Positions 1-64,000 of a stretch of 64,000 nucleotides of DNA are shown here, piece by piece (within the stretch, counting starts at the first letter, position 1; the number at the start of each line of letters is the position of its first letter). A program made the translations under genes and the position numbers. Under the pieces are notes generated by a model. That model did not search any database. It had not been told where the DNA came from and was given only the letters and a program-made list of their open reading frames with translations. The stretch is from a virus (Duplodnaviria > Heunggongvirae > Uroviricota > Caudoviricetes), in the IMG/VR virus record IMGVR_UViG_3300014204_000001, positions 10,011-74,010 of that record; one strand, 5' to 3'.

Positions 1-2
1 GC

Positions 3-1070
3 CACGGAAAGCGATACGGTTACCGCAACGCACAGGCCACCCTGCTCGCGCCCACGGGCACCATCGCCTTCATGATGGACTGTGATACCACCAGCGGTGA
101 GCCCGCGGTGGCGCTGGTCACGTACAAGAAACTGGTAGGCGGCGGGACGCTGAAGATGCCGCTTCTCTGCGTGGAGGACGCGCTGAAGTCCCTGGGCTAC
201 TCGGCCGATGAGCGAAAGCAGATCACCGAGCACATCGCCAACACCGATGGCCTGCTGCCGGAGTTGTTGAAGTCTGGACACGTAAAGGTCTTCGAGACGG
301 CCCTAGGCAACCACCAGGTGAGTCTCGAAGGACACCTGCAGATGATGGCTGCCCAGCAGCCGTTCCTCTCGGGAGCTATCTCGAAGACGGTCAACCTGCC
401 CGAGACGGCGACCGTGGAGGACTTCTCCAGGGCCTACATGCAGGCGTGGCAGCTCGGTCTCAAGGCTGTCGCGCTCTACCGGAACAACTGCAAGCTGAGT
501 CAGCCGGCCAATGCCAAGGCGAGCAAGAAGGAAGCAGCCGCCGCTTCCGCACAGGGTTCTCTTCAGTGGGGTAAGCGCAAGCGCCTACCTGATACCCGCA
601 AGAGCATCACGCACAAGTTCACCGTGGGAGGCCAGGAGGGCTACCTCTTCGTTGGCCTGAATCCTGAGGGGCAGCCCGCGGAGATCTTCATCGAGATTTC
701 CAAGGAAGGCTCCACGCTGTCGGGCCTGCTCAACATGGCCTGCATCAGTATGTCCATTGCGCTCCAGCACGGCGCACCGCTCAAGACCCTGGTGGAGAAG
801 TTCAAGGACACCAAGTTCGAGCCGCACGGGTTCACGAGCAATGCCGACATCCGGCGGGTATCATCGCTGGCGGACTACATCGCCAGGTGGCTTGCGCAGA
901 CCTTCCTCGGTGAGGGAGAGGCGTGCGAGCCTGCAGCGGAGTCCCTCGTGAAGGCCGTGGAGACGAGCAACTACAGCGGCCCGCCCTGCTCCAACTGCGG
1001 AAACCTTACAGTCCGCCAGAGCTCTTGTTGGCTCTGCCCAACCTGTGGTACCACTACTGGATGTAGCTAA
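3..1070 (+). CDS. nrdJ: Class II (B12-dependent) ribonucleotide reductase, 3' part (5' end outside window)
   Basis: Frame is open from the window edge: YRNAQATLLAPTGTIAFMMDC, then HLQMMAAQQPFLSGAISKTVNLP and KAVALYR; C-terminal TSCPD-like domain (RKRLPDTRKSITHKF) and CxxC..CxxC Zn ribbon. Confidence 0.93.
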   Translation, partial: HGKRYGYRNAQATLLAPTGTIAFMMDCDTTSGEPAVALVTYKKLVGGGTLKMPLLCVEDALKSLGYSADERKQITEHIANTDGLLPELLKSGHVKVFETALGNHQVSLEGHLQMMAAQQPFLSGAISKTVNLPETATVEDFSRAYMQAWQLGLKAVALYRNNCKLSQPANAKASKKEAAAASAQGSLQWGKRKRLPDTRKSITHKFTVGGQEGYLFVGLNPEGQPAEIFIEISKEGSTLSGLLNMACISMSIALQHGAPLKTLVEKFKDTKFEPHGFTSNADIRRVSSLADYIARWLAQTFLGEGEACEPAAESLVKAVETSNYSGPPCSNCGNLTVRQSSCWLCPTCGTTTGCS

Positions 1071-1077
1071 CGTTTGA

Positions 1078-1118
1078 CGGATCTGCGCAGCAATGACTGT
1101 TGCGCAGATCCGTTTCTT
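1078..1118 (+). terminator. Rho-independent terminator after nrdJ
   Basis: CGGATCTGCGCAGCA / TGTTGCGCAGATCCG stem followed by TTTCTT. Confidence 0.75.
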
Positions 1119-1209
1119 CCGAGGTTTTCGTGGTTGATACGTCCGATACGCGTCTTCGATTACTTCGCCATGAGGTTGTTGAAGATCGTTACCGAAAGGC
1201 TAGATTCCA

Positions 1210-1422
1210 ATGTATCTGTGTAGCAACTGCGAACAGGAAGTCGATCTGGCAGCAGATCGTGATGGCGGCTGTCTCGTGCTTAGGCAAGCGGGTAGCGTAG
1301 TCGCCGCGCTGTGCCCCAAGTGCACTCAAAATGTTCAGCTAGCAAAGGTGGTGATCAAGCGCCAGGATGTTGAAGGCCTATTCGTCTATGCACAGTATCA
1401 ACCCTGCATCAGCGGAAGTTGA
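1210..1422 (+). CDS. Small Cys-rich hypothetical protein
   Basis: 70 aa with CSNC and CPKC; abuts the next gene. Confidence 0.6.
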   Translation: MYLCSNCEQEVDLAADRDGGCLVLRQAGSVVAALCPKCTQNVQLAKVVIKRQDVEGLFVYAQYQPCISGS

Positions 1423-1953
1423 GTGGCGCTTTCTGTTCAGACGCTCATTGACGAGCTTATGAGGCTGGAGCACCCAGCGAATGCTCGAGAAGCAGCGGAG
1501 AAGTGGTTTGCTGCTTGGTGGAAGTATGCCCGAAGTATGAAACACCTGGCTGGTAATGGGGAGGCTGTGGCCAAGGCTCCATTCATCCGGATCCTCAAGC
1601 TGGCCTTCGTGGGAAAGGCCACGTCGCCAGCTTTTTTTAGCCTCTACAGCAGTGCCATGGCGGCAGCCTGGGTGGCGCTGGGTACGCCTGCAACATTGCT
1701 GCAAGATGAACCCGTGCAGAACATGTATACGCGGCTGAGCGTCAATCCCACGCTGATACCTCTAACGCCCACGATCACGCCCATGATTGAAGTTATGGGG
1801 AGGGGTGCGAAGAGCAACAAGAGACCTTCACGCGAGTTCCTGGGGCGTCAGGTACACGCCTGGACGAAGACTTTCACGGTCAACGCGCAGGTGTACCAAA
1901 CCTCGTCTAACGGCCTGATACTGGTTCCTACTGCCCCTCTGCTCTTTGGATAA
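1423..1953 (+). CDS. Hypothetical protein
   Basis: 176-aa ORF directly after the previous stop. Confidence 0.7.
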   Translation: MALSVQTLIDELMRLEHPANAREAAEKWFAAWWKYARSMKHLAGNGEAVAKAPFIRILKLAFVGKATSPAFFSLYSSAMAAAWVALGTPATLLQDEPVQNMYTRLSVNPTLIPLTPTITPMIEVMGRGAKSNKRPSREFLGRQVHAWTKTFTVNAQVYQTSSNGLILVPTAPLLFG

Positions 1954-2365
1954 CGAAGCGCTCGAGCGCGACGCCTGTGAGGACCAGTACCAACGCGCCA
2001 GCAATGGTCCATCCCAGGCCAGGCATTTTGTTCGACTCAGCCTTGTTGGCACGCTGAATCGCATCCTTGAGCATCTTGTCAAGCTGCTGGTTATTGTCTA
2101 CAACGACCGCGGTCGCAGCCTTCTGCGTTTCGAGCGCTGCCTTGAACTCATCTACGGCGAGGTACAGGTCCAGGTTAATACGCTGCAACTGAGGGGCAAT
2201 CTCCCGGTGCATCAGGAGCTCGCTGTCCAGCTCGAGCAAAAGCTTAGCGTCTTCGAAGCCATAGCAGGCCTCGTTGCCCTTCATGTGCCACTTCGGCAGC
2301 ACCTGCTGCGCCATCACAGTAGACGGCAACAGCCCGATCAATAGCGCAGCGATAAGCTTCTTCAC
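1928..2365 (-). CDS. Exported coiled-coil protein with C-terminal TM helix (possible spanin-like)
   Basis: Signal peptide MKKLIAALLIGLLPSTVMA, coiled coil, C-terminal hydrophobic helix. Confidence 0.7.
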   Translation of the reverse strand: MKKLIAALLIGLLPSTVMAQQVLPKWHMKGNEACYGFEDAKLLLELDSELLMHREIAPQLQRINLDLYLAVDEFKAALETQKAATAVVVDNNQQLDKMLKDAIQRANKAESNKMPGLGWTIAGALVLVLTGVALERFVIQRAEGQ

Positions 2366-2793
2366 GGGGTAACCCCTGCGAGCTTGTTCAACGCGTCCCA
2401 GTCACCAGACTTGATGGTCTGAAGGGCCTTTACGCGGTTCTCATGACGCTCCTCGGCAGCCTTGGCCTCTTCTTCAAGCACCGCGGCGTGCGCTAGCATT
2501 TCGTTGGCAGACGCCTCGAGCGCTGAGGCCTGGTCAGTCAGCTCTTTCAATTTGGCACGTACAGCCATCTGCTGAGCTTCCAACTTCAGGAGCTCCAGCT
2601 CAGCACGCGTTTGTGCAAGCTCTGCGGCCTTCTTGTCGAGTTGGCGCCGTACGTACCAGAGGCTGAGCGCGAGTAGAGCGCCGCCAAGGAGCTTCCAGAT
2701 CCAGGACTTGCTTTCGGTCGCTAGATCCAAGGCTATCTTGGCAGCGTCCTGGATCTTGGTATCAAGCTCTTTTTCATTAGGAGTATCAGCCAC
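2362..2793 (-). CDS. Single-TM coiled-coil protein (i-spanin-like)
   Basis: GTG start (MADTP) overlapping the tail-fibre stop; TM WIWKLLGGALLALSLWYV then a long coiled coil. Confidence 0.65.
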   Translation of the reverse strand: MADTPNEKELDTKIQDAAKIALDLATESKSWIWKLLGGALLALSLWYVRRQLDKKAAELAQTRAELELLKLEAQQMAVRAKLKELTDQASALEASANEMLAHAAVLEEEAKAAEERHENRVKALQTIKSGDWDALNKLAGVTP

Positions 2794-5353
2794 GGCTGCC
2801 CCAGGTAGGCTCGATGAGAAGGTAGTCCAGATAGAGGACGTGCACGCCGTCCACGTCTCCCGAGTTAACGCGGATATAGGGTTGGAGTTTGGTGCCTGCC
2901 GCGGGTACGTCTGTGGTGTTACGTCCAACTTCCTTGTCGCCTATAAAGAATTTTGCCAGGCCAGACGTGAGTTCGATACGCCATACAGTGCTACCGTTGA
3001 TAACAGTCACCCCGCTATCCACGGTTGTTTCGCCGATATTTACGCAGTGGCACTTTATGTTAGGGTCGGTATTACTCAGATAAAAGCGAGCGCACGCAGA
3101 TCCTTCTACGTCCAAAAAGCCTGCCTCAATGTCGTACACTCCATTGAGGGGGTTATACCCCATAGAGGTCTCGAGCACGAGTTTGGTGGGGTTCGCGGCG
3201 CTTCCGCCAGGCATTGGGAGCGTCCAGACGTCATTCCCACTAAGTAGCGCATAGCCACCGATATCAGTCCCTGGATCTAACAGAAGACTCCCGTCATTAG
3301 CGAGTGCGTAGGTGGTTGCAGCGCCAGTTCCGCTGGTTACGAGGGTCAACTCCCCAACAGTATCGTCTCGAAAGTGATTGAGGTAGCTGAGGCCGTTATG
3401 AGCAGGCAGCAGCCGCGGATATTCGACGCGCATGTCGGAGATCGTACAACGATTAACAGTAACACCCGTCTGACAGTAGGTAACCGTGAACGTGTGTTTA
3501 CCTGCGCCAGCGAACACACGGACATCGTGTACTGTTTTGTCCACGGGGAAGACATAACTGTGGACGGACACGCCATCACAGTAAACGTAGAAACCGTCAC
3601 CAGCATTTGCGAGCTTGATGTCAAGCTCGAGGACAAGATAACCCGCTTTGGCAAAGACAGCATCCCACTGGAGGCCTGCCACGTTGGCCAGTGCGAGATT
3701 ATCCACTTGAAGCGCGTTGCCATCGTACGCCCACGCGCCGGTTGAAGGCCCATACTCCGGGAGGGCCAGTCCAATATCCATCTGACTATTTGAAAACGGT
3801 GCTTTTTGGATCTCGGTCACAGGACCAATAGGGATAATGCGGTCCAGTTTGTCCTTGTCCGCAAGGGCCATGAAGCCCGCGGCCATACTCGTAGCCTCTG
3901 CGTGAAGCAGACCGCCTGTCAGATTCCCATGCGCGTGTACATGGTCCGTGCGCGCCAGGGTGAGGGCCACACCGGGGGCTGCCACCCCTAGGTTCTCTGG
4001 ATCACTCAGGTTCGTTGGCAGATCGGCGATAAGGTGGCTGTGACTCGCTGCAGCCTTGTCCGTATCGAGCTCATTGATCGCCGCCTGCACAGTCGTCGCA
4101 GACACTCCACCTGCTGGCGTGTTGGCGATTTTCGTGGCTGCGATGGCCGCAGTGTCAGAAACTTGCGTATTCGTAATTGAGCCCGCTAGAAGCTTCGACG
4201 CGGCGATGTTTGCATCTGACGAGATATGGTTGTCCTCGATGACGTCCAAGGCCAGTGTGTGAACATGATCACTGGCGGAGTACGTACGCGCCGTGCCAGC
4301 TACTGCAACGGTAGCGACACTCTGAGGGGCCACCGTGGAAGCGGTCAGGCTGTTGACCTGGACGACACTCGTGGCACCCGGCGGAAGGGCTACTCCATTG
4401 AGGAGGTGCAGCACCCCACCCTGGACTCGGGCGATGGGGATCGCCAAGGGCGCCTTCTCCGGGTTGAGGCGCACAACGAAGAGGTTGCCGTCACAGTTGG
4501 CACCAGTCTCAGGTGCATCTGCAATAGCTTGGCGCCGGCCACCTTGGGTGGGCAGGGTAAGGGCGCCGTAGTAGATGGCAAGAACGTCACCCTCAAGGAG
4601 ACGGCAAGCTGCATCCGCGTCGAAGAACGCAGCAAGCCCTGCCGCAGTGAGCGTGTGCTGCTCCGCCTCGAGCGCGCCAGACAGTGCACCGGAGGTGATG
4701 CCCACGGTGGTCAGGACGCCTGCGCCTGCTTCTCCAGCAACCAGGTCAGCGCTTAGGCCAAGCGTGACACAGACAGCACTGGCATTGACGGCGTCGATTA
4801 GAGCCTGCCGGGTAGTTCCAGTGACAGCCGTGGAGTCGTAGGTGATCTGGACATTGTCCAGGGGGTCACCCTCGACCGTCACGGCGAGCGCAGCACCAGC
4901 GGAGCCGACGAGATCGACGGTGATCTTGTTTGCGCCGCTGTAGGCGCGCGGCGGTGTTTCGCCGCCAACGCGCGAGGTGACAGTGGAGAACTTGACGCCG
5001 AGCAGTGTAGCCGTTGCTGGGGTGGTTACCGCCGGCGCGAGGAAGGGGCGGATGGTCAGCTCGGCCTCAGGCTCAAGGATGAGGCAGCCCGAGTTGAGCA
5101 CACCAGGGTCATACACCCCAACCCAGGAGACGGAGCCCGTGGCAGTCATCAGGAGCGCGCGGTCAGCGTCGGCGAGGTACTTGTTGTCCTCAAGTTCGCG
5201 TCGTACCGTTTCAGTGCGCTCACGGACAATGTCGAGGGGCCGATTGAAGATGGCCGCGTTTCCACGCTCACCATCTTCGTATGGTTGAACCGACGCCAGG
5301 TTGTCCTCGCCGGAGTCATTCGGGGTTTCGAAGTCGACGTTTTGGTTAGCCAT
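2786..5353 (-). CDS. Tail fibre / receptor-binding protein
   Basis: 855 aa, Ala/Thr/Gly-rich, repeated DHVH/HSH motifs, distal to the baseplate genes. Confidence 0.75.
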   Translation of the reverse strand: MANQNVDFETPNDSGEDNLASVQPYEDGERGNAAIFNRPLDIVRERTETVRRELEDNKYLADADRALLMTATGSVSWVGVYDPGVLNSGCLILEPEAELTIRPFLAPAVTTPATATLLGVKFSTVTSRVGGETPPRAYSGANKITVDLVGSAGAALAVTVEGDPLDNVQITYDSTAVTGTTRQALIDAVNASAVCVTLGLSADLVAGEAGAGVLTTVGITSGALSGALEAEQHTLTAAGLAAFFDADAACRLLEGDVLAIYYGALTLPTQGGRRQAIADAPETGANCDGNLFVVRLNPEKAPLAIPIARVQGGVLHLLNGVALPPGATSVVQVNSLTASTVAPQSVATVAVAGTARTYSASDHVHTLALDVIEDNHISSDANIAASKLLAGSITNTQVSDTAAIAATKIANTPAGGVSATTVQAAINELDTDKAAASHSHLIADLPTNLSDPENLGVAAPGVALTLARTDHVHAHGNLTGGLLHAEATSMAAGFMALADKDKLDRIIPIGPVTEIQKAPFSNSQMDIGLALPEYGPSTGAWAYDGNALQVDNLALANVAGLQWDAVFAKAGYLVLELDIKLANAGDGFYVYCDGVSVHSYVFPVDKTVHDVRVFAGAGKHTFTVTYCQTGVTVNRCTISDMRVEYPRLLPAHNGLSYLNHFRDDTVGELTLVTSGTGAATTYALANDGSLLLDPGTDIGGYALLSGNDVWTLPMPGGSAANPTKLVLETSMGYNPLNGVYDIEAGFLDVEGSACARFYLSNTDPNIKCHCVNIGETTVDSGVTVINGSTVWRIELTSGLAKFFIGDKEVGRNTTDVPAAGTKLQPYIRVNSGDVDGVHVLYLDYLLIEPTWGSRG

Positions 5354-5365
5354 CGGGTAGCCTCG

Positions 5366-5869
5366 TTACGCAGTAATGGTGATGCGCCAGTCGTAGTCGA
5401 ACACCAAGGCGTCGTTTTTGGCGATGCCCGCATGCGTCTGGCGTGAAAAGATTTTGTCGTTCATCATGCCGATTGCCGCTTCGGTCAGCATGGACCCATT
5501 CGCCTGATCTGCGCCAAGCGTAGCGAGGACCCGTATTTCGAAAGGGTCTGCTGTCTGAGAGGTCTGTGTGCTTTCCTGCGTCAGCGCGATGTTGACGGGT
5601 GGGATAAGTGGGGCAGCCAGATCGAAGTCGCTCCGCAAAGGGAGGGTTATGCCTGTGCCTACGCGGATCTCCTTGAATCGGTAGTCCACCATCGGATCAG
5701 TCTGACGGAACACGTTTACCAGGGCTGTCAAGCCATCGGCAGTAATAGTGTTTTTGATCTGAAGACGCCGAATGACGGTTCCAGTCTTTACACAGCGAAC
5801 GGCAATGCGAAGATCGCCGCGAGCGATGCAGTTCTCGCTCTTCACAGATGGGGTAGACATGTAGAACAC
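5366..5869 (-). CDS. Baseplate / tail-fibre attachment protein
   Basis: NTIT..G..AL...GTG...NG..LTEA....FSR pattern typical of tail-collar proteins; position. Confidence 0.6.
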   Translation of the reverse strand: MFYMSTPSVKSENCIARGDLRIAVRCVKTGTVIRRLQIKNTITADGLTALVNVFRQTDPMVDYRFKEIRVGTGITLPLRSDFDLAAPLIPPVNIALTQESTQTSQTADPFEIRVLATLGADQANGSMLTEAAIGMMNDKIFSRQTHAGIAKNDALVFDYDWRITITA

Positions 5870-5898
5870 CTTACCAGTAAGGGAGCCACTAGTATAGC

Positions 5899-7929
5899 TT
5901 AGGCAGCTGCTCGAGGAGTTACAGAGAGCACGTGTTCGAGGACGGCACTGGAAGCCTCTTCTATATACGGGTTGAGACCTCCGATGACGAGGTTTACGCC
6001 GATACCTGGTGACACGAGTGCGCCCCCATGGGCTTCAGCATAACCCATCTCGCCGCCAATGAAGACATCGTTACCGATGCAGAAGTGATTATCACAAAGG
6101 AAGAGAGGATCCTGCAGAGTGCGCCGCGCAGTGTTGCTAAGGACGTCAACCAGCGAGATATTTTCCTCGAACTGCGTGAATGGCCGGAAGTATACCATCG
6201 TGTGCGCAGGCTTAACCTCGCGCACCAACTGCTGAAGGTCGTTGATGATCACGCCCGTCATGTCGATGGACGGGTCAATGTTCACCATGAACAGGTGCAT
6301 CTTCAGGACACGATCAAGTAGGATGAATGAGGCTCGGTGTCTGACGGGGTACTCCGTGACGAATCCGTCCTCGTCGGCTCCGATGTACAGCCCGGGATCC
6401 CCGATGTTGAAGTCGCCACCAGGCCCCATTTGGTTCGGGTACAGGGTAGGTGACACAATGCGGCGGGGGTATTCCTGTTCAGGAAGCAACTCCTGCGGAA
6501 TGGTGATGTGGTGCCACCACTCGGGATCCTCGAGGTAGTCGGTGACCTGAACTGCCGTTGTCAGAGGCTCGAAGGCTCGCAGCGTCAGCTTATCGAAGTT
6601 CGCAGGGTCTTTGACATCGTCACGCACTGGTATTGCTCGCGGGTATGCATATGTGCGCGCGCTTGTGATCACTCGCTGCAAGCCGTCATAGGAGAATTCC
6701 CAGGCGATGTAACCCACGTCATCGGCGAAGGATCCCGTTGTGCGGTGGATTCGAATGCGCTGGGGGTCGATGTACTCAGTGACAGTGAACGTACCCAAAT
6801 TCGCCGCTAGGGTTGCATTCTTGATGCTGAGCAGGCCTCCGACGTAGTTGGGTAGGAACGTCGTCGCGGCGGAATAGAGAATCGTAGTATCCGCGTCGGA
6901 GCTTTCGAGGCTGGAGCCACTCGCGATGTTGATTAGCCCAGAGTCATAGCCTAGAACGGTCTCGGAGTCATCTCTCGCGACCTCCAGGTTGGCGACCACG
7001 TTGAGCGCACTTTCGACGCGCTCGATGGCAGGACCAAAGGTGTACAACTGCATCAGGCCGCGAATGAACGCTCGATAGGCTTCAGTCGAGCGCTGTTTGT
7101 CGCCGAAGAGGTAGCCAAAGGTTTCGAATAGCCGGCCATCGTCGACTTCCACGTCGACAGCCCAGAACGCAAGCTCGTAAACCTCGAGCGTGGTCGTGCG
7201 ATCCAACGTTCCGTCGTACGTATTTCGTTCGGCAACTAGCTTACGTTCGCCCTTAGAGTAGCGGCGCATCAACTTCCAGGTGTAGGCCTCGGCCATGTTC
7301 GCGGCTTGCGGCGGAACGGTGGGCAGGGGTGTGTCGCGAGAAATGGCAACGCGGCCGGGCGCGACGTGTACGACCTTGAGTGTGGTGTAGGGTGCTCCTG
7401 GCTGCGAGAGGTACAACTCTAGCTCGTCACCAGGCTGTGCATCGTCGAGCCCAGGACTCACGACGAAACCGGACACCGCGACCGTGAGTTGCCTGCGAGC
7501 AAACGCTTGGGTCTCTTCCGCATCAAAGGGGTTTGCGACGAAGCCGATATTGCCATCAATGATCTCGTAATCCACCCCTTGTTCCAACGCAGCAGTGGCG
7601 GAGAACACCTTGTTTTGAAGCTGTGGCACTCGATTGATCGGCTCAGTTGGATAGTAGACATACCGGTTCTGAAGTGGGATGTCTGTGGCGTAATAGACGA
7701 GCTGATCCTGGCGGATCGTGTAGAGTTTGTAGTACTCCTTGCGGAACAGCGGAGTCTCGGTCACCGCGATGTTCAGCACGTCGTTCAGTAGGTTGAGGTA
7801 ATGCTGTCCCAGGAGGATCTCAGTCCCCTCGTAGATACCCTGGATGTCGCCGATATCCTTGAAGTAGCGCAGCCAGAAATCGGACAAGCCATGGAGCAGC
7901 GTATCAGCGTCATTTCCGATCAGGGCCAT
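5899..7929 (-). CDS. Baseplate wedge protein
   Basis: 676 aa immediately downstream of the baseplate J-like gene. Confidence 0.6.
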   Translation of the reverse strand: MALIGNDADTLLHGLSDFWLRYFKDIGDIQGIYEGTEILLGQHYLNLLNDVLNIAVTETPLFRKEYYKLYTIRQDQLVYYATDIPLQNRYVYYPTEPINRVPQLQNKVFSATAALEQGVDYEIIDGNIGFVANPFDAEETQAFARRQLTVAVSGFVVSPGLDDAQPGDELELYLSQPGAPYTTLKVVHVAPGRVAISRDTPLPTVPPQAANMAEAYTWKLMRRYSKGERKLVAERNTYDGTLDRTTTLEVYELAFWAVDVEVDDGRLFETFGYLFGDKQRSTEAYRAFIRGLMQLYTFGPAIERVESALNVVANLEVARDDSETVLGYDSGLINIASGSSLESSDADTTILYSAATTFLPNYVGGLLSIKNATLAANLGTFTVTEYIDPQRIRIHRTTGSFADDVGYIAWEFSYDGLQRVITSARTYAYPRAIPVRDDVKDPANFDKLTLRAFEPLTTAVQVTDYLEDPEWWHHITIPQELLPEQEYPRRIVSPTLYPNQMGPGGDFNIGDPGLYIGADEDGFVTEYPVRHRASFILLDRVLKMHLFMVNIDPSIDMTGVIINDLQQLVREVKPAHTMVYFRPFTQFEENISLVDVLSNTARRTLQDPLFLCDNHFCIGNDVFIGGEMGYAEAHGGALVSPGIGVNLVIGGLNPYIEEASSAVLEHVLSVTPRAAA

Positions 7930-7932
7930 CAG

Positions 7933-9867
7933 TTACCTCGTAGTGATCGTGATGAGCGACGCGCTCGAGACGTATCGGACGGTGCGGTCGCTCACGCCGA
8001 GGTCCTGCAGCTGCACGGCCAGAGAAACAGGCGCGCGAAGATCACCAGGTTCGTTGATCAGGTACGCGGAGTTGTCCGTAGCAGGCTGCACAGTGATGAC
8101 ATCATCAGTTCTGAAATGGTATAGCTGGCCATCAGGAGCGTGCAGGCTGTAGCGTACTTGCAGTGGATCGAAGACGATACCAAGCGCAGGGAACTGGGAG
8201 CGTAGGTAGTGCCCTAGTTCCGTGACATCGAGGGCTTTCGACGGGTCGAAGTCGTTGATGTACGCGGCAAGACTTCGCGCCACGAGGTCCTTGTCGATGG
8301 CTGTGTTGGGGCGGCATTCGACGAGGACGGAGATGTACACTGGGTGAAACGCCCTGACGAGTCCGTTTGAGCAAAGGACACGCTCGAAGCGGTCAGTCAC
8401 GTGGTTTTGGATAGCGTCGTAACCGGAGACCGTCTCGTAGGTGACCCGCAACTGCTTGCTAGCGTGGGTGGAGTGCACGCGGATCTGTGTCATGGCCTGC
8501 CGCGATTGTGCAGTAGCCGGCTCAAGCACGGTAACCTTGTACTGTACATCTGTAGGTTCGCCGACATTGATACGGGTGTTAAGCTGCGTTGTAGTGCCCG
8601 CAGGGGACACGGCTTCGACGCTCTTGATGGCGTAGTGCGGCTGACCCTTGAGGAGAACCGTGTAGTCCTCTTGGTACTTGCGGGATGTGACGCCGGTCAA
8701 GCTTTCATGAGACCCCGTGACAGGGTCGAGAACGATGTTATTGAACGCGGGAGCGGTATACCCCACGCTGTAGCGCACGGTGCCCACCGGATCCAGCTCG
8801 TCGGTCGCCAGGGAGAAGGGGTCTCGCGGCGAGATCGTCAGGGCATGCTGTGCAACGGTCAAGATGCGGAACTCCCGAGGTACTCGCGGGAGTCCTGAGA
8901 CAATACGGAGAACGTGGGATCGGCACACACCAACTCGTATGAAGTCAACATTCTCATCGCGCAGTGTCACCGCACGCCCATCAGGCCTCGCAAACGCGCC
9001 GCCAACAGCGAGGGTCTCAGTTACCTCGGTGCAGGGCAAGTCCAGGTAGATGTCCGTGTGCCCGCCAGTATGCATTCGGAGACCGCTCACGGCTTCCGCG
9101 GCCAGGTCGCGGGTCATCTCTGGATCCCCGAAGCCCACAGTGAGGACCCTTCGTGGGTTGAACAGCTCACGCAATACGGTTGCGATGGAGCGCTCATTCA
9201 CCAGGTTGCGTACTGCGAGAGCTGTTGGCGCTCGCTCGAGTAATGCGGCGGTCGTCTCCTTGTCGTAGCCGCCTGCACCCTCGACGGTGTTCTCTGCATA
9301 AAGGAAGAACGGGTTGAAGGTGTCTGCGCTCACGAACCGCCCTGGCGCGATGTTGTAGTTCGCCCCTGTCTCTTGCGCTACAAACGACACGTTAAGCGTG
9401 TAACCCGTCACTACTCCGTTCGCGTCCCAGGAGGGGCGGAGATCTGACGCGGGGTACACTGTAGGCAGTGTGATGTCAGGAGTGAACGCGCGAGTGGATG
9501 ACTTGAAGAAGCGCGTCGTCGGGGTCAGCGTAACGTCCGTCGAACGCGAGAAGTGAAGCACCGCGGGCGTGCGCGTTACACCCCCTGTTTTCCGGGTGAG
9601 GTACCAATTCGACAGTAGCGCGTCAACAGCGTCGTCCACGCTTTCATCGGCTTCAAGGACGGCAAGTTCGCGCAGTGATTGACGCTTACGCACCGCCTGA
9701 CGTTCAGCCTCCAGGTAGGCGAAGACGTACGCGATGGCCTTGATGGTGATGTCCCTATTCGCCGAACCAGGACTGAAATCAGCGTCAGGGATCCTCGCGG
9801 TCAGGTAGGCTTCGAGGAAAGCATCTGCGCGCGCAACATCTTGCGCTGTAATAGTGATCGTAGCCAT
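7933..9867 (-). CDS. Baseplate J-like (T4 gp6-like) wedge protein
   Basis: DFSPGS..RDI, LLSNWYLTRK.G, AQETGANYNI, GGYDKET...LLERA motifs. Confidence 0.8.
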   Translation of the reverse strand: MATITITAQDVARADAFLEAYLTARIPDADFSPGSANRDITIKAIAYVFAYLEAERQAVRKRQSLRELAVLEADESVDDAVDALLSNWYLTRKTGGVTRTPAVLHFSRSTDVTLTPTTRFFKSSTRAFTPDITLPTVYPASDLRPSWDANGVVTGYTLNVSFVAQETGANYNIAPGRFVSADTFNPFFLYAENTVEGAGGYDKETTAALLERAPTALAVRNLVNERSIATVLRELFNPRRVLTVGFGDPEMTRDLAAEAVSGLRMHTGGHTDIYLDLPCTEVTETLAVGGAFARPDGRAVTLRDENVDFIRVGVCRSHVLRIVSGLPRVPREFRILTVAQHALTISPRDPFSLATDELDPVGTVRYSVGYTAPAFNNIVLDPVTGSHESLTGVTSRKYQEDYTVLLKGQPHYAIKSVEAVSPAGTTTQLNTRINVGEPTDVQYKVTVLEPATAQSRQAMTQIRVHSTHASKQLRVTYETVSGYDAIQNHVTDRFERVLCSNGLVRAFHPVYISVLVECRPNTAIDKDLVARSLAAYINDFDPSKALDVTELGHYLRSQFPALGIVFDPLQVRYSLHAPDGQLYHFRTDDVITVQPATDNSAYLINEPGDLRAPVSLAVQLQDLGVSDRTVRYVSSASLITITTR

Positions 9868-10319
9868 TAGCGCCTCGCGGTATCCGGGAGCTGAAACTGC
9901 ATCGCCAATCCAGCTGAGTTACGGATGGTGACGTAGATGTCGAAGCCACTTCCGGAAACATGCGGCTCAACACGCGTGATGGTAGCGCGATCTAGTCTCT
10001 CATCATCTGGCGGTCGCCGCGCACGATCCATAGTGTACATCTGATTGTTGCAATCATCTATGAAGAGTGTGACCGCGTCCAGCGCGTCCTTTGTGGAGGC
10101 GACGTTACTACCCATCAGCGCAGTAAAGTTGGTACCGTAAGTAGGTTCCCTGGAGTCCGATCCCTTGGGCGTTAGAAGGCACTTCAGCCAACGGTTGATA
10201 AGTTTCTGAGACCCACGAACGGCGATTGAAGCAACGAACCCATATCCGAAGTACTTTCCGGTGCGCTGTTGCTCCTCGGGGTCCAAGAGCTGGAAGTGAG
10301 TATCATAGTTGGTCGCCAT
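9867..10319 (-). CDS. gp25/GPW-like baseplate wedge protein
   Basis: KLINRWLKCLLTPKGSD..EPTYGTNF..L; position before baseplate J. Confidence 0.75.
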   Translation of the reverse strand: MATNYDTHFQLLDPEEQQRTGKYFGYGFVASIAVRGSQKLINRWLKCLLTPKGSDSREPTYGTNFTALMGSNVASTKDALDAVTLFIDDCNNQMYTMDRARRPPDDERLDRATITRVEPHVSGSGFDIYVTIRNSAGLAMQFQLPDTARR

Positions 10320-11350
10320 CAGACCGCCTTTTTGTCACCCCACAGACCCGTCTCGAAGTCGTAGGTATAGGGGTTTAAGGTTTCTGCAGCGAATTTGGGG
10401 GGCGGATCTTCCAGCGTCGATTGCTGCCGCACGAGCTCTGCGACGTACCTCTGGGTTTCTGCGCTCGTGCAGATCTTCTCCGCAACGTTAGCGTTGCAAA
10501 GATCTTCCAGGGAGCTATTGGCCGCGGCGGCGCTGCGTTTGTGCGCCATGACCTTGTCGTAGGCGCCTTTGGAAAGCATGCCTTGCTTGAGCGCCGCAGT
10601 CGCAGACGCGTCGGAGTTGATAAGCGTGCCATAGTAATCTTCTCGCAGTTCACGCGCGAGCGACTCGCTGACGAAACGTTGCTCCTTGTGCCGCCAATGC
10701 CAGGGCTCAGGTTTAGCCGTGGGCACATCGTCGTTGTCGAAGCCAAATAAGGTCGCGTTTTTTTGCAACCAGAGAAAGATAGCCGAGAAACGTCCGGACA
10801 ATCGATCTGTGATAGTCATGCCCGTTTTCAGATCAAGAGCGACCCCAGACTGGTGATTGCTGTATCCTGGAAAAGCCGCGGGGCCAAGCCGCACACCTTC
10901 GGCGGTCAAGGTGATTTCGCTGCGCGGAGGTTTCTGCATCCGGGGCACATATGCTGGTCGCGTTCGAGCATTCCAGAGCTCGATCTGCGTTTCCATGCTG
11001 CGGAAGCTGGAGTTGATCACCAGCAGAATACCGTCTTTTGCGGCATACCGACGCATCGTGAGAAAGTCGTAAGCGGTGTTCTCTTCGACGGTGAAACCGC
11101 CAACCTTTACGACGTTTATCTGTGTGGGCTTTCCGAGCGTGTAGCCTGTGACCTGGCGCACAGGGAGATTGGGAAGCGCTGGCGCACTTTCCAACTTGGG
11201 CGCAGGAGCTACGTTCAGGGACGCCGCAGCCATGGCGCTCTGGTGTTGAGCCACACTTTGGAGTGCGTCAGTGCCACTGTACAACTGCGGCTCTGCAACG
11301 CTCACGAGCGGCTCGGGTTCGCTCTTGTCGTAGCTCTCAGGGTCAGCCAT
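10319..11350 (-). CDS. M15B-family (VanY-like) D-Ala-D-Ala peptidase, probably baseplate-associated
   Basis: SSFRSMETQ, AFPGYSNHQSGVALDL and EPWHWRH Zn-peptidase motifs; ATG at 11350. Confidence 0.85.
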   Translation of the reverse strand: MADPESYDKSEPEPLVSVAEPQLYSGTDALQSVAQHQSAMAAASLNVAPAPKLESAPALPNLPVRQVTGYTLGKPTQINVVKVGGFTVEENTAYDFLTMRRYAAKDGILLVINSSFRSMETQIELWNARTRPAYVPRMQKPPRSEITLTAEGVRLGPAAFPGYSNHQSGVALDLKTGMTITDRLSGRFSAIFLWLQKNATLFGFDNDDVPTAKPEPWHWRHKEQRFVSESLARELREDYYGTLINSDASATAALKQGMLSKGAYDKVMAHKRSAAAANSSLEDLCNANVAEKICTSAETQRYVAELVRQQSTLEDPPPKFAAETLNPYTYDFETGLWGDKKAV

Positions 11351-12068
11351 GACTCCCCCGCGCAGCATCGACTCTCTGGACGATCAGGCTCTTCTGGTAG
11401 GACAGCTGACCCTGCGTGATATTGAGCTTCTTCATAAGCTCCTTGCCAGAGAGCTGCGGTTTACCCAGGTAGCCAGTGGAATACTCGAAGATCAGCTTCT
11501 GCAGTGGCGTGAGGTCGTGGTAGATGAAGTCCACCAGGTGATCTTCCGCGGTGTCGTAGTCTGGGTGTTCCTCGGACTCCACGTACTCCTTGCGCGAGGC
11601 CTGGCGCTGAAATTGATCCAGTTTCTTTTTGGACCAACCCAGGCGATCCTGGAGTTCTTCGCTGGTAGGGTCGCGACCTAGGCGATCACGCAACTCGTTG
11701 GTGCCTACATTGTAGGTGTGAAAGAGTAGCGCCTTCGTTTCGGACAGTCGCGCCGTGTTCTGCGTAGAGTAGACCATGCGCGAGAGTTTGGGTAGCCGAC
11801 TAGCCACGTACGTAGAGAGGGCTGTGCCCTGGTTGGGGTCATACGCGCGGAATGCCTCGACAGCCAAGCGTTTCGCTTCGGCCTCGAGCAGGCTGCGAGA
11901 CATAGCGCTCGCCCACTTGTTGACCTCTCGAGCGATGATGGGTTTCATCTGATCAAGCAGAGCCTGCAGATCCGAAGGATTCTGGGTACGCTTCCAGGTA
12001 CGCCAGAGCTCTGCGTCTTTCTGCTTGACGTCCAACTTTACCGCGTAAACGGGTTCCATGCGACTCAC
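11343..12068 (-). CDS. Sigma-70-family RNA polymerase sigma factor (FliA/SigF-like)
   Basis: Region 2 (AFRAYDPNQGTALSTYV), region 3 (LGRDPTSEELQDRLG), region 4 (LTPLQK...KELMKKLNITQGQLS). Confidence 0.85.
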   Translation of the reverse strand: MSRMEPVYAVKLDVKQKDAELWRTWKRTQNPSDLQALLDQMKPIIAREVNKWASAMSRSLLEAEAKRLAVEAFRAYDPNQGTALSTYVASRLPKLSRMVYSTQNTARLSETKALLFHTYNVGTNELRDRLGRDPTSEELQDRLGWSKKKLDQFQRQASRKEYVESEEHPDYDTAEDHLVDFIYHDLTPLQKLIFEYSTGYLGKPQLSGKELMKKLNITQGQLSYQKSLIVQRVDAARGSHG

Positions 12069-14761
12069 CTCTTCGGCGTATCCTTGATGATAGCCTCCCG
12101 GTACGCGAGCAGGGCTACATCCCAGTCAATCCGAGTCTGAGGGTACTCCGAGTCGAGCCCCTCCAGAACTCCAGTATACGGGATTGGCTCACCCGACGCA
12201 TCCTCGCTCACACCCGACTGGGCGCCGGCCAGGTCTGTCCCAGGACCCGGTCGCAGGCGCTTGATGCGCGTGTAGTAGGTGGCTCCACTACAAACGTCTG
12301 TGGTGTCGTAGGCATACGAATTGTTGAGTCCCTCGAGCTGTCCGCCCTCTTCGAGCTCAGCGAGCGTAGCTCCGCCATGTATGAATGAGACGTACTCTTG
12401 CAGTGTACAGATTGGCCTAGACACATACGCCATGGCCGCGTCGTAGTTCTCGAAGAGGTCTTTCGCCCCTGGGAGCGCCTCGATGTCGAAAGAATCGTTC
12501 AAGGCTTCGGCGGCCTTTGCCAGTTGCGCTGACCACGCTTGCGCATCGGCATCCGACATGCCTGCCAGAATCTTCGCGACAGTCGCTTGCGCCGTGACGG
12601 CGTACCCCTGGCTTGCTTTGTACTCATCCTCGATGATCTTGAAGTCGGCTGCGTATTTGTCCCACTCCGCCTGGGCCGCAAGGAAAGCATCGTGCACGTG
12701 GTTCAGCGCAGTTGCTTGTTCCGCAGTCTTGACGGCGTGCTGCAGGTGATTGTCGTAAACCGTGTACGCCTCGTCGTACGCAGCCTTAGCAGCGCATGCT
12801 TTTTCGTATAACTCCGAAGTGTGTGCAAAGGCCGTGTCCGCCAACGCCGCTGCATTCACAGCGTTGTTATACGCAGCCATGTTCGGGTTCGACGAGAGGC
12901 CAGCCGTGGTGTATGCAATGGGCTCAATTCGTTCGTCATCGTACCAGTGCGCCTCGTCCGGTTTAACGTAGCCCACGACGCGACGGAAGTCGAAGGCGGC
13001 GTGCTTGTTAGCCTGTATGTGCCGGCCAAAAAGAAGCGACGTATAGAATTCCTCGGCCTTCTCGAAGTCCTGGCTGATTTTGCGGATCTGCGGGATAGGA
13101 TCAGCCGGAGCGGAGGCCAGGAACTCGTTGGTGCGCAGCACGTCACTGCGCAATTGTCCAAGCATCTCTTGAAACGTCCGCCCGAAACTGTACTGGATCG
13201 CCGTGCGCATCCCATTGGTGGAGAAACTCTGCGTCACCTGAGTAACGTAGCCAACGGTGTCCATCGCGCTCGCCCGCTGGTCAAAGATCATGCAGGGAAA
13301 CCCAGGCAAGATGTATGGGTTGAACGCCATGTTGACGGCGCCACCGCGCTTCTCATAGCGCTGGCGATAGTGCTCGTACTGCACGTAAAGGTTGAACAAC
13401 TTCTGGATGCGGCCAACTTCCTGCTTCTGCACGTCCTCTGTCAGTGGTCCCTCGGAGCTTCCCGCCCCGGTACGGCTCATCAAGTAGGTGAACCAGGAGG
13501 GCACAGCGGAGCGGCTTAGGATGGGACCCTTGTAGAGCTCTTCTGGATGAACCAACATATTCTTGTTGGTGACCGTGGGTGTCGCTGCCGCCTTTGAGGA
13601 CTCAGCGCCATCGTTGTGCCGCATGATCACGCTAGCACTGGGAGGCCACGCAGCGGTCAGGGCCGCGGCCCCGAGAGTGTGCTGTAACACACCACCCACG
13701 AGTTGATCGTTGACGTAGGTTCGCGTGGGTTGTGCGAGGTAGCTCTCCGCGTAAGACAGCGACGTCATCATTGAGGGGAAGATCACATTGCATGTCGGAG
13801 GAACACCGAACAACATCTGCGGCTTTGCGAAATAGTTTACGACGCGCAGCGGTTCTTTAGCGATTTGCGAGGGTTCCGAGGGACTGGTCTGGGCGGGGCC
13901 CAGGATAGTGCCATCCCCCAGGCGCACGCGAAAACAGGGCGCTGTAGGAATCATCGCTAGTTCGAAGTAGAACCGCGACAGAAGTTCCTGGATGACTTGG
14001 AAAAGGGTGCCAGCGTTACCGATAGACGCCGCGGAGTCGCCACGAGACGAGTCCAGTGCGCTGGTGGCCTGCACTGCCTCGAGTATTGGAAATACAGCAG
14101 GTGTGCCCTCGTCCTCGAAAACGGGCAGTGCAGCAAAGCGGTTGACGAAGTTGCGCTTTCGAGCCCAGCGAGCGAAGAAGTTGACCGCGGGTAGTGTGCG
14201 CTGCTGCTCTGGGATCCCTTTGTCGAGCATGCCGCGCACGACGTTGTAAACAAGCTCGAACGGCCGTTCGATATCCTCAGCCTCGTTGTTCGGTTTTACG
14301 ATCAACCCCTTTTTGAACAGTGAGAAGGGGTAGAACACACCTGCCTGTGTGATACCGTTGACGCCGGCATTATGCACCACCGCCTCGGTGACCGCGTCCA
14401 CGGTATTCATGAAGAAGTAGTAGAGTTGCGTCCAGATCGCGACATCAGCGAGGGCGTTGAAGCTCATCTGCCGTCCGCTCGGCGAATTGGTGTAGCTCCA
14501 GCCAACGATCTCCCCTTCGAAGCAGAGCTTCCAGGTGGGGTCGTCTGGATCTGCGAGCGTGTCTAGGTAGAACACCACGACTTCGATACGGTCCTCGTTG
14601 CCCAGTCGTTGCAAAAGCCTGTGCGGGGCGAACGAGAGCGTAGCTTCGGGGATGGTCCATACGCCGTAGCTAATTGAGACCGAGGGGCATGGAACCTCAA
14701 TGCCGTTTAGATAAACCAGCCATGCACCTTGGTGGGGATCCGAATGAGTGTAGTCCGTCAC
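12065..14761 (-). CDS. Large tail/baseplate hub-like protein
   Basis: 898 aa; YLNGIEVPCPSVSISYG N-terminus; position in the baseplate operon. Confidence 0.55.
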   Translation of the reverse strand: MTDYTHSDPHQGAWLVYLNGIEVPCPSVSISYGVWTIPEATLSFAPHRLLQRLGNEDRIEVVVFYLDTLADPDDPTWKLCFEGEIVGWSYTNSPSGRQMSFNALADVAIWTQLYYFFMNTVDAVTEAVVHNAGVNGITQAGVFYPFSLFKKGLIVKPNNEAEDIERPFELVYNVVRGMLDKGIPEQQRTLPAVNFFARWARKRNFVNRFAALPVFEDEGTPAVFPILEAVQATSALDSSRGDSAASIGNAGTLFQVIQELLSRFYFELAMIPTAPCFRVRLGDGTILGPAQTSPSEPSQIAKEPLRVVNYFAKPQMLFGVPPTCNVIFPSMMTSLSYAESYLAQPTRTYVNDQLVGGVLQHTLGAAALTAAWPPSASVIMRHNDGAESSKAAATPTVTNKNMLVHPEELYKGPILSRSAVPSWFTYLMSRTGAGSSEGPLTEDVQKQEVGRIQKLFNLYVQYEHYRQRYEKRGGAVNMAFNPYILPGFPCMIFDQRASAMDTVGYVTQVTQSFSTNGMRTAIQYSFGRTFQEMLGQLRSDVLRTNEFLASAPADPIPQIRKISQDFEKAEEFYTSLLFGRHIQANKHAAFDFRRVVGYVKPDEAHWYDDERIEPIAYTTAGLSSNPNMAAYNNAVNAAALADTAFAHTSELYEKACAAKAAYDEAYTVYDNHLQHAVKTAEQATALNHVHDAFLAAQAEWDKYAADFKIIEDEYKASQGYAVTAQATVAKILAGMSDADAQAWSAQLAKAAEALNDSFDIEALPGAKDLFENYDAAMAYVSRPICTLQEYVSFIHGGATLAELEEGGQLEGLNNSYAYDTTDVCSGATYYTRIKRLRPGPGTDLAGAQSGVSEDASGEPIPYTGVLEGLDSEYPQTRIDWDVALLAYREAIIKDTPKR

Positions 14762-15405
14762 GCTTGAGCCTCATCGTCCAGGAGCAGAGCCGCAACGAGA
14801 ATGAGCATAGCGCACATAGCTGAGATGCGGTGGTTAAACGAGGTACTCATTAGGCGTGCTTCAAGGAGGTCCTTGTAGGCCTCGGGTATCCGTAAGTCTT
14901 GCAGCTCGCGGAATACCTGCGGGTAGCGCATCGTGAGGACCCGGAGTTCTCGGTCTATCGCAGTAGCCCGCACCTTACCCGAGACGGTACCGATGCTGCT
15001 TTCGGCAGCGTCCAGCAGCTGGACGAACACCGACTTGAGCTCGGTCGAGTAGGCGAAACCCAGAACGGTTCGTGCCTGGATCGTGATGTCGGGTGAAGTG
15101 TTGACCGACTGTAGAGTACGCTGACGGCACTCCTCGAGCGCGGGATAGGGGAAGGGGCGGCAAAGACGTAACTCGGCGGGAAGCCTACTGAGCACGGTGC
15201 CGTACACCTTGTTGACGAGCGCGCCATACCCTATGAAGTCTGCAACGGCAAAACTTTGAAGCTGCGCATAACCGAAGCCTTCGAGTTCAACCGTGATGCC
15301 GCGAATGTACCCCGTCAGCGCTGACGCAGCCGCTTCGGCTTCCGCCAAACCACTGACTTCTACAGGCGACCAGGGGGCGCCGTTGAATGTAGTGGTCTCA
15401 GCCAT
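14758..15405 (-). CDS. Hypothetical protein (structural module)
   Basis: 215 aa, overlap-coupled to both neighbours. Confidence 0.7.
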   Translation of the reverse strand: MAETTTFNGAPWSPVEVSGLAEAEAAASALTGYIRGITVELEGFGYAQLQSFAVADFIGYGALVNKVYGTVLSRLPAELRLCRPFPYPALEECRQRTLQSVNTSPDITIQARTVLGFAYSTELKSVFVQLLDAAESSIGTVSGKVRATAIDRELRVLTMRYPQVFRELQDLRIPEAYKDLLEARLMSTSFNHRISAMCAMLILVAALLLDDEAQA

Positions 15406-16019
15406 TAGATTGCGTTCCCACTTAGATCAACGATGTTCTGAATCGTCAACTCATAAGGCTGATTCGGTACCTGGAAGCCCGTAGTGAGCTCGACGGAGGT
15501 GTCCGATGTACGACTAGCCGCCGTCACTTCGAGACCTGCGATCAGATAGTTCCCTGGTGTGAGCGCACCATCAGGATCTACGGTCATCTTGACAGGCTCT
15601 GAAAACGTGACGAGGACTCGCATGCGCGAGAGTGCAACGACGCTCTGAATTACCGGCTTATCTGTTTCGCCGCCGCTAATGAAGGAGACATAGGGGAGCA
15701 GTTCGTCATTTTGAACGACTTTCACGACGCCCACGTATGCGTCGCAACCTGCTACGGCGACCGCGTATGTCAGCGGGCCAGACTGATCAGTCACACCTGC
15801 CGGGACCGTCAAGGAGTACTTGCCTTGGTTTACGAAGGCACCCTCGGTTACTTCGTCCCACATCTCCGTGGTGATGGTCAAGGCGCTGACACCGCCGTCG
15901 GCCTTTTCAATGCTGCATGTGATCTGGCTGAATCCGATATTGACTTTGGGTAGCTTGGTCGCAGTATCGAACAAGCGCACGGGAAGACGCACGCTCATGT
16001 TGCGCTTGACTTCGATCAT
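15405..16019 (-). CDS. Virion accessory protein with C-terminal Ig-like domain
   Basis: VTFSEPV...GNY...V.LTT.......YELTIQNIVDLSGN pattern; paralogous to 19411..20028. Confidence 0.7.
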   Translation of the reverse strand: MIEVKRNMSVRLPVRLFDTATKLPKVNIGFSQITCSIEKADGGVSALTITTEMWDEVTEGAFVNQGKYSLTVPAGVTDQSGPLTYAVAVAGCDAYVGVVKVVQNDELLPYVSFISGGETDKPVIQSVVALSRMRVLVTFSEPVKMTVDPDGALTPGNYLIAGLEVTAASRTSDTSVELTTGFQVPNQPYELTIQNIVDLSGNAI

Positions 16020-16021
16020 GG

Positions 16022-16891
16022 CTAGTTGAACCCCCTGTGGAAGGCATCGCTGATGCCGCGCGGGCTTGCGCTGGATGCGCTACTCGCATTCGTGAGCCTG
16101 AAGATAGACGACGATAGCGGGGCGGCCGGGATGACTCGGTTGCAGACAGCTAGGGGCGCGTAGGAGACGTAATACTCCGCGATCTCCTGGGCAGTGCGCG
16201 CCACGCTGCTAATACGCACGTCTGACAAACAGAAACTCAAAGGATCGCTGTAGCTCGCGGTGTTAGGAGCATGCCCAAAGAACATGGGGCATGTCTGGAA
16301 GCCTTTGTCGTTATGATTCCAAGGCGTCCGCTCGGTGGATTGGTTGACGAAGACCCCGTCTATATACCAAGAGGCCGTACATCTATAGGCGGAGCCGTTC
16401 CAGTAGGCTGCGGTCCGGGTCACAGCGAGATAGTGCCAGGCCTGGTCGTAGTTGTTCAGTTCGGTTGTGCAGTCGAATACTTCAGACTGCGCGGTGTTGT
16501 ACTGCCAGCGGAAAGAGGGCTTGAGCTGGTTGCTGCCGAACGTGAGGTGCAAGGGTGAGTTGTATTCTAGCACTCCTGTCTGATAGAGCGGGATCCCCAG
16601 CAGCATGGTTACGCCCGCGTAATCCTTAGAATCTAGTATGCGCAGCCATAGCTCCACTGTCAGAGCGCCGGCTACCGCCTCGGTCCAACCACTGGGCATA
16701 TTCCCTGACGCTAGCGAGTTATTGACTGTAATCGGTAGCACGTCTCGGCGCTCGGGACTTGCCCCCAGGAGCATCGCGGGAGAATCTCCTACGAGCGCCA
16801 CGCCGCCGGGGGCCAGATCGCGTAGGTGAGACGGCGAAGCGTCATCGAGAGGCCACAGCGAGACTGTTCCGGCATCGGCATCGTGCATCAC
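16022..16891 (-). CDS. LamG / concanavalin A-like domain protein
   Basis: LWPLDD, LTVELW, WHYLAVT, WYIDG, LSDVRISSVARTAQEI motifs. Confidence 0.8.
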   Translation of the reverse strand: MMHDADAGTVSLWPLDDASPSHLRDLAPGGVALVGDSPAMLLGASPERRDVLPITVNNSLASGNMPSGWTEAVAGALTVELWLRILDSKDYAGVTMLLGIPLYQTGVLEYNSPLHLTFGSNQLKPSFRWQYNTAQSEVFDCTTELNNYDQAWHYLAVTRTAAYWNGSAYRCTASWYIDGVFVNQSTERTPWNHNDKGFQTCPMFFGHAPNTASYSDPLSFCLSDVRISSVARTAQEIAEYYVSYAPLAVCNRVIPAAPLSSSIFRLTNASSASSASPRGISDAFHRGFN

Positions 16892-18972
16892 ATCGGCCCC
16901 ATCTGTAATAGTCGAACGTCGTTGGAGCGGTCCTTTAGATACGGGCTGAACGTCAAGTAGTTGCCATCGGGCAGTGCCTCAGCGACGTTTACCGTGGCTC
17001 GCGGGTTGGCAGTGGTGACGCCCCGCAATTCGCCTACACAACCGTAGGTCGCTAGGAAGGGAGTGTACTGCATCAGCTGTAGCGGAGAGAGCAGTGCGGA
17101 ACTGCGCCACTCCAGCATCGAGGTTATGCGGTCGCCGTTGGGCGGGTAGCTTCCCGAAAAAAGCGGATAGGCCTTGTAGGAGTCGGCAATGCCGTCGGCT
17201 GCGTATCCCTTAGGGCTCCGCAGACAGAGGAAGTCCATGCTCTCGTTGCCGATGACGGCCCCGGCTATGTCTTGGCCGAGGTAGGCACCGGCGGGATAGT
17301 TGGCGTTGACGGACTCCGCTTTGAAGGAATGGGCACCCAAGATCTCGGTGATACGGAGCGTCTCCCCGCCACCGCGTGCGAGGGCCTGCGCACGCCAGGC
17401 GGGCTGGACTTGCGCCGTCGAATCGAAGATCTCGATGCAGTCGCCCTGGACCAGCTTGCCAGTGATGTCCTCCTGCGTGGTGATCGTGACAGCCTTGCCC
17501 GAGACTAGGGGCACGGCAAGTGTGAACCTGTCAGTTTTCAGGTAGGAGTTGTAGAAACCCGCATACACAAACGATGTGATGCTTTTCGTACCGGCGGCAG
17601 GCCACCAGGTGGCTATTAACTTGACGTGCCCTGCATCGGCTACCGCGGCGAACGAAAGACTCGCGGACGAGGCCGGCAAACGTAGACTTCCTGCTTGCTC
17701 AAATTGAGGCATCGCTATCGTGTTATAATAGCTTCCTGGCCACACGCTAGATGGGGCCCGCCAGTTGGGGGGCATGACGGCAGTGCTCCACGCTTCTGTA
17801 TCCAGATCGAATATGTGGAAGTGCGTGAATGCGAGGCTGTTTGTGTTGGACCCGTGTGCGAAGCAGATGCTACCGCGAGCACCCAGCGATGGATCGAAGT
17901 AAAACTGACGGGGGTTTCCTGTATTAGTGCCGGCCGGAACTGCCGGCAGCGCAGCTGTCGGACCTGTCTCCCAGACATTGTCAGTGACCCCGTAACGGGC
18001 CCATTGGGTATTCGAAGCCGCATTGACGTAATCGCAGGTATAGATATAGTCCTGCGCGAATCCCGTGAGAGCTGCGGGCAAATACAGCATCTTGGCTATT
18101 GCTACGGTGTGAGCTGCAGTCATTGTCCAAGCACCTAAGCTGGGCATGGCCGCTAGAGATTCCCAACTATTCGAGCTAATGCGGTACCGAGCAAAGGCCG
18201 ATCCGGCCGCGTCGCTCTTTGCCATGTAGATCAGGTCGTCGCCGTCCCAAGAATGAAGTGCTGTGACGCTGGGCTTATACGCTCCCCATGGCGGATCTGC
18301 TCGGTACTCCGTCAGATTTTCCAGCACGTCATAGCGCTGCCAACACTGTCCTGCCGTGGCTAAATTAGGGCCCCACAGATACTCTTTGCCGGAAGCCCGG
18401 TCTATTGTGTGAACGAGCGTGGGATACGGGTAATTCGAAACGGTGCCGATGCTGACAGCGTTTCGAAAGGTAGGTTCGTATGCGTTGATAGAGGCAGCGT
18501 ATCGAGAGAAGAACGTGCGACCGTTGTAGGCCACATTGGAACTACCGTAGGCCTGCCAACTGGTGGACCACTGTGCGGCCGTGTGCGGGTACAGATCGTA
18601 CTGCCAGTTAGTGCTCGGGGACCAGTAGGCGTCGGCGGTCGCGTACATAGCGTGGGCGGGTCCATAGTACACGCGATTCTTTCGGCCCACCTCCCCATAG
18701 CCCGTGTGGGCTACGGCATTCCATGAGCGGTAAAGTCGAAAAGTCAGGTTGTCAAAGGCGGTCTCGGGGGCTATTCCGGGTGTATCACCCATGAGCGAGG
18801 ACGTGAGCCGCAGGTACACCGGGACTTTCGTATCGCCGTCGCTGAAAAGGAACACCTGGTCTGTGGCTGAGATAGCATCAACCAGAGTCCAACCCGAAAC
18901 CGTCGGCAGCCAGGCTGCGAGTTGGCCGAGCATATTGGCAGGAGAACTGGCAGCGGCGGTCAAAGAAGCCAT
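16888..18972 (-). CDS. Kelch/beta-propeller-containing virion accessory protein
   Basis: Repeats WQRYDVLEN.TE, FARYRISSNSWESLAAMP, WARYGVTDNVWET, FDLDTEAWS. Confidence 0.7.
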   Translation of the reverse strand: MASLTAAASSPANMLGQLAAWLPTVSGWTLVDAISATDQVFLFSDGDTKVPVYLRLTSSLMGDTPGIAPETAFDNLTFRLYRSWNAVAHTGYGEVGRKNRVYYGPAHAMYATADAYWSPSTNWQYDLYPHTAAQWSTSWQAYGSSNVAYNGRTFFSRYAASINAYEPTFRNAVSIGTVSNYPYPTLVHTIDRASGKEYLWGPNLATAGQCWQRYDVLENLTEYRADPPWGAYKPSVTALHSWDGDDLIYMAKSDAAGSAFARYRISSNSWESLAAMPSLGAWTMTAAHTVAIAKMLYLPAALTGFAQDYIYTCDYVNAASNTQWARYGVTDNVWETGPTAALPAVPAGTNTGNPRQFYFDPSLGARGSICFAHGSNTNSLAFTHFHIFDLDTEAWSTAVMPPNWRAPSSVWPGSYYNTIAMPQFEQAGSLRLPASSASLSFAAVADAGHVKLIATWWPAAGTKSITSFVYAGFYNSYLKTDRFTLAVPLVSGKAVTITTQEDITGKLVQGDCIEIFDSTAQVQPAWRAQALARGGGETLRITEILGAHSFKAESVNANYPAGAYLGQDIAGAVIGNESMDFLCLRSPKGYAADGIADSYKAYPLFSGSYPPNGDRITSMLEWRSSALLSPLQLMQYTPFLATYGCVGELRGVTTANPRATVNVAEALPDGNYLTFSPYLKDRSNDVRLLQMGPM

Positions 18973-18984
18973 GAGTTATTTCCT

Positions 18985-19401
18985 CTAGTTGAGCCTGACA
19001 GTGAGGGCGCCAGCGGAGAACCGCAACATATCACCCGCAATAACCGTGCGCGGAGCATCCAACGCCGCGGCGAAGAGCAGATTGCCGTTACTAGAGGCGT
19101 CGAGGATACCGAAGTGCGTGAGGGGCCCCGCCCAGTCAGCAGTGGCCCCAGGAAATTCGAGGACAGCTGACGTCGTGATCTGCGTACCCTGCGCATCTAC
19201 CACGGGCACAGCCCACGAAGCCTGCGCTACTACCACTCGAGCATAACCGAGGCTGTTGATGCTTGTGAGCTCATTCGCGCTTACCTCGGGATCACCCGTG
19301 TATAGTGCGAGGTAAGTGTTAATAGGAGCGGACAGAGCGTTGCCGCGAAAGAGAGCAGAGAGGATAGCACTCTCAAGGTATCGGCTAAAAGAAGCGGCCA
19401 T
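18985..19401 (-). CDS. Minor tail / tail-fibre-associated protein
   Basis: SRYLE.AIL...FRG......YLALYTGDP...GYARV...FP.AT..W...THFGILDA..GN.LF pattern seen in phage tail proteins. Confidence 0.7.
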   Translation of the reverse strand: MAASFSRYLESAILSALFRGNALSAPINTYLALYTGDPEVSANELTSINSLGYARVVVAQASWAVPVVDAQGTQITTSAVLEFPGATADWAGPLTHFGILDASSNGNLLFAAALDAPRTVIAGDMLRFSAGALTVRLN

Positions 19402-19410
19402 GTGCTAACC

Positions 19411-20028
19411 TCATTGCTGCTGTGTAATCGGGTTTCCGTCGAGGTCCTCGACGTTGAAGACGGTGAGAGTATAGCGCATCTGGGGCGTCTGTGCGAGCGT
19501 GGTGATGCACACCTGGTCGTCTGCTACCCTTTGAACGCTTAAAAGCGTGAGGCTGTCTACAACGTAGTTCGCAAGTCTCAGCGCACCATTTAGATCTGAG
19601 GTCATGATCACTGGCTCAGAGTATGTGATGTTGATCTGATTCCTGGTGGGCGCCGAGACACTCTGGATAACAGGACACACCGTTTCGCCGCCACCTGTGA
19701 ACTGTACGTACGGTGGGGTGGCGGCCAAGTTGAGCTCGGCAATATCCTGCTGTGTGGCTACTTCGAGCGCATCTTCGGCCCGGGAGTCATAGGTCCCGTA
19801 ACGAGGGTACGAGCCCGCGCCAAAATCCAAAATACCTACGTAGTGCGCCTCGGGCACCGTGGCGCGGGGAATTCGATACAGGCCGCCACCGATTTCTACG
19901 CAGGCGACCACAGGGGGTACCGCACCCGTAGTCACTTCGAAAAAGTTTTTCCAGGTGGGTACGATGCCTGCTAGAGGCTCATTGTTTACGTCGTAAATCG
20001 TAATGATGTAATCCGAATTACTAGCCAT
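19411..20028 (-). CDS. Virion accessory protein with C-terminal Ig-like domain
   Basis: C-terminal about 95 aa paralogous to 15405..16019. Confidence 0.7.
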   Translation of the reverse strand: MASNSDYIITIYDVNNEPLAGIVPTWKNFFEVTTGAVPPVVACVEIGGGLYRIPRATVPEAHYVGILDFGAGSYPRYGTYDSRAEDALEVATQQDIAELNLAATPPYVQFTGGGETVCPVIQSVSAPTRNQINITYSEPVIMTSDLNGALRLANYVVDSLTLLSVQRVADDQVCITTLAQTPQMRYTLTVFNVEDLDGNPITQQQ

Positions 20029-20073
20029 GTACTTCTCCAGTTTGTCGTGCGCACGCCCATATTCTAGTCCTAC

Positions 20074-21033
20074 TTAGTTTCGGGCGGGGGGCTTCACAAT
20101 AGGCTGTGTTTCGTCACTGGTTACCATAGCCGGGGTAGTTGAAGCTGCTTCTGTTTTAGCGCGCACCCCGCCTGCAGCTCTGGATACTGGGGTGGCAGTG
20201 ACGCGAATAACTTGATCACGGGTGGAGACAGTCCCGTTCGTAAGCGTTGGCGGTAGGCTGGTTTTGCCTTGCGTAGAGACGGCAAACGCTTCTTGGGCCG
20301 GAACGATGCCCCAGTCAGGGTTGGGCAGAAGCAGTATCGACTTAACAAGGAGTTGGAAGCTGAACGGGCACGCCATCTCGTTGTCGCCTCCAAGTTGCCA
20401 GCTGAATCCGTCTGTGGTGCCCCGTACGACCATGTTGTCGTAGCGTAGAGCCACGACTTTTCTCCGACGCGCAAGCTGCGTGCCGCGGATCATGTCACGG
20501 TAGATCCGGTACATATTGTGCGCCTGGTCATCTTCCTTACTGTTGATCAGGATACCTGAGTAGCTGAACATCGGAGCGGCGGCGCCGAAATAGTAGGCGA
20601 CATAGTTGTCCCCCATGAGCTCGACGACGTCTCGCTTCTCCTGAAAGCTGTGCTGAGCCCCCTGCAGCAAGAAGTCGAGGTAGCCGGCCCCACCCAGTTG
20701 GGCTCCTACACTCGGGTTAGTACCTGCCAACACACGCGCAAGTTCCCTCGATGCAGGGTCGCCGGCTCCTACAGACTCGAGGAAGCGCTGATACTCCGTA
20801 GGCCCGACTTGCACGAACAGCCGCGCCATTGTGTCAGTAAAATCGCTGACACGACTCTCAGAATCAGAGGAACCTTGTCGTGCGTACTTCGGGGTCGTGA
20901 TCGGGTGCGGGCTGAATACACCCCGAGGGATTCCCCACGTTGAACCCTCGGGAAACTGGAGGTTAGCGGACTGCTCCCCGAACGCGTCCTTCGCCGCCTG
21001 TAGAAAAACGTTGTCCAGAATTCCACTTGGCAC
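20074..21033 (-). CDS. Tail tube initiator / baseplate organiser-like protein
   Basis: 319 aa, two genes downstream of the tape measure; FLLQ....QEK...G...YYFG...SYSGIL pattern. Confidence 0.5.
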   Translation of the reverse strand: MPSGILDNVFLQAAKDAFGEQSANLQFPEGSTWGIPRGVFSPHPITTPKYARQGSSDSESRVSDFTDTMARLFVQVGPTEYQRFLESVGAGDPASRELARVLAGTNPSVGAQLGGAGYLDFLLQGAQHSFQEKRDVVELMGDNYVAYYFGAAAPMFSYSGILINSKEDDQAHNMYRIYRDMIRGTQLARRRKVVALRYDNMVVRGTTDGFSWQLGGDNEMACPFSFQLLVKSILLLPNPDWGIVPAQEAFAVSTQGKTSLPPTLTNGTVSTRDQVIRVTATPVSRAAGGVRAKTEAASTTPAMVTSDETQPIVKPPARN

Positions 21034-21036
21034 GCG

Positions 21037-21240
21037 TCACCTCGTCAACAGCAAAGGAGTTTGAACTTCTTCTTCGGTGACCGCGACCATGCCCTCTTCG
21101 GCAACGATCATCTTGGCACGCCGGCGCAGGCTGGGAAGAGTGAGCTCGGCTGCTTGCCCACGCCGGTAGTTTCGAAGGATGGTTTCGTTGGCCAACGTGA
21201 GCATGTTGATCGATGTCGGGATAATAAGTTTGGTAGTCAC
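21037..21240 (-). CDS. Small hypothetical protein
   Basis: 67 aa, ATGA overlap with the tape-measure stop. Confidence 0.6.
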   Translation of the reverse strand: MTTKLIIPTSINMLTLANETILRNYRRGQAAELTLPSLRRRAKMIVAEEGMVAVTEEEVQTPLLLTR

Positions 21241-24200
21241 GAGCCCATACCTCCTTGACCGGGTGGTAGAGATGGACCGTCGTTGCTGAGCCGTTGGACG
21301 ATGAGCTCGGACGCCCGTTTGAAGGTATCGACGGCACCCGGAAAACTCTTGAGGGCGTCACCGCGCGTAGCCGAGATACCAGCCTGGGCGGTATTTGCCT
21401 TGCTTTCGTTGCGCCCGTCTAGGGTGCCTCCAAACATGGAGTCTGCACCACTGCCCTGCCCCGCGGCATAGTTGTCGAACTCTGCAGCGATCTGGTTCTT
21501 CTCGCCCTTGGTCTTCGCTCGCTTGTACTGCTTCGCCAGTTCCTTGACTTTTTCGGGTGCGTCGGCGAGCTTCGAGTCGTCGAGCTCGAGAATTTTCGCT
21601 GAGCCAGTTGCCCCGACTTCCGCCAGGCTGGAGTTCTTGGCAAAGATCTTCTGAAGACCCTTGGCGTAGGCCCCGCTCTTTTTCGAAACGAGCCAATTGT
21701 TCGTCGTCTTGGTCATCGTGGCCTTCTGCGCTTTCGCAGAGCCCTTGGATGCGAGTTGTCCGCCGAGCTGCCCCGCTACCTCGAGAAGACCCTCGGCGTC
21801 TAGTTTATTGCGTAGTTCGTAGCCCACCGTCTCGATGGCACCAGCCTCACGCTCCGGGAGATCAGCAAGATACCGCCCGATCCCATCGACATCGCCCTTC
21901 GCTGCGAGTACTGCCACCGCCGCTGCGTCAGGGCTGTACTCGGACAACATATCCATTGCGCGCTTACGCTTCATTTTCTCGCCGGATGCCCAGAAAGCAT
22001 TCGACTTGCCGAAGGCCTCGGTCAGTGTGCTGTCCTGGTCATTCGTGGCCTTGTTGATGCGGTCGGTCACGCTCTGCACATCTTGCACGTCGGATAGTTT
22101 GAAGCCGGAGCCTGTCGCGGTCTTCACTGCCGCCTCGGCCATTTGCGCAGAAGCCTTGCCGAAGGCTCCCGCGTGGGCAGTGTCGATGCCCTCGCGCTCG
22201 AGTGCTTGGCCAGCGATCCCCTTGAGGCCGTGCATCGAGGTATCGTCGCCTATGAGGTTGTTGTTGCCTTTCGCTTGCTCGACGAGCCCCCGACTGATGT
22301 CGGCCTTGACGCGCCCCACCTTCTCACGCACGCGCGCTTTTTCAGTATCCGAGAGCTTGTCATAATCGGGGGCGATGGCGCGGTAAAGCTGTGCGTCTAG
22401 CGATGCTTTACCCTCGGCAGAGAGTCCGAGGCCTTCGCTGAGAGTGTGCCCGGTGTTTCGAAAATCCGAGGCCTCGGCTTTCTCAGAGTCGGTCAGTGAT
22501 CCAGTGCGGCCCAGGCGCTCAAAGAACTCGCTCTCAAAAATACGCCCGCCTTGGGCATGTCTCAGTTGTGACAAACTCATGCTCGCGCCGTCACGGCCAA
22601 AGAGACTGAAGTTCGAGATGGCGCCCCCGGCGCCCCGCGCGCTGATGCGGTCTTGCTGTGCCTGGAACGTTTCGTGGCCCATGGCGTACATCGCGCGTTC
22701 CTGCTCTGGCGACGTAGCGACCAACGAGAGCGGTGTGCGCACGACGGCTTGTCCCATATCGCGCGCCGCAGAGTTTTCGCTCAGCTGTGTGAAGAAGTTG
22801 CCCGCGTCCTCCATACTCTGTCGGAAACCGGTGCCGAAGTTCCCGGCGCCGTGGTAGAGCCCTGACAGGACGCCACCGCCGCGTGCGTTGCGTTCCACGA
22901 TGCCGCGCTCCCCCTCCCGATAGTTCTGCAGTGCGGAGGAGCGTCCATTAAAGCGGTCGACCTCAACTTGCCTACTAAGTCCGCTGTAAAAGCTCGGGTT
23001 GCTCGCCTCTTGGGCAACGCGCATGGCTTCTTTGGGATCCTTGCCCATCGCGATGGCCGCCGTAACGAAGTCTTGCGGCGAGTTTCCGAGGCCCATGAAC
23101 CGCTGAGTGTTACGGATCATCTTGATGTCTTGCACCTTCAGGCCGATAGGTCCGAGCTCACGCCCCACGGCATCCTGAAGGAGATTCTCCTGTGCTGCGA
23201 ACACGCCAAGCGCGCCGACGCCACCCTTGTTCACGGCGTTCAGGAGGTTCGTGGCGCCCATGGTGGTCATCTGGTGGATGTCGAAGTTGCCGGCACGCAT
23301 GCCCCCCATGGCTGAGCCGTTGAGCCCGAAGGTGCCCCCTCCGCCGAACGAGGACATAGCCGCAGCCATCATGGGGTTCTTCAGCGTGGCAGCCTGGTTC
23401 ATCATCTCCCGTTGGGCAATGCCTTGAACGCCGCCGTACATCGCGAGCTGTTGCGGGGTGTAGGTGCCCGCAGCGACAGCCTGGCGAGCCATGCCCATGG
23501 CCCCCATGCCAACGTTAAGGCCAAGGCCAGCTGTAAGACCCTGGCCTTGGAAAGTAGCTGCTCCAGCGAGCCCCGCCTCCATGATCCCCTTCACGCTGGT
23601 GCCCGCCATGCGTGCGTACATTCGGGCGTTCTGGACGATGTTGCCCATCTCCGACAGCGAGAGCCCCATCTGGTTCATCTGACCAAGCTGGCGGACAGCT
23701 TCCTGAACATCAGGCTCGCCAGCGACCTGCATCAGCATGCGGACCGACTTGGCGATGCTCTTCATGCGGCCTGCGATCTGCTCAGACCCCTGCGTCATGT
23801 CCAGCAGACCCTGCTCCCCCGCCATGTGAGTCATGCGGGTGAGGTCCTGCACATTGAACTGGTTCCCCGTCTGTCGCCGGAAATTCGAGTCCCAGCCAGT
23901 ATCCTCGAGGCGACGCGCGAGATGCCGTGAGCCCCCACTGCTGAGACCCCGCCCATCTAGAGATAGCTCGGAGCCGCCAACTACGAACTCCGGCGTAATC
24001 CCGCGCATCTGCGCCGTACGCAGGGCCATGGTGCGGAGCGGGTTGATGTCGTCGAGCATGTGTTGCGCTGTGCGCCCGAGTCCCCCCATCTCCGAGAGCG
24101 CGAGCCCACCAGCGGCCCCAAGGATACCGCCCATCCGAGCACCACCAACACCTGCGAGGCGCGCACCGAGGTTGGCACCAAGCCCAGCGCCGCCCAATGC

Positions 24201-24848
24201 GAAGCCAGCATCCACGCCGCCACGTCCCGCCACACCCGGCGCTGCCATGAAGCCCGCCTCGTACTGCATGGATCGCTGCTGGCTGATCTGCCAGTTGTAG
24301 TCGAAGGGGGTCGAGAAGTGTGGAGTCACTGGCCGCGGCGTCCAGGGCATCGGGGCGAGTGGCATCTGCGGCGTTGGCGGGATCGCTGGCATGGGCCCTT
24401 GCGGGAAGGGTCGGAAGATACCCATGTTTGGCGAGGTCATGTGAATCGGTGAAGGGAGCATGCCCGAGCTGAAGCCCTGCATGCCACCCATTCCCGCCAT
24501 CGTCTGCGCAACGTAGGGGTTGAACATCTGGGAGTTCATCGACGTCATGTTCTGCTGGTACATGCGCGCATAGGCGCCCACGCTACCCACAGGCGAGCCG
24601 AAGGGCCCCGTGGGCGTCCCGAACATGCCGCCGCCCATAGACGGAAACCCGCCCATAGAGCTTGGACGGGTCATCATCGCCGACTGGAGGGTTTGGAACG
24701 ATGCCGTCTGCGTCTGCTGGGAGGCGTCCTGGGAGACTTCGCCAGGGTGGCGCACGTGAGGCGCGGGGGTGGGAATCCCGAACGACGAATTCCCTGACCC
24801 GTACAGTCCCAGTTGAGCCTGCATCACGTTGAAACTGTCGTCAGCCAT
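21237..24848 (-). CDS. Tape measure protein
   Basis: 1203 aa, Gly/Ala/Met-rich helical, downstream of the chaperone pair and upstream of the baseplate genes. Confidence 0.8.
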   Translation of the reverse strand: MADDSFNVMQAQLGLYGSGNSSFGIPTPAPHVRHPGEVSQDASQQTQTASFQTLQSAMMTRPSSMGGFPSMGGGMFGTPTGPFGSPVGSVGAYARMYQQNMTSMNSQMFNPYVAQTMAGMGGMQGFSSGMLPSPIHMTSPNMGIFRPFPQGPMPAIPPTPQMPLAPMPWTPRPVTPHFSTPFDYNWQISQQRSMQYEAGFMAAPGVAGRGGVDAGFALGGAGLGANLGARLAGVGGARMGGILGAAGGLALSEMGGLGRTAQHMLDDINPLRTMALRTAQMRGITPEFVVGGSELSLDGRGLSSGGSRHLARRLEDTGWDSNFRRQTGNQFNVQDLTRMTHMAGEQGLLDMTQGSEQIAGRMKSIAKSVRMLMQVAGEPDVQEAVRQLGQMNQMGLSLSEMGNIVQNARMYARMAGTSVKGIMEAGLAGAATFQGQGLTAGLGLNVGMGAMGMARQAVAAGTYTPQQLAMYGGVQGIAQREMMNQAATLKNPMMAAAMSSFGGGGTFGLNGSAMGGMRAGNFDIHQMTTMGATNLLNAVNKGGVGALGVFAAQENLLQDAVGRELGPIGLKVQDIKMIRNTQRFMGLGNSPQDFVTAAIAMGKDPKEAMRVAQEASNPSFYSGLSRQVEVDRFNGRSSALQNYREGERGIVERNARGGGVLSGLYHGAGNFGTGFRQSMEDAGNFFTQLSENSAARDMGQAVVRTPLSLVATSPEQERAMYAMGHETFQAQQDRISARGAGGAISNFSLFGRDGASMSLSQLRHAQGGRIFESEFFERLGRTGSLTDSEKAEASDFRNTGHTLSEGLGLSAEGKASLDAQLYRAIAPDYDKLSDTEKARVREKVGRVKADISRGLVEQAKGNNNLIGDDTSMHGLKGIAGQALEREGIDTAHAGAFGKASAQMAEAAVKTATGSGFKLSDVQDVQSVTDRINKATNDQDSTLTEAFGKSNAFWASGEKMKRKRAMDMLSEYSPDAAAVAVLAAKGDVDGIGRYLADLPEREAGAIETVGYELRNKLDAEGLLEVAGQLGGQLASKGSAKAQKATMTKTTNNWLVSKKSGAYAKGLQKIFAKNSSLAEVGATGSAKILELDDSKLADAPEKVKELAKQYKRAKTKGEKNQIAAEFDNYAAGQGSGADSMFGGTLDGRNESKANTAQAGISATRGDALKSFPGAVDTFKRASELIVQRLSNDGPSLPPGQGGMGS

Positions 24849-24851
24849 CCA

Positions 24852-25250
24852 CTACCTCCGACGCGATTTTTTAGCCTTTGGGGGAGTGGGGAGCTCATCC
24901 TCGGAAGCTGTGAGTTTCTCGACGCGCTCTAGGAGCCGCTCGTCAGACTTGCGCTTCTCCACCTGAGCCATTCTAACCCGGCGCATTGACTCAATGGTAG
25001 TCGGCCGATAACGATCCTGTGAAAGTTCCAGCTGGTACAATTCCAGCGCTCGGTCGATGTGCTTCTCTCCAACGCCCAGGCCAGCGCCGAGTAGGCGCGC
25101 GAACAGGGACGTTTGTGCCATACGTTCGCTAAGTTCGCGTCGGTAAAGCTCGCGAAGGACCTGGTCTTGGGCAGAGCCCCGTGGAGGTAGAGTGAGCCCC
25201 CGCGAGAACCATGTGGCGCGAGCAACACCCCACGGGGCTACGAGAAATTT
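24852..25250 (-). CDS. Tail assembly chaperone, -1 frameshift extension (gpT-like)
   Basis: The -1 frame is open from the AAATTTC heptamer (KFLVAPWG...RMAQTSLF...RRR*); the ORF track reports only 24852..25121. Confidence 0.75.
   Translation of the reverse strand, partial: KFLVAPWGVARATWFSRGLTLPPRGSAQDQVLRELYRRELSERMAQTSLFARLLGAGLGVGEKHIDRALELYQLELSQDRYRPTTIESMRRVRMAQVEKRKSDERLLERVEKLTASEDELPTPPKAKKSRRR
25175..25250 (-). promoter_or_regulatory. Programmed -1 ribosomal frameshift signal
   Basis: A AAT TTC (X XXY YYZ) at 25250-25244, then a 10-bp perfect stem AGCCCCGTGG/CCACGGGGCT 4 nt downstream. Confidence 0.8.
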
Positions 25251-25834
25251 TCGACAGCTCCGTCGCTGAAGACGACCATCGTCTTGCGGTCGAACTTCGC
25301 GAGTTCGTTGGTAAGGAGTGAGTAGACGGGCGCAGGAAGTCGACGGACCAACTTGAGCAGCTCCTCGAAGTCCTTCTCAGTCTCGTGCTCCAGGTCTTTA
25401 CCGTCCCACTCGTAGAGCGACGCTGCCAGGTTGTAGCGAGTGATGAGGTCGTCCTGCGAGATGTTCAGGCCAGGACGCTCGAGCTCCAATGCGCGCTGGA
25501 GTCGGAGGGTGTCTTCGTACTGCCGCGTACGAAAGACCGCGCGCTTGTTTGTCTTCCCCAGATGGACGTACTCGTCGTAGTAGCCCTTGGAGAGGACAGC
25601 ATCAAAGATGCCCTCGGCCTCCGCGGGATCAATCTCCATGGCGGCAAGGCGCTTCTTATAGCGCTCTGCGGGCGTCAACTTAATCTCATCTTCAGTTGCC
25701 TTCTGCACCGCTTCCACCGCAGTTTTCGTATCGGCGTCGGTCGCCGCAGGTGCTTCATCGTTCGTGGGTGGATCTTCGCGAGGTTGGTTGTTGGCGAGGG
25801 AGCGGAAGTCACCGATCACGGGCTGCATAGACAT
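25238..25834 (-). CDS. Tail assembly chaperone (gpG-like)
   Basis: AGGAG RBS before ATG 25834; position upstream of the tape measure; slippery site at the 3' end. Confidence 0.8.
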   Translation of the reverse strand: MSMQPVIGDFRSLANNQPREDPPTNDEAPAATDADTKTAVEAVQKATEDEIKLTPAERYKKRLAAMEIDPAEAEGIFDAVLSKGYYDEYVHLGKTNKRAVFRTRQYEDTLRLQRALELERPGLNISQDDLITRYNLAASLYEWDGKDLEHETEKDFEELLKLVRRLPAPVYSLLTNELAKFDRKTMVVFSDGAVENFS

Positions 25835-25885
25835 GAGTTCTCCTGCTTTCTTGGTACAAGATTTACTGCGTAAAAAGGAGGCTGC

Positions 25886-26068
25886 ATGAGGGTGGTGGTG
25901 GAAATGAGCGTGGATGTTGTTAACGGTGACGAGGAAGATACCTCCGAAGTCACGGCAGAAACAACTGTTGCAGTAATCGAGGCACTCATAAATCGATACG
26001 ACGAAACAATACGATTGGAAGATAAAGGTTATATCATTTTGGGAGGAACCCTGATTCTTCACGGATAA
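25886..26068 (+). CDS. Small acidic hypothetical protein
   Basis: AGGAGG RBS; 60 aa. Confidence 0.6.
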   Translation: MRVVVEMSVDVVNGDEEDTSEVTAETTVAVIEALINRYDETIRLEDKGYIILGGTLILHG

Positions 26069-26070
26069 GG

Positions 26071-26099
26071 TTGACCTCGTCAACCTTGCGTGTTATACC
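26071..26099 (+). promoter_or_regulatory. Sigma70-type promoter upstream of dinG
   Basis: TTGACC-17 nt-TATACC with extended -10 TG. Confidence 0.6.
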
Positions 26100-26123
26100 T
26101 CCGCGTCTTGGAAAGGAATCAAC

Positions 26124-28256
26124 ATGATTTGTCGTGGTTGTAGTTTCACCATTCCGATGCCGCAGGCACCGGATGATCGACGGTGTTCAGCTTGCGGCGC
26201 CGAGCTCGCCTTGCAGGCGGATGACTTTCTTTTGCACGGGGGGCTCGGCAAGGAAGTGCGCCTAGGTCAGGTGCAGATGGGGCGCCTGATTGAGGACGCC
26301 ATCCAGAAGAAGACGGTCGCTTTTATTGAGGGTCCTGTAGGCATTGGCAAGAGTTTCGGTTACGCCGTTCCCGCGATTCTAGCGGACAAGCGCGTCATCA
26401 TCAGCACGGCCAAGAAGCAGTTGCAACACCAGCTACGGGATGACCTGCCGCGGTTGGCCGAAACGCTCGGAAAGCCAGGATACACCGTTGCTCTGTTAAA
26501 GGGCAAGTCCAACTACGCCTGTCGTGCCAAGGCCGTCGATCACATCAACAAGGAAGGCTTTGCCGCCTTTGCGCGATGGCTCGCTGATTCGGAATATGGG
26601 GACATCACGGACTACCCCGGTCGCCTGCCACTGTTTTGGTACGAGACCACCGCCGAGGACTGCCTCGGCTCTGGCTGTTCCCAAGCCGCAAAATGCGGCT
26701 ACTGGAAAGCTAAGCAGCAGACCAAGACTGCCCGTATCGTGATCGCCAATCACTATGTCGTGGCCTTCGACCTGAAGTTCGGGCCGAAGAAACTACTCGG
26801 CGATTACGATGTGCTAGTCATCGACGAAGCCCATCAGGCAGAGTCTGCCTTTCGGTCCGCTTACAGTGTGTCGCTGCGAAACGGGCAGCTGCGACACATC
26901 ACGCGCTCTCTCGACGCCGCGGGTGTCACCTACCCCCTACACCAACTCGAGACGACCTGGCACGCTGCGTTCGAGCGTATCCAAGATCTCCAGGGAGAGA
27001 TTCCTCGAGATCCGTTCGGGTCGCTGGGCGATGACTTGAAGGATCAGGTCACTGACCTGGAGAAAGTCGTCACCGCTGAGCTCAAGGAATACGGTGTTGA
27101 GCACTCGGTCGACGATGACGGCAGTCTTTCCGACGAGGGACCTACTCGGAAGTCGCACGGCCACGCGGAAAGCGAGGGTGATGAACACCGCATGCACAAG
27201 CTGGAGGCCTTCGCCGCAAGCCTGGCGAAGACGCGCCTGACCCTTCGAGACTTGAAGGAACCTGGCGAGAACAACGTCATCTACATTCCGCCGGCGCAGG
27301 ACATACACTACAAGCAGGTTACGGTAGCCCCGATCAGTGTGGGCCCGATGATCGGCCCTAAGCTCCGAACCATCGATACGACGATCATCACCAGCGCGAC
27401 CATTGCCGTCAATGACACGTTCGACGACATCAAGCGACGCTTAGGTCTTGAAGATCCCGTTACGCCCTGGGAAGGCTACAAGCCGTCGCTCGAGGCCGTC
27501 CTCGAGACACCATTCGACTACAACCGACAAGCCCTTTTATACACGCCCAAGGACCTCCCGCTCCCCACGTCCAGTCGCGATCCCGCGATGCGCACGAAGT
27601 ATCTCGACTCTCTGTCAACGCGCATCGCCAAACTAATCAAGGCTTCGGACGGTAACGCTTTCGTGCTTTTCTCGTCCAAGGAGGATATGAGGGAGGTACA
27701 TCTTCGCCTCCTTGAGGAAGGCCTTCCGAACCCCATCGTCATGCAGGGAGAAGATGCTGAGGCAACGTTCAAGGAGTTCAAGAACACCCCGCGCAGTGCC
27801 CTGCTCGGCGTGAAGTCCTTCTGGGAGGGTATCAACGTCGAGGGCGAGAAACTCGAGCTCGTCATCATCACAAAGCTCCCGTTTCCAAATCCGTCTGACC
27901 CCCTCATGCAGGCTCAGACGCGACAGTACGTTCAGCGACAGGTGGCCCGGGGCGTCTCGCAGGAGAACGCTGAGAAGATGGTGTTCAACGTACTCTCCGT
28001 CCCCGCGATGCTCACCGATCTACGGCAAGGGGCCGGGCGCCTCATTCGCACGAAGACTGACCGCGGAGTTCTCGCTATTTTGGATACGCGCGTGTGGACA
28101 GGTAGCGCCAAGCGTACGCCACAACCCGACCAAAAGACCTACTGGGGTTATGGCATGGGCGCAGTCAAGGCCGTTGGTTTCGGCCAGCGCACAGACGACT
28201 TCAGTCTCGTCGACCGCTACCTGGCCATGCTTCGTCGTGCACGCACCAAAGCGTGA
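26124..28256 (+). CDS. dinG: DinG/YoaA-family Fe-S helicase with N-terminal Zn finger
   Basis: EGPVGIGKS, KGKSNYAC, CLGSGC...C, IDEAH, TSAT, FWEGIN, KLPFPNP, RQGAGRLIR. Confidence 0.92.
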   Translation: MICRGCSFTIPMPQAPDDRRCSACGAELALQADDFLLHGGLGKEVRLGQVQMGRLIEDAIQKKTVAFIEGPVGIGKSFGYAVPAILADKRVIISTAKKQLQHQLRDDLPRLAETLGKPGYTVALLKGKSNYACRAKAVDHINKEGFAAFARWLADSEYGDITDYPGRLPLFWYETTAEDCLGSGCSQAAKCGYWKAKQQTKTARIVIANHYVVAFDLKFGPKKLLGDYDVLVIDEAHQAESAFRSAYSVSLRNGQLRHITRSLDAAGVTYPLHQLETTWHAAFERIQDLQGEIPRDPFGSLGDDLKDQVTDLEKVVTAELKEYGVEHSVDDDGSLSDEGPTRKSHGHAESEGDEHRMHKLEAFAASLAKTRLTLRDLKEPGENNVIYIPPAQDIHYKQVTVAPISVGPMIGPKLRTIDTTIITSATIAVNDTFDDIKRRLGLEDPVTPWEGYKPSLEAVLETPFDYNRQALLYTPKDLPLPTSSRDPAMRTKYLDSLSTRIAKLIKASDGNAFVLFSSKEDMREVHLRLLEEGLPNPIVMQGEDAEATFKEFKNTPRSALLGVKSFWEGINVEGEKLELVIITKLPFPNPSDPLMQAQTRQYVQRQVARGVSQENAEKMVFNVLSVPAMLTDLRQGAGRLIRTKTDRGVLAILDTRVWTGSAKRTPQPDQKTYWGYGMGAVKAVGFGQRTDDFSLVDRYLAMLRRARTKA

Positions 28257-28263
28257 GGTTTTC

Positions 28264-28503
28264 GTGCGAGCCAGACACAAAGTCATCCGCAACCGAGAGC
28301 AATATGAGCATGTACTAGCGTGCCTGGTACAACTGCGAGAGCAGCGTAACAAGACACAGGCGCAAGTAGCCGCTGGCATCGCGCTATCCCGCTCACAGTA
28401 CACCTTGATCGAAAAGGGTCAATCGACTCTCAGCATAGATCAGCTCATCAGCTTGGCACAATTTTACGGCATCGAGCCCCGTGTGTTCTTCGCAAGCCAG
28501 TAG
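28264..28503 (+). CDS. XRE/Cro-C1 HTH protein
   Basis: LREQRNKTQAQVAAGIALSRSQYTLIEKG; GTG start with GAGG RBS. Confidence 0.88.
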   Translation: MRARHKVIRNREQYEHVLACLVQLREQRNKTQAQVAAGIALSRSQYTLIEKGQSTLSIDQLISLAQFYGIEPRVFFASQ

Positions 28504-28510
28504 ACACGGC

Positions 28511-28547
28511 ATGGCTGGAGAGGGTAGCCTCCTCTCCAGCCATTTTC
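28511..28547 (+). terminator. Terminator-like hairpin
   Basis: 13-bp stem ATGGCTGGAGAGG/CCTCTCCAGCCAT with a short T tract. Confidence 0.55.
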
Positions 28548-28559
28548 CCGGGAAGGGTG

Positions 28560-29033
28560 ATGCCGGCAAAGCTAATCATTGCAGTAGACGCCGTGGTGAG
28601 CCGCGACAGAACTCAGGTAACCGCGGGGGCCGTGGTTTACCTCGTAAACGCTTCAGAGCCTGTCTTTGAGTATGCTGATGCGCAAGGACGCCAGCGACGT
28701 ACGCGATTTCTGAGTAGCTTAGCGCGAATCCCTGACTACGCAATGACAGCCGTGCTTAGGCACCTACGACAGTCCACTCTGGGCTGGGCCACCGTAGTCT
28801 GCCCAGCCACGAACGCCCTCGAAGCCAAAGGAATAGCAGTGGGGCGCTGTGTAGAACGCTTGCTGTACCAACACCCTGATGTCGTTCGGGACTTGAAGTA
28901 CGACGATGTCCATATATACTTGCCGGATGGGCACAGGATCTCCACCGAGCTCGTAAGCCTGACACCCCAGGTTCTTCGCGCCAATTCGTGGCGAACCAGC
29001 GCCGCGCGGCTACTAGCCAAACACCGAGAATAA
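28560..29033 (+). CDS. Hypothetical protein
   Basis: 157-aa ORF in a co-oriented run. Confidence 0.7.
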   Translation: MPAKLIIAVDAVVSRDRTQVTAGAVVYLVNASEPVFEYADAQGRQRRTRFLSSLARIPDYAMTAVLRHLRQSTLGWATVVCPATNALEAKGIAVGRCVERLLYQHPDVVRDLKYDDVHIYLPDGHRISTELVSLTPQVLRANSWRTSAARLLAKHRE

Positions 29034-29047
29034 GGTAGAATGCGCAC

Positions 29048-29272
29048 ATGACTGCTCCCCTCGTTTCGCGCGGCACCGCTCAGTGTATGAAGTGTCAGCG
29101 CAAGCTGTCGTCCGCAGATCGCGTCATCCCTGCGTACATCGTCGAGAAGACCGGCGTGAACCCCGACAATGTTCGTCAGTTTGGTGCGTGGCTTTCAGGA
29201 GAGTTCGAACTCATTCACGTGGATTGTGAAAACCCTAGCTTGGATAAGCTGATTGTTCTCGGCGGACAGTAA
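29048..29272 (+). CDS. Small Zn-binding hypothetical protein
   Basis: CMKC...HVDC. Confidence 0.7.
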   Translation: MTAPLVSRGTAQCMKCQRKLSSADRVIPAYIVEKTGVNPDNVRQFGAWLSGEFELIHVDCENPSLDKLIVLGGQ

Positions 29273-29274
29273 TC

Positions 29275-29736
29275 ATGGCAAAAGCGGGCATTTTTGACCC
29301 TTGGCGGCAAACTCCCGATCTGGCAGAACAAAATCCTGAGCCGAAGACCGCCATGCGCATCGCAGACGCGCTCGAGGTGGAAGCTGAGGAGTCTTGTTCC
29401 TGTGTATCCTTTCCTGGTTATCGCGGACAACTGAACGTTTGGCTCAACTGCGCAGAAGCCTCTGTACAAGAGGGCACTTCGGCCATCGTTGATCTGATTC
29501 ACTTGTTGTGGGTCAAGGGATTCAAGCAGTCGCTCATGACATTAGGAATCAACGTAACTGCGCGAGATGGCGGACAACTCCGTGTCTCAAATGGCCGAGG
29601 TGATGCGATCTTTGTCGATACGCACGATGCAAAAGACGCAGTCGATATTCTCGTATTCGCCTTGCGGGAGGCCCAAGATGATCCTGCAATCAAGGCGTAC
29701 ATACAGAAAAGCAGCATAAAAGCACTTCTTATCTGA
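29275..29736 (+). CDS. Hypothetical protein
   Basis: 153 aa, tightly packed. Confidence 0.7.
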   Translation: MAKAGIFDPWRQTPDLAEQNPEPKTAMRIADALEVEAEESCSCVSFPGYRGQLNVWLNCAEASVQEGTSAIVDLIHLLWVKGFKQSLMTLGINVTARDGGQLRVSNGRGDAIFVDTHDAKDAVDILVFALREAQDDPAIKAYIQKSSIKALLI

Positions 29737-29743
29737 GGACCCC

Positions 29744-29989
29744 ATGAACCAGCTGCGATGCCAGGACTGCAAGTTCTACGACCCCATTTTGCCACCGAGA
29801 GGCAAGCAGAATACACACGGCTGGTGCTCGCAGTGTTCGGTGTACCCGTTTAAGGAGGGGCCCGGACAGCGCTTTCCACCTGGAGTGAAGCGCGTCAAAG
29901 AACCTGGGCTGCCCGCGCGACCGAGAATCGTGCGCGCAGACGAACTCGTAGATTACTGCGCTCACGCTGAGTGCAAGACCCGGAGGTAG
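29744..29989 (+). CDS. Cys-rich hypothetical protein
   Basis: CQDC..HGWC..C..CAHAEC; GAGG RBS. Confidence 0.7.
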   Translation: MNQLRCQDCKFYDPILPPRGKQNTHGWCSQCSVYPFKEGPGQRFPPGVKRVKEPGLPARPRIVRADELVDYCAHAECKTRR

Positions 29990-29991
29990 CC

Positions 29992-30339
29992 ATGGAAAAG
30001 ACGAAGGTATCTTTGCCGAACGGCAAGGGCGGCTGGACTGAGGTTGAGGGCGAGGTTCTCGCCAAGGATCAGAAGGTGAACGAGAAAAAGCAGAAGGAGG
30101 CCCTGAATCGGCAGTTCATCGAGGATGCTGGCGGACTCACGGAGCGGTTCGCCAAGTTCGCGAACGTCTATTGCAAAGAGAACGGACTCGAGAAGGAACA
30201 CCTGGCGTTCTCAGCCGCGCTCTTCTGCGTGAACCTGCGCGAGGATTACCCTGGAGGCAAGGATCAGTTCGACGCTCTCGCAGTGGCTGCCGCGGAATAC
30301 TATGACGCGAACGCCCCCAGGGCCAAGGTGAAGAAGTGA
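29992..30339 (+). CDS. Hypothetical protein
   Basis: GGAGG RBS before ATG 29992. Confidence 0.75.
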   Translation: MEKTKVSLPNGKGGWTEVEGEVLAKDQKVNEKKQKEALNRQFIEDAGGLTERFAKFANVYCKENGLEKEHLAFSAALFCVNLREDYPGGKDQFDALAVAAAEYYDANAPRAKVKK

Positions 30340-30662
30340 GCGTCGTAAGCAACGCGGAGAAGCAGTACCTGCTCCTTGTAGCCCGGCGCGTTTATCGTGG
30401 ACAGCAGGAAACAAAGGCTCGTGGCGAGACGTACCACGATCTGTCCCCGTACACGACACTCTCCTGCGGTCTTCGTGTGCGTCTGGTATTTCGAAGCATC
30501 CATGAAAAGGTACGGCCTGTGGTGATCTTCAAGGGCACACCGTTCCTTCAGAACTTTTCTGTTGAAGATCTCGAAGAGGCAGCGACCGATATCGCGGGTG
30601 AGCCTGTGAGTGGTCCTGTTCTTGTCGCTGACACCCTCGAGTTCTATAACGGTGATTCATGA
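30336..30662 (+). CDS. Hypothetical protein
   Basis: GTGA overlap with the previous gene. Confidence 0.7.
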   Translation: MSVVSNAEKQYLLLVARRVYRGQQETKARGETYHDLSPYTTLSCGLRVRLVFRSIHEKVRPVVIFKGTPFLQNFSVEDLEEAATDIAGEPVSGPVLVADTLEFYNGDS

Positions 30663-31075
30663 CCAAACCCACACTGTTCATCGGCATCGACGGCCCAGCA
30701 CTCATTCCGGGGCAAGATCCTGAGCCCTTTCTGCGCGCGGAGATCGCGCCGTACGTCAAACCCTTTCTCCACTGGGCTACGCAGCACTTCGACGTTCGGT
30801 GGGTCACCGACCGCAGTCCCCGGGATGCGTTTTACTTGAACGACAAGTTGGGCTTGAAGCAGGACGCAGTTCCTGTCCACACGTTCGACGTGTCGAAGGT
30901 GGAGATCCTCGAGCCACACAAGAGCTTCTACTGGATCGACGCCGAGCTCATTCCCCACGAAGTCACCTGGCTCGCTCAGCACGGCCATACTGACAAGTTC
31001 CTCTCCGTCGATCCGGAGAAGGGCATCACCCCCGAGCACAAAGATAAGCTCGAGGCATTAACTCGCAAGCGGTAG
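30659..31075 (+). CDS. HAD-like domain protein
   Basis: LFIGIDGP (DxDG-like), WVT, WIDA motifs. Confidence 0.55.
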   Translation: MTKPTLFIGIDGPALIPGQDPEPFLRAEIAPYVKPFLHWATQHFDVRWVTDRSPRDAFYLNDKLGLKQDAVPVHTFDVSKVEILEPHKSFYWIDAELIPHEVTWLAQHGHTDKFLSVDPEKGITPEHKDKLEALTRKR

Positions 31076-31081
31076 GAGACC

Positions 31082-31360
31082 ATGGACAAGACGATCACGT
31101 GCAAGGAATGCAACACCGATTTCACGCTCACTGAGGGTGAGCAGCAGTTCTTCAAGCAGATGGCTTACCAGGAACCCAAGCGCTGCAAGGTGTGCCGGAC
31201 GCAGCGTAAGCAGGCCCCCGATACTAACCAGACTACGAGGGAACAACGTGGAACAGTTCAATGGATCGATGGAAGCCACGGCTCCGAGCACGACGGAGAT
31301 AAGCCCCGCAACCACCGAAACCGCCGGCGCAACCGCTTCAAGTCCGACGACACCTACTAA
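31082..31360 (+). CDS. Zinc-ribbon protein (CxxC-x-EQ.FF..EPKRCxxC type)
   Basis: DKTITCKECNTDFTLTEGEQQFFKQMAYQEPKRCKVCR. Confidence 0.85.
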   Translation: MDKTITCKECNTDFTLTEGEQQFFKQMAYQEPKRCKVCRTQRKQAPDTNQTTREQRGTVQWIDGSHGSEHDGDKPRNHRNRRRNRFKSDDTY

Positions 31361-31568
31361 GCCTGTCAAGAACGACGAAGTCGTGCCGTACGCAAAGAAG
31401 GGCTGCTCCAAGTGCCGCTATAGCACTCTCGGGCCGGGCCTTCTACGCGTCGTGAACAAGGATCGCAACGCGCGTTACGAAGTCTGCTCGTGCGCATTCA
31501 ACCGCTTCCGCAAGGCCCACCCCAACTTGGTATACGACGGGACTACGGGTCAGTGGTACTGGCCATGA
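31248..31568 (+). CDS. Hypothetical Zn-binding protein
   Basis: CSKC..CSC; overlaps the previous gene by about 110 nt; start uncertain. Confidence 0.6.
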   Translation: MEQFNGSMEATAPSTTEISPATTETAGATASSPTTPTKPVKNDEVVPYAKKGCSKCRYSTLGPGLLRVVNKDRNARYEVCSCAFNRFRKAHPNLVYDGTTGQWYWP

Positions 31569-32398
31569 CAGTCCAAGTGAAGATTGTGGCTGACAGCGTG
31601 TCAGCCAACAACGGGAAGCGTTTGACCACATTCCAGGTTCGGTACGGTCGTCCGATCCATGCTGAGGTCATGACTCACCGTGTCTTCAGCCGTAACGCTT
31701 CGAGTTCTCGCGCAATCCCCGTCGAGAAGATCATTCAGGATGTGCTGGATGATCCGTACATCCCAGTCTACTGGGGAAAGAATCGCCAGGGCATGCAAGC
31801 CACAGAGGAGATGTCCCCAGAAGAGGCAGTGCATGCCAAGGCACTGTGGCTCGAGGCACGCGACAGCGCCGTAGAGCAGGCTCGTCGCCTTCTTGATGCA
31901 GGGCTCCACAAGCAGGAAGTCAACCGCATCCTCGAGCCTTTCGCGCACATCTCGGTCATCGTCTCTGCGACCGAGTGGGGGAACTTCTATCATCTTCGAC
32001 GAGCTGAGGACGCACATCCAACCATCAGGCAACTCGCCAACAAGATGTACGCAGTGCACCGGCTCAGCATTCCGGTATCCGTTCTGCCGAACGCGTGGCA
32101 CCTTCCATATGTCACGGAAGACGAGCGCAGGACGTACTCTGATGTCGAGATCTTGAAACATCTCTCGGTCGCGCGCTGCGCTCGCGTTTCGTACAACAAT
32201 CACGACGGCACGGAGCCCAACGTTCAAAAAGATCTGGAGCTTCACGACCGGCTGTATCACGCCTTGCACATGTCGGCGTTCGAGCATCAAGCGACGCCGA
32301 TGCTCAATGCCTGTACTCGGGGTGGCAATTTCATGGGCTGGAAGCAGTACCGTTCCGAAGTCCCATCTGAAAACCGCCCGGTGTATCCGGGCATCTGA
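31565..32398 (+). CDS. thyX: FAD-dependent thymidylate synthase (ThyX/Thy1-like)
   Basis: EVMTHRVFSRNASSSRAIP, HKQEVNR.LEPF, RCARVSY, HMSAFEHQA. Confidence 0.88.
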   Translation: MTVQVKIVADSVSANNGKRLTTFQVRYGRPIHAEVMTHRVFSRNASSSRAIPVEKIIQDVLDDPYIPVYWGKNRQGMQATEEMSPEEAVHAKALWLEARDSAVEQARRLLDAGLHKQEVNRILEPFAHISVIVSATEWGNFYHLRRAEDAHPTIRQLANKMYAVHRLSIPVSVLPNAWHLPYVTEDERRTYSDVEILKHLSVARCARVSYNNHDGTEPNVQKDLELHDRLYHALHMSAFEHQATPMLNACTRGGNFMGWKQYRSEVPSENRPVYPGI

Positions 32399-32401
32399 GG
32401 C

Positions 32402-32665
32402 GTGATGATACACTTTCAGATTCGAACGATCCCCGCCCTTGTCGCGATGGCTCTAACCTTCGCGGCGGGGTGGGGTATCGCCAAGTGGCGCGGAGCTGAA
32501 AGCCGGGCACACCTGCAAGCCGAACTTAACGAGTATCGGGCTCTCGTGGAGGCAACGCAGGAAATAACACAGAAGAGCCTTGACCACTCAGTCGAAACTC
32601 AAGCACAGCTCACCGATTGTATGCTCAAGCTAAAACTACAACGCTCACTCGCTGAGGGTAAGTAA
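32402..32665 (+). CDS. Small membrane-anchored coiled-coil protein
   Basis: N-terminal hydrophobic helix. Confidence 0.65.
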   Translation: MMIHFQIRTIPALVAMALTFAAGWGIAKWRGAESRAHLQAELNEYRALVEATQEITQKSLDHSVETQAQLTDCMLKLKLQRSLAEGK

Positions 32666-33438
32666 TGCAGATCATCGGCATCCTGGGAAACGCAGGTTCA
32701 GGTAAGGACACCGTTGGCAAGATGCTCGTCGAACTCACGGAAGGGGTATCCCTCGCGCTCGCCAATCCGTTAAAGGAGTTTGCACAGGACGTCTTCGGCT
32801 TTACTCACAGCCAGCTCTGGGGTCCGAGCGAAGCTCGTAACGCCATCGACGCCAACTACTCAAGAGATCCTTCTCGAGGTTGGCTCCGGCGTCTGTTCAG
32901 CACCGAACTCAGTTCACGTGCGCGCCTGAGCAATTGGCATCAGGCGCGGTATAATCTCGAGGCCTATGGTCCCAACTGGATCGAGGAGGTTCTGCCAGAC
33001 GCTGACCCTGGTGAATCTATGGGCGCCCTGACAAACTGGTTCAACGAACTCCCTACCGACGCACTCACGCCCCGTGTGGTGTTACAGACGCTCGGAACGG
33101 AGTTCGGGCGCAAACAGGATCCAGACGTGTGGATCAAGGTGGCGCTGGTGCGCGCCAAGGCGTTTCTCAGCGAACCGGAATTCGTGACCACCGTTTGCAT
33201 CACCGATGTGCGCTTCCTGAACGAGGCGCGGCTTATCCGCGAGTCTGGGGGGCAAGTTTGGCGAATCCGCCGTCCTGGCGTTTCGCCGCTCACCACGGGC
33301 ATTGCAGGTCATGCTTCAGAAGAGGAGCAGAAGAAGCAGGAGATGGACAGCTACGTGACCTTGGATCTGAACAACCGCGGAACCCTGGCAGAGCTGTATC
33401 AGAACGTGAAACACGCCATGGAGGTCCTAGACCCCTAA
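32665..33438 (+). CDS. Deoxynucleoside monophosphate kinase
   Basis: GNAGSGKDT P-loop, LANPLK, PRVVLQTLGTEFGR, DVRFLNE, HASE. Confidence 0.9.
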   Translation: MQIIGILGNAGSGKDTVGKMLVELTEGVSLALANPLKEFAQDVFGFTHSQLWGPSEARNAIDANYSRDPSRGWLRRLFSTELSSRARLSNWHQARYNLEAYGPNWIEEVLPDADPGESMGALTNWFNELPTDALTPRVVLQTLGTEFGRKQDPDVWIKVALVRAKAFLSEPEFVTTVCITDVRFLNEARLIRESGGQVWRIRRPGVSPLTTGIAGHASEEEQKKQEMDSYVTLDLNNRGTLAELYQNVKHAMEVLDP

Positions 33439-34088
33439 TGCTCGAGCTTGAAGTCGCTGGGGAGACTTTCGAATTCTCCCTACACAACACAGGCTGCGGC
33501 GGCCCATGTTACGCCGCAGCCTGTGTCAAGTATCAGTTCAGCACGCTCAAATTGCCTAAGGTATACCAGCACAAACTGGATCGCCTGATCGAGAAGGGTG
33601 AGTTCGCGCAAAATTCCCTGGACGACGCCGTTTTCGAGAGTTGTCAGACGGATTGGTGGGAGTGGGCTACTGACCGCGTGGCAGAGTTGGGTCTCGGTAA
33701 GATCTACTCGGCTGGCCGTTCTGGTGGTTGGCTCATACTCCACGATTGGCCTGAGAGCCGCCTTGAGGGGCTGTTAGGTGACCCCGAGTGCCATTACTGC
33801 GGTCTTCCATACCGTGAACACGCGGCTGGCAATAAATGCCTTTACGAGCCAACGTGGTATAAGCCAATAGAGGATGCAGATATTGAGCGGCTTCGAACCA
33901 TTCACGCTTTCTTGCAAGAGTGCGAAGAGAGCGTGAAGACCTACGTCCCTGTCAGCATGCGCGACGAGTACAAGTACCGCATTGATGAAGCTTGGGCAGA
34001 CCACCAACAACGGCGTAAGGAGAAGGCGAATGCGAAAAAAGTGGAGCGACGAGGAGATCGCGTATCTGCGCGAGCATGCTCCCGTTGA
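33438..34088 (+). CDS. Hypothetical protein carrying a Cx2C-x6-H-x5-CLYxP module
   Basis: TAATG overlap; GRSGGWL motif; CHYCGLPYREHAAGNKCLYEPTW. Confidence 0.8.
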   Translation: MLELEVAGETFEFSLHNTGCGGPCYAAACVKYQFSTLKLPKVYQHKLDRLIEKGEFAQNSLDDAVFESCQTDWWEWATDRVAELGLGKIYSAGRSGGWLILHDWPESRLEGLLGDPECHYCGLPYREHAAGNKCLYEPTWYKPIEDADIERLRTIHAFLQECEESVKTYVPVSMRDEYKYRIDEAWADHQQRRKEKANAKKVERRGDRVSARACSR

Positions 34089-34680
34089 GCCCTCAGCCTC
34101 GATTGCGAAGGCACTTGGTAGAACGCGTGAATCTGTGTCGTGCACCTGCCATCGGCACGGGATCGAACTCCATACGATACGCACAACAGGGCCGGTACAC
34201 GTTTGGACCGAGGAGGAGCTCGAGTGGCTTCGACAGCACGCCAAGGAGCTCACCGTTCCGCAGTTGATGAAGAAGTTCAGCATGACGTATGACGCTGTGC
34301 GCACCATTCTGAAGCGCCGCGGTATCGAGTACAAACGCGAGAAGAAGCCCGTGACCAAGGCCGAGCAGTTCAAAATCATGGGCTTATGCGAACACTATAG
34401 CCGTGAGGAGATTGCCAAGCGCATAGGTAGGCCGCTCGGAACCGTTCACAACCTGATGGTACGCCTCGAACTCCACAGCTACTCCGGCTGCTATACGCAA
34501 AGGCGCCTGGTCGAGGAGACGGGCTACGCCATCTCGCAACTGGTACGCGCTCGCGATGCCTTGGGACAGAAGTGGAACTGGACGGGTAAGCGGTATCTCA
34601 TCAGCGAGTGCCAGTTCGAGCGGCTGATGCTCTACTTCAGGGATCCTGAAGCGGCACTCGCAGCAGTGGAGGCAGCGTGA
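34030..34680 (+). CDS. Repeated HTH (SANT/Myb-like) DNA-binding protein
   Basis: WSDEEIAYLR / WTEEELEWLR / IAKRIGRP repeats. Confidence 0.75.
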   Translation: MRKKWSDEEIAYLREHAPVEPSASIAKALGRTRESVSCTCHRHGIELHTIRTTGPVHVWTEEELEWLRQHAKELTVPQLMKKFSMTYDAVRTILKRRGIEYKREKKPVTKAEQFKIMGLCEHYSREEIAKRIGRPLGTVHNLMVRLELHSYSGCYTQRRLVEETGYAISQLVRARDALGQKWNWTGKRYLISECQFERLMLYFRDPEAALAAVEAA

Positions 34681-35108
34681 GAAAATCCTGGGACGAATAT
34701 TTCATGGACGTCGCACAGGTGGTGGCTACGCGCGCCACCTGTAATCGCATCCCAGAGGGTGTCGGCGCAGTGATCGTCCGTGACCATACGATTCTCTCCA
34801 CGGGTTACAATGGTTCCGTTCGAGGACAACCGCACTGCGATGATGCGGGGCACATGATGGAACACGACCACTGCGTTCGCACTGTTCACGCAGAAGCCAA
34901 CGCGATCCTCCAGGCTGCGAAACACGGTACCCGCATCGACGAGGCCGACATCTACGTCACTGCGTCGCCGTGTTTCAACTGCTTCAAGCTCATCGCCAAC
35001 AGCGGTATCAGGCGGATCATCTTCGGCATGATGTACCGCGATGAGCGCATTACGGCGTTCGCTCGAGACGCGGGGATCGAACTTGTAAACTGGTCCAAGG
35101 AGTGCTAG
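34677..35108 (+). CDS. dCMP deaminase (ComEB-like)
   Basis: STGYNG, HAEANA, SPCFNC. Confidence 0.92.
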   Translation: MRKSWDEYFMDVAQVVATRATCNRIPEGVGAVIVRDHTILSTGYNGSVRGQPHCDDAGHMMEHDHCVRTVHAEANAILQAAKHGTRIDEADIYVTASPCFNCFKLIANSGIRRIIFGMMYRDERITAFARDAGIELVNWSKEC

Positions 35109-35158
35109 GTGGTATTCAAGGGCCCGCGGTCAGGTCCCTCACCAAGTGAGTAGACGCA

Positions 35159-35386
35159 ATGAGTGTTAGAGCAAAGATGCAGTGCATCACAGTCAAGGAT
35201 GATGAGAACAATCCTGGGCAGAAGTTGGTGAGTCTCTACGCCGTCTACGAGGACGGTGAAGCCAACAAGGAATGGTCGAAGTTCACGCCTTGGGGTGAGG
35301 TGACGCTCGCCATCACCAACCCGGAGGCCTTCAATCAGTTCGTTCAGGGCAAGGTCTACTACGTCGACTTCACCGAGGCCGAGTAG
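35159..35386 (+). CDS. Small conserved phage protein
   Basis: VRAKM.C...EN..WSK.TP.G...I.NPEA..F..GK.YYVDF. Confidence 0.75.
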   Translation: MSVRAKMQCITVKDDENNPGQKLVSLYAVYEDGEANKEWSKFTPWGEVTLAITNPEAFNQFVQGKVYYVDFTEAE

Positions 35387-35397
35387 CACTCATTCAA

Positions 35398-35435
35398 AAG
35401 AAGCACGGCACGAAGTTTCTCATGCCGTGCTTCTT
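35398..35435. terminator. Bidirectional terminator / processing hairpin before the tRNAs
   Basis: 13-bp perfect stem AAGAAGCACGGCA/TGCCGTGCTTCTT. Confidence 0.65.
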
Positions 35436-35440
35436 CTCAT

Positions 35441-35513
35441 TGAGGCGTAGCTCAACTGGTAGAGCACCGGACTTTGACTCCGGGTGTTGAGGGTTCAACT
35501 CCTTCCGCCTCAG
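35441..35513 (+). tRNA. tRNA-Gln(UUG), CCA not encoded
   Basis: Acceptor TGAGGCG/CGCCTCA, D-arm GCTC/GAGC, anticodon CCGGA-CTTTGAC-TCCGG, T-loop TTCAACT. Confidence 0.92.
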
Positions 35514-35530
35514 CTTCTTTACGGAGTAAC

Positions 35531-35603
35531 GCCGACGTAGCGCAGTTGGTAGCGCATCTGCCTTGTAAGCAGAGGGTCCCCGGTTCGAATCCGGGCGTCG
35601 GCT
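35531..35603 (+). tRNA. tRNA-Thr(UGU), CCA not encoded
   Basis: Acceptor GCCGACG/CGTCGGC, anticodon TCTGC-CTTGTAA-GCAGA, T-loop TTCGAAT. Confidence 0.93.
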
Positions 35604-35639
35604 AAGGTATAAGGATTACACCCTACTCAGGAGGTTATC

Positions 35640-35723
35640 ATGATCTTGTTCGAGCCTTTGTGGGCGCTCTCATTGGTAGCACTGGTGGTTACGGCTCTAT
35701 GGGTGTGGCCTGACGAATCATAA
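35640..35723 (+). CDS. 27-aa single-TM peptide
   Basis: GGAGG RBS; MILFEPLWALSLVALVVTALWVWPDES. Confidence 0.5.
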   Translation: MILFEPLWALSLVALVVTALWVWPDES

Positions 35724-35745
35724 AAAAGACGCTATTAACCAAAGG

Positions 35746-35986
35746 ATGCGCACGACCACCTACTTCGGATTCGCCATCGCTGATTCGATGTTCCCCGAGA
35801 ACTGCTCCGCCCACCGCCACGCGCGTGGACGTCACCCCGTGCATCAACCCATCTCATAAGGCGACCATCGACGTGCTCAAGGAGCGCTTCGGTGTCGTGG
35901 TGCCCATTCCGAAGGCGCCGCCTATCGTGCAACTGCTCGAGGGCGACGCCATCATCGTGACGGCTGTCAACAGTACGAATACGTGA
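35746..35986 (+). pseudogene. Broken gene resembling the STIV B116 / DUF1874-like small phage family
   Basis: MRTTYFGFAIADSMF in one frame and PCINPSHKATIDVLKERFGV.V.IP..PPIVQL..GD.IIV in another; assignment from memory of the family. Confidence 0.5.
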
Positions 35987-36459
35987 CGATGCGGAAGCAC
36001 AGTGCCATCGAGGACGAGTTCGCGCTGAAGATGCAGCAGAAGAACCGCGAGCTGACCCAGCGGGTGGAACTGCTTACCGCGCGTGAGACGCACATGAGCG
36101 ACCTGGAGAAGCAGGTCTCCGAGATGCCAGTTCTGATCGAGAAGGCGGAGAAGAAGGGCGTCGCCATCGCCGAGGGGCGCCTGACCAAGGAGTTCGAGCA
36201 CCGGATTCAGCTGCTGGAGATGACGGCGGCGAACGACGCCAAGGTTGCGGCGCAGAACGCTGCCTCGCTCAGCGCCAACATTGCGCATCAGGCACTGCAG
36301 ATCGAGGCCATGAGGACCGACCTCACGGCGGCCAACCTGCGCGCCGAGACCATCGCGGCCAAGGCGCTTGAGGCCAGCAGTGGCCAACAGGCGCTCGCCG
36401 TGGCGATGCAGTCCGCTGCCAACCGCGATAACGGGCTTGGCAACGGCAAGCGCACCTAG
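35983..36459 (+). CDS. Coiled-coil hypothetical protein (possibly 5' truncated)
   Basis: 158-aa helical ORF with no clear RBS. Confidence 0.65.
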   Translation: MTMRKHSAIEDEFALKMQQKNRELTQRVELLTARETHMSDLEKQVSEMPVLIEKAEKKGVAIAEGRLTKEFEHRIQLLEMTAANDAKVAAQNAASLSANIAHQALQIEAMRTDLTAANLRAETIAAKALEASSGQQALAVAMQSAANRDNGLGNGKRT

Positions 36460-36505
36460 TACACTGCAATCGTAATGCTGGGAACAGGGTTCTGTTCCCA
36501 GTTTC

Positions 36506-36865
36506 GGGGCTGATCTGGTTTCGACGAGGGAAGAAACAGTTGAGATGCGAGCCGTGGAAGTCTGCTAGGCCACGTAAAATCCTGCGGACAAATTCAAACG
36601 CCAACGACAACATCAATGTGTTCGCGCGTCAGCTGGCCGTGGCCTAAACCACCACACCAGCGAGTTCTCGATGGTCTAACCGATCTCAGGGTAGTTGAGA
36701 GCTAACTTATCTGGGAGACCCTCAATCACGGCGGCGCCAGCTTGTAACGTGATTGCGATGGCAGGCTAAAGGGCGTTTGTAGCACCCCGCCTCGGGTAGA
36801 GGCTACGCTCGTAGTATCTTTTCAGGATCAACCTCCGGACGAGGGTTCGATCCCCTCCAGCTCCA
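36506..36865 (+). ncRNA. ssrA: tmRNA
   Basis: 5' GGGGCTGATCTGGTTTCGAC, 3' GGTTCGATCCCCTCCAGCTCCA, G3:U70 pair, tag ORF ANDNINVFARQLAVA* at 36600-36647. Confidence 0.95.
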
Positions 36866-36866
36866 C

Positions 36867-37038
36867 TGGAACAGTACAGTAGCGTATCAAAGGCCCCGCC
36901 TAAAAGCGAAGCAAGTGCTACCGTGTAGGCATACACGTTAAAGTGTTGGGTCCGGGTTGCGCCTAGCACCACAGGGGTCTGACGTCGTGAGACTGTAGCC
37001 GCTCGGGCGACGCGATACCGTCCAACTGTACTGTTCCA
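36867..37038 (+). ncRNA. Putative structured ncRNA of unknown family
   Basis: 14-bp closing stem plus three nested stems and a GNRA hairpin; no credible ORF; strand assumed from neighbours. Confidence 0.55.
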
Positions 37039-37109
37039 CTTCCTCGTGCGTAAGCACGGGTGGTGGAAGGCCGGGAAAGTCGGAACTCTCCGACTTTCCC
37101 TTCGCCCCT

Positions 37110-37141
37110 GGAGGCTGGCAATTCTGCCAGCCTCCTTTTTT
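37110..37141 (+). terminator. Rho-independent terminator
   Basis: GGAGGCTGGCA/TGCCAGCCTCC followed by T6. Confidence 0.85.
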
Positions 37142-37159
37142 AGGTTCATAGGAGAGGTC

Positions 37160-38347
37160 ATGTCTATTTCGAAGATGGAGGGACAGAACGTACCCGTCTT
37201 GCTATGGGCACCGCTGCATGAAGTAGAGTCGGAAGCGCTCACGCAGTTGCGTAACGTGGCAAACCTGCCCTCAGTCCGATACGTGCGCGCGATGCCTGAT
37301 GTGCACACAGGGTTCGGTGTCCCTGTTGGAAGCGTCGTAGCCCTGAAAGACGCCGTATCGCCAGGAATTGTTGGTGTCGACATCGGGTGCGGCATGCGCG
37401 CCCTGCGCACCTCGCTTCGCGAAGAGATGCTTCCCAAGGACCTCAAGGCGCTGCGGCTGCGCATCGAGGAGTTCATTCCTGCAGGGACTGGCTGTGCGCA
37501 TGCGTCTACTGATCACGTGAAGGGTGATAACGTCTACGACGAACTCTGGGAGCGTGTGAAGCAGACACGTCAGGCCAAATGCTCGCTCGAGAAAGCGCAG
37601 CGCCAGATGGGTACGCTTGGGTCTGGTAATCACTTTATCGAGGTGTGCGCCGACACGGATGGGTTCGTCTGGCTCATGTTGCATTCAGGCTCGCGTAATT
37701 TCGGCAAGGAGGTTGCTGAGAGCTATACCCATCTGGCAGAGGCGCATCCGGTTAACCGAGACCTCCCTGACAAGCGCGTCGCGGTGTTCCCGTGTGAGTC
37801 CCCTGACTTCGCGGACTACTGGCGGGACATGCAGACGGCACAGATGTACGCTGAGCTGAACCGCCATCTGATGATGCAGCTGCTGGGCCTGTCCTTTGAG
37901 TCGATGCACCTGGAGACAGGGCACGTTGGCCCTTCGATCAGTTGCCACCACAACTACGCCATCGAGGAAGAAATCAATGGCGAGAAACTGATCGTCGCCC
38001 GCAAGGGTGCCATTGAAGCTCGCGAGGGTCAGTGGGGTATCATTCCGGGTGCAATGGGGCGCAAATCGTTCATCGTCCAAGGGCTCGGCAACGAAGAGAG
38101 CCTCATGTCCGCCAGCCACGGGGCTGGACGCAGGATGAGCCGGTCAAAGGCGAATAAGACGTTTACCGTCGAGGATCTGAAGGAGTCAACGAAGGGCGTC
38201 GAGTGCTTCATTGGGAAAGGAGTTCTCGACGAGATCGCGATGGCCTACAAAGACATCGCGGTCGTCATGCAGAACCAAGTGGACCTCGTCGTGCCGAAGT
38301 ACGAGCTCCATGCCTTGATCACAGTCAAGGGCCACAACGAGCACTGA
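37160..38347 (+). CDS. rtcB: RtcB RNA ligase
   Basis: MPDVHTG.G.PVG, GVDIGCG, GTLGSGNHF.E, MLHSGSR, HHNY, RKGA, SHGAGR, YKDI. Confidence 0.96.
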   Translation: MSISKMEGQNVPVLLWAPLHEVESEALTQLRNVANLPSVRYVRAMPDVHTGFGVPVGSVVALKDAVSPGIVGVDIGCGMRALRTSLREEMLPKDLKALRLRIEEFIPAGTGCAHASTDHVKGDNVYDELWERVKQTRQAKCSLEKAQRQMGTLGSGNHFIEVCADTDGFVWLMLHSGSRNFGKEVAESYTHLAEAHPVNRDLPDKRVAVFPCESPDFADYWRDMQTAQMYAELNRHLMMQLLGLSFESMHLETGHVGPSISCHHNYAIEEEINGEKLIVARKGAIEAREGQWGIIPGAMGRKSFIVQGLGNEESLMSASHGAGRRMSRSKANKTFTVEDLKESTKGVECFIGKGVLDEIAMAYKDIAVVMQNQVDLVVPKYELHALITVKGHNEH

Positions 38348-38649
38348 TGACTACCTTTATCGTAGGACTCTTGTTAGGCACTGTTTCAACGCTCATCGCG
38401 TTCAAGATCTTTCCGGTACTTCAGTACTTCAAGAAACCGCCGAAAGTTGAAACACTGGAAACCCTCAACGTCACCGGGCGGTTCGCGTTCGTGTTCAAGA
38501 AACCACTATCTGGGGCTGACGTAGGCGCCTATGTAGCTGCTGGCACCAAAACGGTAATCGCGCGAAATCCACTCCACATGGAAATCGCACCAGGCGCTTA
38601 TACAGTGCGGCTACACGTTACGGCCTATTTCGACAAACACGCAACCTGA
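38347..38649 (+). CDS. Small membrane protein
   Basis: TGATG overlap; N-terminal TM. Confidence 0.7.
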   Translation: MTTFIVGLLLGTVSTLIAFKIFPVLQYFKKPPKVETLETLNVTGRFAFVFKKPLSGADVGAYVAAGTKTVIARNPLHMEIAPGAYTVRLHVTAYFDKHAT

Positions 38650-38656
38650 CCTAAGG

Positions 38657-38685
38657 GCGGCACCCGCAACGGTGCCGCTTTTTTT
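38657..38685 (+). terminator. Rho-independent terminator
   Basis: GCGGCACC/GGTGCCGC followed by T7. Confidence 0.85.
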
Positions 38686-38761
38686 GGCCACAGATGGTAC
38701 GTGACGCCGGCTGCCTGCTCCCCTATCATGTGAGGGAACAGCCTCTCCCTCGGAGCCTACC

Positions 38762-39319
38762 TTGCGCCTGCGCGTCATCTCACTAGTGGACTGGCTCTTT
38801 TTCATCGCCTTCCCACTGGCCTCAGTAGTCCTAGCAGTCTACACCCTACTCACACCTCAGGAGGCGTCTGCAAGGCTAGTGTCCTGCATCTCGGCCATGG
38901 GCTGGGTCGCAGTCAGCGTGGTTGTGCTACTTCAGCACTACCAAACCCGGCGCGTACTCAAGTTCGAGAGTAAGCACCAGGTGCGTGTGGGCTGGCTTCA
39001 ACCGCAGTACGAGGTGTACCCGGTTGTCTTCGACGAAGAGGTGGAGTCCCTGCTCGTCAAGCTCGAGCAGGGATATCCTTGTGCCCGCCAGGCGCTCCAC
39101 GGCTGCACCGTGATCTTTCGCGAGGCTACTTGGATACAGTTGGGAACGTTACGCCGTGTCGCTGGCGAACAGGATGGGGAGTTCATCGTGGTGGGCTGGC
39201 GGCCGCGAATCCACGATAGCGCACTCCAGCACGAGTTGGCACATCGGGTGCTACAGGTGTGCGCAGGCGATCCCTCGGAAGAGCGAGCACATGCAGTCCT
39301 GGTCAAGCTGGGGCTCTGA
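38762..39319 (+). CDS. Membrane protein with an HEXXH motif (possible metallopeptidase)
   Basis: Two TM helices, LQHELAH; start uncertain. Confidence 0.55.
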   Translation: MRLRVISLVDWLFFIAFPLASVVLAVYTLLTPQEASARLVSCISAMGWVAVSVVVLLQHYQTRRVLKFESKHQVRVGWLQPQYEVYPVVFDEEVESLLVKLEQGYPCARQALHGCTVIFREATWIQLGTLRRVAGEQDGEFIVVGWRPRIHDSALQHELAHRVLQVCAGDPSEERAHAVLVKLGL

Positions 39320-39635
39320 TCTTTTTCTTCTTCGGCTTCCGGTGTTTACGAGGTAAAACCTTGGATGGTGGTTGGAAGCCTACAGGTCGCGCGGGCGCGC
39401 TCTTGTATACTGACTCCGTGGGCATCTGGTTTACGAGGTCGAAGAACATCTGAAGTCTCTGCGCGTTGGCTGCGAATTCGTACTCGTCCGTCTCGAGCAG
39501 AAGCGTGAGGATCTTCGTGGTGTTGCCAACCAGTTCCAGTAGTAGATCAGACAGGTCGCCCGTGTAGTCCATGGCCGCTACCTCGTGATATCCGGGGGTC
39601 ATCTCTTGTGGCAGGTCATCCTCGAGGCCACGCAT
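39303..39635 (-). CDS. Hypothetical protein, acidic with a basic tail
   Basis: 110 aa; overlaps the upstream gene. Confidence 0.65.
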   Translation of the reverse strand: MRGLEDDLPQEMTPGYHEVAAMDYTGDLSDLLLELVGNTTKILTLLLETDEYEFAANAQRLQMFFDLVNQMPTESVYKSAPARPVGFQPPSKVLPRKHRKPKKKKIRAPA

Positions 39636-40539
39636 AGAGCTCACCACCCCAGACAAAAGCACCGTCTGTGATCGTTACTACCACCACGTCCGTGTGGCTG
39701 TTCGGCCTGACGTACGCTACTGCGAATTGGTGACACCAGCCCGCCTCTCTTCCATGAAGCCATCCGGGTCGCAGAGTCCGCAGGCACCCGAGGCCGAGAC
39801 CTAACTGGTTCCCACGCTTAGACGGCTTGAGGTATGCCTGGTGCTTATGCGTATGTGCATAGACTACAGTGTGCCCCGGTTCGCCATAGGTGTCGACCAT
39901 CTTGACGGCGTGGTACTTCGAGCCAAAGCCTTCGCCGAGCGTCTGGTGTCCGTGGGTGATGTCCAGGTCACCGCGGACGATGGGTTGTTCATCCTCAGGC
40001 ACCCAGGTCGCCCCTATCTCGTCGAGCGAGAGTCCCACCTTGACCGTGAGGGCCCCAGCTATCTGAGGTAGCTGTGCGGCGGTGATACGGCGCAGCCTCG
40101 TTTCGTGGTTTCCCTCGAGCAGCGTGAGTTGCGCGCTAGAGCAGGCTGCGCGCACCTCGCGTAGGACCCCCTTGCCCGCAGAGAAGTCCTCGAGCAGCGT
40201 CGTGAAGTCCGTTCCAGGGTGTTGGGAGCAACTCTCGAGCTCGAGGAAGTCACCGAGGAACACCACCTCGTCCACAGGGTGCATCGGAAGCCACGCGCGT
40301 ACGATGGCATACCAGGCTGCCTTGTCATGATCCGGCACATGCAGGTCCGGTAATAGCAAAATGGTGCGGCTGTTCGAGCTGCGCTTAGGAGCCGCTTGCA
40401 CAGGGCGCTGCTTGGTGGTCTTATCACAGAGGCACTGCTTGCACTGGTTCCTGAGTCCGTCAGGGTTCCGTGCAAGGCGATAGAAGTACTCGGCGGTGGC
40501 GGGGAACTCGCGAAGACAGCGGGTACAGGTTTTGTGCAC
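39616..40539 (-). CDS. Calcineurin-like metallophosphoesterase with N-terminal Zn finger
   Basis: CTRC..CKQC; DLH, GDFLE, GNHE, THGH, HTH. Confidence 0.9.
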   Translation of the reverse strand: MHKTCTRCLREFPATAEYFYRLARNPDGLRNQCKQCLCDKTTKQRPVQAAPKRSSNSRTILLLPDLHVPDHDKAAWYAIVRAWLPMHPVDEVVFLGDFLELESCSQHPGTDFTTLLEDFSAGKGVLREVRAACSSAQLTLLEGNHETRLRRITAAQLPQIAGALTVKVGLSLDEIGATWVPEDEQPIVRGDLDITHGHQTLGEGFGSKYHAVKMVDTYGEPGHTVVYAHTHKHQAYLKPSKRGNQLGLGLGCLRTLRPGWLHGREAGWCHQFAVAYVRPNSHTDVVVVTITDGAFVWGGELYAWPRG

Positions 40540-40629
40540 GGTGGTCTCGCTTGCGCGTGGCTCCTTCCCTCGAAAAGAAACCTAGGCGATCCTGGCCTTG
40601 GAGTCAAAAACGCCTACACTCCATAGGAG

Positions 40630-40977
40630 GTGATCACCATGCGCATTTTTATCCTGGATGACGAGGCTCTACGGCACGATTACTTCGAGACGAAGTACGC
40701 GGGACATGTGTGTGTTCACACTTACACTGGTGAGGAAGCTCTTACGCGTCTACGGAGTGAGCCTCGCTTCGATGTAGCCACGTTAGATCACGACCTCGGC
40801 CCTGGGATAGACGGGACCGAGGTCGCGAAGACTTTAGTTGATCCTGAGCGATTTCCGCCAGAAAAACTTCCAGCGGTGATCGTCGTGCATTCGTTCAACT
40901 ACTACCGTGCACTGGGTATGGTCTCGCTGTTTCAGAGCGTAGGCATCGAGTCACGTTGGGGACGGTTCGGCTACTAG
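40630..40977 (+). CDS. Stand-alone receiver-fold protein (cyclic-phosphate-processing REC type)
   Basis: IFILDDE, ATLDHDLG, VHSFN..RA..M. Confidence 0.75.
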   Translation: MITMRIFILDDEALRHDYFETKYAGHVCVHTYTGEEALTRLRSEPRFDVATLDHDLGPGIDGTEVAKTLVDPERFPPEKLPAVIVVHSFNYYRALGMVSLFQSVGIESRWGRFGY

Positions 40978-41555
40978 CTCCAGTGCACTTCGAGGGGTGC
41001 GAGGGTCTTTGGGTCTGTCGTGCCCCAACCCAGACAAACTGTTCCCTCGTTTCCATAGCGGTCCAAGACGCCTTGCACAGTCTCTCGCACTGTGGCGTAG
41101 TGGTGTGGGCGACCATAGTCCATGTAGGCGTAGCCGCCGTCGCGCTCGAGTAGGCAAACGTTGTGCCCTCCTAGAGTACCGTCCCGCTGCATGTAGGCTA
41201 CGGTAAGGATGCGTGGATTCTTGTACTCAAGGTTTGAGTTGGCGATGGCTGTTGCGCAGTAAAGTGCGAACTCGTCGCAATCGCCGATTCGCCGGTCACC
41301 TTCTGTGCCAACGTACTGAATCTTACCAGGATAAGAGAAAGCATCGAAGAGCTGCGCCCAGGAGTCTGCCGTCCAGATAAGCCGGCAGATGAAGGCGACA
41401 AGATCGTCCATGTTCTGGTACGCGGGGACCTGGATGTTCTGGTACTTCCGCTCGAAAAGTCGACGGTACAGCCAGGACTTAGCCTGGCAGATGCGAAGCC
41501 TGAGGTAGAGTACTGTGCCCAGTCTACAGAAGAAGATGCCGAGTTTGCGAAACAT
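40974..41555 (-). CDS. Transglutaminase-like Cys protease domain protein
   Basis: GDCDEFA ... GHNVC ... YMDY (C-H-D triad). Confidence 0.7.
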   Translation of the reverse strand: MFRKLGIFFCRLGTVLYLRLRICQAKSWLYRRLFERKYQNIQVPAYQNMDDLVAFICRLIWTADSWAQLFDAFSYPGKIQYVGTEGDRRIGDCDEFALYCATAIANSNLEYKNPRILTVAYMQRDGTLGGHNVCLLERDGGYAYMDYGRPHHYATVRETVQGVLDRYGNEGTVCLGWGTTDPKTLAPLEVHWS

Positions 41556-41567
41556 GGGGCTCCTTAC

Positions 41568-43034
41568 TTAGAACTGGGCGATCCGGTTGAGCCGCACCTG
41601 GTCTACGTAGACCTTGTCCGCCGCCCCATTGATGTCAGCCTCGGTCTTCACTACGCCCGTATTCGCGCAGATTTCTCCAAGGGTTCCACCGAAAGTGGTG
41701 GCCGCGTTGAAAGTAAGACCGTTGAAGCAGAACTGATTGCCCGGAGCAAAATTTACTGCGTAACCGGTGTGCCCCGTGATAGTGCAGCTGGTTAGCTGTA
41801 CATGCTGGTTCTTACCGTAGATGCGGATTCCGTCGCGGCCACAGTTACGAATAGTACAACCGCTAAGACCCACTACAGTGCAACCATCGTCATCGCCGCC
41901 AGCACCGAATCTCAGCCCGTCCTCAGTACAGCTTTCAATGATACCATCGTCTACTTCCATAGACAGAGAGTTGAAGAGCTGAATGCCGACTTTACAGTTT
42001 CGTACGATGAAGAAGTTGGTGTAGACGTAGCGTATGCCAGCGTTGAACCACAAACCCTCGTCAGTCATATTACTTACGATGATACCCCAATTGGTAAGAA
42101 TCTGCGGAGTGAATACCGTACTGGACTCACACTGCACACCCTTTTTGCCTGAGTCGATGATAACGTCGCCTACTGCTACGTGGGTGTTCAGTGACTGGTA
42201 TATACCTGCGTAACCGCTCGCCGAGATGTAGCTATGGTAGATAAACAGCGCAGCGCCTTTGTACGCGTAGGCGCCATAGTAGCTCGTAGCGCCGATAAAA
42301 CAGTTCCTGACGACCAGCGCCGCCGTATTCGTCGTATAGCAGCTGTAGTATGCCGTGGTGGCAGACAGCTTGAAATTCTTCAGAGTAAGCGCAGATCCTC
42401 CTGCCGCGTTGAGTTGTACGTTAGCCGTGGCGGAAGAAGCGATCAGCTCTGCGGCGGGCTCCACGATTACAAAGGTAGCGTTGGCCCAGTTAGGTTTCCC
42501 CGCCAATTCGAAAGAGGTCGCGGTATTACTGGCAATAGGGAAAGTTTCGCCCACGTCACTTGTCGAAGACGGCGCGGTCAAGATCTTGACAAACTTTCCC
42601 TTTAGCTCATTGACCGCCCAGCTCGCTGCAGGGACCTGAGCATTGTTGGTAACCATTGAAGTAATGGTGCCCGCGGTAGGGCCAACAAGAGTCGGCGTAT
42701 CGTAATCATCACCAACGATTGTTATGCCGGCGTTGAGCACGCACGTAATCACGCTAGTTTGATACGCACCGCGTTTGAAGTGAATCGTAATGGCGTGATT
42801 CACGAAACGCGGAATCAGATTTATTGCGGCAACCCAGGTCTTGAGAGGCGCGGCTTCACTGCCGTCATTTGTATCCAGGCCATTTGTTGCGTCGACCCAC
42901 AGGGTCACAGGCGCTGTGGTCTCGAGCGCACTCTTCTCAGCACGGGCCGCTAGATCGTCAAGCAGCTCCTTGGCCAGTGGCTTGCTCGCCATCGCGACTT
43001 CGAGGCGCCTGCGGGTCTTGGTGGAAAGAGTCAT
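41568..43034 (-). CDS. Right-handed beta-helix (pectin-lyase-like) protein, probable virion protein
   Basis: LWVDATNGLDTNDGS..APLKT..AAI; repeated CxI.N/G..GI rungs. Confidence 0.75.
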   Translation of the reverse strand: MTLSTKTRRRLEVAMASKPLAKELLDDLAARAEKSALETTAPVTLWVDATNGLDTNDGSEAAPLKTWVAAINLIPRFVNHAITIHFKRGAYQTSVITCVLNAGITIVGDDYDTPTLVGPTAGTITSMVTNNAQVPAASWAVNELKGKFVKILTAPSSTSDVGETFPIASNTATSFELAGKPNWANATFVIVEPAAELIASSATANVQLNAAGGSALTLKNFKLSATTAYYSCYTTNTAALVVRNCFIGATSYYGAYAYKGAALFIYHSYISASGYAGIYQSLNTHVAVGDVIIDSGKKGVQCESSTVFTPQILTNWGIIVSNMTDEGLWFNAGIRYVYTNFFIVRNCKVGIQLFNSLSMEVDDGIIESCTEDGLRFGAGGDDDGCTVVGLSGCTIRNCGRDGIRIYGKNQHVQLTSCTITGHTGYAVNFAPGNQFCFNGLTFNAATTFGGTLGEICANTGVVKTEADINGAADKVYVDQVRLNRIAQF

Positions 43035-43037
43035 AGT

Positions 43038-46000
43038 CTAATCCTTTGGGAGGAGCTTCTTGAACTCGTTCTTGATCTGTTCCTTGCGCTGCCCCATCCC
43101 ATGCAGGAACTCGTCGACGGAGGCGCCAGGATCACGGAGGTGCATCTTCTCAAGGACACCTGCGCGAGGCCTGGTCGCGAGGAACCGCTGGATAAGTACC
43201 TTCCGCTCTTCGGGCGGGAGGTCGTCGTGGCTCTTGTAGCGGATGCCTCGACCGATGACTTGCTTCAACTTCTCTTCGTTCCAGTGTGGCTCAAGAAGCT
43301 GGATGAGGCTAGTTCCCTTAAGGTCCAGGCCCTCGCCGCCAGCGCTAGACAACAGGAGCGCCTTGAGCTTGTTGTCATTATAGTCCCTGACGAGCTGTTC
43401 GCGTTGAGATCGCGGCATCTCACCAGTGAACTCGCCATAGGGGATCCCGAGAGACTTGATCCTCTCCCGGTAGGGGTTGATCCCTGATGGGAGGAAGTTC
43501 GAGTAGATGATGGCCTTGGCTTTCGGGTTCTTCTCCAAAAGCCCTTGTAGTTCCTGTACTGCCTTGTCGATCTTCGGATGCTCAGGTGCATGCTTCGTAT
43601 CGTAGGCAGCGGTGGAGTTCGACACCTGGCGGATTCCTGTGAGGAAGGTGTTCAACTCCTTCGCTTCGGACTTGGTCGGAGGCATGTTTGACCGGATCTT
43701 CTGAGCTACCCAGGGAGGCGCCGCTTTGATGACGGTATCGTAGATCTTGCGCTGGCGCTCGGTCATCGGCACCTTGATTTGCTGCTCTTCAGTAGTCGGA
43801 AAGCCTTCTGTAGATCCTGGGTGGTAGTCGACGTACTTCTGGAGGATCTTCTTGAGCTCGGGCTTCCGGTGCTCGGGGATCTCGAGCCGCGTCTCACCAG
43901 GTTTGCCCACAAGGGAGCCGAAGAAGCCAGGATCGATTCTTCGCTCGTGAATGTAGCGGCTCTCGAAGTCGGAGGATTTGGCAGGAAGCACGGTCTCGCC
44001 GGCCGCGATGTTGATGGGCGCCGCCATGTCCGCGGGGTGGTTGTACATCAGCGAACCCGTGAGTAGCAGGCGCTTCTGCGCTCCGGCGTCCATGAACGCC
44101 TTCTGCGCCTTGCCCGGGTTTCGTAGCCGGTGTGCCTCATCGACGATAAGCAAGGGGTTCAGGAGTGACTGCCCGCCGTTTCGAGCGGTCGCTTCCAGGC
44201 TTTGGAGGTTAATCGGAAATGGCTTATCCAGGTGCTTGGCCACTTCCTTGCGATAGTTCTCCTGGAGCGCCGCAGGCGTGACCACGTCTGCGGATAAGCC
44301 AAGGCGATCTGCGACCGCTAGGCTTGTCAAAGTCTTCCCGGAACCCAGGCCATGAACGATAACCAATCCCTTTTGCTCAGGGTCTTCCATGCGGTCGACG
44401 ACGCGCTGTTGGTGGGGCTTGAGGTCGGTGAGGAGGGCAGCTTCTTTTAGAAGCAACCCCCGATTACGCAGAGCAACCAGACTTGCGGTTTTTACACCTG
44501 GGGCTAAAGGGTTAGTCTTCCCTCGCACGCGCATATAGATCCCATCTTCCGGAGCAATGGGTTTATATGTCGCGAGAGGCTCCGCTTGTTGACCCCCTAC
44601 AACGCGCTCGTAGTAGGGGCTAGTTCCCACTAGAGAGCCTCCTGCATTTGGTATTTTGGGGCGCAGCCTAAATGACGCTGCCATTAGGCGTAGACGACCT
44701 AGTGCTCCTCGCGGATCCGTAGCGATGTGGTGTGTCCAAGGACCCGCGTCACGAAGTTTGGTGGCGTCAAAAACACGTAGACGAGACTGTCCCCAATTGT
44801 CGGCGTGCCCGCTTTGTGCGTACCCCGCTGCTACGCTAGGAATAGCGGTCATCCATTGTGGTTCATTCGCCGGCAGATTTATTGGAACGCCGCCCTTATA
44901 CGCATATCGACGCGCGTTAAACCCCGGTTCGCGAGTAACACTTTCAGGTGTCGCTGTTTGTATCGAGTTCAGCTGTACTACATCTTGCGGCGAATGACGG
45001 CCCGAGGAATGCGTGGCTAGCGCAGTTTCATTTATGTGCGCCACCGAGCGCAGACGCGTAGCCTCCGCTGCAATCATCTTTCGGTGCTGCGGATGCGCTT
45101 TGGCCGCAGCAGCCATCTCCGCCAGCGAACCTCGCGTATCGGTCACGAACGCTTGCTGGAGCCCCGTGTTCACAGGCTTCATCCAGGTCGCCCACTCACG
45201 TCGAGGTGAGAGGTGCGCTAGCAACTCGTTCATACCCATTACAATAGAGGGTGTTTTTTGTCCGGCATGCATAGCGTTGAGTACTGGTTCGCGCATTTCA
45301 CGCATAGGACGTAGCCAATGCAGGAGGTCTTGCGCCATACGCCCGCGAGTGATACTCGTTTCCTTGGCTACAGATCCCGTGGCGTCCAGCATGCGCCCCA
45401 GAAGGCGTGTCCCGACGGCTTCTTTAGTGAAGGCCGCCTTCTGCATCGACGAGCCCTGGGACTCAAGGTGCTGCTTGATGTGCTTGCAGTGCGTACCTTT
45501 GCCTGCGTGCCGATAGACGTAGTCAGGGCAGGTGCAGGTGAGCTTGGCGTCGTTGTCGTCGACACGCCACTTCTTGCGCCCGTCCTTGCTAGTGCGGAAG
45601 GCGGCCACGACTTCCGCGGACTTCTCCTTGAGCTTCTTCTCCATCTTGTCGAGCTCGATGTAGTAGCGCGGGCTCTCCGTGAGGTGGTCCTTGGCGATCT
45701 CCTTTTGAATCTCAGGGTCCGGGGAGTGTTCGCGCTCCACCTTCATGCCCTTGGCGATTTCTTTAGCGTCGAAGTCGCTGTCGGGCTTACCGTTGGCGCG
45801 TCCACCGATAATGCGCTCAGCCGCGGCCTTCAGCTCTTGCTGCGTCTCTGGAGGTGGCGCGAACGTGGGGGACATTTTCCAGTTCTGCATATGACCATAG
45901 AGATCAACGCCTTGAGCGTGCATCTCCTCCAGTACCTTCTTAGCCAACGGAGTAGCCTGAGAAGCCTGGTCCTTCGCGTAGTAGAACAACCCGGGGACAC

Positions 46001-46697
46001 CCTCGGTCATCACGTGCGGGATGCCCTGAAAATAGGTCTTGATCTTGTCCAGCGGGCTCGTCACCTTCGTGGCCAGCATCGTGGCCGCAGGGTGCGCGTC
46101 CTCGTGGAGGGTCCACCCCTCAGGGTGCGAGTGAATGTGAAAGAGGTTGTCCGGATGCCGGAAGGAGTCCGACTGGTCTTGACCTGATTCCGGAATTGCG
46201 ATCTTCACGGGCTTGAAGCCCAACTGGAGAATATCCTTCTCCGTGAGGATGCTCTTCGGGATGACGATCCGCTGGTGGCCCGTTCCTGTATAAGCCCCGT
46301 TCTCGTGCAGTTGCGCCTGCAGTCGGGTGAACCGCTGCTTCAGGAAGCGCATATTTTCGGGGGAATACGTCTGATCAGGTGTTTCGTCGGCAGCGGCCTT
46401 CGACGCCTCAGGCTGCAGCATCAGGTGCGAAAGGTTCTCTCCTCGCGGACGCATGTGCGGTGCGAGCACTGTAGCGAGGACGAGCTTCGGCCCCTTTGCG
46501 GTATCCACAGTCTTGAATGCTGCGTACCCTGCACCCCGTCCGTCCTGGTGCAGCGGCAGGTAGTAGTGCCCAGGGGACACGAACTCCGACACCCGTCCCG
46601 CTTCCGCCTGGAGCAGCGGAATCAGCGCGGGGTCGAGCATCGTACGTTCTTGAAGGCGGTCCAACGCGTGGAGTGCAACCTTCTGGAAGTCGTACAT
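43038..46697 (-). CDS. Composite protein: DUF5661-like + SWIM finger + SNF2-family helicase
   Basis: EIAKGMKVEREH...EIAKDHL.E.P.YY; CTCPD...CKH; HGLGSGKT, VDEAH, LTGS, SAGGEGLDL, QVIGRGIR. Confidence 0.85.
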   Translation of the reverse strand: MYDFQKVALHALDRLQERTMLDPALIPLLQAEAGRVSEFVSPGHYYLPLHQDGRGAGYAAFKTVDTAKGPKLVLATVLAPHMRPRGENLSHLMLQPEASKAAADETPDQTYSPENMRFLKQRFTRLQAQLHENGAYTGTGHQRIVIPKSILTEKDILQLGFKPVKIAIPESGQDQSDSFRHPDNLFHIHSHPEGWTLHEDAHPAATMLATKVTSPLDKIKTYFQGIPHVMTEGVPGLFYYAKDQASQATPLAKKVLEEMHAQGVDLYGHMQNWKMSPTFAPPPETQQELKAAAERIIGGRANGKPDSDFDAKEIAKGMKVEREHSPDPEIQKEIAKDHLTESPRYYIELDKMEKKLKEKSAEVVAAFRTSKDGRKKWRVDDNDAKLTCTCPDYVYRHAGKGTHCKHIKQHLESQGSSMQKAAFTKEAVGTRLLGRMLDATGSVAKETSITRGRMAQDLLHWLRPMREMREPVLNAMHAGQKTPSIVMGMNELLAHLSPRREWATWMKPVNTGLQQAFVTDTRGSLAEMAAAAKAHPQHRKMIAAEATRLRSVAHINETALATHSSGRHSPQDVVQLNSIQTATPESVTREPGFNARRYAYKGGVPINLPANEPQWMTAIPSVAAGYAQSGHADNWGQSRLRVFDATKLRDAGPWTHHIATDPRGALGRLRLMAASFRLRPKIPNAGGSLVGTSPYYERVVGGQQAEPLATYKPIAPEDGIYMRVRGKTNPLAPGVKTASLVALRNRGLLLKEAALLTDLKPHQQRVVDRMEDPEQKGLVIVHGLGSGKTLTSLAVADRLGLSADVVTPAALQENYRKEVAKHLDKPFPINLQSLEATARNGGQSLLNPLLIVDEAHRLRNPGKAQKAFMDAGAQKRLLLTGSLMYNHPADMAAPINIAAGETVLPAKSSDFESRYIHERRIDPGFFGSLVGKPGETRLEIPEHRKPELKKILQKYVDYHPGSTEGFPTTEEQQIKVPMTERQRKIYDTVIKAAPPWVAQKIRSNMPPTKSEAKELNTFLTGIRQVSNSTAAYDTKHAPEHPKIDKAVQELQGLLEKNPKAKAIIYSNFLPSGINPYRERIKSLGIPYGEFTGEMPRSQREQLVRDYNDNKLKALLLSSAGGEGLDLKGTSLIQLLEPHWNEEKLKQVIGRGIRYKSHDDLPPEERKVLIQRFLATRPRAGVLEKMHLRDPGASVDEFLHGMGQRKEQIKNEFKKLLPKD

Positions 46698-46701
46698 GAT
46701 C

Positions 46702-47319
46702 CTACCCCAGCCTGGGTGTCTTGGGGGTGAACATCTTGTTGGCAGCTGCGTCGCCAGCGATACCTGCCACGATGCCCAGGCCAATGGGGAGCAGGTTGGC
46801 TCCGGCTTGGATGCCACCGCGAGTCAAGGCCCCCTTAAGTCCCTCGCCGTTAGCGAAGCCTTGTATGGCCCCGCCCACGCCCCCCAGAACGGCACCTGCA
46901 GCATTGCCGATACCCGGAACGACCGATGCGCCGCGGCCAAGCCATTTCGACGCAGCGCCGACACCACGACCGATGGTGGCCAGCGTACCCGCATCCTTCT
47001 CAGTGATGCCGTAGTGCGCGAGAGCAACCCGAACCCCTGCCGTCTTTGCAGGGAGTAGCCCAGCTTGCGGTTGCGGCGAGCGACCCTGGTACCAGTGGCG
47101 CCCACCACCAGCAAGGCCGCCAAGGGTCGCACCCGTGAATGCACCGTTCGCGGCACCACCCAAGAGCGATCCATCGTCGGAGAGTGCTCCGCCGATTCCG
47201 CCTACAACGGCGCCTGGAAGAACCCCCGCAAGCGCCCCTTTACCCGCGGCGGAGAGGAGGCCCCTGTTCTGAGGCGAAAGTCTGATAGCGAGAGCGAGCT
47301 TCTCGAATTCAAGAGTCAT
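46702..47319 (-). CDS. Gly/Ala-rich glycine-zipper protein (putative internal virion protein)
   Basis: Repeated GxxxG helices; KLA/KTAG motifs. Confidence 0.7.
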   Translation of the reverse strand: MTLEFEKLALAIRLSPQNRGLLSAAGKGALAGVLPGAVVGGIGGALSDDGSLLGGAANGAFTGATLGGLAGGGRHWYQGRSPQPQAGLLPAKTAGVRVALAHYGITEKDAGTLATIGRGVGAASKWLGRGASVVPGIGNAAGAVLGGVGGAIQGFANGEGLKGALTRGGIQAGANLLPIGLGIVAGIAGDAAANKMFTPKTPRLG

Positions 47320-47795
47320 CGTGTACCGATCCTATCTTCGACGGCACTGACAACGCCGTCACCGACATTCGCGCCAGTTCGTGCTCCTGCAAATTCCCCG
47401 AGCATTCGCCCAAACTCTGGAAGCTTATCGCCTGCCCACTGCTGCACGCCACGCAGGCTTACCGGCAGAGGGATCATCCGCAGGCCAGCACCAAGCAGGC
47501 GTCCCGCCGAGTTGCCCACGTAGTCACCCAGTCGCGAGCCGTAGTGCGTACTGAGACCGGTTGCAAGACCGTGCGCAACGGGGCTACCATCGGTCTCCAG
47601 CGCACTGGCCAGCCCTGCTCCCACGCCGATGGGTACGGGCAGCGGTCCCTTGCCCAATCCGGTCTGCGCTCCCAGTTGAAGCAGGTCGCGCGCTGCGAGC
47701 TCAAGGGACGAAATATCCGCCGCATGAGACGCGAGTTTTACACCGAACCGAACCAGCACATGTTGCTGGCCGAGTTTATAAAAGGACTTATTCAT
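47316..47795 (-). CDS. Gly-rich protein (putative internal virion protein)
   Basis: MNKSFYKLG...FGVKLA N-terminus; GxxxG helices. Confidence 0.7.
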   Translation of the reverse strand: MNKSFYKLGQQHVLVRFGVKLASHAADISSLELAARDLLQLGAQTGLGKGPLPVPIGVGAGLASALETDGSPVAHGLATGLSTHYGSRLGDYVGNSAGRLLGAGLRMIPLPVSLRGVQQWAGDKLPEFGRMLGEFAGARTGANVGDGVVSAVEDRIGTR

Positions 47796-47920
47796 GTTCC
47801 CACTCTCCGCTCGATCTAGGGGCGTGACGACCTAGGTACCCAGAGAGTGGGAGGGGAAGGGAGGCCCCGCTGGACATTCGGTCGTCACGTCCCTACATCG
47901 GACAGGACTTCCATAGTATA
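47796..47920 (-). promoter_or_regulatory. Structured 5' leader with interleaved inverted repeats and a TATACT -10
   Basis: 47880-47900 pairs with 47812-47832 (19/21); 47843-47852 pairs with 47798-47807 (10/10, covers the RBS). Confidence 0.6.
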
Positions 47921-47926
47921 GGTCAT

Positions 47927-48121
47927 TCAGGTAGTTCGTGAGTTGGCGTCAGCGAACGCAGCAACCCAGGAGGAGCCGCGACCTCTGGCTACAAAGGCCA
48001 TGTGTCCCTCTTGGTTCTTCGACCAGAGCCCTACTTGGTAGATTTGCTGAGCCAGGTGAACGACGTCGCCGGTATTTCCCCACCGAAGCTGCGCTTCCAG
48101 TTCCGCTTCTTTACGGGTCAT
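47927..48121 (-). CDS. Small hypothetical protein
   Basis: GAGGGAG RBS; 64 aa. Confidence 0.6.
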   Translation of the reverse strand: MTRKEAELEAQLRWGNTGDVVHLAQQIYQVGLWSKNQEGHMAFVARGRGSSWVAAFADANSRTT

Positions 48122-48173
48122 GCTCCCTCGGGGTCACCCTTCACGTAAGCTTAGGCCAAGCTGAGGACTAAAT

Positions 48174-48218
48174 AAAGACGCGGCAGAGGGCTCACACCCC
48201 CTGCCGCGTTTTCTTTTT
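48174..48218. terminator. Bidirectional terminator
   Basis: ACGCGGCAG/CTGCCGCGT stem with A and T flanks. Confidence 0.75.
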
Positions 48219-48235
48219 CTCTTTAGTGGCGTGCG

Positions 48236-48742
48236 TTACTTCCTCCAGTTCGTTTCACGAGGAAGATCTTCTGGGCTCTCAGGAAAGAGAGTGGTCCAGC
48301 AGTCAGGCGCTTTCAGGACAAGGCCGTACTGTGCGTAGATTGGCCACATGTACGGATCATCGTCGATGAAGAGGAAACCGCGGTCGCACTGGAGCGTCTG
48401 AACCAGGTTCTGAATGTGTGCGCACTTGTACTCGCTTGGCTTGAGCAGATTGCCGACAGGCCGCATGAGCAGCCACTCTTCGGGAACGACGATGTCGAAG
48501 TTCTGGCTGAGCCAAACCGACGTGGTATCGCGCAACATCTCATTGCGGCCGGTGAGGAAGATCAGATCGGTATTGAGTTGACGCAGCTGCTCCAAGCCAC
48601 GCTTGGCTCCAGGTATGACCGTGTCCTTGGCTACGCGGTTCGGGCAGAGGAATCCCTCCCAGTCCTTTAACTCCTTCTCAAGGAAGTGACTGCGATGTGT
48701 GTTGTCGGCGAGGGTTCCGTCGATGTCGATGATTGCGTACAT
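48236..48742 (-). CDS. HAD-family phosphatase (T4 PNK 3'-phosphatase-like)
   Basis: DIDGTLA, FLTGR, LLMRP, FIDD. Confidence 0.85.
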   Translation of the reverse strand: MYAIIDIDGTLADNTHRSHFLEKELKDWEGFLCPNRVAKDTVIPGAKRGLEQLRQLNTDLIFLTGRNEMLRDTTSVWLSQNFDIVVPEEWLLMRPVGNLLKPSEYKCAHIQNLVQTLQCDRGFLFIDDDPYMWPIYAQYGLVLKAPDCWTTLFPESPEDLPRETNWRK

Positions 48743-48749
48743 GCCGCTC

Positions 48750-48937
48750 CTAGGTCTCGTTGGGCACTGGCGCGATGTGCATGTCGCCCTGGATATTGGC
48801 GGTAACCCTGCAGGGGATGAAAGTCAAGGTAACGAGGGGCACGCCGGCAAACTTCGTTAGGCACTTCAACGGTTCACCATCAAGCTTGACGAGAGTGTTC
48901 CGTCCACGAACACCTCTACCGTGTGCTGAGCGGGCAT
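48750..48937 (-). pseudogene. Small gene with an apparent 2-nt frameshift
   Basis: GGAG RBS and ATG 48937; removing one CT at 48891-48895 gives a 61-aa ORF ending just before the next RBS. Confidence 0.45.
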
Positions 48938-48990
48938 GTAGTACTCCAAGCTCCGCCGAGTAGTCGGCGGAGCTGGGTGATCAGAAGGTG

Positions 48991-49155
48991 TTACGCGCGG
49001 GTCAGCTTCTCGACCTTGCGCCACAACTTCTTCCGGCCCTCGCTCTCGATAGTGGCGATCTTGCCATCATCCGAGAAAGCGATGACCTTGCCGGTGACGG
49101 TACCGCGGCCGATGTTGAACTGCACCTTGCTACCCTTGCGGATGTCCTGAGACAT
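48991..49155 (-). CDS. Small SH3/KOW-like protein
   Basis: IRKGSKVQF..G...TGKV; AGGAG RBS. Confidence 0.75.
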   Translation of the reverse strand: MSQDIRKGSKVQFNIGRGTVTGKVIAFSDDGKIATIESEGRKKLWRKVEKLTRA

Positions 49156-49216
49156 TGCTGCGCTCCTTGATGCCCGGATCACCGGGCGGGTTGTTACGGC
49201 CTTTACGCCGTAAAGT

Positions 49217-49534
49217 TCATTTCTTGTTGCGGGGTTGGCAATTGACCGAACCGAAACCTTCGACAGTAACCTTGGTCCGGTCAGGGGTGTGCATGTGCAC
49301 AGGAAGGCCGCAGATGGCGCAAAGCTCAGCCTCTTTGTTCGTGGTGACAACACAGTATGCATCGCAGCGCTTGCAGATCAGCTTACCGCAAACGGTGGCG
49401 TCTGCGTCCACGATCTCGAGGTTGTGCTCCTGCGTGCAGTACTTCGGGCCAAAGGTGCGCTCGTAACCAGCGGTGTACTCCTTACCACCGTAGTCGAATC
49501 GCATCGGTCCCTTCTGAAGATACTGTTCAGGCAT
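49217..49534 (-). CDS. Cys/His-rich hypothetical protein
   Basis: CTQEH, CKRC, CAIC..H.H. Confidence 0.7.
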   Translation of the reverse strand: MPEQYLQKGPMRFDYGGKEYTAGYERTFGPKYCTQEHNLEIVDADATVCGKLICKRCDAYCVVTTNKEAELCAICGLPVHMHTPDRTKVTVEGFGSVNCQPRNKK

Positions 49535-49718
49535 TCGGCACCTTCTTGATCTTGCGGCGTGCAAGGAAAAGTTTCTGTGCAGCGAGTAGGACCGCAGTTT
49601 CTTTTTCGAGGATATCGAGGCGGGGTTGGTGTGCGCCACGCTTCACGTCGTACCAGAGCTCTCCATAAGCCATCGCAGCTTCATCGAGCTCCGCCTGAAG
49701 TTTCTCTAGCTTCGTCAC
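49527..49718 (-). CDS. Small helical hypothetical protein
   Basis: Overlaps the next gene; start uncertain. Confidence 0.55.
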   Translation of the reverse strand: MTKLEKLQAELDEAAMAYGELWYDVKRGAHQPRLDILEKETAVLLAAQKLFLARRKIKKVPNA

Positions 49719-49825
49719 AGTGTTATCTCGAACCAAAAAAACAAACCCCACTCGTAAAGTCGACCACTTCAACCTTACGAATGGGGTTTTACCGTATCGC
49801 TCGAGGGCACGTCAAGCGGATTCGA

Positions 49826-50167
49826 CTACAAATCGTCGTAACCGCATATTTGGCACTGACTAGACATGAAACCGGAGACCCATGCACTAGTTCCGTCCGG
49901 ATACTTGTGCTCGCATTGGCGCATCAACTGCGCGCCAATTTCGATACACACTTTCCGCTCAGCTTTTAGGTGTTCGATCTGCTCGTCGAGATGCCTTCGG
50001 TGTACTCGCAGAGCCTCTTTTACACGGCCTGCATCCGCCTGCTTCATGTGTTCCAGGATCAGTGGTTCGAATGATGTTGGGCCGTAGAGGCACTTGTTGT
50101 TATCAGCGTGTTCTTCCTTGATCGTGAGGCAGTGGCGGCAGCAGAAGGGTATTTCTGTCTTGTTCAC
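49826..50167 (-). CDS. Protein with an N-terminal Cx2C-x6-H-x5-CLYGP module and a C-terminal Zn site
   Basis: CRHCLTIKEEHADNNKCLYGPTSFEP; GTGA overlap. Confidence 0.8.
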   Translation of the reverse strand: MNKTEIPFCCRHCLTIKEEHADNNKCLYGPTSFEPLILEHMKQADAGRVKEALRVHRRHLDEQIEHLKAERKVCIEIGAQLMRQCEHKYPDGTSAWVSGFMSSQCQICGYDDL

Positions 50168-50358
50168 GCATTCTCCTTGTGTCGCCGACGGTTGAACTCT
50201 ACCAGGACAGACCGATACTTCTCGGGCACAGCTCTCCCCGGTTGAACGTCGGTAATCGGTTCGAAGGACGTCGGAGCGTAGAGGCACTTCTGCTCTGCGT
50301 GATCATCCTTGTGCAATAGGCAATTCGCGCACCACTCGTCGAAGTCCTCGTACGTCAT
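50164..50358 (-). CDS. Small protein with a Cx2C-x6-H-x4-CLYAP module
   Basis: CANCLLHKDDHAEQKCLYAPTSFEP. Confidence 0.8.
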   Translation of the reverse strand: MTYEDFDEWCANCLLHKDDHAEQKCLYAPTSFEPITDVQPGRAVPEKYRSVLVEFNRRRHKENA

Positions 50359-50469
50359 GTAGAATTCTCTGGCTCGCCAAAGGGGCATCACGAATCTCCA
50401 GCTTTCCATGCGAAATACTTTCGCCTACGAGGGTATGAGAATATGTACCCAAAGCAGAAAGGAGTCCTT

Positions 50470-50676
50470 ATGCCTGAAGTAGTGATCACTCGCTATCACG
50501 GGGAGAAGGCCAAAAAGTTACGGGATCGCCTTCACATAGAGGCTGAGGAAGGTTTCGATGCGGTCGACGTTCACGAGATCGCGGGCGTTACTATGTTGGC
50601 GATCAACTGTAAGTTCGATGCCCCTCGATACATCCCACCAGTGGGTTACCAGGCAACATACCGCACGGTGAAGTAG
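50470..50676 (+). CDS. Small hypothetical protein
   Basis: AGGAG RBS. Confidence 0.7.
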   Translation: MPEVVITRYHGEKAKKLRDRLHIEAEEGFDAVDVHEIAGVTMLAINCKFDAPRYIPPVGYQATYRTVK

Positions 50677-50693
50677 TGCGGCTAGGAGGTAGC

Positions 50694-51008
50694 ATGCCAA
50701 AATTCGTGTGGGAGGTATCTCCACAGCTACTGGCGCTCAAAGCAAAGGTTCGAAAGGCTGAAGACGTTTACGGGGATGCCATGGGTAGATTCTACACGGG
50801 ACCCGAAAAGGGGAAGGGCGCACCTCCAGATAAGACGGCGATGTATGAGGCTGCCATGGAACTCTACCTGGAGCTGTGTCGAGGCATCCAGGCGATCCCC
50901 GACCCTCCCCCTGTGCTCACGCCCGAAGAACAGTTCTTCCAGAGTGATCGGGAGAACTGGGCGAGGGAACGGGCGAAGCGGGACTTCATCAAGCCTGAGG
51001 AGGATTAG
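50694..51008 (+). CDS. Hypothetical protein
   Basis: GGAGG RBS. Confidence 0.75.
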   Translation: MPKFVWEVSPQLLALKAKVRKAEDVYGDAMGRFYTGPEKGKGAPPDKTAMYEAAMELYLELCRGIQAIPDPPPVLTPEEQFFQSDRENWARERAKRDFIKPEED

Positions 51009-51011
51009 GAT

Positions 51012-51053
51012 CCACTGCTCCGGGGATGCGTTCCCGGAGCAGTGGTTTCTTTT
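51012..51053 (+). terminator. Terminator between convergent genes
   Basis: 13-bp CCACTGCTCCGGG/CCCGGAGCAGTGG followed by a T tract. Confidence 0.8.
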
Positions 51054-51055
51054 GC

Positions 51056-51568
51056 CTAGACCGAAGCGTCACGGACGGACAATGTACCGTCGCCTCGCAG
51101 CTTCGCCGTCACCTTCATCGCGAGTGCCAGCGAACTGAACTCGTGCGGCCGGTCGGTGACTTCCTTTCCAATCCAGGGCGGTCGGGTGAACTGCTGGTTC
51201 TCGTGGTTGAGCTCTACTTCGGCGATCCAGAAGTCGAGCGCAGGAACGTAGTCGAGGAGCCACCCATCGCCCATCTCTCGTCGGTTCTTCGAAATAACGA
51301 CAGGGCACATCGTGAGAAGAGCAAAGCCGAACTTGGGAAAAATCTCTGTCTCGAGCTCCTCGCGCACCAACATACCCGCGTTCTTCACGGTGAGGTAGGC
51401 GCGCGGCACATCGTCTGGCTGACTGGTCGTCACCACGCGTACGCGTACCACAGGGGCAGTGACCGAGAGGTAGCCCTGTGTGATCTTCTGCACCTTCATC
51501 GCCTCCTCCTTGGTGAGCGAGGGGATGAGGTCCGGGTGAACAAGGAACTTGCGCTCGATTTCCTTCAT
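51056..51568 (-). CDS. CYTH-domain (triphosphate tunnel) protein
   Basis: EIERKFLV, QGYL, VRVR, LTVK, REELE.EI, KNRR, IAEVE. Confidence 0.92.
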   Translation of the reverse strand: MKEIERKFLVHPDLIPSLTKEEAMKVQKITQGYLSVTAPVVRVRVVTTSQPDDVPRAYLTVKNAGMLVREELETEIFPKFGFALLTMCPVVISKNRREMGDGWLLDYVPALDFWIAEVELNHENQQFTRPPWIGKEVTDRPHEFSSLALAMKVTAKLRGDGTLSVRDASV

Positions 51569-51870
51569 GTCCAACTCCTGTCTTTTTCGACAATGTCGTC
51601 GACAATCGCGTGTATCTCGTCAGAGGTATACTTGCTATCACGGATATTCAAGGGTTCGAAGAGGGTAGGCGAATACGGACACCAACCCCCAGTAGAATGA
51701 TCGTGGTAATGAAAGTGACAGTGGGCACAGGCTTCGTTAAATACTGTCTCAGACTGTTTTCGGCCGATGAACCGCGGGCCTCTATTTTTCTCGCACCACT
51801 CTCCCGGGTCGAGATTCAAGCCCGGCGAGAGGTTCCAGCCCGACGATGAGCTGTTTTGCTTTGGGGTCAT
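51565..51870 (-). CDS. Protein with a variant Cx2C-x6-H-x5-CPYSP module
   Basis: CAHCHFHYHDHSTGGWCPYSPTLFEP; start uncertain (overlaps upstream gene). Confidence 0.65.
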   Translation of the reverse strand: MTPKQNSSSSGWNLSPGLNLDPGEWCEKNRGPRFIGRKQSETVFNEACAHCHFHYHDHSTGGWCPYSPTLFEPLNIRDSKYTSDEIHAIVDDIVEKDRSWT

Positions 51871-52060
51871 TCTCAAAGACCTCCGTGGCGCGTCGCTTGT
51901 CCTCGAAAGAACAAAGCCACTCGCCCTGTGCATCCTTGACGCCGTAGGCGCAGGGCCAGAAAATAAACTCCTCCGGGATCTTCCAGGTGCACGCCCTATC
52001 AGGCTTCTCTTCCTCGGGCTTCTTCGTTTTCAGCTCGAACATCGATTCCTGGTAAATCAT
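51782..52060 (-). CDS. Hypothetical protein
   Basis: ATG overlaps the TGA of the upstream module-bearing frame. Confidence 0.65.
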   Translation of the reverse strand: MIYQESMFELKTKKPEEEKPDRACTWKIPEEFIFWPCAYGVKDAQGEWLCSFEDKRRATEVFENDPKAKQLIVGLEPLAGLESRPGRVVREK

Positions 52061-52300
52061 CAGGGCTCCCAGGACGTGGGGGAATACAGGCACTTATCCT
52101 TGGCGTGATCTTCTTTGGGCATGTAGCAGTTACGACACACGTGCGATAGTCGTATAGTCGCTATTGACTTCTGTGAGGTCAATCCAACCTTTGGTGGTAT
52201 ACCCCGTAACGGGGTAGAGCGCATCCTGCAGAGTTGTCACTAGGTAGTACGGCAAACACCGCCTAATGAAACTGCCTATCGGGAACATGTTGTCTAGCAT
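52060..52300 (-). pseudogene. Frameshifted SH3-like + Cx2C-x6-H-x4-CLYSP gene
   Basis: MFPIGSFIRR... in one frame and VCRNCYMPKEDHAKDKCLYSPTSWEP* in the adjacent frame; break near 52141. Confidence 0.7.
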
Positions 52301-52316
52301 CCCTGCTGATACCATG

Positions 52317-52346
52317 AAAAAGGCCACCCCTGTGGAGAGGTGGCCT
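52317..52346 (-). terminator. Rho-independent terminator
   Basis: AGGCCACC/GGTGGCCT followed by Ts on the minus strand. Confidence 0.7.
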
Positions 52347-52367
52347 CGATCTTGGTAACTTCTTGCT

Positions 52368-52661
52368 TTACGCCGTAATGAACCACCGAAGCAGACTAGC
52401 TGCTTTCATCTGCTGGTTCTTGAAGGCTCCAAGACGTGGGTCCGCAGAGAGGTCCATCGATTGCAGGTAATCCGCACGTAGGTTGGTTTGCTGCTGCGGC
52501 GTCAAGCCTGGAAGACCTTTGGCGATATTGGCTCCAAGGCCTCCAGAGTGGAGCTTTCGGGCCAGCGCTGCGCGCTCGCTGTTGACGTTGAGGCCGAAGG
52601 TCGCGGCTGCCGCTCGAGAGCCTGCGGCGCGGGCCAGTGTGGGTGCAAGAGGTAGAGGCAT
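52368..52661 (-). CDS. Isolated Ala/Leu-rich protein, possibly a late gene
   Basis: ATG 52661 preceded closely by CTATACT; own terminator. Confidence 0.65.
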   Translation of the reverse strand: MPLPLAPTLARAAGSRAAAATFGLNVNSERAALARKLHSGGLGANIAKGLPGLTPQQQTNLRADYLQSMDLSADPRLGAFKNQQMKAASLLRWFITA

Positions 52662-52722
52662 GTCGAGAGTATAGGACAAAAAGGAGGGTATAAGTACTTG
52701 AACCCGCGCCTAGGAGGCTACT

Positions 52723-53019
52723 GTGACTGAGACCCTTCGTGAGACTGTGACCCGCTATGCCGACGCGTTCCTACTGGCCGGAAACGACTACAATATGGAC
52801 GAGCGTATCCTCGTGACCTTCGCTGGCGCAGAGAGGCTGGTGTTCCGCCAGGTCGGCCGAAACGCCACGCACCTTTTCTACCTGGCAGTGGACTCCCATA
52901 ATCGCCTCTGGCACGCAAGCGCCGCTTTTGACAGGGACGCAGATCTCGCCGAGTTCTTTGCCCAGGTCTGTCAGAGCGTCCACCAGGACAACGACTTCGG
53001 CTATCTCGGGCATCACTGA
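52723..53019 (+). CDS. Hypothetical protein
   Basis: AGGAGG RBS, GTG start. Confidence 0.75.
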   Translation: MTETLRETVTRYADAFLLAGNDYNMDERILVTFAGAERLVFRQVGRNATHLFYLAVDSHNRLWHASAAFDRDADLAEFFAQVCQSVHQDNDFGYLGHH

Positions 53020-53021
53020 TT

Positions 53022-53053
53022 GAAGCGCCCCTCCGTGGGCGCTTCTTTTTTTT
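53022..53053 (+). terminator. Rho-independent terminator
   Basis: GAAGCGCCC/GGGCGCTTC followed by T8. Confidence 0.9.
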
Positions 53054-53108
53054 GCGCAGGAGTTTGGTATTAGATAGGCGCAGTGGACTCGTTGCTTGGG
53101 AGTGTCTA

Positions 53109-53468
53109 ATGAGTGGCGATGCTTTTTGGGGCTTCATCTTCAGTGCAGGCGTAGCCAGTGGGGTCGGCATTCCGCTTTACCTGAATGGTCACACCTGGCC
53201 AGCCACCGTCACAGGCTGTGTATTCATGGCCCTGTGGGGTATCCCGCTGGCCGCAGTTCCCCTTGGGCGCTGGGCGGCTGACAAACTCGAAGGCCGGTTG
53301 ATTCTCGGCCGTGCCGTGCGCGAGGCTAAGTCTCAGGCCACTGTGGAGGAGATCAACCTGCGTCACCAGCTCGAGATGGAGAGGATCAGATTCAAGCTCA
53401 GGGCAATGTACGTCGAAGATGGTGTGGAGATCCCCAATGTCCATCGTTCCGTACGTAAAAGGGGATAG
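53109..53468 (+). CDS. Two-TM membrane protein
   Basis: Two hydrophobic helices. Confidence 0.7.
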   Translation: MSGDAFWGFIFSAGVASGVGIPLYLNGHTWPATVTGCVFMALWGIPLAAVPLGRWAADKLEGRLILGRAVREAKSQATVEEINLRHQLEMERIRFKLRAMYVEDGVEIPNVHRSVRKRG

Positions 53469-53721
53469 AGTTCGGCTGCTACGGAGCACCGCCGACTACT
53501 ACGAGTACTTCCCTGAGGATCCGTACAGTCGCGGAACGATCATCGCGATATTACCGAACAACGAGCTCCAAGTTCGTTGGGACGCCTGGGCGTACTACTA
53601 CAAATTCCATGCTTACGTAGTCGAGCCGCTGTGTGCCAACTGCCTTATGATCCACGAGGAACACGCCGCGGACGGCAAATGTCTCTATGCGCCTACCTAT
53701 TGGAAGGGAGCTGATCCGTGA
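53437..53721 (+). CDS. SH3-like + Cx2C-x6-H-x5-CLYAP protein
   Basis: YVKGDRVRL...V.WD...CANCLMIHEEHAADGKCLYAPTYW. Confidence 0.8.
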   Translation: MSIVPYVKGDRVRLLRSTADYYEYFPEDPYSRGTIIAILPNNELQVRWDAWAYYYKFHAYVVEPLCANCLMIHEEHAADGKCLYAPTYWKGADP

Positions 53722-53960
53722 TGAATCGTCGTTTACACAAACCGGCGCGCGGCGACGCGTGCTCAGTATCCAAGCCCTTTCGCAATACGCAAGGGCTAGT
53801 TATTGGGAACTGCTCGGCTGGTGTTCTTGTCGAGTTTCCAGGTATAAAAAACTGCGACTGGGTCGAACTGCAGCACTGCGGCATGCCGCGCTCAGATCAC
53901 GCGGGTGACAAATGCCTCTATGGGCCCACCAGCTTTGTGCCGGAAGGTATCACGTACTAA
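53718..53960 (+). CDS. Small protein with a partial module (first Cys missing)
   Basis: LQHCGMPRSDHAGDKCLYGPTSF. Confidence 0.75.
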   Translation: MMNRRLHKPARGDACSVSKPFRNTQGLVIGNCSAGVLVEFPGIKNCDWVELQHCGMPRSDHAGDKCLYGPTSFVPEGITY

Positions 53961-53964
53961 CAGC

Positions 53965-54411
53965 ATGCACCTACTACGAGCCAAAATGACTGAGCCCCAA
54001 GTATACTACATGCGCGCACAAGGTGTCAGGTTCGACCTTGCGTGGTACGACGAATATCGCGACTGCGTTTGCTGCGAGATTGATGGCCCTCGCGAATCCC
54101 CTACGTACACCAGCTATATCGCCTTCGATAAGCGTCAGCGGATCATAGGTGTGCTCGTAGGTATACAAAAGGGCTTTACTTGGACCAGCCACGGTACGCT
54201 GGTCCGGCCGCACTGGCGAAAGTTGGGTGTGGCCATGAAACTCTGGGAGCAGATGCTTCAAGTGGAGCAACCCCGCTCCGTCTACGTGACCCTCGTCTCC
54301 GACCGGGGAAAGACGCTCGTTGAATCGCTGAAACAGAAATACCAGGCAGTACACTGGGAAGTCTACGACGACGGCGCGCGGCCTCTCCGGCGCCTCAAGA
54401 AAAGGAAGTAA
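53965..54411 (+). CDS. GNAT-family acetyltransferase-like protein
   Basis: IIGVL.G, TLVRPHWRKLGVAMKLW (motif A). Confidence 0.75.
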   Translation: MHLLRAKMTEPQVYYMRAQGVRFDLAWYDEYRDCVCCEIDGPRESPTYTSYIAFDKRQRIIGVLVGIQKGFTWTSHGTLVRPHWRKLGVAMKLWEQMLQVEQPRSVYVTLVSDRGKTLVESLKQKYQAVHWEVYDDGARPLRRLKKRK

Positions 54412-54414
54412 TCA

Positions 54415-54621
54415 TTGAGATCGTTGAATTTGACACAGAAATCCCGTCCCGTCCGGCGAGGAGATGCAATTGTGCAGCAAGGTGACTTCGTCCGTCGCAG
54501 CGAATCCTGGGACACGCAGGACGCGGTAATGGGCTGGGCGTGGACTGACGAAGCCCTAGACGTCAAGACGAACCTGCGTCGTTGCAAGGTTTTACCACGT
54601 AAAGAAAGGCGCTGTGCATGA
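54415..54621 (+). CDS. Small hypothetical protein
   Basis: Fills the gap, ATGA overlap with the next gene; start uncertain. Confidence 0.5.
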   Translation: MRSLNLTQKSRPVRRGDAIVQQGDFVRRSESWDTQDAVMGWAWTDEALDVKTNLRRCKVLPRKERRCA

Positions 54622-54968
54622 AGGTTATATTGAACAGTAGACACGGCGAGTTCTCGTTATCTCTGAACGCAGTGAGGTACATGGCTAAACGAGGAGACCC
54701 CGGTGCCTTAGAGGAGCTCGAGGATCTGACGAACTTGCCTGAGGCCTACCAAAATTCGCTGTATCGCACAGTGGCGCGGGACAACCCCACCCTTCTCCAG
54801 GTGTTTAAGGTGCTGGGGCCTGAGAAAACCAGCGGAAGTTTCGCTGCGCTGGAGCTCGAGGAGATCGACGAAAGCCGACCCTGGTATGTAGAAGAGGATC
54901 GCGGTATCGAGCGAGTTGTCTACTTCGGGGATCAACACGGTATACCCCTAATGCGCGATTCGAAGTGA
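54618..54968 (+). CDS. Conserved phage hypothetical protein
   Basis: KVILN..HG.FSLS, RDNP.LLQV, EEDRG.E.V. Confidence 0.75.
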   Translation: MKVILNSRHGEFSLSLNAVRYMAKRGDPGALEELEDLTNLPEAYQNSLYRTVARDNPTLLQVFKVLGPEKTSGSFAALELEEIDESRPWYVEEDRGIERVVYFGDQHGIPLMRDSK

Positions 54969-55041
54969 TTGCGTGGTAAAAGAAAGCGATGCCAGACCCG
55001 ATGCCTGGTTCCGCTTTCTTTCTTTATATCAGGAGTTTGTC

Positions 55042-56151
55042 ATGACCGTTCAATGGCTCCCTAAGTTGTTCAAGAAGACCAGCACCGGTGTAGACCAGTA
55101 CTGGCAAATCGGCACCGAAGGCAATCGCATCTGCACTCACTGGGGTCAGGTTGGTGGTACCGAACAGATGACCCAGGACACTGTCGAGTCAGGCAAGAAC
55201 ATCGGCAAGAAGAACGAGACAACGCCCGTGGTTCAAGCGCAGCTTGAAGCACAGGCTACCTGGGAGAAGAAGCTCAAGAAGGGGTACGTCAAGGATCTCG
55301 CCGCGGCACAAGCCGGCGAGATCGACGAGTGCATCGAGGGTGGCGTCTTCCCCATGTTGGCTCACAAATTTAGTGAGCAGGGACACAAGATCAAGTATCC
55401 CTGCTTCGCCCAACCTAAGTTCGATGGGCACCGCTGTATTGCGGTGATCCGGGATGGTAAGGCTACGCTTTGGACCCGCACCCGCAAGCCTATCACAGGC
55501 TTGCCGCACATCGTCGAAGCCCTCGAGAAATTGCGGCCACAGCGTGACGCAGTTTACGACGGCGAGCTCTATAGCCACGAGTATCGGAAGGACTTCGAGA
55601 AGCTCTCGCACTTCATCCGCAGCGAGACGCCGGAACCCGGACACGAGATTGTCCAGTACCACATCTACGACGCTGCGATGAACGACAAGCCCTTCAAGGA
55701 ACGGTATCGCTACGTTCGCGGCCTCGGCAAGGGAGTCCTGGTGTCAGTGGAGACGATCTCCGTCGGCGACGAGGATGAGTTGATGCTCGCCTTTGAGCGC
55801 TTCCTTGAGCAAGGCTACGAGGGGGCGATGGCGCGCAATGCTGACGGGCTCTACGTCAACAAGCGCAGCTACGACTTGCAAAAGATCAAGCAATTCGACG
55901 ACGGAGAGTCCAAGGTCATCGGCGTAGAGGAGGGGCGCGGTAAGCTTAAGGGTCACGCAGTCTTCGTCTGCGAGTACGAGGGGCGGCCTTTCAACGCAAA
56001 GATGAAAGGCCGGCTCGAAGATCTCAAGCAGTACTGGGAGGCACCCGACCTTGCGCTTGGCCGCATGCTCACCGTTAAGTTCCAGGGTTACACCAAGAAG
56101 AACAACGTGCCCCGGTTCCCCGTGGCCCTGCGCTTCAGAGAGGATGTCTGA
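55042..56151 (+). CDS. ATP-dependent DNA ligase with N-terminal WGR-like domain
   Basis: PMLA, QPKFDGHRC, DGELY, YDA, EGAM.R, KIK, GRG, FQG, PRFPV. Confidence 0.95.
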   Translation: MTVQWLPKLFKKTSTGVDQYWQIGTEGNRICTHWGQVGGTEQMTQDTVESGKNIGKKNETTPVVQAQLEAQATWEKKLKKGYVKDLAAAQAGEIDECIEGGVFPMLAHKFSEQGHKIKYPCFAQPKFDGHRCIAVIRDGKATLWTRTRKPITGLPHIVEALEKLRPQRDAVYDGELYSHEYRKDFEKLSHFIRSETPEPGHEIVQYHIYDAAMNDKPFKERYRYVRGLGKGVLVSVETISVGDEDELMLAFERFLEQGYEGAMARNADGLYVNKRSYDLQKIKQFDDGESKVIGVEEGRGKLKGHAVFVCEYEGRPFNAKMKGRLEDLKQYWEAPDLALGRMLTVKFQGYTKKNNVPRFPVALRFREDV

Positions 56152-56741
56152 TGAGCATCAAGATCTACGAAGCTTACAGGCTCAAGCGCGGCGTCAAGTT
56201 GGATGAGTGGCTGATCAAGACCAGCGACAAAGCCGAGCGGGCTGTACACAAGAGGTTGAAGCGCGTCACTGATCACCTGATGGGAGACCCTCAGGTGTTC
56301 TTGGACCTGGTGAAAGAACACGAGCTCTCTGCTAAACGTCATCACCCGGATGAACAGGGGAAAGTCGGTGTGGTAGCTGCAACTAGCCTCATCTACGATC
56401 TCATGGGCGCCCAACTGCAGAGCCTCCTCAAGAGCGAGTGGGACCTGCGGGTATGGCTTAACGTCTACGTCTGGAAAAATCGCTATTACGTGATGCCGTA
56501 CATCGGGAGTCACATGCTCTACGGCTCTCTCGATTGTCTCAAGAATGACCCCGACCTGGAGGACTACTGCTACTTCAACAACACCGACCGCCCCGACAAC
56601 ATCCCGGCAAGGGAGTGGGGCGCCAGGCGCCGGGTCTGGAACGCGATGAACACGGACAAGGTGTGCCTTACCCGGTACATCTGCGACTACGATAATGGCG
56701 TCTGGCATCGCGTGAATCCGTGCAATCGCAGGTCGAAGTGA
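56151..56741 (+). CDS. Hypothetical protein
   Basis: YCYFNNTDRPD.I..EW..R..W pattern; TGATG overlap. Confidence 0.8.
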   Translation: MSIKIYEAYRLKRGVKLDEWLIKTSDKAERAVHKRLKRVTDHLMGDPQVFLDLVKEHELSAKRHHPDEQGKVGVVAATSLIYDLMGAQLQSLLKSEWDLRVWLNVYVWKNRYYVMPYIGSHMLYGSLDCLKNDPDLEDYCYFNNTDRPDNIPAREWGARRRVWNAMNTDKVCLTRYICDYDNGVWHRVNPCNRRSK

Positions 56742-56759
56742 TAGAAAGGAGCTTGGACG

Positions 56760-56990
56760 GTGGCCAAGAAAAATGCCCTGCTGAAGAAGCAGCTGGATTA
56801 CACTGAGGCGCTACCGGCCCGTCAAGGCCTCGAGATGATTGCGGGTGGCAAGGGCGACCTCAAGCGCTTACAACATATCAAGGCACTCAACACTGCCCTT
56901 GCCGCCATGCGTGATTTGTCGGGGTGCTTTCAACCAGACGAAATGCTCGCATCCGACGACGATACTGAGAACAAGTACACAGGCCCATAG
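56760..56990 (+). CDS. Small hypothetical protein
   Basis: AGGAG RBS, GTG start. Confidence 0.7.
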   Translation: MAKKNALLKKQLDYTEALPARQGLEMIAGGKGDLKRLQHIKALNTALAAMRDLSGCFQPDEMLASDDDTENKYTGP

Positions 56991-57299
56991 ATGTCTAAGA
57001 AGATCCAGCCTGGAGACCTGGTCGCCTTTCCACAACAGTACATCGACGGCGTTGTCGCGTCCGTGTTTCTTTATGTAGTAGATGAGAAGCTGAGACGCAG
57101 CGCCGGCGTTCAGTACTACCACATCACGCGCCTATACGGCTCTAAAGCTTGGTACCAACCCGCTGCAGGGCGTATCGCTCACGTCTGCGCCAACTGTTTG
57201 CGCCTAAAGAAGGATCACATGCCCGGCGGCCACTGTCTGTACGGCCCTGGCACATTCGCAGTACTAACCCTAAAGAAGTACCGAGAATACAATACATGA
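56991..57299 (+). CDS. SH3-like + Cx2C-x6-H-x5-CLYGP protein
   Basis: IQPGDLVAF...RIAHVCANCLRLKKDHMPGGHCLYGPGTF. Confidence 0.8.
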   Translation: MSKKIQPGDLVAFPQQYIDGVVASVFLYVVDEKLRRSAGVQYYHITRLYGSKAWYQPAAGRIAHVCANCLRLKKDHMPGGHCLYGPGTFAVLTLKKYREYNT

Positions 57300-57550
57300 C
57301 CCCACAAGAAGCCAATGCCGCTGCAGGCGTCTTGAGTAACAAGATTCTTGACCTGATCACTCACCACGACGTCCCGAACGGTGGCGACGTGCAGGTCGAC
57401 CTTCAAGTCACATATATTGCCCTGATGCAACTGATTGCGTCCTTCTCCATGACGATGGGTTTCGAGGAGGAAGCCCTTCTCCACGACATGAAACTCATGT
57501 TGGAACAGTTCCGCAAGGTGCCCAGCGTAACGCAGATGCCGCGTGCGTAA
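57296..57550 (+). CDS. Small hypothetical protein
   Basis: ATGA overlap. Confidence 0.7.
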   Translation: MTPQEANAAAGVLSNKILDLITHHDVPNGGDVQVDLQVTYIALMQLIASFSMTMGFEEEALLHDMKLMLEQFRKVPSVTQMPRA

Positions 57551-57570
57551 CTGCGCAGAGGAGAAGCTGC

Positions 57571-57834
57571 ATGAGCGAAAGAAAGTTCCGCGTTAGGGGC
57601 TATATCACGACCGAGGCCTGGGTGACCGTTTCCGCGGAAGATCGCACAGAGGCACTCGAGAAGGCCAAGAATGGGGGCTGGCGCAGCGGCATCGGTGTGG
57701 AGATCGGAGAGTCCGACAAGGGCAGCTACACAGCTCTCTGTGTGGACGATGAGGCCTCGTTCAAGGGCAAGCGGGCGCCGTTAACCGCATACGCCTGCGA
57801 GTTCAACGATACGCCATGGAAGAAGGACACATGA
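57571..57834 (+). CDS. Small hypothetical protein
   Basis: GAGGAG RBS. Confidence 0.75.
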   Translation: MSERKFRVRGYITTEAWVTVSAEDRTEALEKAKNGGWRSGIGVEIGESDKGSYTALCVDDEASFKGKRAPLTAYACEFNDTPWKKDT

Positions 57835-58085
57835 AAGTCAAGCTGTACACCACGCCCACGTGCGGCCCCTGTCGTCAGCTCAAAGCCAAGATCGCCGCGG
57901 ACGCTGTCCTGGCGCCCCAAGTAGAGATCGTCGACATCACCACCAGCACCGGTATGGAGGAGGCCCGCAAGTACAGTATCTTCAGCGTGCCTGTGATGCT
58001 GTTCTTCAAGGATGGCCAGCCCGTGAATCAGCTCAGTGGCCCCGTCTCCACGCAGGCCATCAAAGACGTCCTGGAACACGGATGA
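57831..58085 (+). CDS. Glutaredoxin/thioredoxin
   Basis: YTTPTCGPC, SVPV..FFKDG. Confidence 0.92.
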   Translation: MKVKLYTTPTCGPCRQLKAKIAADAVLAPQVEIVDITTSTGMEEARKYSIFSVPVMLFFKDGQPVNQLSGPVSTQAIKDVLEHG

Positions 58086-58348
58086 CCCTCGACGAACTCA
58101 TCGACATTGTTGACAAGCACTACGACGACGGCCTGATCAACGCCTACTACGATCCCGAGAAGCAGCAGGCGCGGGACGATTTGGACCTCGATAATCAGTT
58201 GGCGCAGTTCATCGTCATGGAGATCTGCGATACCTTCGAAGAAGGAGCTGCCGATCCTGACCAATTGCGGGAAGCCGTGAGAGTCCTTGAGGTGGCGCAG
58301 GACCAGCTGAATTCGATCATCCGCGGACTTGACGACCACCTACCGTGA
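58082..58348 (+). CDS. Small acidic hypothetical protein
   Basis: ATGA overlap. Confidence 0.75.
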   Translation: MTLDELIDIVDKHYDDGLINAYYDPEKQQARDDLDLDNQLAQFIVMEICDTFEEGAADPDQLREAVRVLEVAQDQLNSIIRGLDDHLP

Positions 58349-58369
58349 CCCGTCGAATGTGCAAGTAAC

Positions 58370-58448
58370 AAAAGGATGACGCCAAAACGGCGTCGTCCTT
58401 TTTTTGGCCTCGGGGCTAAAAAGAAGCGGCCCGTGTTGGCGCCGCCTC
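58370..58448. terminator. Pair of terminators between convergent operons
   Basis: GGATGACGCC/GGCGTCGTCC followed by Ts (+); GAAGCGGC/GCCGCCTC with an A5 flank (-). Confidence 0.8.
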
Positions 58449-58452
58449 TTTG

Positions 58453-58699
58453 CTACATGAAACTGGTCGGAGCATATAAACAGTGCTCTTGCTCCGTGTG
58501 ATCAGTGTAATCCATCCGGCGGTGTCGGCAGATGCGAACCAGTTTATCTTCCCGACAGTTGTAACGCAAGCCTACCTGGACTTTGTACGTGCTGTAGAGG
58601 ACCTCTACAATAATACTGTTTTTTGATGTCCACCACTTCGAAGATCCACACTTGGCGAGACGGTATTCGGACCCAATCCCCCGGTTTCAGCGGTACCAC
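58453..58699 (-). pseudogene. Frameshifted SH3-like + module gene (A6 run; second Cys changed to Arg)
   Basis: LKPGDWVRI...DIK in one frame and NSIIVEV...CRHRRMDYTDHTEQEHCLYAPTSFM* in the adjacent frame; removing one A at 58619-58624 restores an 81-aa ORF. Confidence 0.75.
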
Positions 58700-59052
58700 T
58701 TGTTCGGGTGAATTGGGCAGTGAAAGTACCAACTACCTGGAATGAACGTGCCGTCAGTTTCCTCCTGCCAGGAAACGCGCATCCACACCCAGCGCAGGAC
58801 GTGGTTGTTGAGCCAACCTACCAGGGGACGTAGATGAGCCGGCTCAGGCTCCTTCTCGAGCCCGGCGTAATCCCACTCGAAGACGAGGTAGTCGATGGCG
58901 GACCACTCGCGTTTAGTAGGCTTATGAAACGGTGTGGGCAGGCGCCACGTCCACTCCTGTGTCAGGATGTAGCCTTGGTTTTCCAGGTACTCGGTTGCTT
59001 CTCTATCGCGGCCTGGCCATTTCGCACGAAGACAATCAGGTGCCTGAGGCAT
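58687..59052 (-). CDS. Trp-rich hypothetical protein
   Basis: GAGGA RBS. Confidence 0.7.
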   Translation of the reverse strand: MPQAPDCLRAKWPGRDREATEYLENQGYILTQEWTWRLPTPFHKPTKREWSAIDYLVFEWDYAGLEKEPEPAHLRPLVGWLNNHVLRWVWMRVSWQEETDGTFIPGSWYFHCPIHPNKWYR

Positions 59053-59278
59053 TGAGTTCCTCCTCCACGTATTCACCTTTCTCTTTGTCTAGCCGTATCT
59101 TGGAGACTTGGCGCCCAGCCACTGTCAGCAGCACAGTGCGCCCCTTTTCAAGCTCCTTCTCGGCCGCCTGGCATTCGAGGCGATCTCCGACTACGACTTT
59201 GTTACCGTGTCGCTGCAGAAGGACGCCTCGTGTCCAGGCGATGAAGGACTCTCGGTCACAGCTTAGAGTGTTCTTCAT
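59036..59278 (-). CDS. Small hypothetical protein
   Basis: Overlap-coupled. Confidence 0.7.
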   Translation of the reverse strand: MKNTLSCDRESFIAWTRGVLLQRHGNKVVVGDRLECQAAEKELEKGRTVLLTVAGRQVSKIRLDKEKGEYVEEELNASGT

Positions 59279-59510
59279 GCTGTATTTCTTTCACCGCCTG
59301 CGTGAGCGCGTCGTGGAGACGCATCGCTGTCTCGGCGAGAGCCATCAGCGCCTCCTTCTCGGAGGTGAAGTCGAATTGATCTAGGCCAACGTGGATATTC
59401 CAGGCCTTGAACTCAGAGTCATAGTCCAGTGATCCAGCAAACTCGTACCTGCCTTTCGTATCCACCAAGGTAAATGTTTTCTGGGTGACCTTGAAGACCA
59501 TGTGACGCAC
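59256..59510 (-). CDS. Small hypothetical protein
   Basis: TAGTG overlap. Confidence 0.7.
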   Translation of the reverse strand: MRHMVFKVTQKTFTLVDTKGRYEFAGSLDYDSEFKAWNIHVGLDQFDFTSEKEALMALAETAMRLHDALTQAVKEIQHEEHSKL

Positions 59511-59854
59511 TACCCTTTCTTGAACTTCTGGGCCGCTGTCTTCGTGACAGTACCCTTGCCCTTGCAGCAGGGGCACGTGACAAGCTCTGCCTTCTTCTTC
59601 AACGCCTCGGAGAATCGTTTGCCTGTGGTCGTGTAGCCACAGTGGCCACAGTGAAGCTCGTCACCATTGTGAAGGAGGCCGCAGTCATCTCCGCCTTCTT
59701 CAGAGGTCTCAATGACGAACGCGCCAGGGTGGTCATAGCTATCCTCGGGCCGCTCCCCGTTAGGAAGATAGCCGCCATAGTCTACTTTGCACCTTGGACA
59801 CCGGAACTCCTTGTCTGGTACTTGGTACTTCGCGTGATCAAGTTCGCAGTTCAT
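59510..59854 (-). CDS. Multi-CxxC Zn-finger protein
   Basis: CPRC, CGHC, CPCCKGKG. Confidence 0.75.
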   Translation of the reverse strand: MNCELDHAKYQVPDKEFRCPRCKVDYGGYLPNGERPEDSYDHPGAFVIETSEEGGDDCGLLHNGDELHCGHCGYTTTGKRFSEALKKKAELVTCPCCKGKGTVTKTAAQKFKKG

Positions 59855-60111
59855 GGTTCCTCCCAGTAACCCGGGCCATACAAACACTTCTTGTTCTTGG
59901 CGTGTTCCTTGCGCGGCATGTCGCAGTTCTTGCAGAGGACCCAGAGTACGTTGCGGAGTCGAGAGCCGTATCTGTGGCCAGCTTCAAGGTCGAATATGTC
60001 ATACGAGAGCCACTGTTCGCTTACTGGGTTGCGCAGATTCAAACCCTCGACAATATAGCGTCGGCCACTGTAACGGTTCATCACGCGCTGGCCTGGCTTC
60101 AGCCTCGTCAC
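59851..60111 (-). CDS. SH3-like + Cx2C-x6-H-x5-CLYGP protein
   Basis: LKPGQRV...LCKNCDMPRKEHAKNKKCLYGPGYW. Confidence 0.82.
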   Translation of the reverse strand: MTRLKPGQRVMNRYSGRRYIVEGLNLRNPVSEQWLSYDIFDLEAGHRYGSRLRNVLWVLCKNCDMPRKEHAKNKKCLYGPGYWEEP

Positions 60112-60323
60112 GGCTTGGGCTCCTCCGCGAGAAGATGTGTCAGTGCGTCACGGAGCAGCACTGCTTCTTCCTTACTGAAGGTCACACGGTGCGCAGGCTT
60201 GCCTGGATCGTCTTCGTAGTAGCCAATCTCGATGCCCTCGAGCCCATCCGGATCAAGGCCTATCTTGTAGTGGTAGCCATCGTTCCAGATCTCGAAGCAC
60301 TTCTCCATAAACGGCAGTGTCAT
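60108..60323 (-). CDS. Small hypothetical protein
   Basis: TAATG overlap, GGAGG RBS. Confidence 0.7.
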   Translation of the reverse strand: MTLPFMEKCFEIWNDGYHYKIGLDPDGLEGIEIGYYEDDPGKPAHRVTFSKEEAVLLRDALTHLLAEEPKP

Positions 60324-60547
60324 TACTCCTCCCAGTAACCAGGACCATATAGGCACTTTGCGAGCATGCTTCCACCAAAGGCGTAAAGCTCGTAACTTTG
60401 GGGTGTGCGGTCCCACTCCCAACGTACGTGAAACACCTTGTGTTCCTGCTGGTGCACTACCGCAATAACGGTACCACGACGATACAGGCCCCCGCGAGGG
60501 TTTGGTTCACCGACACGCGCGCCCGCGAATACTTGATCTTCGCGCAT
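60323..60547 (-). CDS. SH3-like protein with a truncated module (KCLYGPGYW only)
   Basis: GARV...GTV..V...VRW; ends AKCLYGPGYWEE. Confidence 0.75.
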   Translation of the reverse strand: MREDQVFAGARVGEPNPRGGLYRRGTVIAVVHQQEHKVFHVRWEWDRTPQSYELYAFGGSMLAKCLYGPGYWEE

Positions 60548-60804
60548 CAGCGCTTCCGCAGCACTGGCTGGCCGATATGGTAACAAATGCTGACGAGCAT
60601 ACTACTGATTACCAAAGTGGCGATACCTTGGAGGAGGAAGAGTAGGATGCTGAAGGAAAACTCTGGAGGAGTTTCCCTTGACGGCATCATGGGACCAAAG
60701 ACTGTCACGGACAGGTAACCTAGGCCCAGCAACAGCGCCACGAAGACTCCGGCGATTATGCCGCCGACAATTATTGCGAGCAGTCCGCGCAGAAGGGTGT
60801 TCAT
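60547..60804 (-). CDS. Two-TM membrane protein
   Basis: Two hydrophobic helices. Confidence 0.75.
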   Translation of the reverse strand: MNTLLRGLLAIIVGGIIAGVFVALLLGLGYLSVTVFGPMMPSRETPPEFSFSILLFLLQGIATLVISSMLVSICYHIGQPVLRKR

Positions 60805-61166
60805 CGGTTCAACGCCTCCGCGAGCATCCTGCTCGCCTCTCGCGCCGCTTTGCCTCTAGCGCACGCAAAGTTATCCGCGAGCGGACAGGTGAGCGCAAGG
60901 AAGTACTGCTCCGTGGTGTTCTTGGTATCGCGCCCCGGCGTCCCGTGGCGTCGGCGAATGGGGTAGATCTTCTTGCCGCAATGGGCGCAGGGAACTTGGA
61001 GCTTTAGAGCTGCCGCCAATAGGGCTCTGGGTATTGTGGGCATCACTTCGAAGCGATTGTGCTTACCCGGGTAGTTCTTGATGTACTGGCGGAACGTCGA
61101 CCACAGCGGGTCGTTGAGCAGGGGAATAGTCGAAGGGATGTTCAACGGCAAAGAAAGCTGCTGCAT
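60801..61166 (-). CDS. Zn-finger hypothetical protein
   Basis: CAHC...C....C. Confidence 0.7.
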   Translation of the reverse strand: MQQLSLPLNIPSTIPLLNDPLWSTFRQYIKNYPGKHNRFEVMPTIPRALLAAALKLQVPCAHCGKKIYPIRRRHGTPGRDTKNTTEQYFLALTCPLADNFACARGKAAREASRMLAEALNR

Positions 61167-61167
61167 A

Positions 61168-61425
61168 TTAGATCTCCCCAAGGTGGGTGAGGACGTCGTT
61201 TGCGGTGCTGATAATACGCGCGGGCTCTCGCTTGCGAATGACCTCTATCAGGTCTGAGAGGCCGCATGTGGCCCCATCGAGCACCACCTCCATCTTGCCC
61301 TCGAGCTCGAGGGGCTTGTCAGTGACCAGCACCCCGACGATGGCGTAGCGATACTGTTTCGGCGTTTTGTTAGGTCTTTGCCGGGGCCAGATCACTGCAC
61401 GTAAATACTCTTGTCTTGTAGACAC
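61168..61425 (-). CDS. Small hypothetical protein
   Basis: AGGAGG RBS, GTG start. Confidence 0.7.
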   Translation of the reverse strand: MSTRQEYLRAVIWPRQRPNKTPKQYRYAIVGVLVTDKPLELEGKMEVVLDGATCGLSDLIEVIRKREPARIISTANDVLTHLGEI

Positions 61426-61427
61426 AC

Positions 61428-61535
61428 TCAACCTCCTTTGGGTATGCAGTACCACCACGGTGCTGTGGGGTGCTCCTGCTTGCAGACTGCAGTCATTACT
61501 ACACCGAATGCGAGAAATGCTCGACTTGCTTTCAT
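61428..61535 (-). CDS. 35-aa peptide missed by the ORF track
   Basis: ATGA overlap with the upstream stop; MKASRAFLAFGVVMTAVCKQEHPTAPWWYCIPKGG. Confidence 0.5.
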   Translation of the reverse strand: MKASRAFLAFGVVMTAVCKQEHPTAPWWYCIPKGG

Positions 61536-61801
61536 CGTGTGCTCCACATGAGGTCCTCTGCGCGCTGCATGAAGTCGGAGTGCAGCTTGTCTTCAGCTTC
61601 TTGGAACTCCGCGGCCATAGCCTTCAGGTCAGCCAGCAGCTTCGCGCCAACTTCGGGCGGTAGGATCTTCACCGGGTAGAAGTGGAACCCGGGGCCGTAC
61701 TCTTCCGTCTCGACTTTGCCATTGGGGAACATCTTCGTGATACAGCCACCGAGCCACGGAGGCACACCGCTGCACGACCAGAACGCGTAGTAGCCCTTCA
61801 T
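61532..61801 (-). CDS. Small hypothetical protein
   Basis: GGAGG RBS. Confidence 0.75.
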   Translation of the reverse strand: MKGYYAFWSCSGVPPWLGGCITKMFPNGKVETEEYGPGFHFYPVKILPPEVGAKLLADLKAMAAEFQEAEDKLHSDFMQRAEDLMWSTR

Positions 61802-61840
61802 GCTTCCTCCATCAAGGTTTAGTCCAACGCTCCTAATACC

Positions 61841-61872
61841 AAAAAAGAAGCGCCCCGTGGAAGGGGCGCTTC
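61841..61872 (-). terminator. Rho-independent terminator after the helicase
   Basis: GAAGCGCCCC/GGGGCGCTTC followed by T6 on the minus strand. Confidence 0.85.
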
Positions 61873-61890
61873 AGTGACGTACGGAGACGT

Positions 61891-63957
61891 CTACACGGCC
61901 CACGCTGTTTTAGTAATCTCAGCGGCGAAGATTGCGTCGTAGTAGTCGCTGCGCGGGTCTACCCAGCTTTTAAGGCTTCTGGCATCCGAGAGCTCTGTTT
62001 TATTGTGTGCGCGGCAGAGCGGGCGGGGTTCACCGCGCCTAGCCCGTGCCAAGAATTGCTCCTTCTTGGCTGCTGAGTAACCTACCAAACTCCACTGGGG
62101 CGCTATGGCATATAGTTCGGCCTTGAAGGCGGGGTATCTATCCATCAGGTCTCGCCAAGTGCGCCATAGTTTCGTGCCGTATTTTGGCTTCGGCGCGCCG
62201 CTACGCGCACGCAGTAGCAATTCTTCCATGCGCTCTGTAGGCTTTCCACGGCGGGCCCAACTAGGCTGCAAACTAATTATGGCCGCCTCAAACAGCGCGT
62301 CTGCAGCCATGTAATGATAGAGTGCCTTGCATAGCCTTTTGCTGGTAGGTTTAGTCCCCTTACGCGCACACTCGAGAAGATCGGCCTTAATCATCTCCTT
62401 TGTCACTCGTTGCTGCCATACCCAAGACGGACGCAGCAGACCGAGCTCCGCTGTGAAGTGAGCGTCGTAACCACTCGAACTAGGGTTGGTATAGTGAGGC
62501 AGCGCAAACCCTAGCGGTGTATGGCATGCTGGACGAGCATCGCCTCTTCGCGCCATCTCGAGCAACAACTTCTTCCGCTGTGTAGGGAGCCTTCCGCCGT
62601 TAGTGGATCCCTTCACGACTGCCGCTTGTACTGCCCGCTTCAGTGCTTCGACGTCCGGCCCCATGATGATTACGGGGAGTTCACCGCCGCCGCCACCTCC
62701 TTCGCCGCCAGCTTCGCGCTCGCGGATGTTGTCCATGACGGCGCGCAGCATCTCGTCTTGATCTTCGAGGGCCTTGAGCACGTCGAGGACGGGGCGAAAC
62801 CGCGCCCGCTCCGTGGCGTCTTCGTAGGTCTCACCAGCGCCCAAATCGCGGAACAGCGGAATGAAGATGTAGCAGCAATCCTTCTTCGAACCCGCGGGGA
62901 TGCGCATTCCGCGCCCGGCAGCCTGGACGATGTCGACGAGAGACTTCTTCGGGGAGAGGAACGCCACCATGTCCACCGCGGGGACATCAACGCCTTCGGT
63001 GAGGCATCGGGCATTGGACATGACAGCCGCGTCAGCACGCTTGAACATGTTCATTTCTGCGTCGCGAGTACTGGTGGGCATCATGCCGTTGACGTGGTGG
63101 TGGGACACCTTCCCGTCGAATACAGAGAACTTGTCTTCCGCGAACTCGCGGGCGTCGGCGACGGTGCGGTGGAACGTGAAGATCTTCTTGATACCGAGCT
63201 TGTCGATGGCCTTCTGGAGGGCGACCTGCACAGCGGCGTGGTTGTCAGTATCGACGGCCTCGGTGATCTCCGAGATAACGAGTTCGTAGCGGCAGATAAT
63301 CCCTTGGTCCACCGCCTTGCGGAACGAAAGCTTGTGGAACACTGGTCCGTAGACTGCTTCGTTGTCCATGGAATAAACGACTTCGTCTTCGCTGCCTTCC
63401 TTGGTGCCCACCTTCACCACGCGCGGAGTCGCGGTGAAGAACAGGCGCTTTGCACAGCGCACGTTCTCGTCGTGCAGGGCAAAGCCGAAGGCTTTGTCTT
63501 TGACGCCCGAGGTCTTGTGCGCTTCGTCGAACAGTGCAAGGTCGAAGCTCAGTCCCGCCAGCAGTGGCGCCGAGTGGTAGGTGCAGAAGACCACGCGGAC
63601 GCCCCGCTTACGCAGGAACACGGGAACGTCTGCAGGGTTGGTGGTCACAGGGCAGCCAACTTCGCTGACGTCTACGTGGATGGAATCCGTCTCCGCCACG
63701 GAGTCGTCTGAGCAGACTGCGAGTGCCGACCAGCGCCCCCAGGACGCGTTGAGACGGTACTCACCGAGGAGCTGACGAATCAGCGCCAACGAGGGCGCCA
63801 GGACAAGGATCTTCTGCGCCTTAGACTGCTCAGCGGCCCAGAGGCCGACGAGGGTCTTGCCTGTGCCGCAGGCCATCAGGACCTGGCCGCAGGTGTGCTG
63901 CTTCAATCCTTCGCAGATGTCGGCAAGAGCGTCAATCTGGTGCTGACGAGGCTTCAT
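61891..63957 (-). CDS. SF2 (DEAH/Res-like) helicase with C-terminal repeats
   Basis: MACGTGKT, FDEAH, FTATP, RCLTEGVDVP, DIVQAAGRGMR. Confidence 0.92.
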   Translation of the reverse strand: MKPRQHQIDALADICEGLKQHTCGQVLMACGTGKTLVGLWAAEQSKAQKILVLAPSLALIRQLLGEYRLNASWGRWSALAVCSDDSVAETDSIHVDVSEVGCPVTTNPADVPVFLRKRGVRVVFCTYHSAPLLAGLSFDLALFDEAHKTSGVKDKAFGFALHDENVRCAKRLFFTATPRVVKVGTKEGSEDEVVYSMDNEAVYGPVFHKLSFRKAVDQGIICRYELVISEITEAVDTDNHAAVQVALQKAIDKLGIKKIFTFHRTVADAREFAEDKFSVFDGKVSHHHVNGMMPTSTRDAEMNMFKRADAAVMSNARCLTEGVDVPAVDMVAFLSPKKSLVDIVQAAGRGMRIPAGSKKDCCYIFIPLFRDLGAGETYEDATERARFRPVLDVLKALEDQDEMLRAVMDNIREREAGGEGGGGGGELPVIIMGPDVEALKRAVQAAVVKGSTNGGRLPTQRKKLLLEMARRGDARPACHTPLGFALPHYTNPSSSGYDAHFTAELGLLRPSWVWQQRVTKEMIKADLLECARKGTKPTSKRLCKALYHYMAADALFEAAIISLQPSWARRGKPTERMEELLLRARSGAPKPKYGTKLWRTWRDLMDRYPAFKAELYAIAPQWSLVGYSAAKKEQFLARARRGEPRPLCRAHNKTELSDARSLKSWVDPRSDYYDAIFAAEITKTAWAV

Positions 63958-64000
63958 AGGATTTACTCCGTAAAAGAGTTTGTAGGCTTCCTTCCTGATA

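Follow-up and report, generated by a model that had tools for sequence, protein, structure and literature searches.

An evenly spaced, genome-wide array of 13-bp palindromes in a large phage and a ParB-family protein as its candidate binder

Dispersed palindromes and ParB-family clamps

So far, ParB-CTPase clamps have been described in the partition of chromosomes and plasmids, in Noc and in KorB, a plasmid regulator. Noc, a cellular protein that controls the division site, binds many palindromic NBS sites, which are scattered over the Bacillus subtilis chromosome. In temperate phages, the repressors of L5 and Bxb1 recognise stoperators, asymmetric sites whose orientation follows transcription. 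The KorB operator OB is a 13-bp palindrome, TTTAGCGGCTAAA (PMC11790492). Twelve OB sites are distributed over ~60 kb, and their sequence and position are conserved between RK2 and R751 (PMC13768133).

The Cluster O mycobacteriophages carry a 17-bp dyad, TGTTCGG-N3-CCGAACA. More than 30 copies are spread genome-wide, all of them invariant apart from a variable centre of 3 bp (Cresawn et al. 2015, PMC4351075). Many of these lie in or at the edges of genes and most are off promoters; the phages encode a protein with a ParB-like domain and show no sign of lysogeny (PMC4351075). The authors, who also discussed mycobacteriophage stoperators, predicted a dimeric binder with a role other than transcription initiation. 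Binder and function were left open, the ParB-like protein being weighed for genome stability only and judged unlikely (PMC4351075). A site array served by a ParB clamp is thus far known from plasmids and hardly described for viruses.

The site array and its conservation

Within the 64,000-nt stretch of phage DNA that was analysed (the window), the 13-mer TTTAC-N3-GTAAA occurs eight times, against 0.03 expected and a maximum of 1 in dinucleotide-preserving shuffles. Perfect and one-mismatch copies together number 11, against 0.48 expected. All eight perfect copies listed in a sequence-only reading of this DNA are present, its one-mismatch copies at 35518, 41752 and 52367 are real, and GATTTACTnCGTAAAA is, as it had noted, common to 25860 and 63960. 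The copies are given below together with their counterparts in the related genome G003 (median protein identity 58%) and the contig L002.

5365-5377: core copy GTTACGCAGTAAT, TTAC-N3-GTAA intact, the twelfth copy in the window; its minus-strand TAA is the stop codon of gene 5366-5860; position also occupied in G003, where the ortholog's 3' end is 5 nt away
12037-12049: perfect copy TTTACCGCGTAAA, 16 nt into a 238-aa sigma-like gene (11343-12059, minus strand), counted from its 5' end; retained in G003 at ortholog position +10 despite differing N-terminal residues
19985-19997: perfect copy TTTACGTCGTAAA, located at +37 in gene 19411-20028 (minus strand), where it reads I-Y-D-V-N; same offset in G003 (+37), and at +31 in L002
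25862-25874: perfect copy TTTACTGCGTAAA, at the divergent junction between gene 25238-25828 (minus strand) and gene 25886 with helicase 26124 (plus strand); a copy is also present at this junction in L002 (8944) and G003 (98687)
28636-28648: perfect copy TTTACCTCGTAAA, ~80 nt into ORF 28557-29033, with the XRE gene 132 nt upstream of it; L002 has a copy 136 nt downstream of its own XRE gene
35518-35530: one-mismatch copy TTTACGGAGTAAC, filling the spacer between tRNA-Gln (35441-35514) and tRNA-Thr (35531-35603)
39345-39357: perfect copy TTTACGAGGTAAA, in a convergent junction, where gene 39303-39602 (minus strand) has its 3' end 48 nt away; retained in G003 with changed surrounding codons (V-L-P-R-K versus T-L-R-R-K)
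41752-41764: one-mismatch copy TTTACTGCGTAAC, within gene 41568-43034 (minus strand)
49202-49214: perfect copy TTTACGCCGTAAA, between genes that both run on the minus strand, followed after 53 nt by the start at 49155; same junction occupied in G003 (63965)
52367-52379: one-mismatch copy TTTACGCCGTAAT, whose TAA is the stop codon of gene 52368-52661 (minus strand)
54591-54603: perfect copy TTTACCACGTAAA, followed after 14 nt by the ATG at 54618
63962-63974: perfect copy TTTACTCCGTAAA, followed after 4 nt by the start of the SF2 helicase gene (61891-63957, minus strand)

Read on the minus strand, the 63962 copy provides GGAG at the Shine-Dalgarno position, made up of its middle bases plus the one that follows.

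The whole 179-kb genome (G000) of this uncultured phage holds 21 perfect 13-mers and 31 cores (TTAC-N3-GTAA), the latter representing 30 distinct sites because the contig ends repeat. This enrichment survives a codon-preserving null that keeps both proteins and codon usage and yields 0.21 13-mers (maximum 2) and 0.89 cores (maximum 4). Among all 1024 possible 5-3-5 palindromes, TTTAC-N3-GTAAA ranks first, with 21 copies versus 7 for the runner-up. A genome-wide scan of spacings from N0 to N8 revealed enrichment at N3 only, and the reversed arm arrangement has zero occurrences in the whole genome. The site is a short perfect 13-bp palindrome of fixed geometry and invariant arms, with the consensus TTTAC-[G>C,T]-N-[C>G,A]-GTAAA. 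Flanking bases show neither information content nor asymmetry, and there is no orientation bias. As a motif class, the proposed genome-wide dyad of the type bound by a dimeric DNA-binding protein is supported.

The sites are over-dispersed. In G000 the mean gap is 6.0 kb, the minimum 2224 nt and the coefficient of variation 0.45 (P<5e-5 versus random placement). Over-dispersion recurs in G003 and G006 (coefficients of variation 0.39 and 0.49, both P<=2e-4 versus random placement) and in G007 (0.68, P=0.007). Among the genomes in the range of 6-14 cores, evenness is not significant in G001, G002 and G005, and G004 gives a weak hint only.

With respect to genes, 68-74% of the sites in G000 and G003 are intergenic or within 50 nt of a gene end, a preference explained by coding constraint, since TAA appears in one of the motif's frames. 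Deep intragenic sites make up 51-64% in the relatives G006 and G007, and two sites fall within the 5.8-kb polymerase gene. Most sites lie outside promoters. The earlier suggestion that copies sit near gene starts thus holds in the window, where seven of the eight are within ~80 nt of one, but is not general, given the deep intragenic sites of the two relatives. Several sites are found at divergent junctions, at convergent junctions or directly upstream of ribosome-binding sites. Some adjoin a GGTATAAG promoter, for instance at G000:102663, 2 nt upstream of GGGTATAAG.

Site arrays are present in at least 10 related phage contigs, with 14 sites in G004, 43 in G006 and 39 in G007. About 20 of the 30 sites have the same position in G003, where all 14 mappable intragenic sites hold their place. 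Between G000 and G003 the arms are constant, and the middle bases and flanking amino acids vary. The arms are under nucleotide-level selection. In distant relatives individual positions turn over, and density and evenness persist, a pattern that fits a coverage function. Of the two roles offered by the sequence-only reading, a genome-organising site is closer to the evidence (even spacing, intragenic sites, arm conservation) than a promoter-linked operator.

An orphan ParB-family protein as candidate binder

The genome encodes a ParB-family protein outside the window:

G000:156331-157332: ParB-family protein of 333 aa, in which the N-terminal CTPase fold of ParB is joined by a ParB-type HTH domain

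The domain matches are strong (ParB_N 1.1e-18, HTH_ParB 3.8e-17), and the best solved relatives are Caulobacter ParB (7e-26), Noc (structures 7ng0 and 6y93), Spo0J and KorB (2e-18). The nucleotide motifs GYRRYNAA and IENLHREDM align to GERRWRAA and IENVQRADL of Caulobacter ParB; with both the GxxRxxA box and the ENLQRED-type box conserved, CTP binding is predicted. A perfect site lies downstream of the parB stop codon, at 37 nt in G000 and 46 nt in G003.

ParB orthologs are encoded by every motif-bearing complete genome, and G010, which gave no ParB_N match, has no site. As orthologs also occur in G008 and G009, where sites are absent or few, presence and absence alone cannot discriminate between candidates. 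The ParB of G008 has an altered recognition helix (VNQYL), its (T/G)HAR motif is without the Arg, and this genome has zero sites. Recognition-helix type co-occurs with the core (10 of 12 versus 7 of 68), a contingency inflated because nine of the 12 loci come from the same clade. The closer relatives G001, G002, G004 and G005 retain the same helix type, yet have 6-14 cores only.

Outside the clade, three ParBs carry the [VI]SQ helix; the core is clear for G019 only, one case being ambiguous and one having none. G019 is a parA-parB-integrase element, and the repeat GGTGATTACGSCGTAATCA occurs around its parAB in three perfect copies and a one-mismatch fourth, the first extending to ...CACC. One copy is 19 nt upstream of parA. 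The repeat includes the core TTAC-GSC-GTAA, as in the phage, and the two ParBs have the same recognition helix. ParABS systems, G019 included, further resemble the phage in the ParB CTPase fold and HTH and in a palindromic site adjoining parB. They differ in having ParA and a few sites clustered near parAB, whereas the phage has no ParA and ~30 sites evenly over 179 kb. Searches returned no AAA_31 or CbiA match in G000 and no AAA_31 match in G001, G002, G003, G006 and G007 (control G019, 5e-31), and no tyrosine integrase was found in the phage. Since ParA and integrase are both missing, the array is not the partition centromere of a plasmid prophage.

We favour with moderate confidence the reading that the sites serve, in the manner of KorB and OB, to load an orphan ParB clamp of the phage, which would cover the genome. 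A ParB dimer would recognise the 13-bp dyad, as KorB does on plasmid RK2 and as ParB and Noc do on their sites, and with CTP it would become a closed clamp that slides off across a few kilobases. Given sliding over such a distance, ~30 loading sites 4-6 kb apart would suffice for ParB to reach or coat the whole phage chromosome. The role of the array would then be genome-wide: control of transcription over long distances, or else the marking, compaction or organisation of phage DNA. The phage ParB as the binder, its sliding and the effect of coating are all three what we infer.

The likeness to KorB and OB extends to several levels. The preferred phage form, TTTACGSCGTAAA, has the outer TTTA...TAAA in common with OB. 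In both systems the sites number about one in 5 kb and extend across the entire replicon, near and far from promoters; site sequence and position are conserved between diverged relatives in both; and KorB and the phage candidate both combine a ParB CTPase fold with an HTH. However, the replicon here is no plasmid but a large RNA-polymerase-encoding phage without an integrase; it lacks a ParA or IncC partner, and a KorA-like clamp-locking partner was not identified. Further, the inner four arm bases are CG/CG in the phage and GC/GC in OB, many phage sites are intragenic, and binding in the phage is predicted. Evenness is marked in the phage; no statement on the evenness of OB spacing was found.

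With Noc, the phage shares an orphan ParB paralog without ParA and many scattered palindromes, and its clamp is predicted to be CTP-dependent, as that of Noc is. Noc sites are far sparser, and Noc has an N-terminal membrane-targeting helix, whereas the phage N-terminus is acidic and variable, with no such helix by eye. The Cluster O phages have another dyad sequence and belong to another lineage, but they too carry more than 30 dispersed dyads with a 3-bp variable centre, many of them intragenic, and encode a ParB-like protein. The 5-3-5 geometry, the inner AC-N3-GT, the many dispersed copies and a possible organising role recall matS/MatP. This parallel, drawn in the sequence-only reading, breaks down at the outer arm bases, which are GTG in matS and TTT in the phage (TTTAC/GTAAA versus GTGAC), and at the protein, no MatP domain being encoded by the phage at E<=0.1.

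Rival readings and significance

Operators of another dimeric DNA-binding protein of the phage, for instance a core protein without annotation or a small factor of HTH or RHH type that would act as a global repressor or stoperator-like roadblock, form the alternative that survives best, although we consider it unlikely. A perfect dyad suits a dimeric binder, and several sites are at divergent junctions, upstream of ribosome-binding sites or beside a promoter. Most of the proteome has no Pfam or PHROG match, and an unannotated core protein could be the true binder. The candidates at hand, however, fail on distribution. The XRE protein (28264-28503), put forward earlier as the binder, is undetectable by tblastn and Pfam HTH_3 in G004, G006 and G007, which have 14, 43 and 39 sites, and was found only in G003, G001, G002 and G005. 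The repeat-HTH protein (34030-34680), the other protein suggested, was found only in G003 and G005, which is also where the HTH_23 protein was found, and a Crp-like HTH is present in G000 only. The deep intragenic placement of 51-64% of the G006 and G007 sites also speaks against promoter-linked operators, for which evenness would be unexpected. Stoperators resemble the array in that a phage genome carries them by the dozen, identical, 13 bp long and away from promoters, but the sites described here are palindromic, with no orientation bias or flank asymmetry, and no tyrosine integrase was found.

It is improbable that the sites are recognised by a DNA-acting enzyme, such as a nicking or homing-type endonuclease or a base modifier, which would nick or mark the DNA at even intervals. 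Dimeric nucleases typically recognise interrupted palindromes of this kind, and HNH, LAGLIDADG, RuvC and PD-(D/E)XK domains occur in the proteome. However, none of the enzymes could be linked to the motif, and the phage nick sites known to us are asymmetric. Phage ParB-like proteins can activate thymine dioxygenases, but the dioxygenase-associated ParBs are without a DNA-binding domain (PMC13229309), whereas the phage ParB has a full HTH.

We give very little weight to a transcription signal, which might serve the phage RNA polymerase as promoter or bidirectional terminator, or might be a hairpin or processing site in the RNA where genes meet. The boundary preference in G000 and G003, the sites at convergent junctions and upstream of ribosome-binding sites and the one in the tRNA-tRNA spacer would suit such a signal. 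Yet a perfect palindrome without flank asymmetry can give no direction, and the G006 and G007 sites are mostly deep intragenic, with two sites inside the polymerase gene. Further, the RNA stem is marginal (about -0.2 kcal/mol) and goes unused in four of five minimum-energy folds, and the one-mismatch variants show no G-U wobble bias.

Binding by a host protein such as a LexA-type repressor is equally improbable: the core is identical to the Bdellovibrio LexA box (TTAC-N3-GTAA) and the phage encodes no LexA DNA-binding domain of its own, but the array persists across phages that come from many metagenomes and range over 50-62% G+C, whose hosts therefore probably differ, and 30-40 even sites, many of them deep intragenic, are unlike an SOS regulon.

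Should the sites indeed load a ParB clamp, a partner-less ParB with a dense, even array in an apparently virulent phage would extend the clamp switch to viral chromosome biology. It would also suggest an explanation for dispersed phage palindromes that have lacked one since at least 2015 (Cluster O, PMC4351075). From the even spacing, a sliding range of about half the inter-site distance, or 2-3 kb, is predicted; KorB reaches promoters up to 1.5 kb away (PMC11790492). A bolder version, offered only tentatively, is that a virulent RNA-polymerase-encoding phage coats its entire chromosome by an orphan ParB-CTP clamp loaded at ~30 even sites. The phage would thereby organise its chromosome through a system derived from a partition protein, a strategy that may be widespread in large phages. 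Such a coat would mark phage DNA as self, could compact it or segregate it into a condensate serving as a replication and transcription compartment, or could shield it against host or phage nucleases. Selection would then target coverage, that is density and evenness, rather than individual sites.

For annotation, it should be noted that conserved rare codons and stop codons in these genomes can be set by a DNA signal. The sites make use of TTA, which accounts for 2% of Leu codons, and GTA, which accounts for 16% of Val codons.

Abundance and spacing of the palindrome

The sequence-only reading had described TTTAC-N3-GTAAA as a genome-wide palindrome, an observation that is confirmed and extended here. 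All eight perfect copies in the window are exactly where that reading had placed them, compared with 0.03 expected and never more than one in dinucleotide-preserving shuffles. Its three one-mismatch copies are real as well, the window total with up to one mismatch being 11 against 0.48 expected. In the whole virus record, of which the window is bases 10011-74010 (IMGVR_UViG_3300014204_000001, here G000; 179,282 bp), the exact 13-mer occurs 21 times and its 11-base core, TTAC-N3-GTAA, 31 times; the 31 cores amount to 30 distinct sites, one being duplicated in the repeat at the contig ends. Among the 1024 possible 5-3-5 palindromes the 13-mer ranks first, with 21 copies versus seven for the runner-up. 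Other spacings of the arms (0 to 8 bases) are not enriched in G000, and the reversed arrangement GTAAA-Nx-TTTAC has zero occurrences there. The reading had allowed that a codon-aware null could abolish the signal. The enrichment persists when synonymous codons are shuffled with every protein and the codon usage kept, as 300 such trials gave 0.21 13-mers (maximum 2) and 0.89 cores (maximum 4). The flanks of the sites carry no information except a weak preference for S adjoining the arms. The first middle base is more often G than C or T and rarely A, a bias that makes TTTACG-N-CGTAAA the preferred form.

The sites are far more evenly spread than random points in G000, in its nearest complete relative G003 and in the more distant relatives G006 and G007, the results for G000 and G003 not being independent of each other.

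Spacing of core copies in four related virus genomes
Genome; cores; mean gap; coefficient of variation; smallest gap; P versus random points
G000; 30; 5972 bp; 0.45; 2224 bp; P<5e-5
G003; 28; 6938 bp; 0.39; 2235 bp; P<=5e-5
G006 (179 kb); 43; 4164 bp; 0.49; 906 bp; P<2e-4
G007 (144 kb); 39; 3689 bp; 0.68; 240 bp; P=0.007

Retention of the array among related viruses

Related contigs and whole related virus records were reached through homologs of a 1203-aa window protein (21237-24848), which belongs to no Pfam or PHROG family and has metagenomic homologs. Among deposited phages, no close relative was found by megablast or by tblastn with this protein, and tblastn with the helicase or ParB returned distant matches only (<40% identity). 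The matches included no cultured model, and kinship with Salmonella phage Arash was not confirmed.

G003 (194 kb) shares 145 of 250 genes with G000 at a median protein identity of 58%; it too has 21 copies of the exact 13-mer, and its cores number 28. Some 20 of the 30 sites of G000 have a counterpart at the corresponding position in G003, among them every one of the 14 intragenic sites mappable through protein alignments. In the codon alignments of G000 and G003, the ten arm bases are constant, and variation is seen in the three bases between the arms and in adjoining amino acids (L-Y-A-V-N versus V-Y-V-V-K, L-Y-Q-V-K versus L-Y-F-V-K, D-L-R-G-K versus T-L-L-G-K). The codons used at the sites are rare ones, TTA accounting for 2% of leucine codons and GTA for 16% of valine codons. 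The motif is thus conserved at synonymous positions, where the sequence-only reading had looked for a possible failure.

At greater distance, only one or two of the intragenic positions of G000 are retained in G006 and G007. Density and evenness persist while individual positions turn over, so it is the array, not the single position, that is conserved over long distances. This conserved density and evenness argue for a function in which the whole chromosome has to be covered. Similar densities were found in four incomplete contigs, with 7 sites over 36 kb, 27 over 95 kb, 16 over 86 kb and 20 over 88 kb; the controls had none. Four further relatives (G001, G002, G004, G005) have 6-14 cores versus 1-2 expected, in a spacing that is not clearly even. 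G009 has five sites versus two in its control, and G008 and G010 have zero.

A proposed ParB clamp and other candidate binders

A screen of the whole predicted G000 proteome against Pfam and the proposals of the sequence-only reading yielded four candidate binders.

G000:156331-157332 (outside the window): orphan ParB, 333 aa
Window 28264-28503: XRE protein
Window 34030-34680: HTH_23 repeat-HTH protein, 216 aa
G000:97582-97959 (outside the window): Crp-like protein, 125 aa, comprising little beyond a Crp-type winged HTH (HTH_Crp_2, 1.5e-15)

With moderate confidence, we read the palindromes as the sites at which the orphan ParB of the phage loads as a clamp, similar to the operators (OB) of KorB and spaced for whole-genome reach. 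Judged by its domains (ParB_N, 1e-18; HTH_ParB, 4e-17), the protein is a canonical ParB. Among proteins of solved structure it comes closest to Caulobacter ParB (7e-26), Noc, Spo0J and KorB (2e-18), and its GxxRxxA (GYRRYNAA) and IENLHRED boxes are intact. Each of the nine relatives G001 to G009 has an ortholog, and G010, which has no site, gave no ParB_N match. Neither ParA nor a tyrosine integrase was found in the phage and five relatives, a control element being strongly positive for both. A perfect site lies 3' of the parB stop codon, at 37 nt in G000 and 46 nt in G003, and separates parB from a convergent gene for a sigma factor, to which it provides the stop codon.

The recognition helix of the ParB HTH reads [VI]SQ[YH] in every motif-bearing genome. 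In G008, which lacks sites, it reads VNQYL, and the (T/G)HAR motif after it lacks its arginine. Among 80 ParB loci from viral contigs, the core was present in the fetched locus for 10 of 12 with a [VI]SQ helix versus 7 of 68 others, a count that is weak alone because nine of the twelve belong to the clade of G000. Seven related fragments (G011-G017) carry arrays, and since the parB region falls outside them they have no bearing on co-occurrence. In G008 and G009, which have ParB and no array, a search over arm lengths of 4-6 bases and gaps of 0-8 bases revealed no substitute palindrome; either their ParB uses another type of site or the system is decaying.

Outside the clade, the unrelated 104-kb record IMGVR_UViG_2933279956_000001 (G019; 69% G+C) encodes parA, parB, a primase-polymerase and an integrase. 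Its parAB region (8800-19500) contains three perfect copies of GGTGATTACGSCGTAATCA (the first extended to ...CACC) and a one-mismatch fourth, and a further core copy lies elsewhere in the record. These sites contain a TTAC-GSC-GTAA core in common with the phage array. One copy precedes the parA start by 19 nt, where a partition site classically lies. G019 probably represents a plasmid-prophage partition system, and its site has its core in common with that of the phage. Two other out-of-clade ParBs with a [VI]SQ helix were ambiguous or negative for the core.

The closest precedent is KorB of plasmid RK2, a ParB-family CTPase that, once loaded at OB, closes as a clamp and by sliding reaches promoters as far as 1.5 kb away (PMC11790492). 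The OB core, TTTAGCGGCTAAA, is also a 13-bp palindrome (PMC11790492), and has the outer TTTA...TAAA and the central S in common with the phage site. RK2 carries twelve OB sites over ~60 kb, and the distant plasmid R751 retains them both in sequence and in position (PMC13768133). The phage array resembles this system in type of site, density and positional conservation. However, no ParA or IncC partner and no KorA-like partner was found in the phage, its sites are often intragenic and evenly spaced, and the replicon is an apparently virulent phage instead of a plasmid. By analogy, the putative ParB clamp would load at the spaced palindromes and so reach the whole genome. We infer ParB binding, sliding and biological purpose alike; the last could be to control transcription at long range, or to mark, compact or protect phage DNA. 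For the dispersed palindromes of Cluster O mycobacteriophages, the authors of PMC4351075 predicted a dimeric binder and a role other than transcription initiation, which they left unexplained. The ParB-like proteins by which phages activate thymine dioxygenases have no DNA-binding domain and represent a different case (PMC13229309). The literature searched contained no paper linking an orphan phage ParB to a genome-wide array of sites.

The main rival, that another phage-encoded dimeric DNA-binding protein occupies the sites, is unlikely. The XRE protein, proposed by the sequence-only reading, was found only in G000's relatives G003, G001, G002 and G005, and was undetectable by tblastn and Pfam HTH_3 in G004, G006 and G007, which have 14, 43 and 39 sites. 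Among the relatives, G003 and G005 alone have the repeat-HTH protein, the other proposal. The Crp-like gene has a one-mismatch palindrome copy 190 nt upstream of it; its protein is confined to G000, and none of the five relatives tested has it, G003 with its 21 perfect sites among them. The comparison with MatP sites falls away, the phage encoding no MatP domain.

Still less probable are sites for an enzyme, the binding of a host factor, and signals in transcription or RNA. A profile search of the proteome found no LexA DNA-binding domain; the Bdellovibrio LexA box is reportedly TTACNNNGTAA. As promoters or terminators the sites are disfavoured because a perfect palindrome without flanking asymmetry gives no direction, and in the richest genomes they are mostly intragenic (51% of sites deep intragenic in G006, 64% in G007). 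A link to the GGTATAAG octamer, a putative promoter, was rejected: of its 14 copies in G000 only one is directly beside a site and two more are within ~320 nt of one, and only one of the 21 perfect sites has an octamer within 300 nt. An RNA hairpin was rejected as unstable, the stem contributing about -0.2 kcal/mol and four of five minimum-energy folds making no use of it; variants with one mismatch are not biased towards G-U, and they deviate mostly at the outermost arm base.

Gene edges and neighbouring features

Our own gene calls bear out the sequence-only reading in that a start codon lies no more than about 80 nt from seven of the eight window copies. Over G000 the distribution is different, about two thirds of the sites being at gene edges of all types; the preference for edges amounts to 74% observed versus 24% for random positions. 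They lie immediately 5' of ribosome-binding sites, 16-37 nt into the 5' ends of genes, or at convergent and divergent junctions. The motif supplies the stop codon of five genes because one of its reading frames contains TAA. Eight sites are deep intragenic, two of them within a 5.8-kb polymerase gene. The preference for gene edges needs no explanation beyond coding constraint, the word being A+T-rich with an in-frame stop and the genome 57.5% G+C.

Features associated with sites or their surroundings
G000:82-94 and 179241-179253: contig-end site, a GTTACCGCGTAAA copy with identical flanks at both ends
Window 11343-12059: first sigma-like gene, 238 aa, Sigma70 region 3; site 16 nt into its 5' end
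Window 35441-35603: tRNA-Gln and tRNA-Thr; a one-mismatch palindrome copy takes up their 16-nt spacer almost exactly
Window 36506-36866: tmRNA gene, tag ANDNINVFARQLAVA
Window 43038-46817: SNF2-type helicase, 1259 aa, with a DUF5661 segment
G000:151550-153616: second SNF2 helicase, 688 aa, adjoining a divergent junction that bears a site
G000:157371-157982 (outside the window): second sigma-like gene, 203 aa, regions 2 and 4; convergent with parB, its stop being the TAA of the site

The repeated contig ends indicate that the record was circularly assembled or is terminally repeated. The contig-end site lies in a gene, where it reads G-Y-R-V-N, and of ten genomes compared, six (G000, G002, G003, G004, G006, G007) keep its full core there. 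The site that adjoins the second sigma gene is, in G002, G004 and G005, instead at or upstream of that gene's 5' end. A batch Pfam screen covering the tRNA and tmRNA region returned RtcB (4e-109), the HAD domain of a polynucleotide kinase-phosphatase and a cyclic-phosphate receiver domain, a combination that suggests an RNA-repair module.

Follow-up and report, generated by a model that had tools for sequence, protein, structure and literature searches.

The 14-bp inverted repeat that begins directly behind a phage tmRNA gene in the window (the whole 64-kb stretch of DNA analyzed here) is a real long stem, hereafter P1, with both statistical and comparative support. We tentatively favor, at a probability of roughly 40%, the hypothesis that P1 acts in cis within a tmRNA-rtcB co-transcript, as a long-range helix by which the intergenic spacer is looped out, and serves RNA processing or stability. 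An earlier, sequence-only reading of the same stretch (36867-37038, hereafter the element) had proposed a new non-coding RNA of about 170 nt built of nested stems; of this proposal the closing stem is supported, while the interior shows neither excess stability nor conservation of sequence or shape.

The window is part of a complete 179-kb genome of an uncultured phage, with direct terminal repeats, from a landfill metagenome. On the + strand, genes for a dNMP kinase and a dCMP deaminase are followed by tRNA-Gln, tRNA-Thr, a 158-aa coiled-coil ORF and the tmRNA, and then by the element, three hairpins and rtcB; a metallophosphoesterase gene lies nearby in this cluster of RNA genes and RNA-repair genes. 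The tmRNA (36506-36866, + strand; ARAGORN, and Rfam RF00023 at 131 bits) has the tag ANDNINVFARQLAVA and no encoded CCA, and its 3' end is placed at 36866 by ARAGORN and at 36868 by Rfam. A leader hairpin (CUGGGAACAG-GGUU-CUGUUCCCAG, 36478-36501, + strand) lies 4 nt 5' of it, and upstream of the tmRNA there is also a sigma-70-like promoter candidate (TTGGCA-17-TACACT, 36437-36465, + strand), called purely from its match to the consensus, which is the sole site of its kind within 35300-37300 and for which no counterpart was found in the related phage L001 (below). P1 consists of a 5' arm (UGGAACAGUACAGU, 36867-36880, + strand; from inverted-repeat search, folding and shuffles) and a 3' arm (ACUGUACUGUUCCA, 37025-37038, + strand), and it encloses a non-coding spacer of 144 nt (36881-37024, + strand) that holds the inner stems of the sequence-only reading. 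The last 5 nt of the 3' arm are common to the 5' arm of the hairpin H2 (37034-37068, + strand; lower stem UUCCAC/GUGGAA, upper stem CUCGUGC/GCACGGG, GUAA loop), which is followed by H3 (37073-37100, + strand; a perfect 12-bp stem with a 4-nt loop) and by an intrinsic terminator (37110-37141, + strand; an 11-bp G+C-rich stem, a 4-nt loop and T6). The terminator, the only one detected within 35300-37300, ends 8 nt 5' of the ribosome-binding site of rtcB (AGGAGAGG, 37150-37157) and 19 nt before its ATG; rtcB itself (37160-38347, + strand; PF01139, E = 4e-109) encodes an RNA 3'-phosphate/5'-OH ligase. Between the promoter candidate and the terminator we found no promoter-like site, and the contigs of a single DNA run that cover the stretch showed no variant and no joint. 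SmpB, RNase III and a CCA-adding enzyme were sought among the phage's own genes and none is encoded, so that processing would fall to host enzymes.

The outer stem was as described: TGGAACAGTACAGT (36867-36880) and ACTGTACTGTTCCA (37025-37038) are complementary over their full length without a mismatch, and the stem starts one base past the tmRNA 3' end given by ARAGORN (the Rfam end being 36868). None of 200 dinucleotide shuffles of 36866-37050 contained a helix that had 14 pairs and a span of 60 nt or more, and P1 is the sole perfect inverted repeat of at least 13 nt with arms more than 10 nt apart in the 64-kb window. The element is single-copy in the 179-kb genome and has no extended complementarity to the rest of it, and the arm-pair pattern found no match elsewhere in 185,579 species genomes and IMG/VR. 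When the element was folded alone, the ensemble pair probability exceeded 0.9 for P1 and for the inner stems GUAUC/GAUAC and GGCCCC/GGGGUC. P1 and H2 both need UUCCA in the window, and with the downstream sequence included the outer P1 pairs had a probability of 0.08-0.55.

The enclosed interior behaved differently from the outer stem. The four inner stems that had been proposed are indeed complementary and mutually nested; however, the idea of a specially folded RNA was not borne out by comparison with shuffled sequences, the interior (36881-37024) having z = +0.5, which is within the genomic background (mean -0.15, sd 0.83). The whole element folds at -70.1 kcal/mol (z = -3.2), and since P1 accounts for all of the excess folding energy, this z-score is no sign of a folded interior. 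A single long closing stem can be enough to make the folding z-score negative and to give rise to nested stems, which calls for caution with similar cases. Of the remaining inner stems, GUGCUA/UAGCAC had an ensemble probability of ~0 and the CGUGUA...UACACG hairpin one of ~0.38; the latter had been called a GNRA hairpin, but its GGCA loop falls outside GNRA because the third base is a pyrimidine. Folding of whole precursors by minimum free energy (MFE) missed even the tmRNA fold and was uninformative. The earlier statement that the element has no credible ORF held: the stretch is non-coding, with no ORF conserved with L001 in any frame. Coding potential on the opposite strand was considered as well and rejected, the 236-aa minus-strand ORF at 36766-37476 overlapping both the tmRNA and rtcB and not being conserved. 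The element shares its strand with the tmRNA and rtcB.

A counterpart of this arrangement was found in one phage only, L001, which has a record of 194 kb and an RtcB of 80% identity (L017 is the same phage and L018 an identical fragment of it). None of the homologue searches gave a further one: the RtcB protein and an RtcB alignment against IMG/VR, metagenome contigs and species genomes (185,579); the coiled-coil ORF that precedes the tmRNA against metagenome contigs and IMG/VR; DNA patterns from the tmRNA and H2 against IMG/VR; blastn and tblastn against GenBank phages; and a 5.8-billion-protein collection followed by contig retrieval. Another candidate (L008) was a chance match. The order in L001 is tmRNA (1804-2143), a 168-aa ORF (2170-2676; without a Pfam or PHROG match and absent from the window's genome), a stem-closed stretch of ~190 nt and, directly behind it, the same three hairpins and rtcB. 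Its closing stem, CUGCGAGAAGUUGAA / UUCAGCUUUUCGCAG (2690-2879), encloses ~160 nt and has 15 pairs including two G-U (18 with a bulge); none of 200 shuffles equaled the 15-bp stem, and the G-U pairs work in + strand RNA only. Adjacency to the tmRNA is therefore not a fixed feature: with an ORF between the tmRNA and the element in L001, the constant neighbor is the set of three hairpins, terminator and rtcB.

P1 starts 1 nt past the tmRNA in the window and 13 nt past the stop codon of the 168-aa ORF in L001, i.e., right after the upstream gene in both phages, so that the whole spacer is bracketed. The arms of the two stems are unrelated in sequence, and both stems end at the conserved H2. That is, what both phages keep is a long stem reaching from the upstream gene to H2, with pairing preserved and sequence changed, plus the H2-H3-terminator block. 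The four-fold sites of rtcB are 39% identical between the two (the tmRNAs 65%), which means that these sites are saturated and an unselected ancestral stem should be gone, yet both phages have a long stem. The two stems would be orthologous by position, with n = 2 and no support from alignment. Local alignment of the window with L001 found similarity from H2 onward only, the alignment score of the interiors had z ~1 against shuffles, and the tree-edit distance between their MFE shapes lay inside the shuffle distribution. Judged as a generic conserved structured RNA, the two cores have no excess stability (z = +0.5 in the window, -0.4 in L001) and unlike shapes, a comparison of two sequences that is MFE-based. 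The H2-H3-terminator block, in turn, had z = -11 in the window and -5 in L001, and a counterpart of the terminator is visible in L001; P1 and H2 scarcely overlap there. We also observed that each hairpin of the window's intergenic block is a perfect palindrome, and that the H3 site of L001 holds a shorter, 8-bp hairpin of other sequence, the window's H3 looking as if inserted into a simpler hairpin. Downstream of rtcB, L001 carries three tRNA-Ala genes and a tRNA-Val (4427-4969; 5535-6272 in L017), and then a DUF7873 gene.

The only strongly conserved intergenic sequence of the two phages is GGGUGGUGGA, in the 3' arm of H2 (37058-37067; 2912-2921 in L001); the genome has a second exact copy of it besides the one at H2. 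The sequence contains UGGUGGA, which is exactly complementary to UCCACCA-3', the 3' terminus of mature tmRNA and tRNA-Ala, and it also fits the two-tier G-quadruplex motif GG-U-GG-U-GG-A(A)-GG. Upstream of the tmRNA, the arms CUGGGAACAG and CUGUUCCCAG of the leader hairpin repeat the outer part of the P1 arms, and the inverted-repeat core GGAACAG...CTGTTCC occurs in the 179-kb genome at the leader and at P1 only (36478-36501; 36867-36874 / 37031-37039). Because of this repetition, the 3' arm of the leader can pair with the start of the trailer (CUGGAACAG; 9 pairs and one bulge), which would be the arrangement expected of a leader-trailer processing stalk. The leader of L001 likewise has 7-8-mers in common with the 5' arm of P1 and with the sequence after P1, again of other sequence, and in both phages a GUUUC that immediately precedes the tmRNA has a possible pairing partner, GGAAC or GAAAC, immediately behind it.

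The variable segment is also bracketed by direct repeats. In the window, TCCACT at 36862-36867 and 37035-37040 is a copy of the tmRNA 3' end; with the exact P1 boundaries there is no duplication, the 6-nt repeat appearing only when the boundaries are shifted. In L001, GCAGCTCCACT at 2134-2144 and 2876-2886 flanks the 168-aa ORF together with the element. Such repeats resemble the duplicated att sites of elements with tmRNA genes as their integration target. A third related phage (L019, a Logan contig) retains, at 7060-7150, the leader hairpin and ~15 nt from the 5' end of the tmRNA (GGGGCTGAATCGG), with a terminator immediately behind; the fetched locus lacks the tmRNA body, the element and rtcB, which suggests that the whole module was lost or replaced.

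Four more distant loci with RtcB 57-65% identical (L009-L012) have neither a tmRNA nor the element upstream of rtcB, and distant relatives without the element show clear TTGACA-17-TAnnnT promoters directly upstream of the gene. For instance, a strong sigma-70-type promoter abuts rtcB at 3430-3500 of L009 and 1320-1390 of L012, unlike in the window. Given these promoters in the relatives, and as its own upstream region suggests, the rtcB of the window may be reached by read-through from the tmRNA unit. The rtcB relatives of ~60% identity cluster with a cREC gene, a metallophosphoesterase gene is present in L009 and L011 as well, and one further locus (P0003) has 619 nt without a called gene upstream of rtcB.

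Under the favored hypothesis, tmRNA, spacer, H2, H3, terminator and rtcB would form one transcript started at the promoter upstream of the tmRNA, and P1 would join the first bases past the upstream gene to the last ones before H2, looping out the non-conserved spacer. The duplex of 14-18 bp could then act as a determinant of processing and/or stability, by cleavage or by protection: it may be cut by RNase III or another host nuclease specific for double strands or, alternatively, form a clamp that shields the new 5' end arising from tmRNA 3' processing together with the 3' end of the upstream RNA. H2, H3 and a leaky terminator would hold rtcB expression below that of the tmRNA, with some read-through of the terminator. 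Consistent with this hypothesis, the stem lies beyond 200 of 200 shuffles in both the window (14 bp) and L001 (15 bp, two G-U), it is kept and brackets the whole spacer in both phages despite the saturated divergence of rtcB, and the excess stability of the region is found in the H2-H3-terminator block, not in the interior. All genes are on the + strand, with a promoter-like site 5' of the tmRNA, a terminator 5' of rtcB and no promoter-like site between them, and the leader 3' arm is complementary to the trailer, with an inverted-repeat core found nowhere else in the genome. There are also precedents, as RNase III cuts the intercistronic rpsO-pnp site (PMC3082872) and separates rRNA precursors (PMC6144821). 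Against the hypothesis, the intercistronic sites known for RNase III are in most cases local hairpins rather than stems enclosing ~150 nt, a duplex of 14-18 bp is a short substrate for this enzyme, the phage has no RNase III of its own, and the orthology of the two stems is positional, in two phages. Further, the inverted repeats of the window (leader, P1, H3 and terminator) are all perfect, which could mean a recent origin at the DNA level instead of long-standing selection. If P1 is a processing or stability helix, high-output tmRNA would be coupled to a low-level RNA-repair ligase in one transcript, a reading that would be useful for the annotation of phage RNA-repair islands and is unsurprising.

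An origin at the DNA level is indeed a serious rival, which we rate as possible but on the unlikely side: the element would be a scar without RNA function, left by an insertion at the tmRNA 3' end, with inverted repeats and a short copy of the tmRNA end at its borders. The direct repeats that flank the variable segment (TCCACT in the window, GCAGCTCCACT in L001) fit such a history, as do the different content of the segment in the two phages (the 168-aa ORF missing in the window's genome), the plasticity of the locus in the third phage, which has just the leader hairpin and ~15 nt of tmRNA, and the combination of perfect inverted repeats with an interior like random sequence. However, the element is single-copy with arms that have no match in the 185,579 species genomes and IMG/VR, there is no transposase or integrase inside or next to it, and the 6- and 11-nt direct repeats could simply reflect H2 mimicking the tmRNA end. 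The G-U pairs of L001, moreover, favor pairing at the RNA level on the + strand, and both phages retain a long stem at saturated divergence. It is unlikely, in our view, that the element is instead a free-standing, stable phage RNA, which tRNA-type 3' processing would free from the tmRNA precursor, with its ends protected by P1 and the downstream hairpins, and acting as a nuclease decoy or as an RNA sealed or circularized by RtcB in a conflict over RNA damage. Its setting among two tRNAs, the tmRNA, rtcB and a nearby metallophosphoesterase gene would suit such a role; the first base of P1 is precisely the one that tmRNA 3' processing would leave as a 5' end, there is no ORF, the strongly structured 3' block ends in a terminator, and P1 puts both ends together, which is the geometry for end-joining. 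Yet an RNA that acts on its own is poorly matched by an interior that is unconserved in sequence and predicted shape and no more stable than shuffles, by the ORF that precedes the element in L001, and by the failure of ARAGORN and Rfam to find a ribozyme or tRNA-like motif that could provide RtcB-type ends; nor did the element show extended complementarity to other parts of the phage genome.

The conserved H2 strand raises the question of sensing. It is rather improbable that the region is a riboswitch- or T-box-type leader of rtcB in which the P1 3' arm pairs alternatively with H2, and UGGUGGA with UCCACCA, to set the read-through of the terminator. The terminator does lie directly 5' of the rtcB ribosome-binding site, P1 and H2 do compete for UUCCA in the window (outer P1 pairs at 0.08-0.55), the conserved GGGUGGUGGA holds the complement of the mature tmRNA and tRNA-Ala 3' end, and L001 has three tRNA-Ala genes right after rtcB. 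This complementarity is, however, automatic as far as the tmRNA end is concerned, because the 5' arm of H2 copies that end. In addition, no T-box or riboswitch model matched at E up to 10, inspection revealed no antiterminator pairing with the terminator, H3 sits between H2 and the terminator, P1 and H2 scarcely overlap in L001, and the interior that would have to be the aptamer is not conserved. A broader version, to which we give slightly more credit while still considering it doubtful, is that spacer, H2, H3 and terminator form either a new rtcB leader that reads Ala-type acceptor ends or a stable, P1-clamped and possibly RtcB-circularized RNA. In such a leader, the local copy of the tmRNA end (CUCCAC) and P1 would be competitors of the UGGUGGA pairing, and expression of the RNA ligase would be coupled to damage or availability of tmRNA and tRNA-Ala. 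If the RNA were stable, or if the H2 strand sensed tmRNA or tRNA-Ala ends, the locus would represent an RNA-based regulator or decoy in the arms race over tRNA nucleases between phages and hosts.

Known RNA families offered no better explanation. In agreement with the absence of an assignment in the sequence-only reading, on either strand of the element no Rfam 15 family matched, whether the cut-off was the gathering score or an E-value of 10, and the element of L001 gave chance-level matches only at E up to 10. A divergent Y RNA of the YrlA type or a 6S RNA would fit the length of ~170 nt, the long closing stem and a proximity to rtcB like that of the rsr-yrlBA-rtcBA operons (PMC4201824). However, a TROVE/Ro60 gene (PF05731) is present in neither complete phage genome, that of the window or of L001, whereas Deinococcus and Bacteroides controls were detected. 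The YrlA model RF02553, run over the whole genome, matched the two tRNAs only (at 21 and 14 bits, where the cut-off is 69) and nothing at 36867-37038. The T-loop that the earlier reading had failed to see was not found in the element by ARAGORN or by the Rfam tRNA-clan models (E up to 10) either, which leaves no tRNA-like domain, and its doubts about 6S RNA were borne out by the lack of a 6S-family match at E up to 10 and by a fold that is a branched junction and not a rod with a central bubble. With no Ro60, no YrlA match, no tRNA-like gene and no Rfam match, we reject Y RNA and 6S RNA, which we consider extremely improbable. Other candidates were rejected as well: hammerhead, twister and other ribozymes (no Rfam match); a tRNA-like RNA (no acceptor or T-arm, with ARAGORN and the tRNA model negative); a retron RNA (no adjacent reverse-transcriptase gene, the next gene being rtcB); an integron attC site (core sites that misfit); and an antisense RNA against phage genes (no complementarity in the genome). 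A MITE or other small mobile inverted-repeat element is disfavored by the single copy, with the arm pair unmatched in the species genomes and IMG/VR, and a T-box or riboswitch by the lack of an Rfam match, an interior that is not conserved, and a competition that involves P1 and H2 and not the terminator.

It is useful to compare the element with known systems that share some of its traits. The YrlA and other bacterial Y RNAs (RF02553; Chen et al. 2014, PMC4201824) have in common with it a long stem formed by the ends, a size of ~100-200 nt and the proximity to rtcB, whereas here the phage has no Ro60 partner, and the element has no tRNA-like D/T module and no match to the covariance model. 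T-box leaders, too, are terminator-bearing and precede a gene related to translation or RNA, and they have a conserved GGGUGGU-containing strand complementary to the tRNA 3' end, as here. In contrast to them, the element has no identified Stem I or specifier and no Rfam match to the T-box model, its conserved strand is on the 3' side of a separate hairpin and not in an antiterminator bulge, and its seven-nt complementarity needs the acceptor stem to be opened.

Integrative elements target the 3' ends of tRNA and tmRNA genes and leave a duplicated gene end. The locus resembles them in its variable segment directly after the tmRNA and in its short repeat of the tmRNA end (6 nt; 11 nt in L001), and differs in having no integrase, a tiny segment (172 nt; ~730 nt in L001), a position inside a phage genome and very short repeats. 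Species 1 and 2 of phage T4 (rnaC and rnaD) are stable RNAs of unknown function at the end of a tRNA cluster. They are phage non-coding RNAs that share a transcript with tRNA-type genes and are freed from it by the enzymes of tRNA processing, which is where the likeness to the element would lie; their stability has been demonstrated, whereas the element is known as DNA sequence and its interior is not conserved.

Sites in the early region of phage T7 are RNase III processing sites. The closest likeness, in line with the cis-acting helix that we favor, is to RNase III processing helices such as those of rpsO-pnp (PMC3082872) and the rRNA stalks (PMC6144821). P1 differs from these in enclosing ~150 nt of apparently functionless spacer rather than a mature RNA or a small loop, and in being a helix of 14-18 bp only that is seen here through its sequence. 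Like them, however, it would be formed from the flanks or separators of units in one transcript, is free in sequence while its pairing is kept, has a stable-RNA gene on one side and a protein gene on the other, and is accompanied by complementarity of leader and trailer around the stable RNA.
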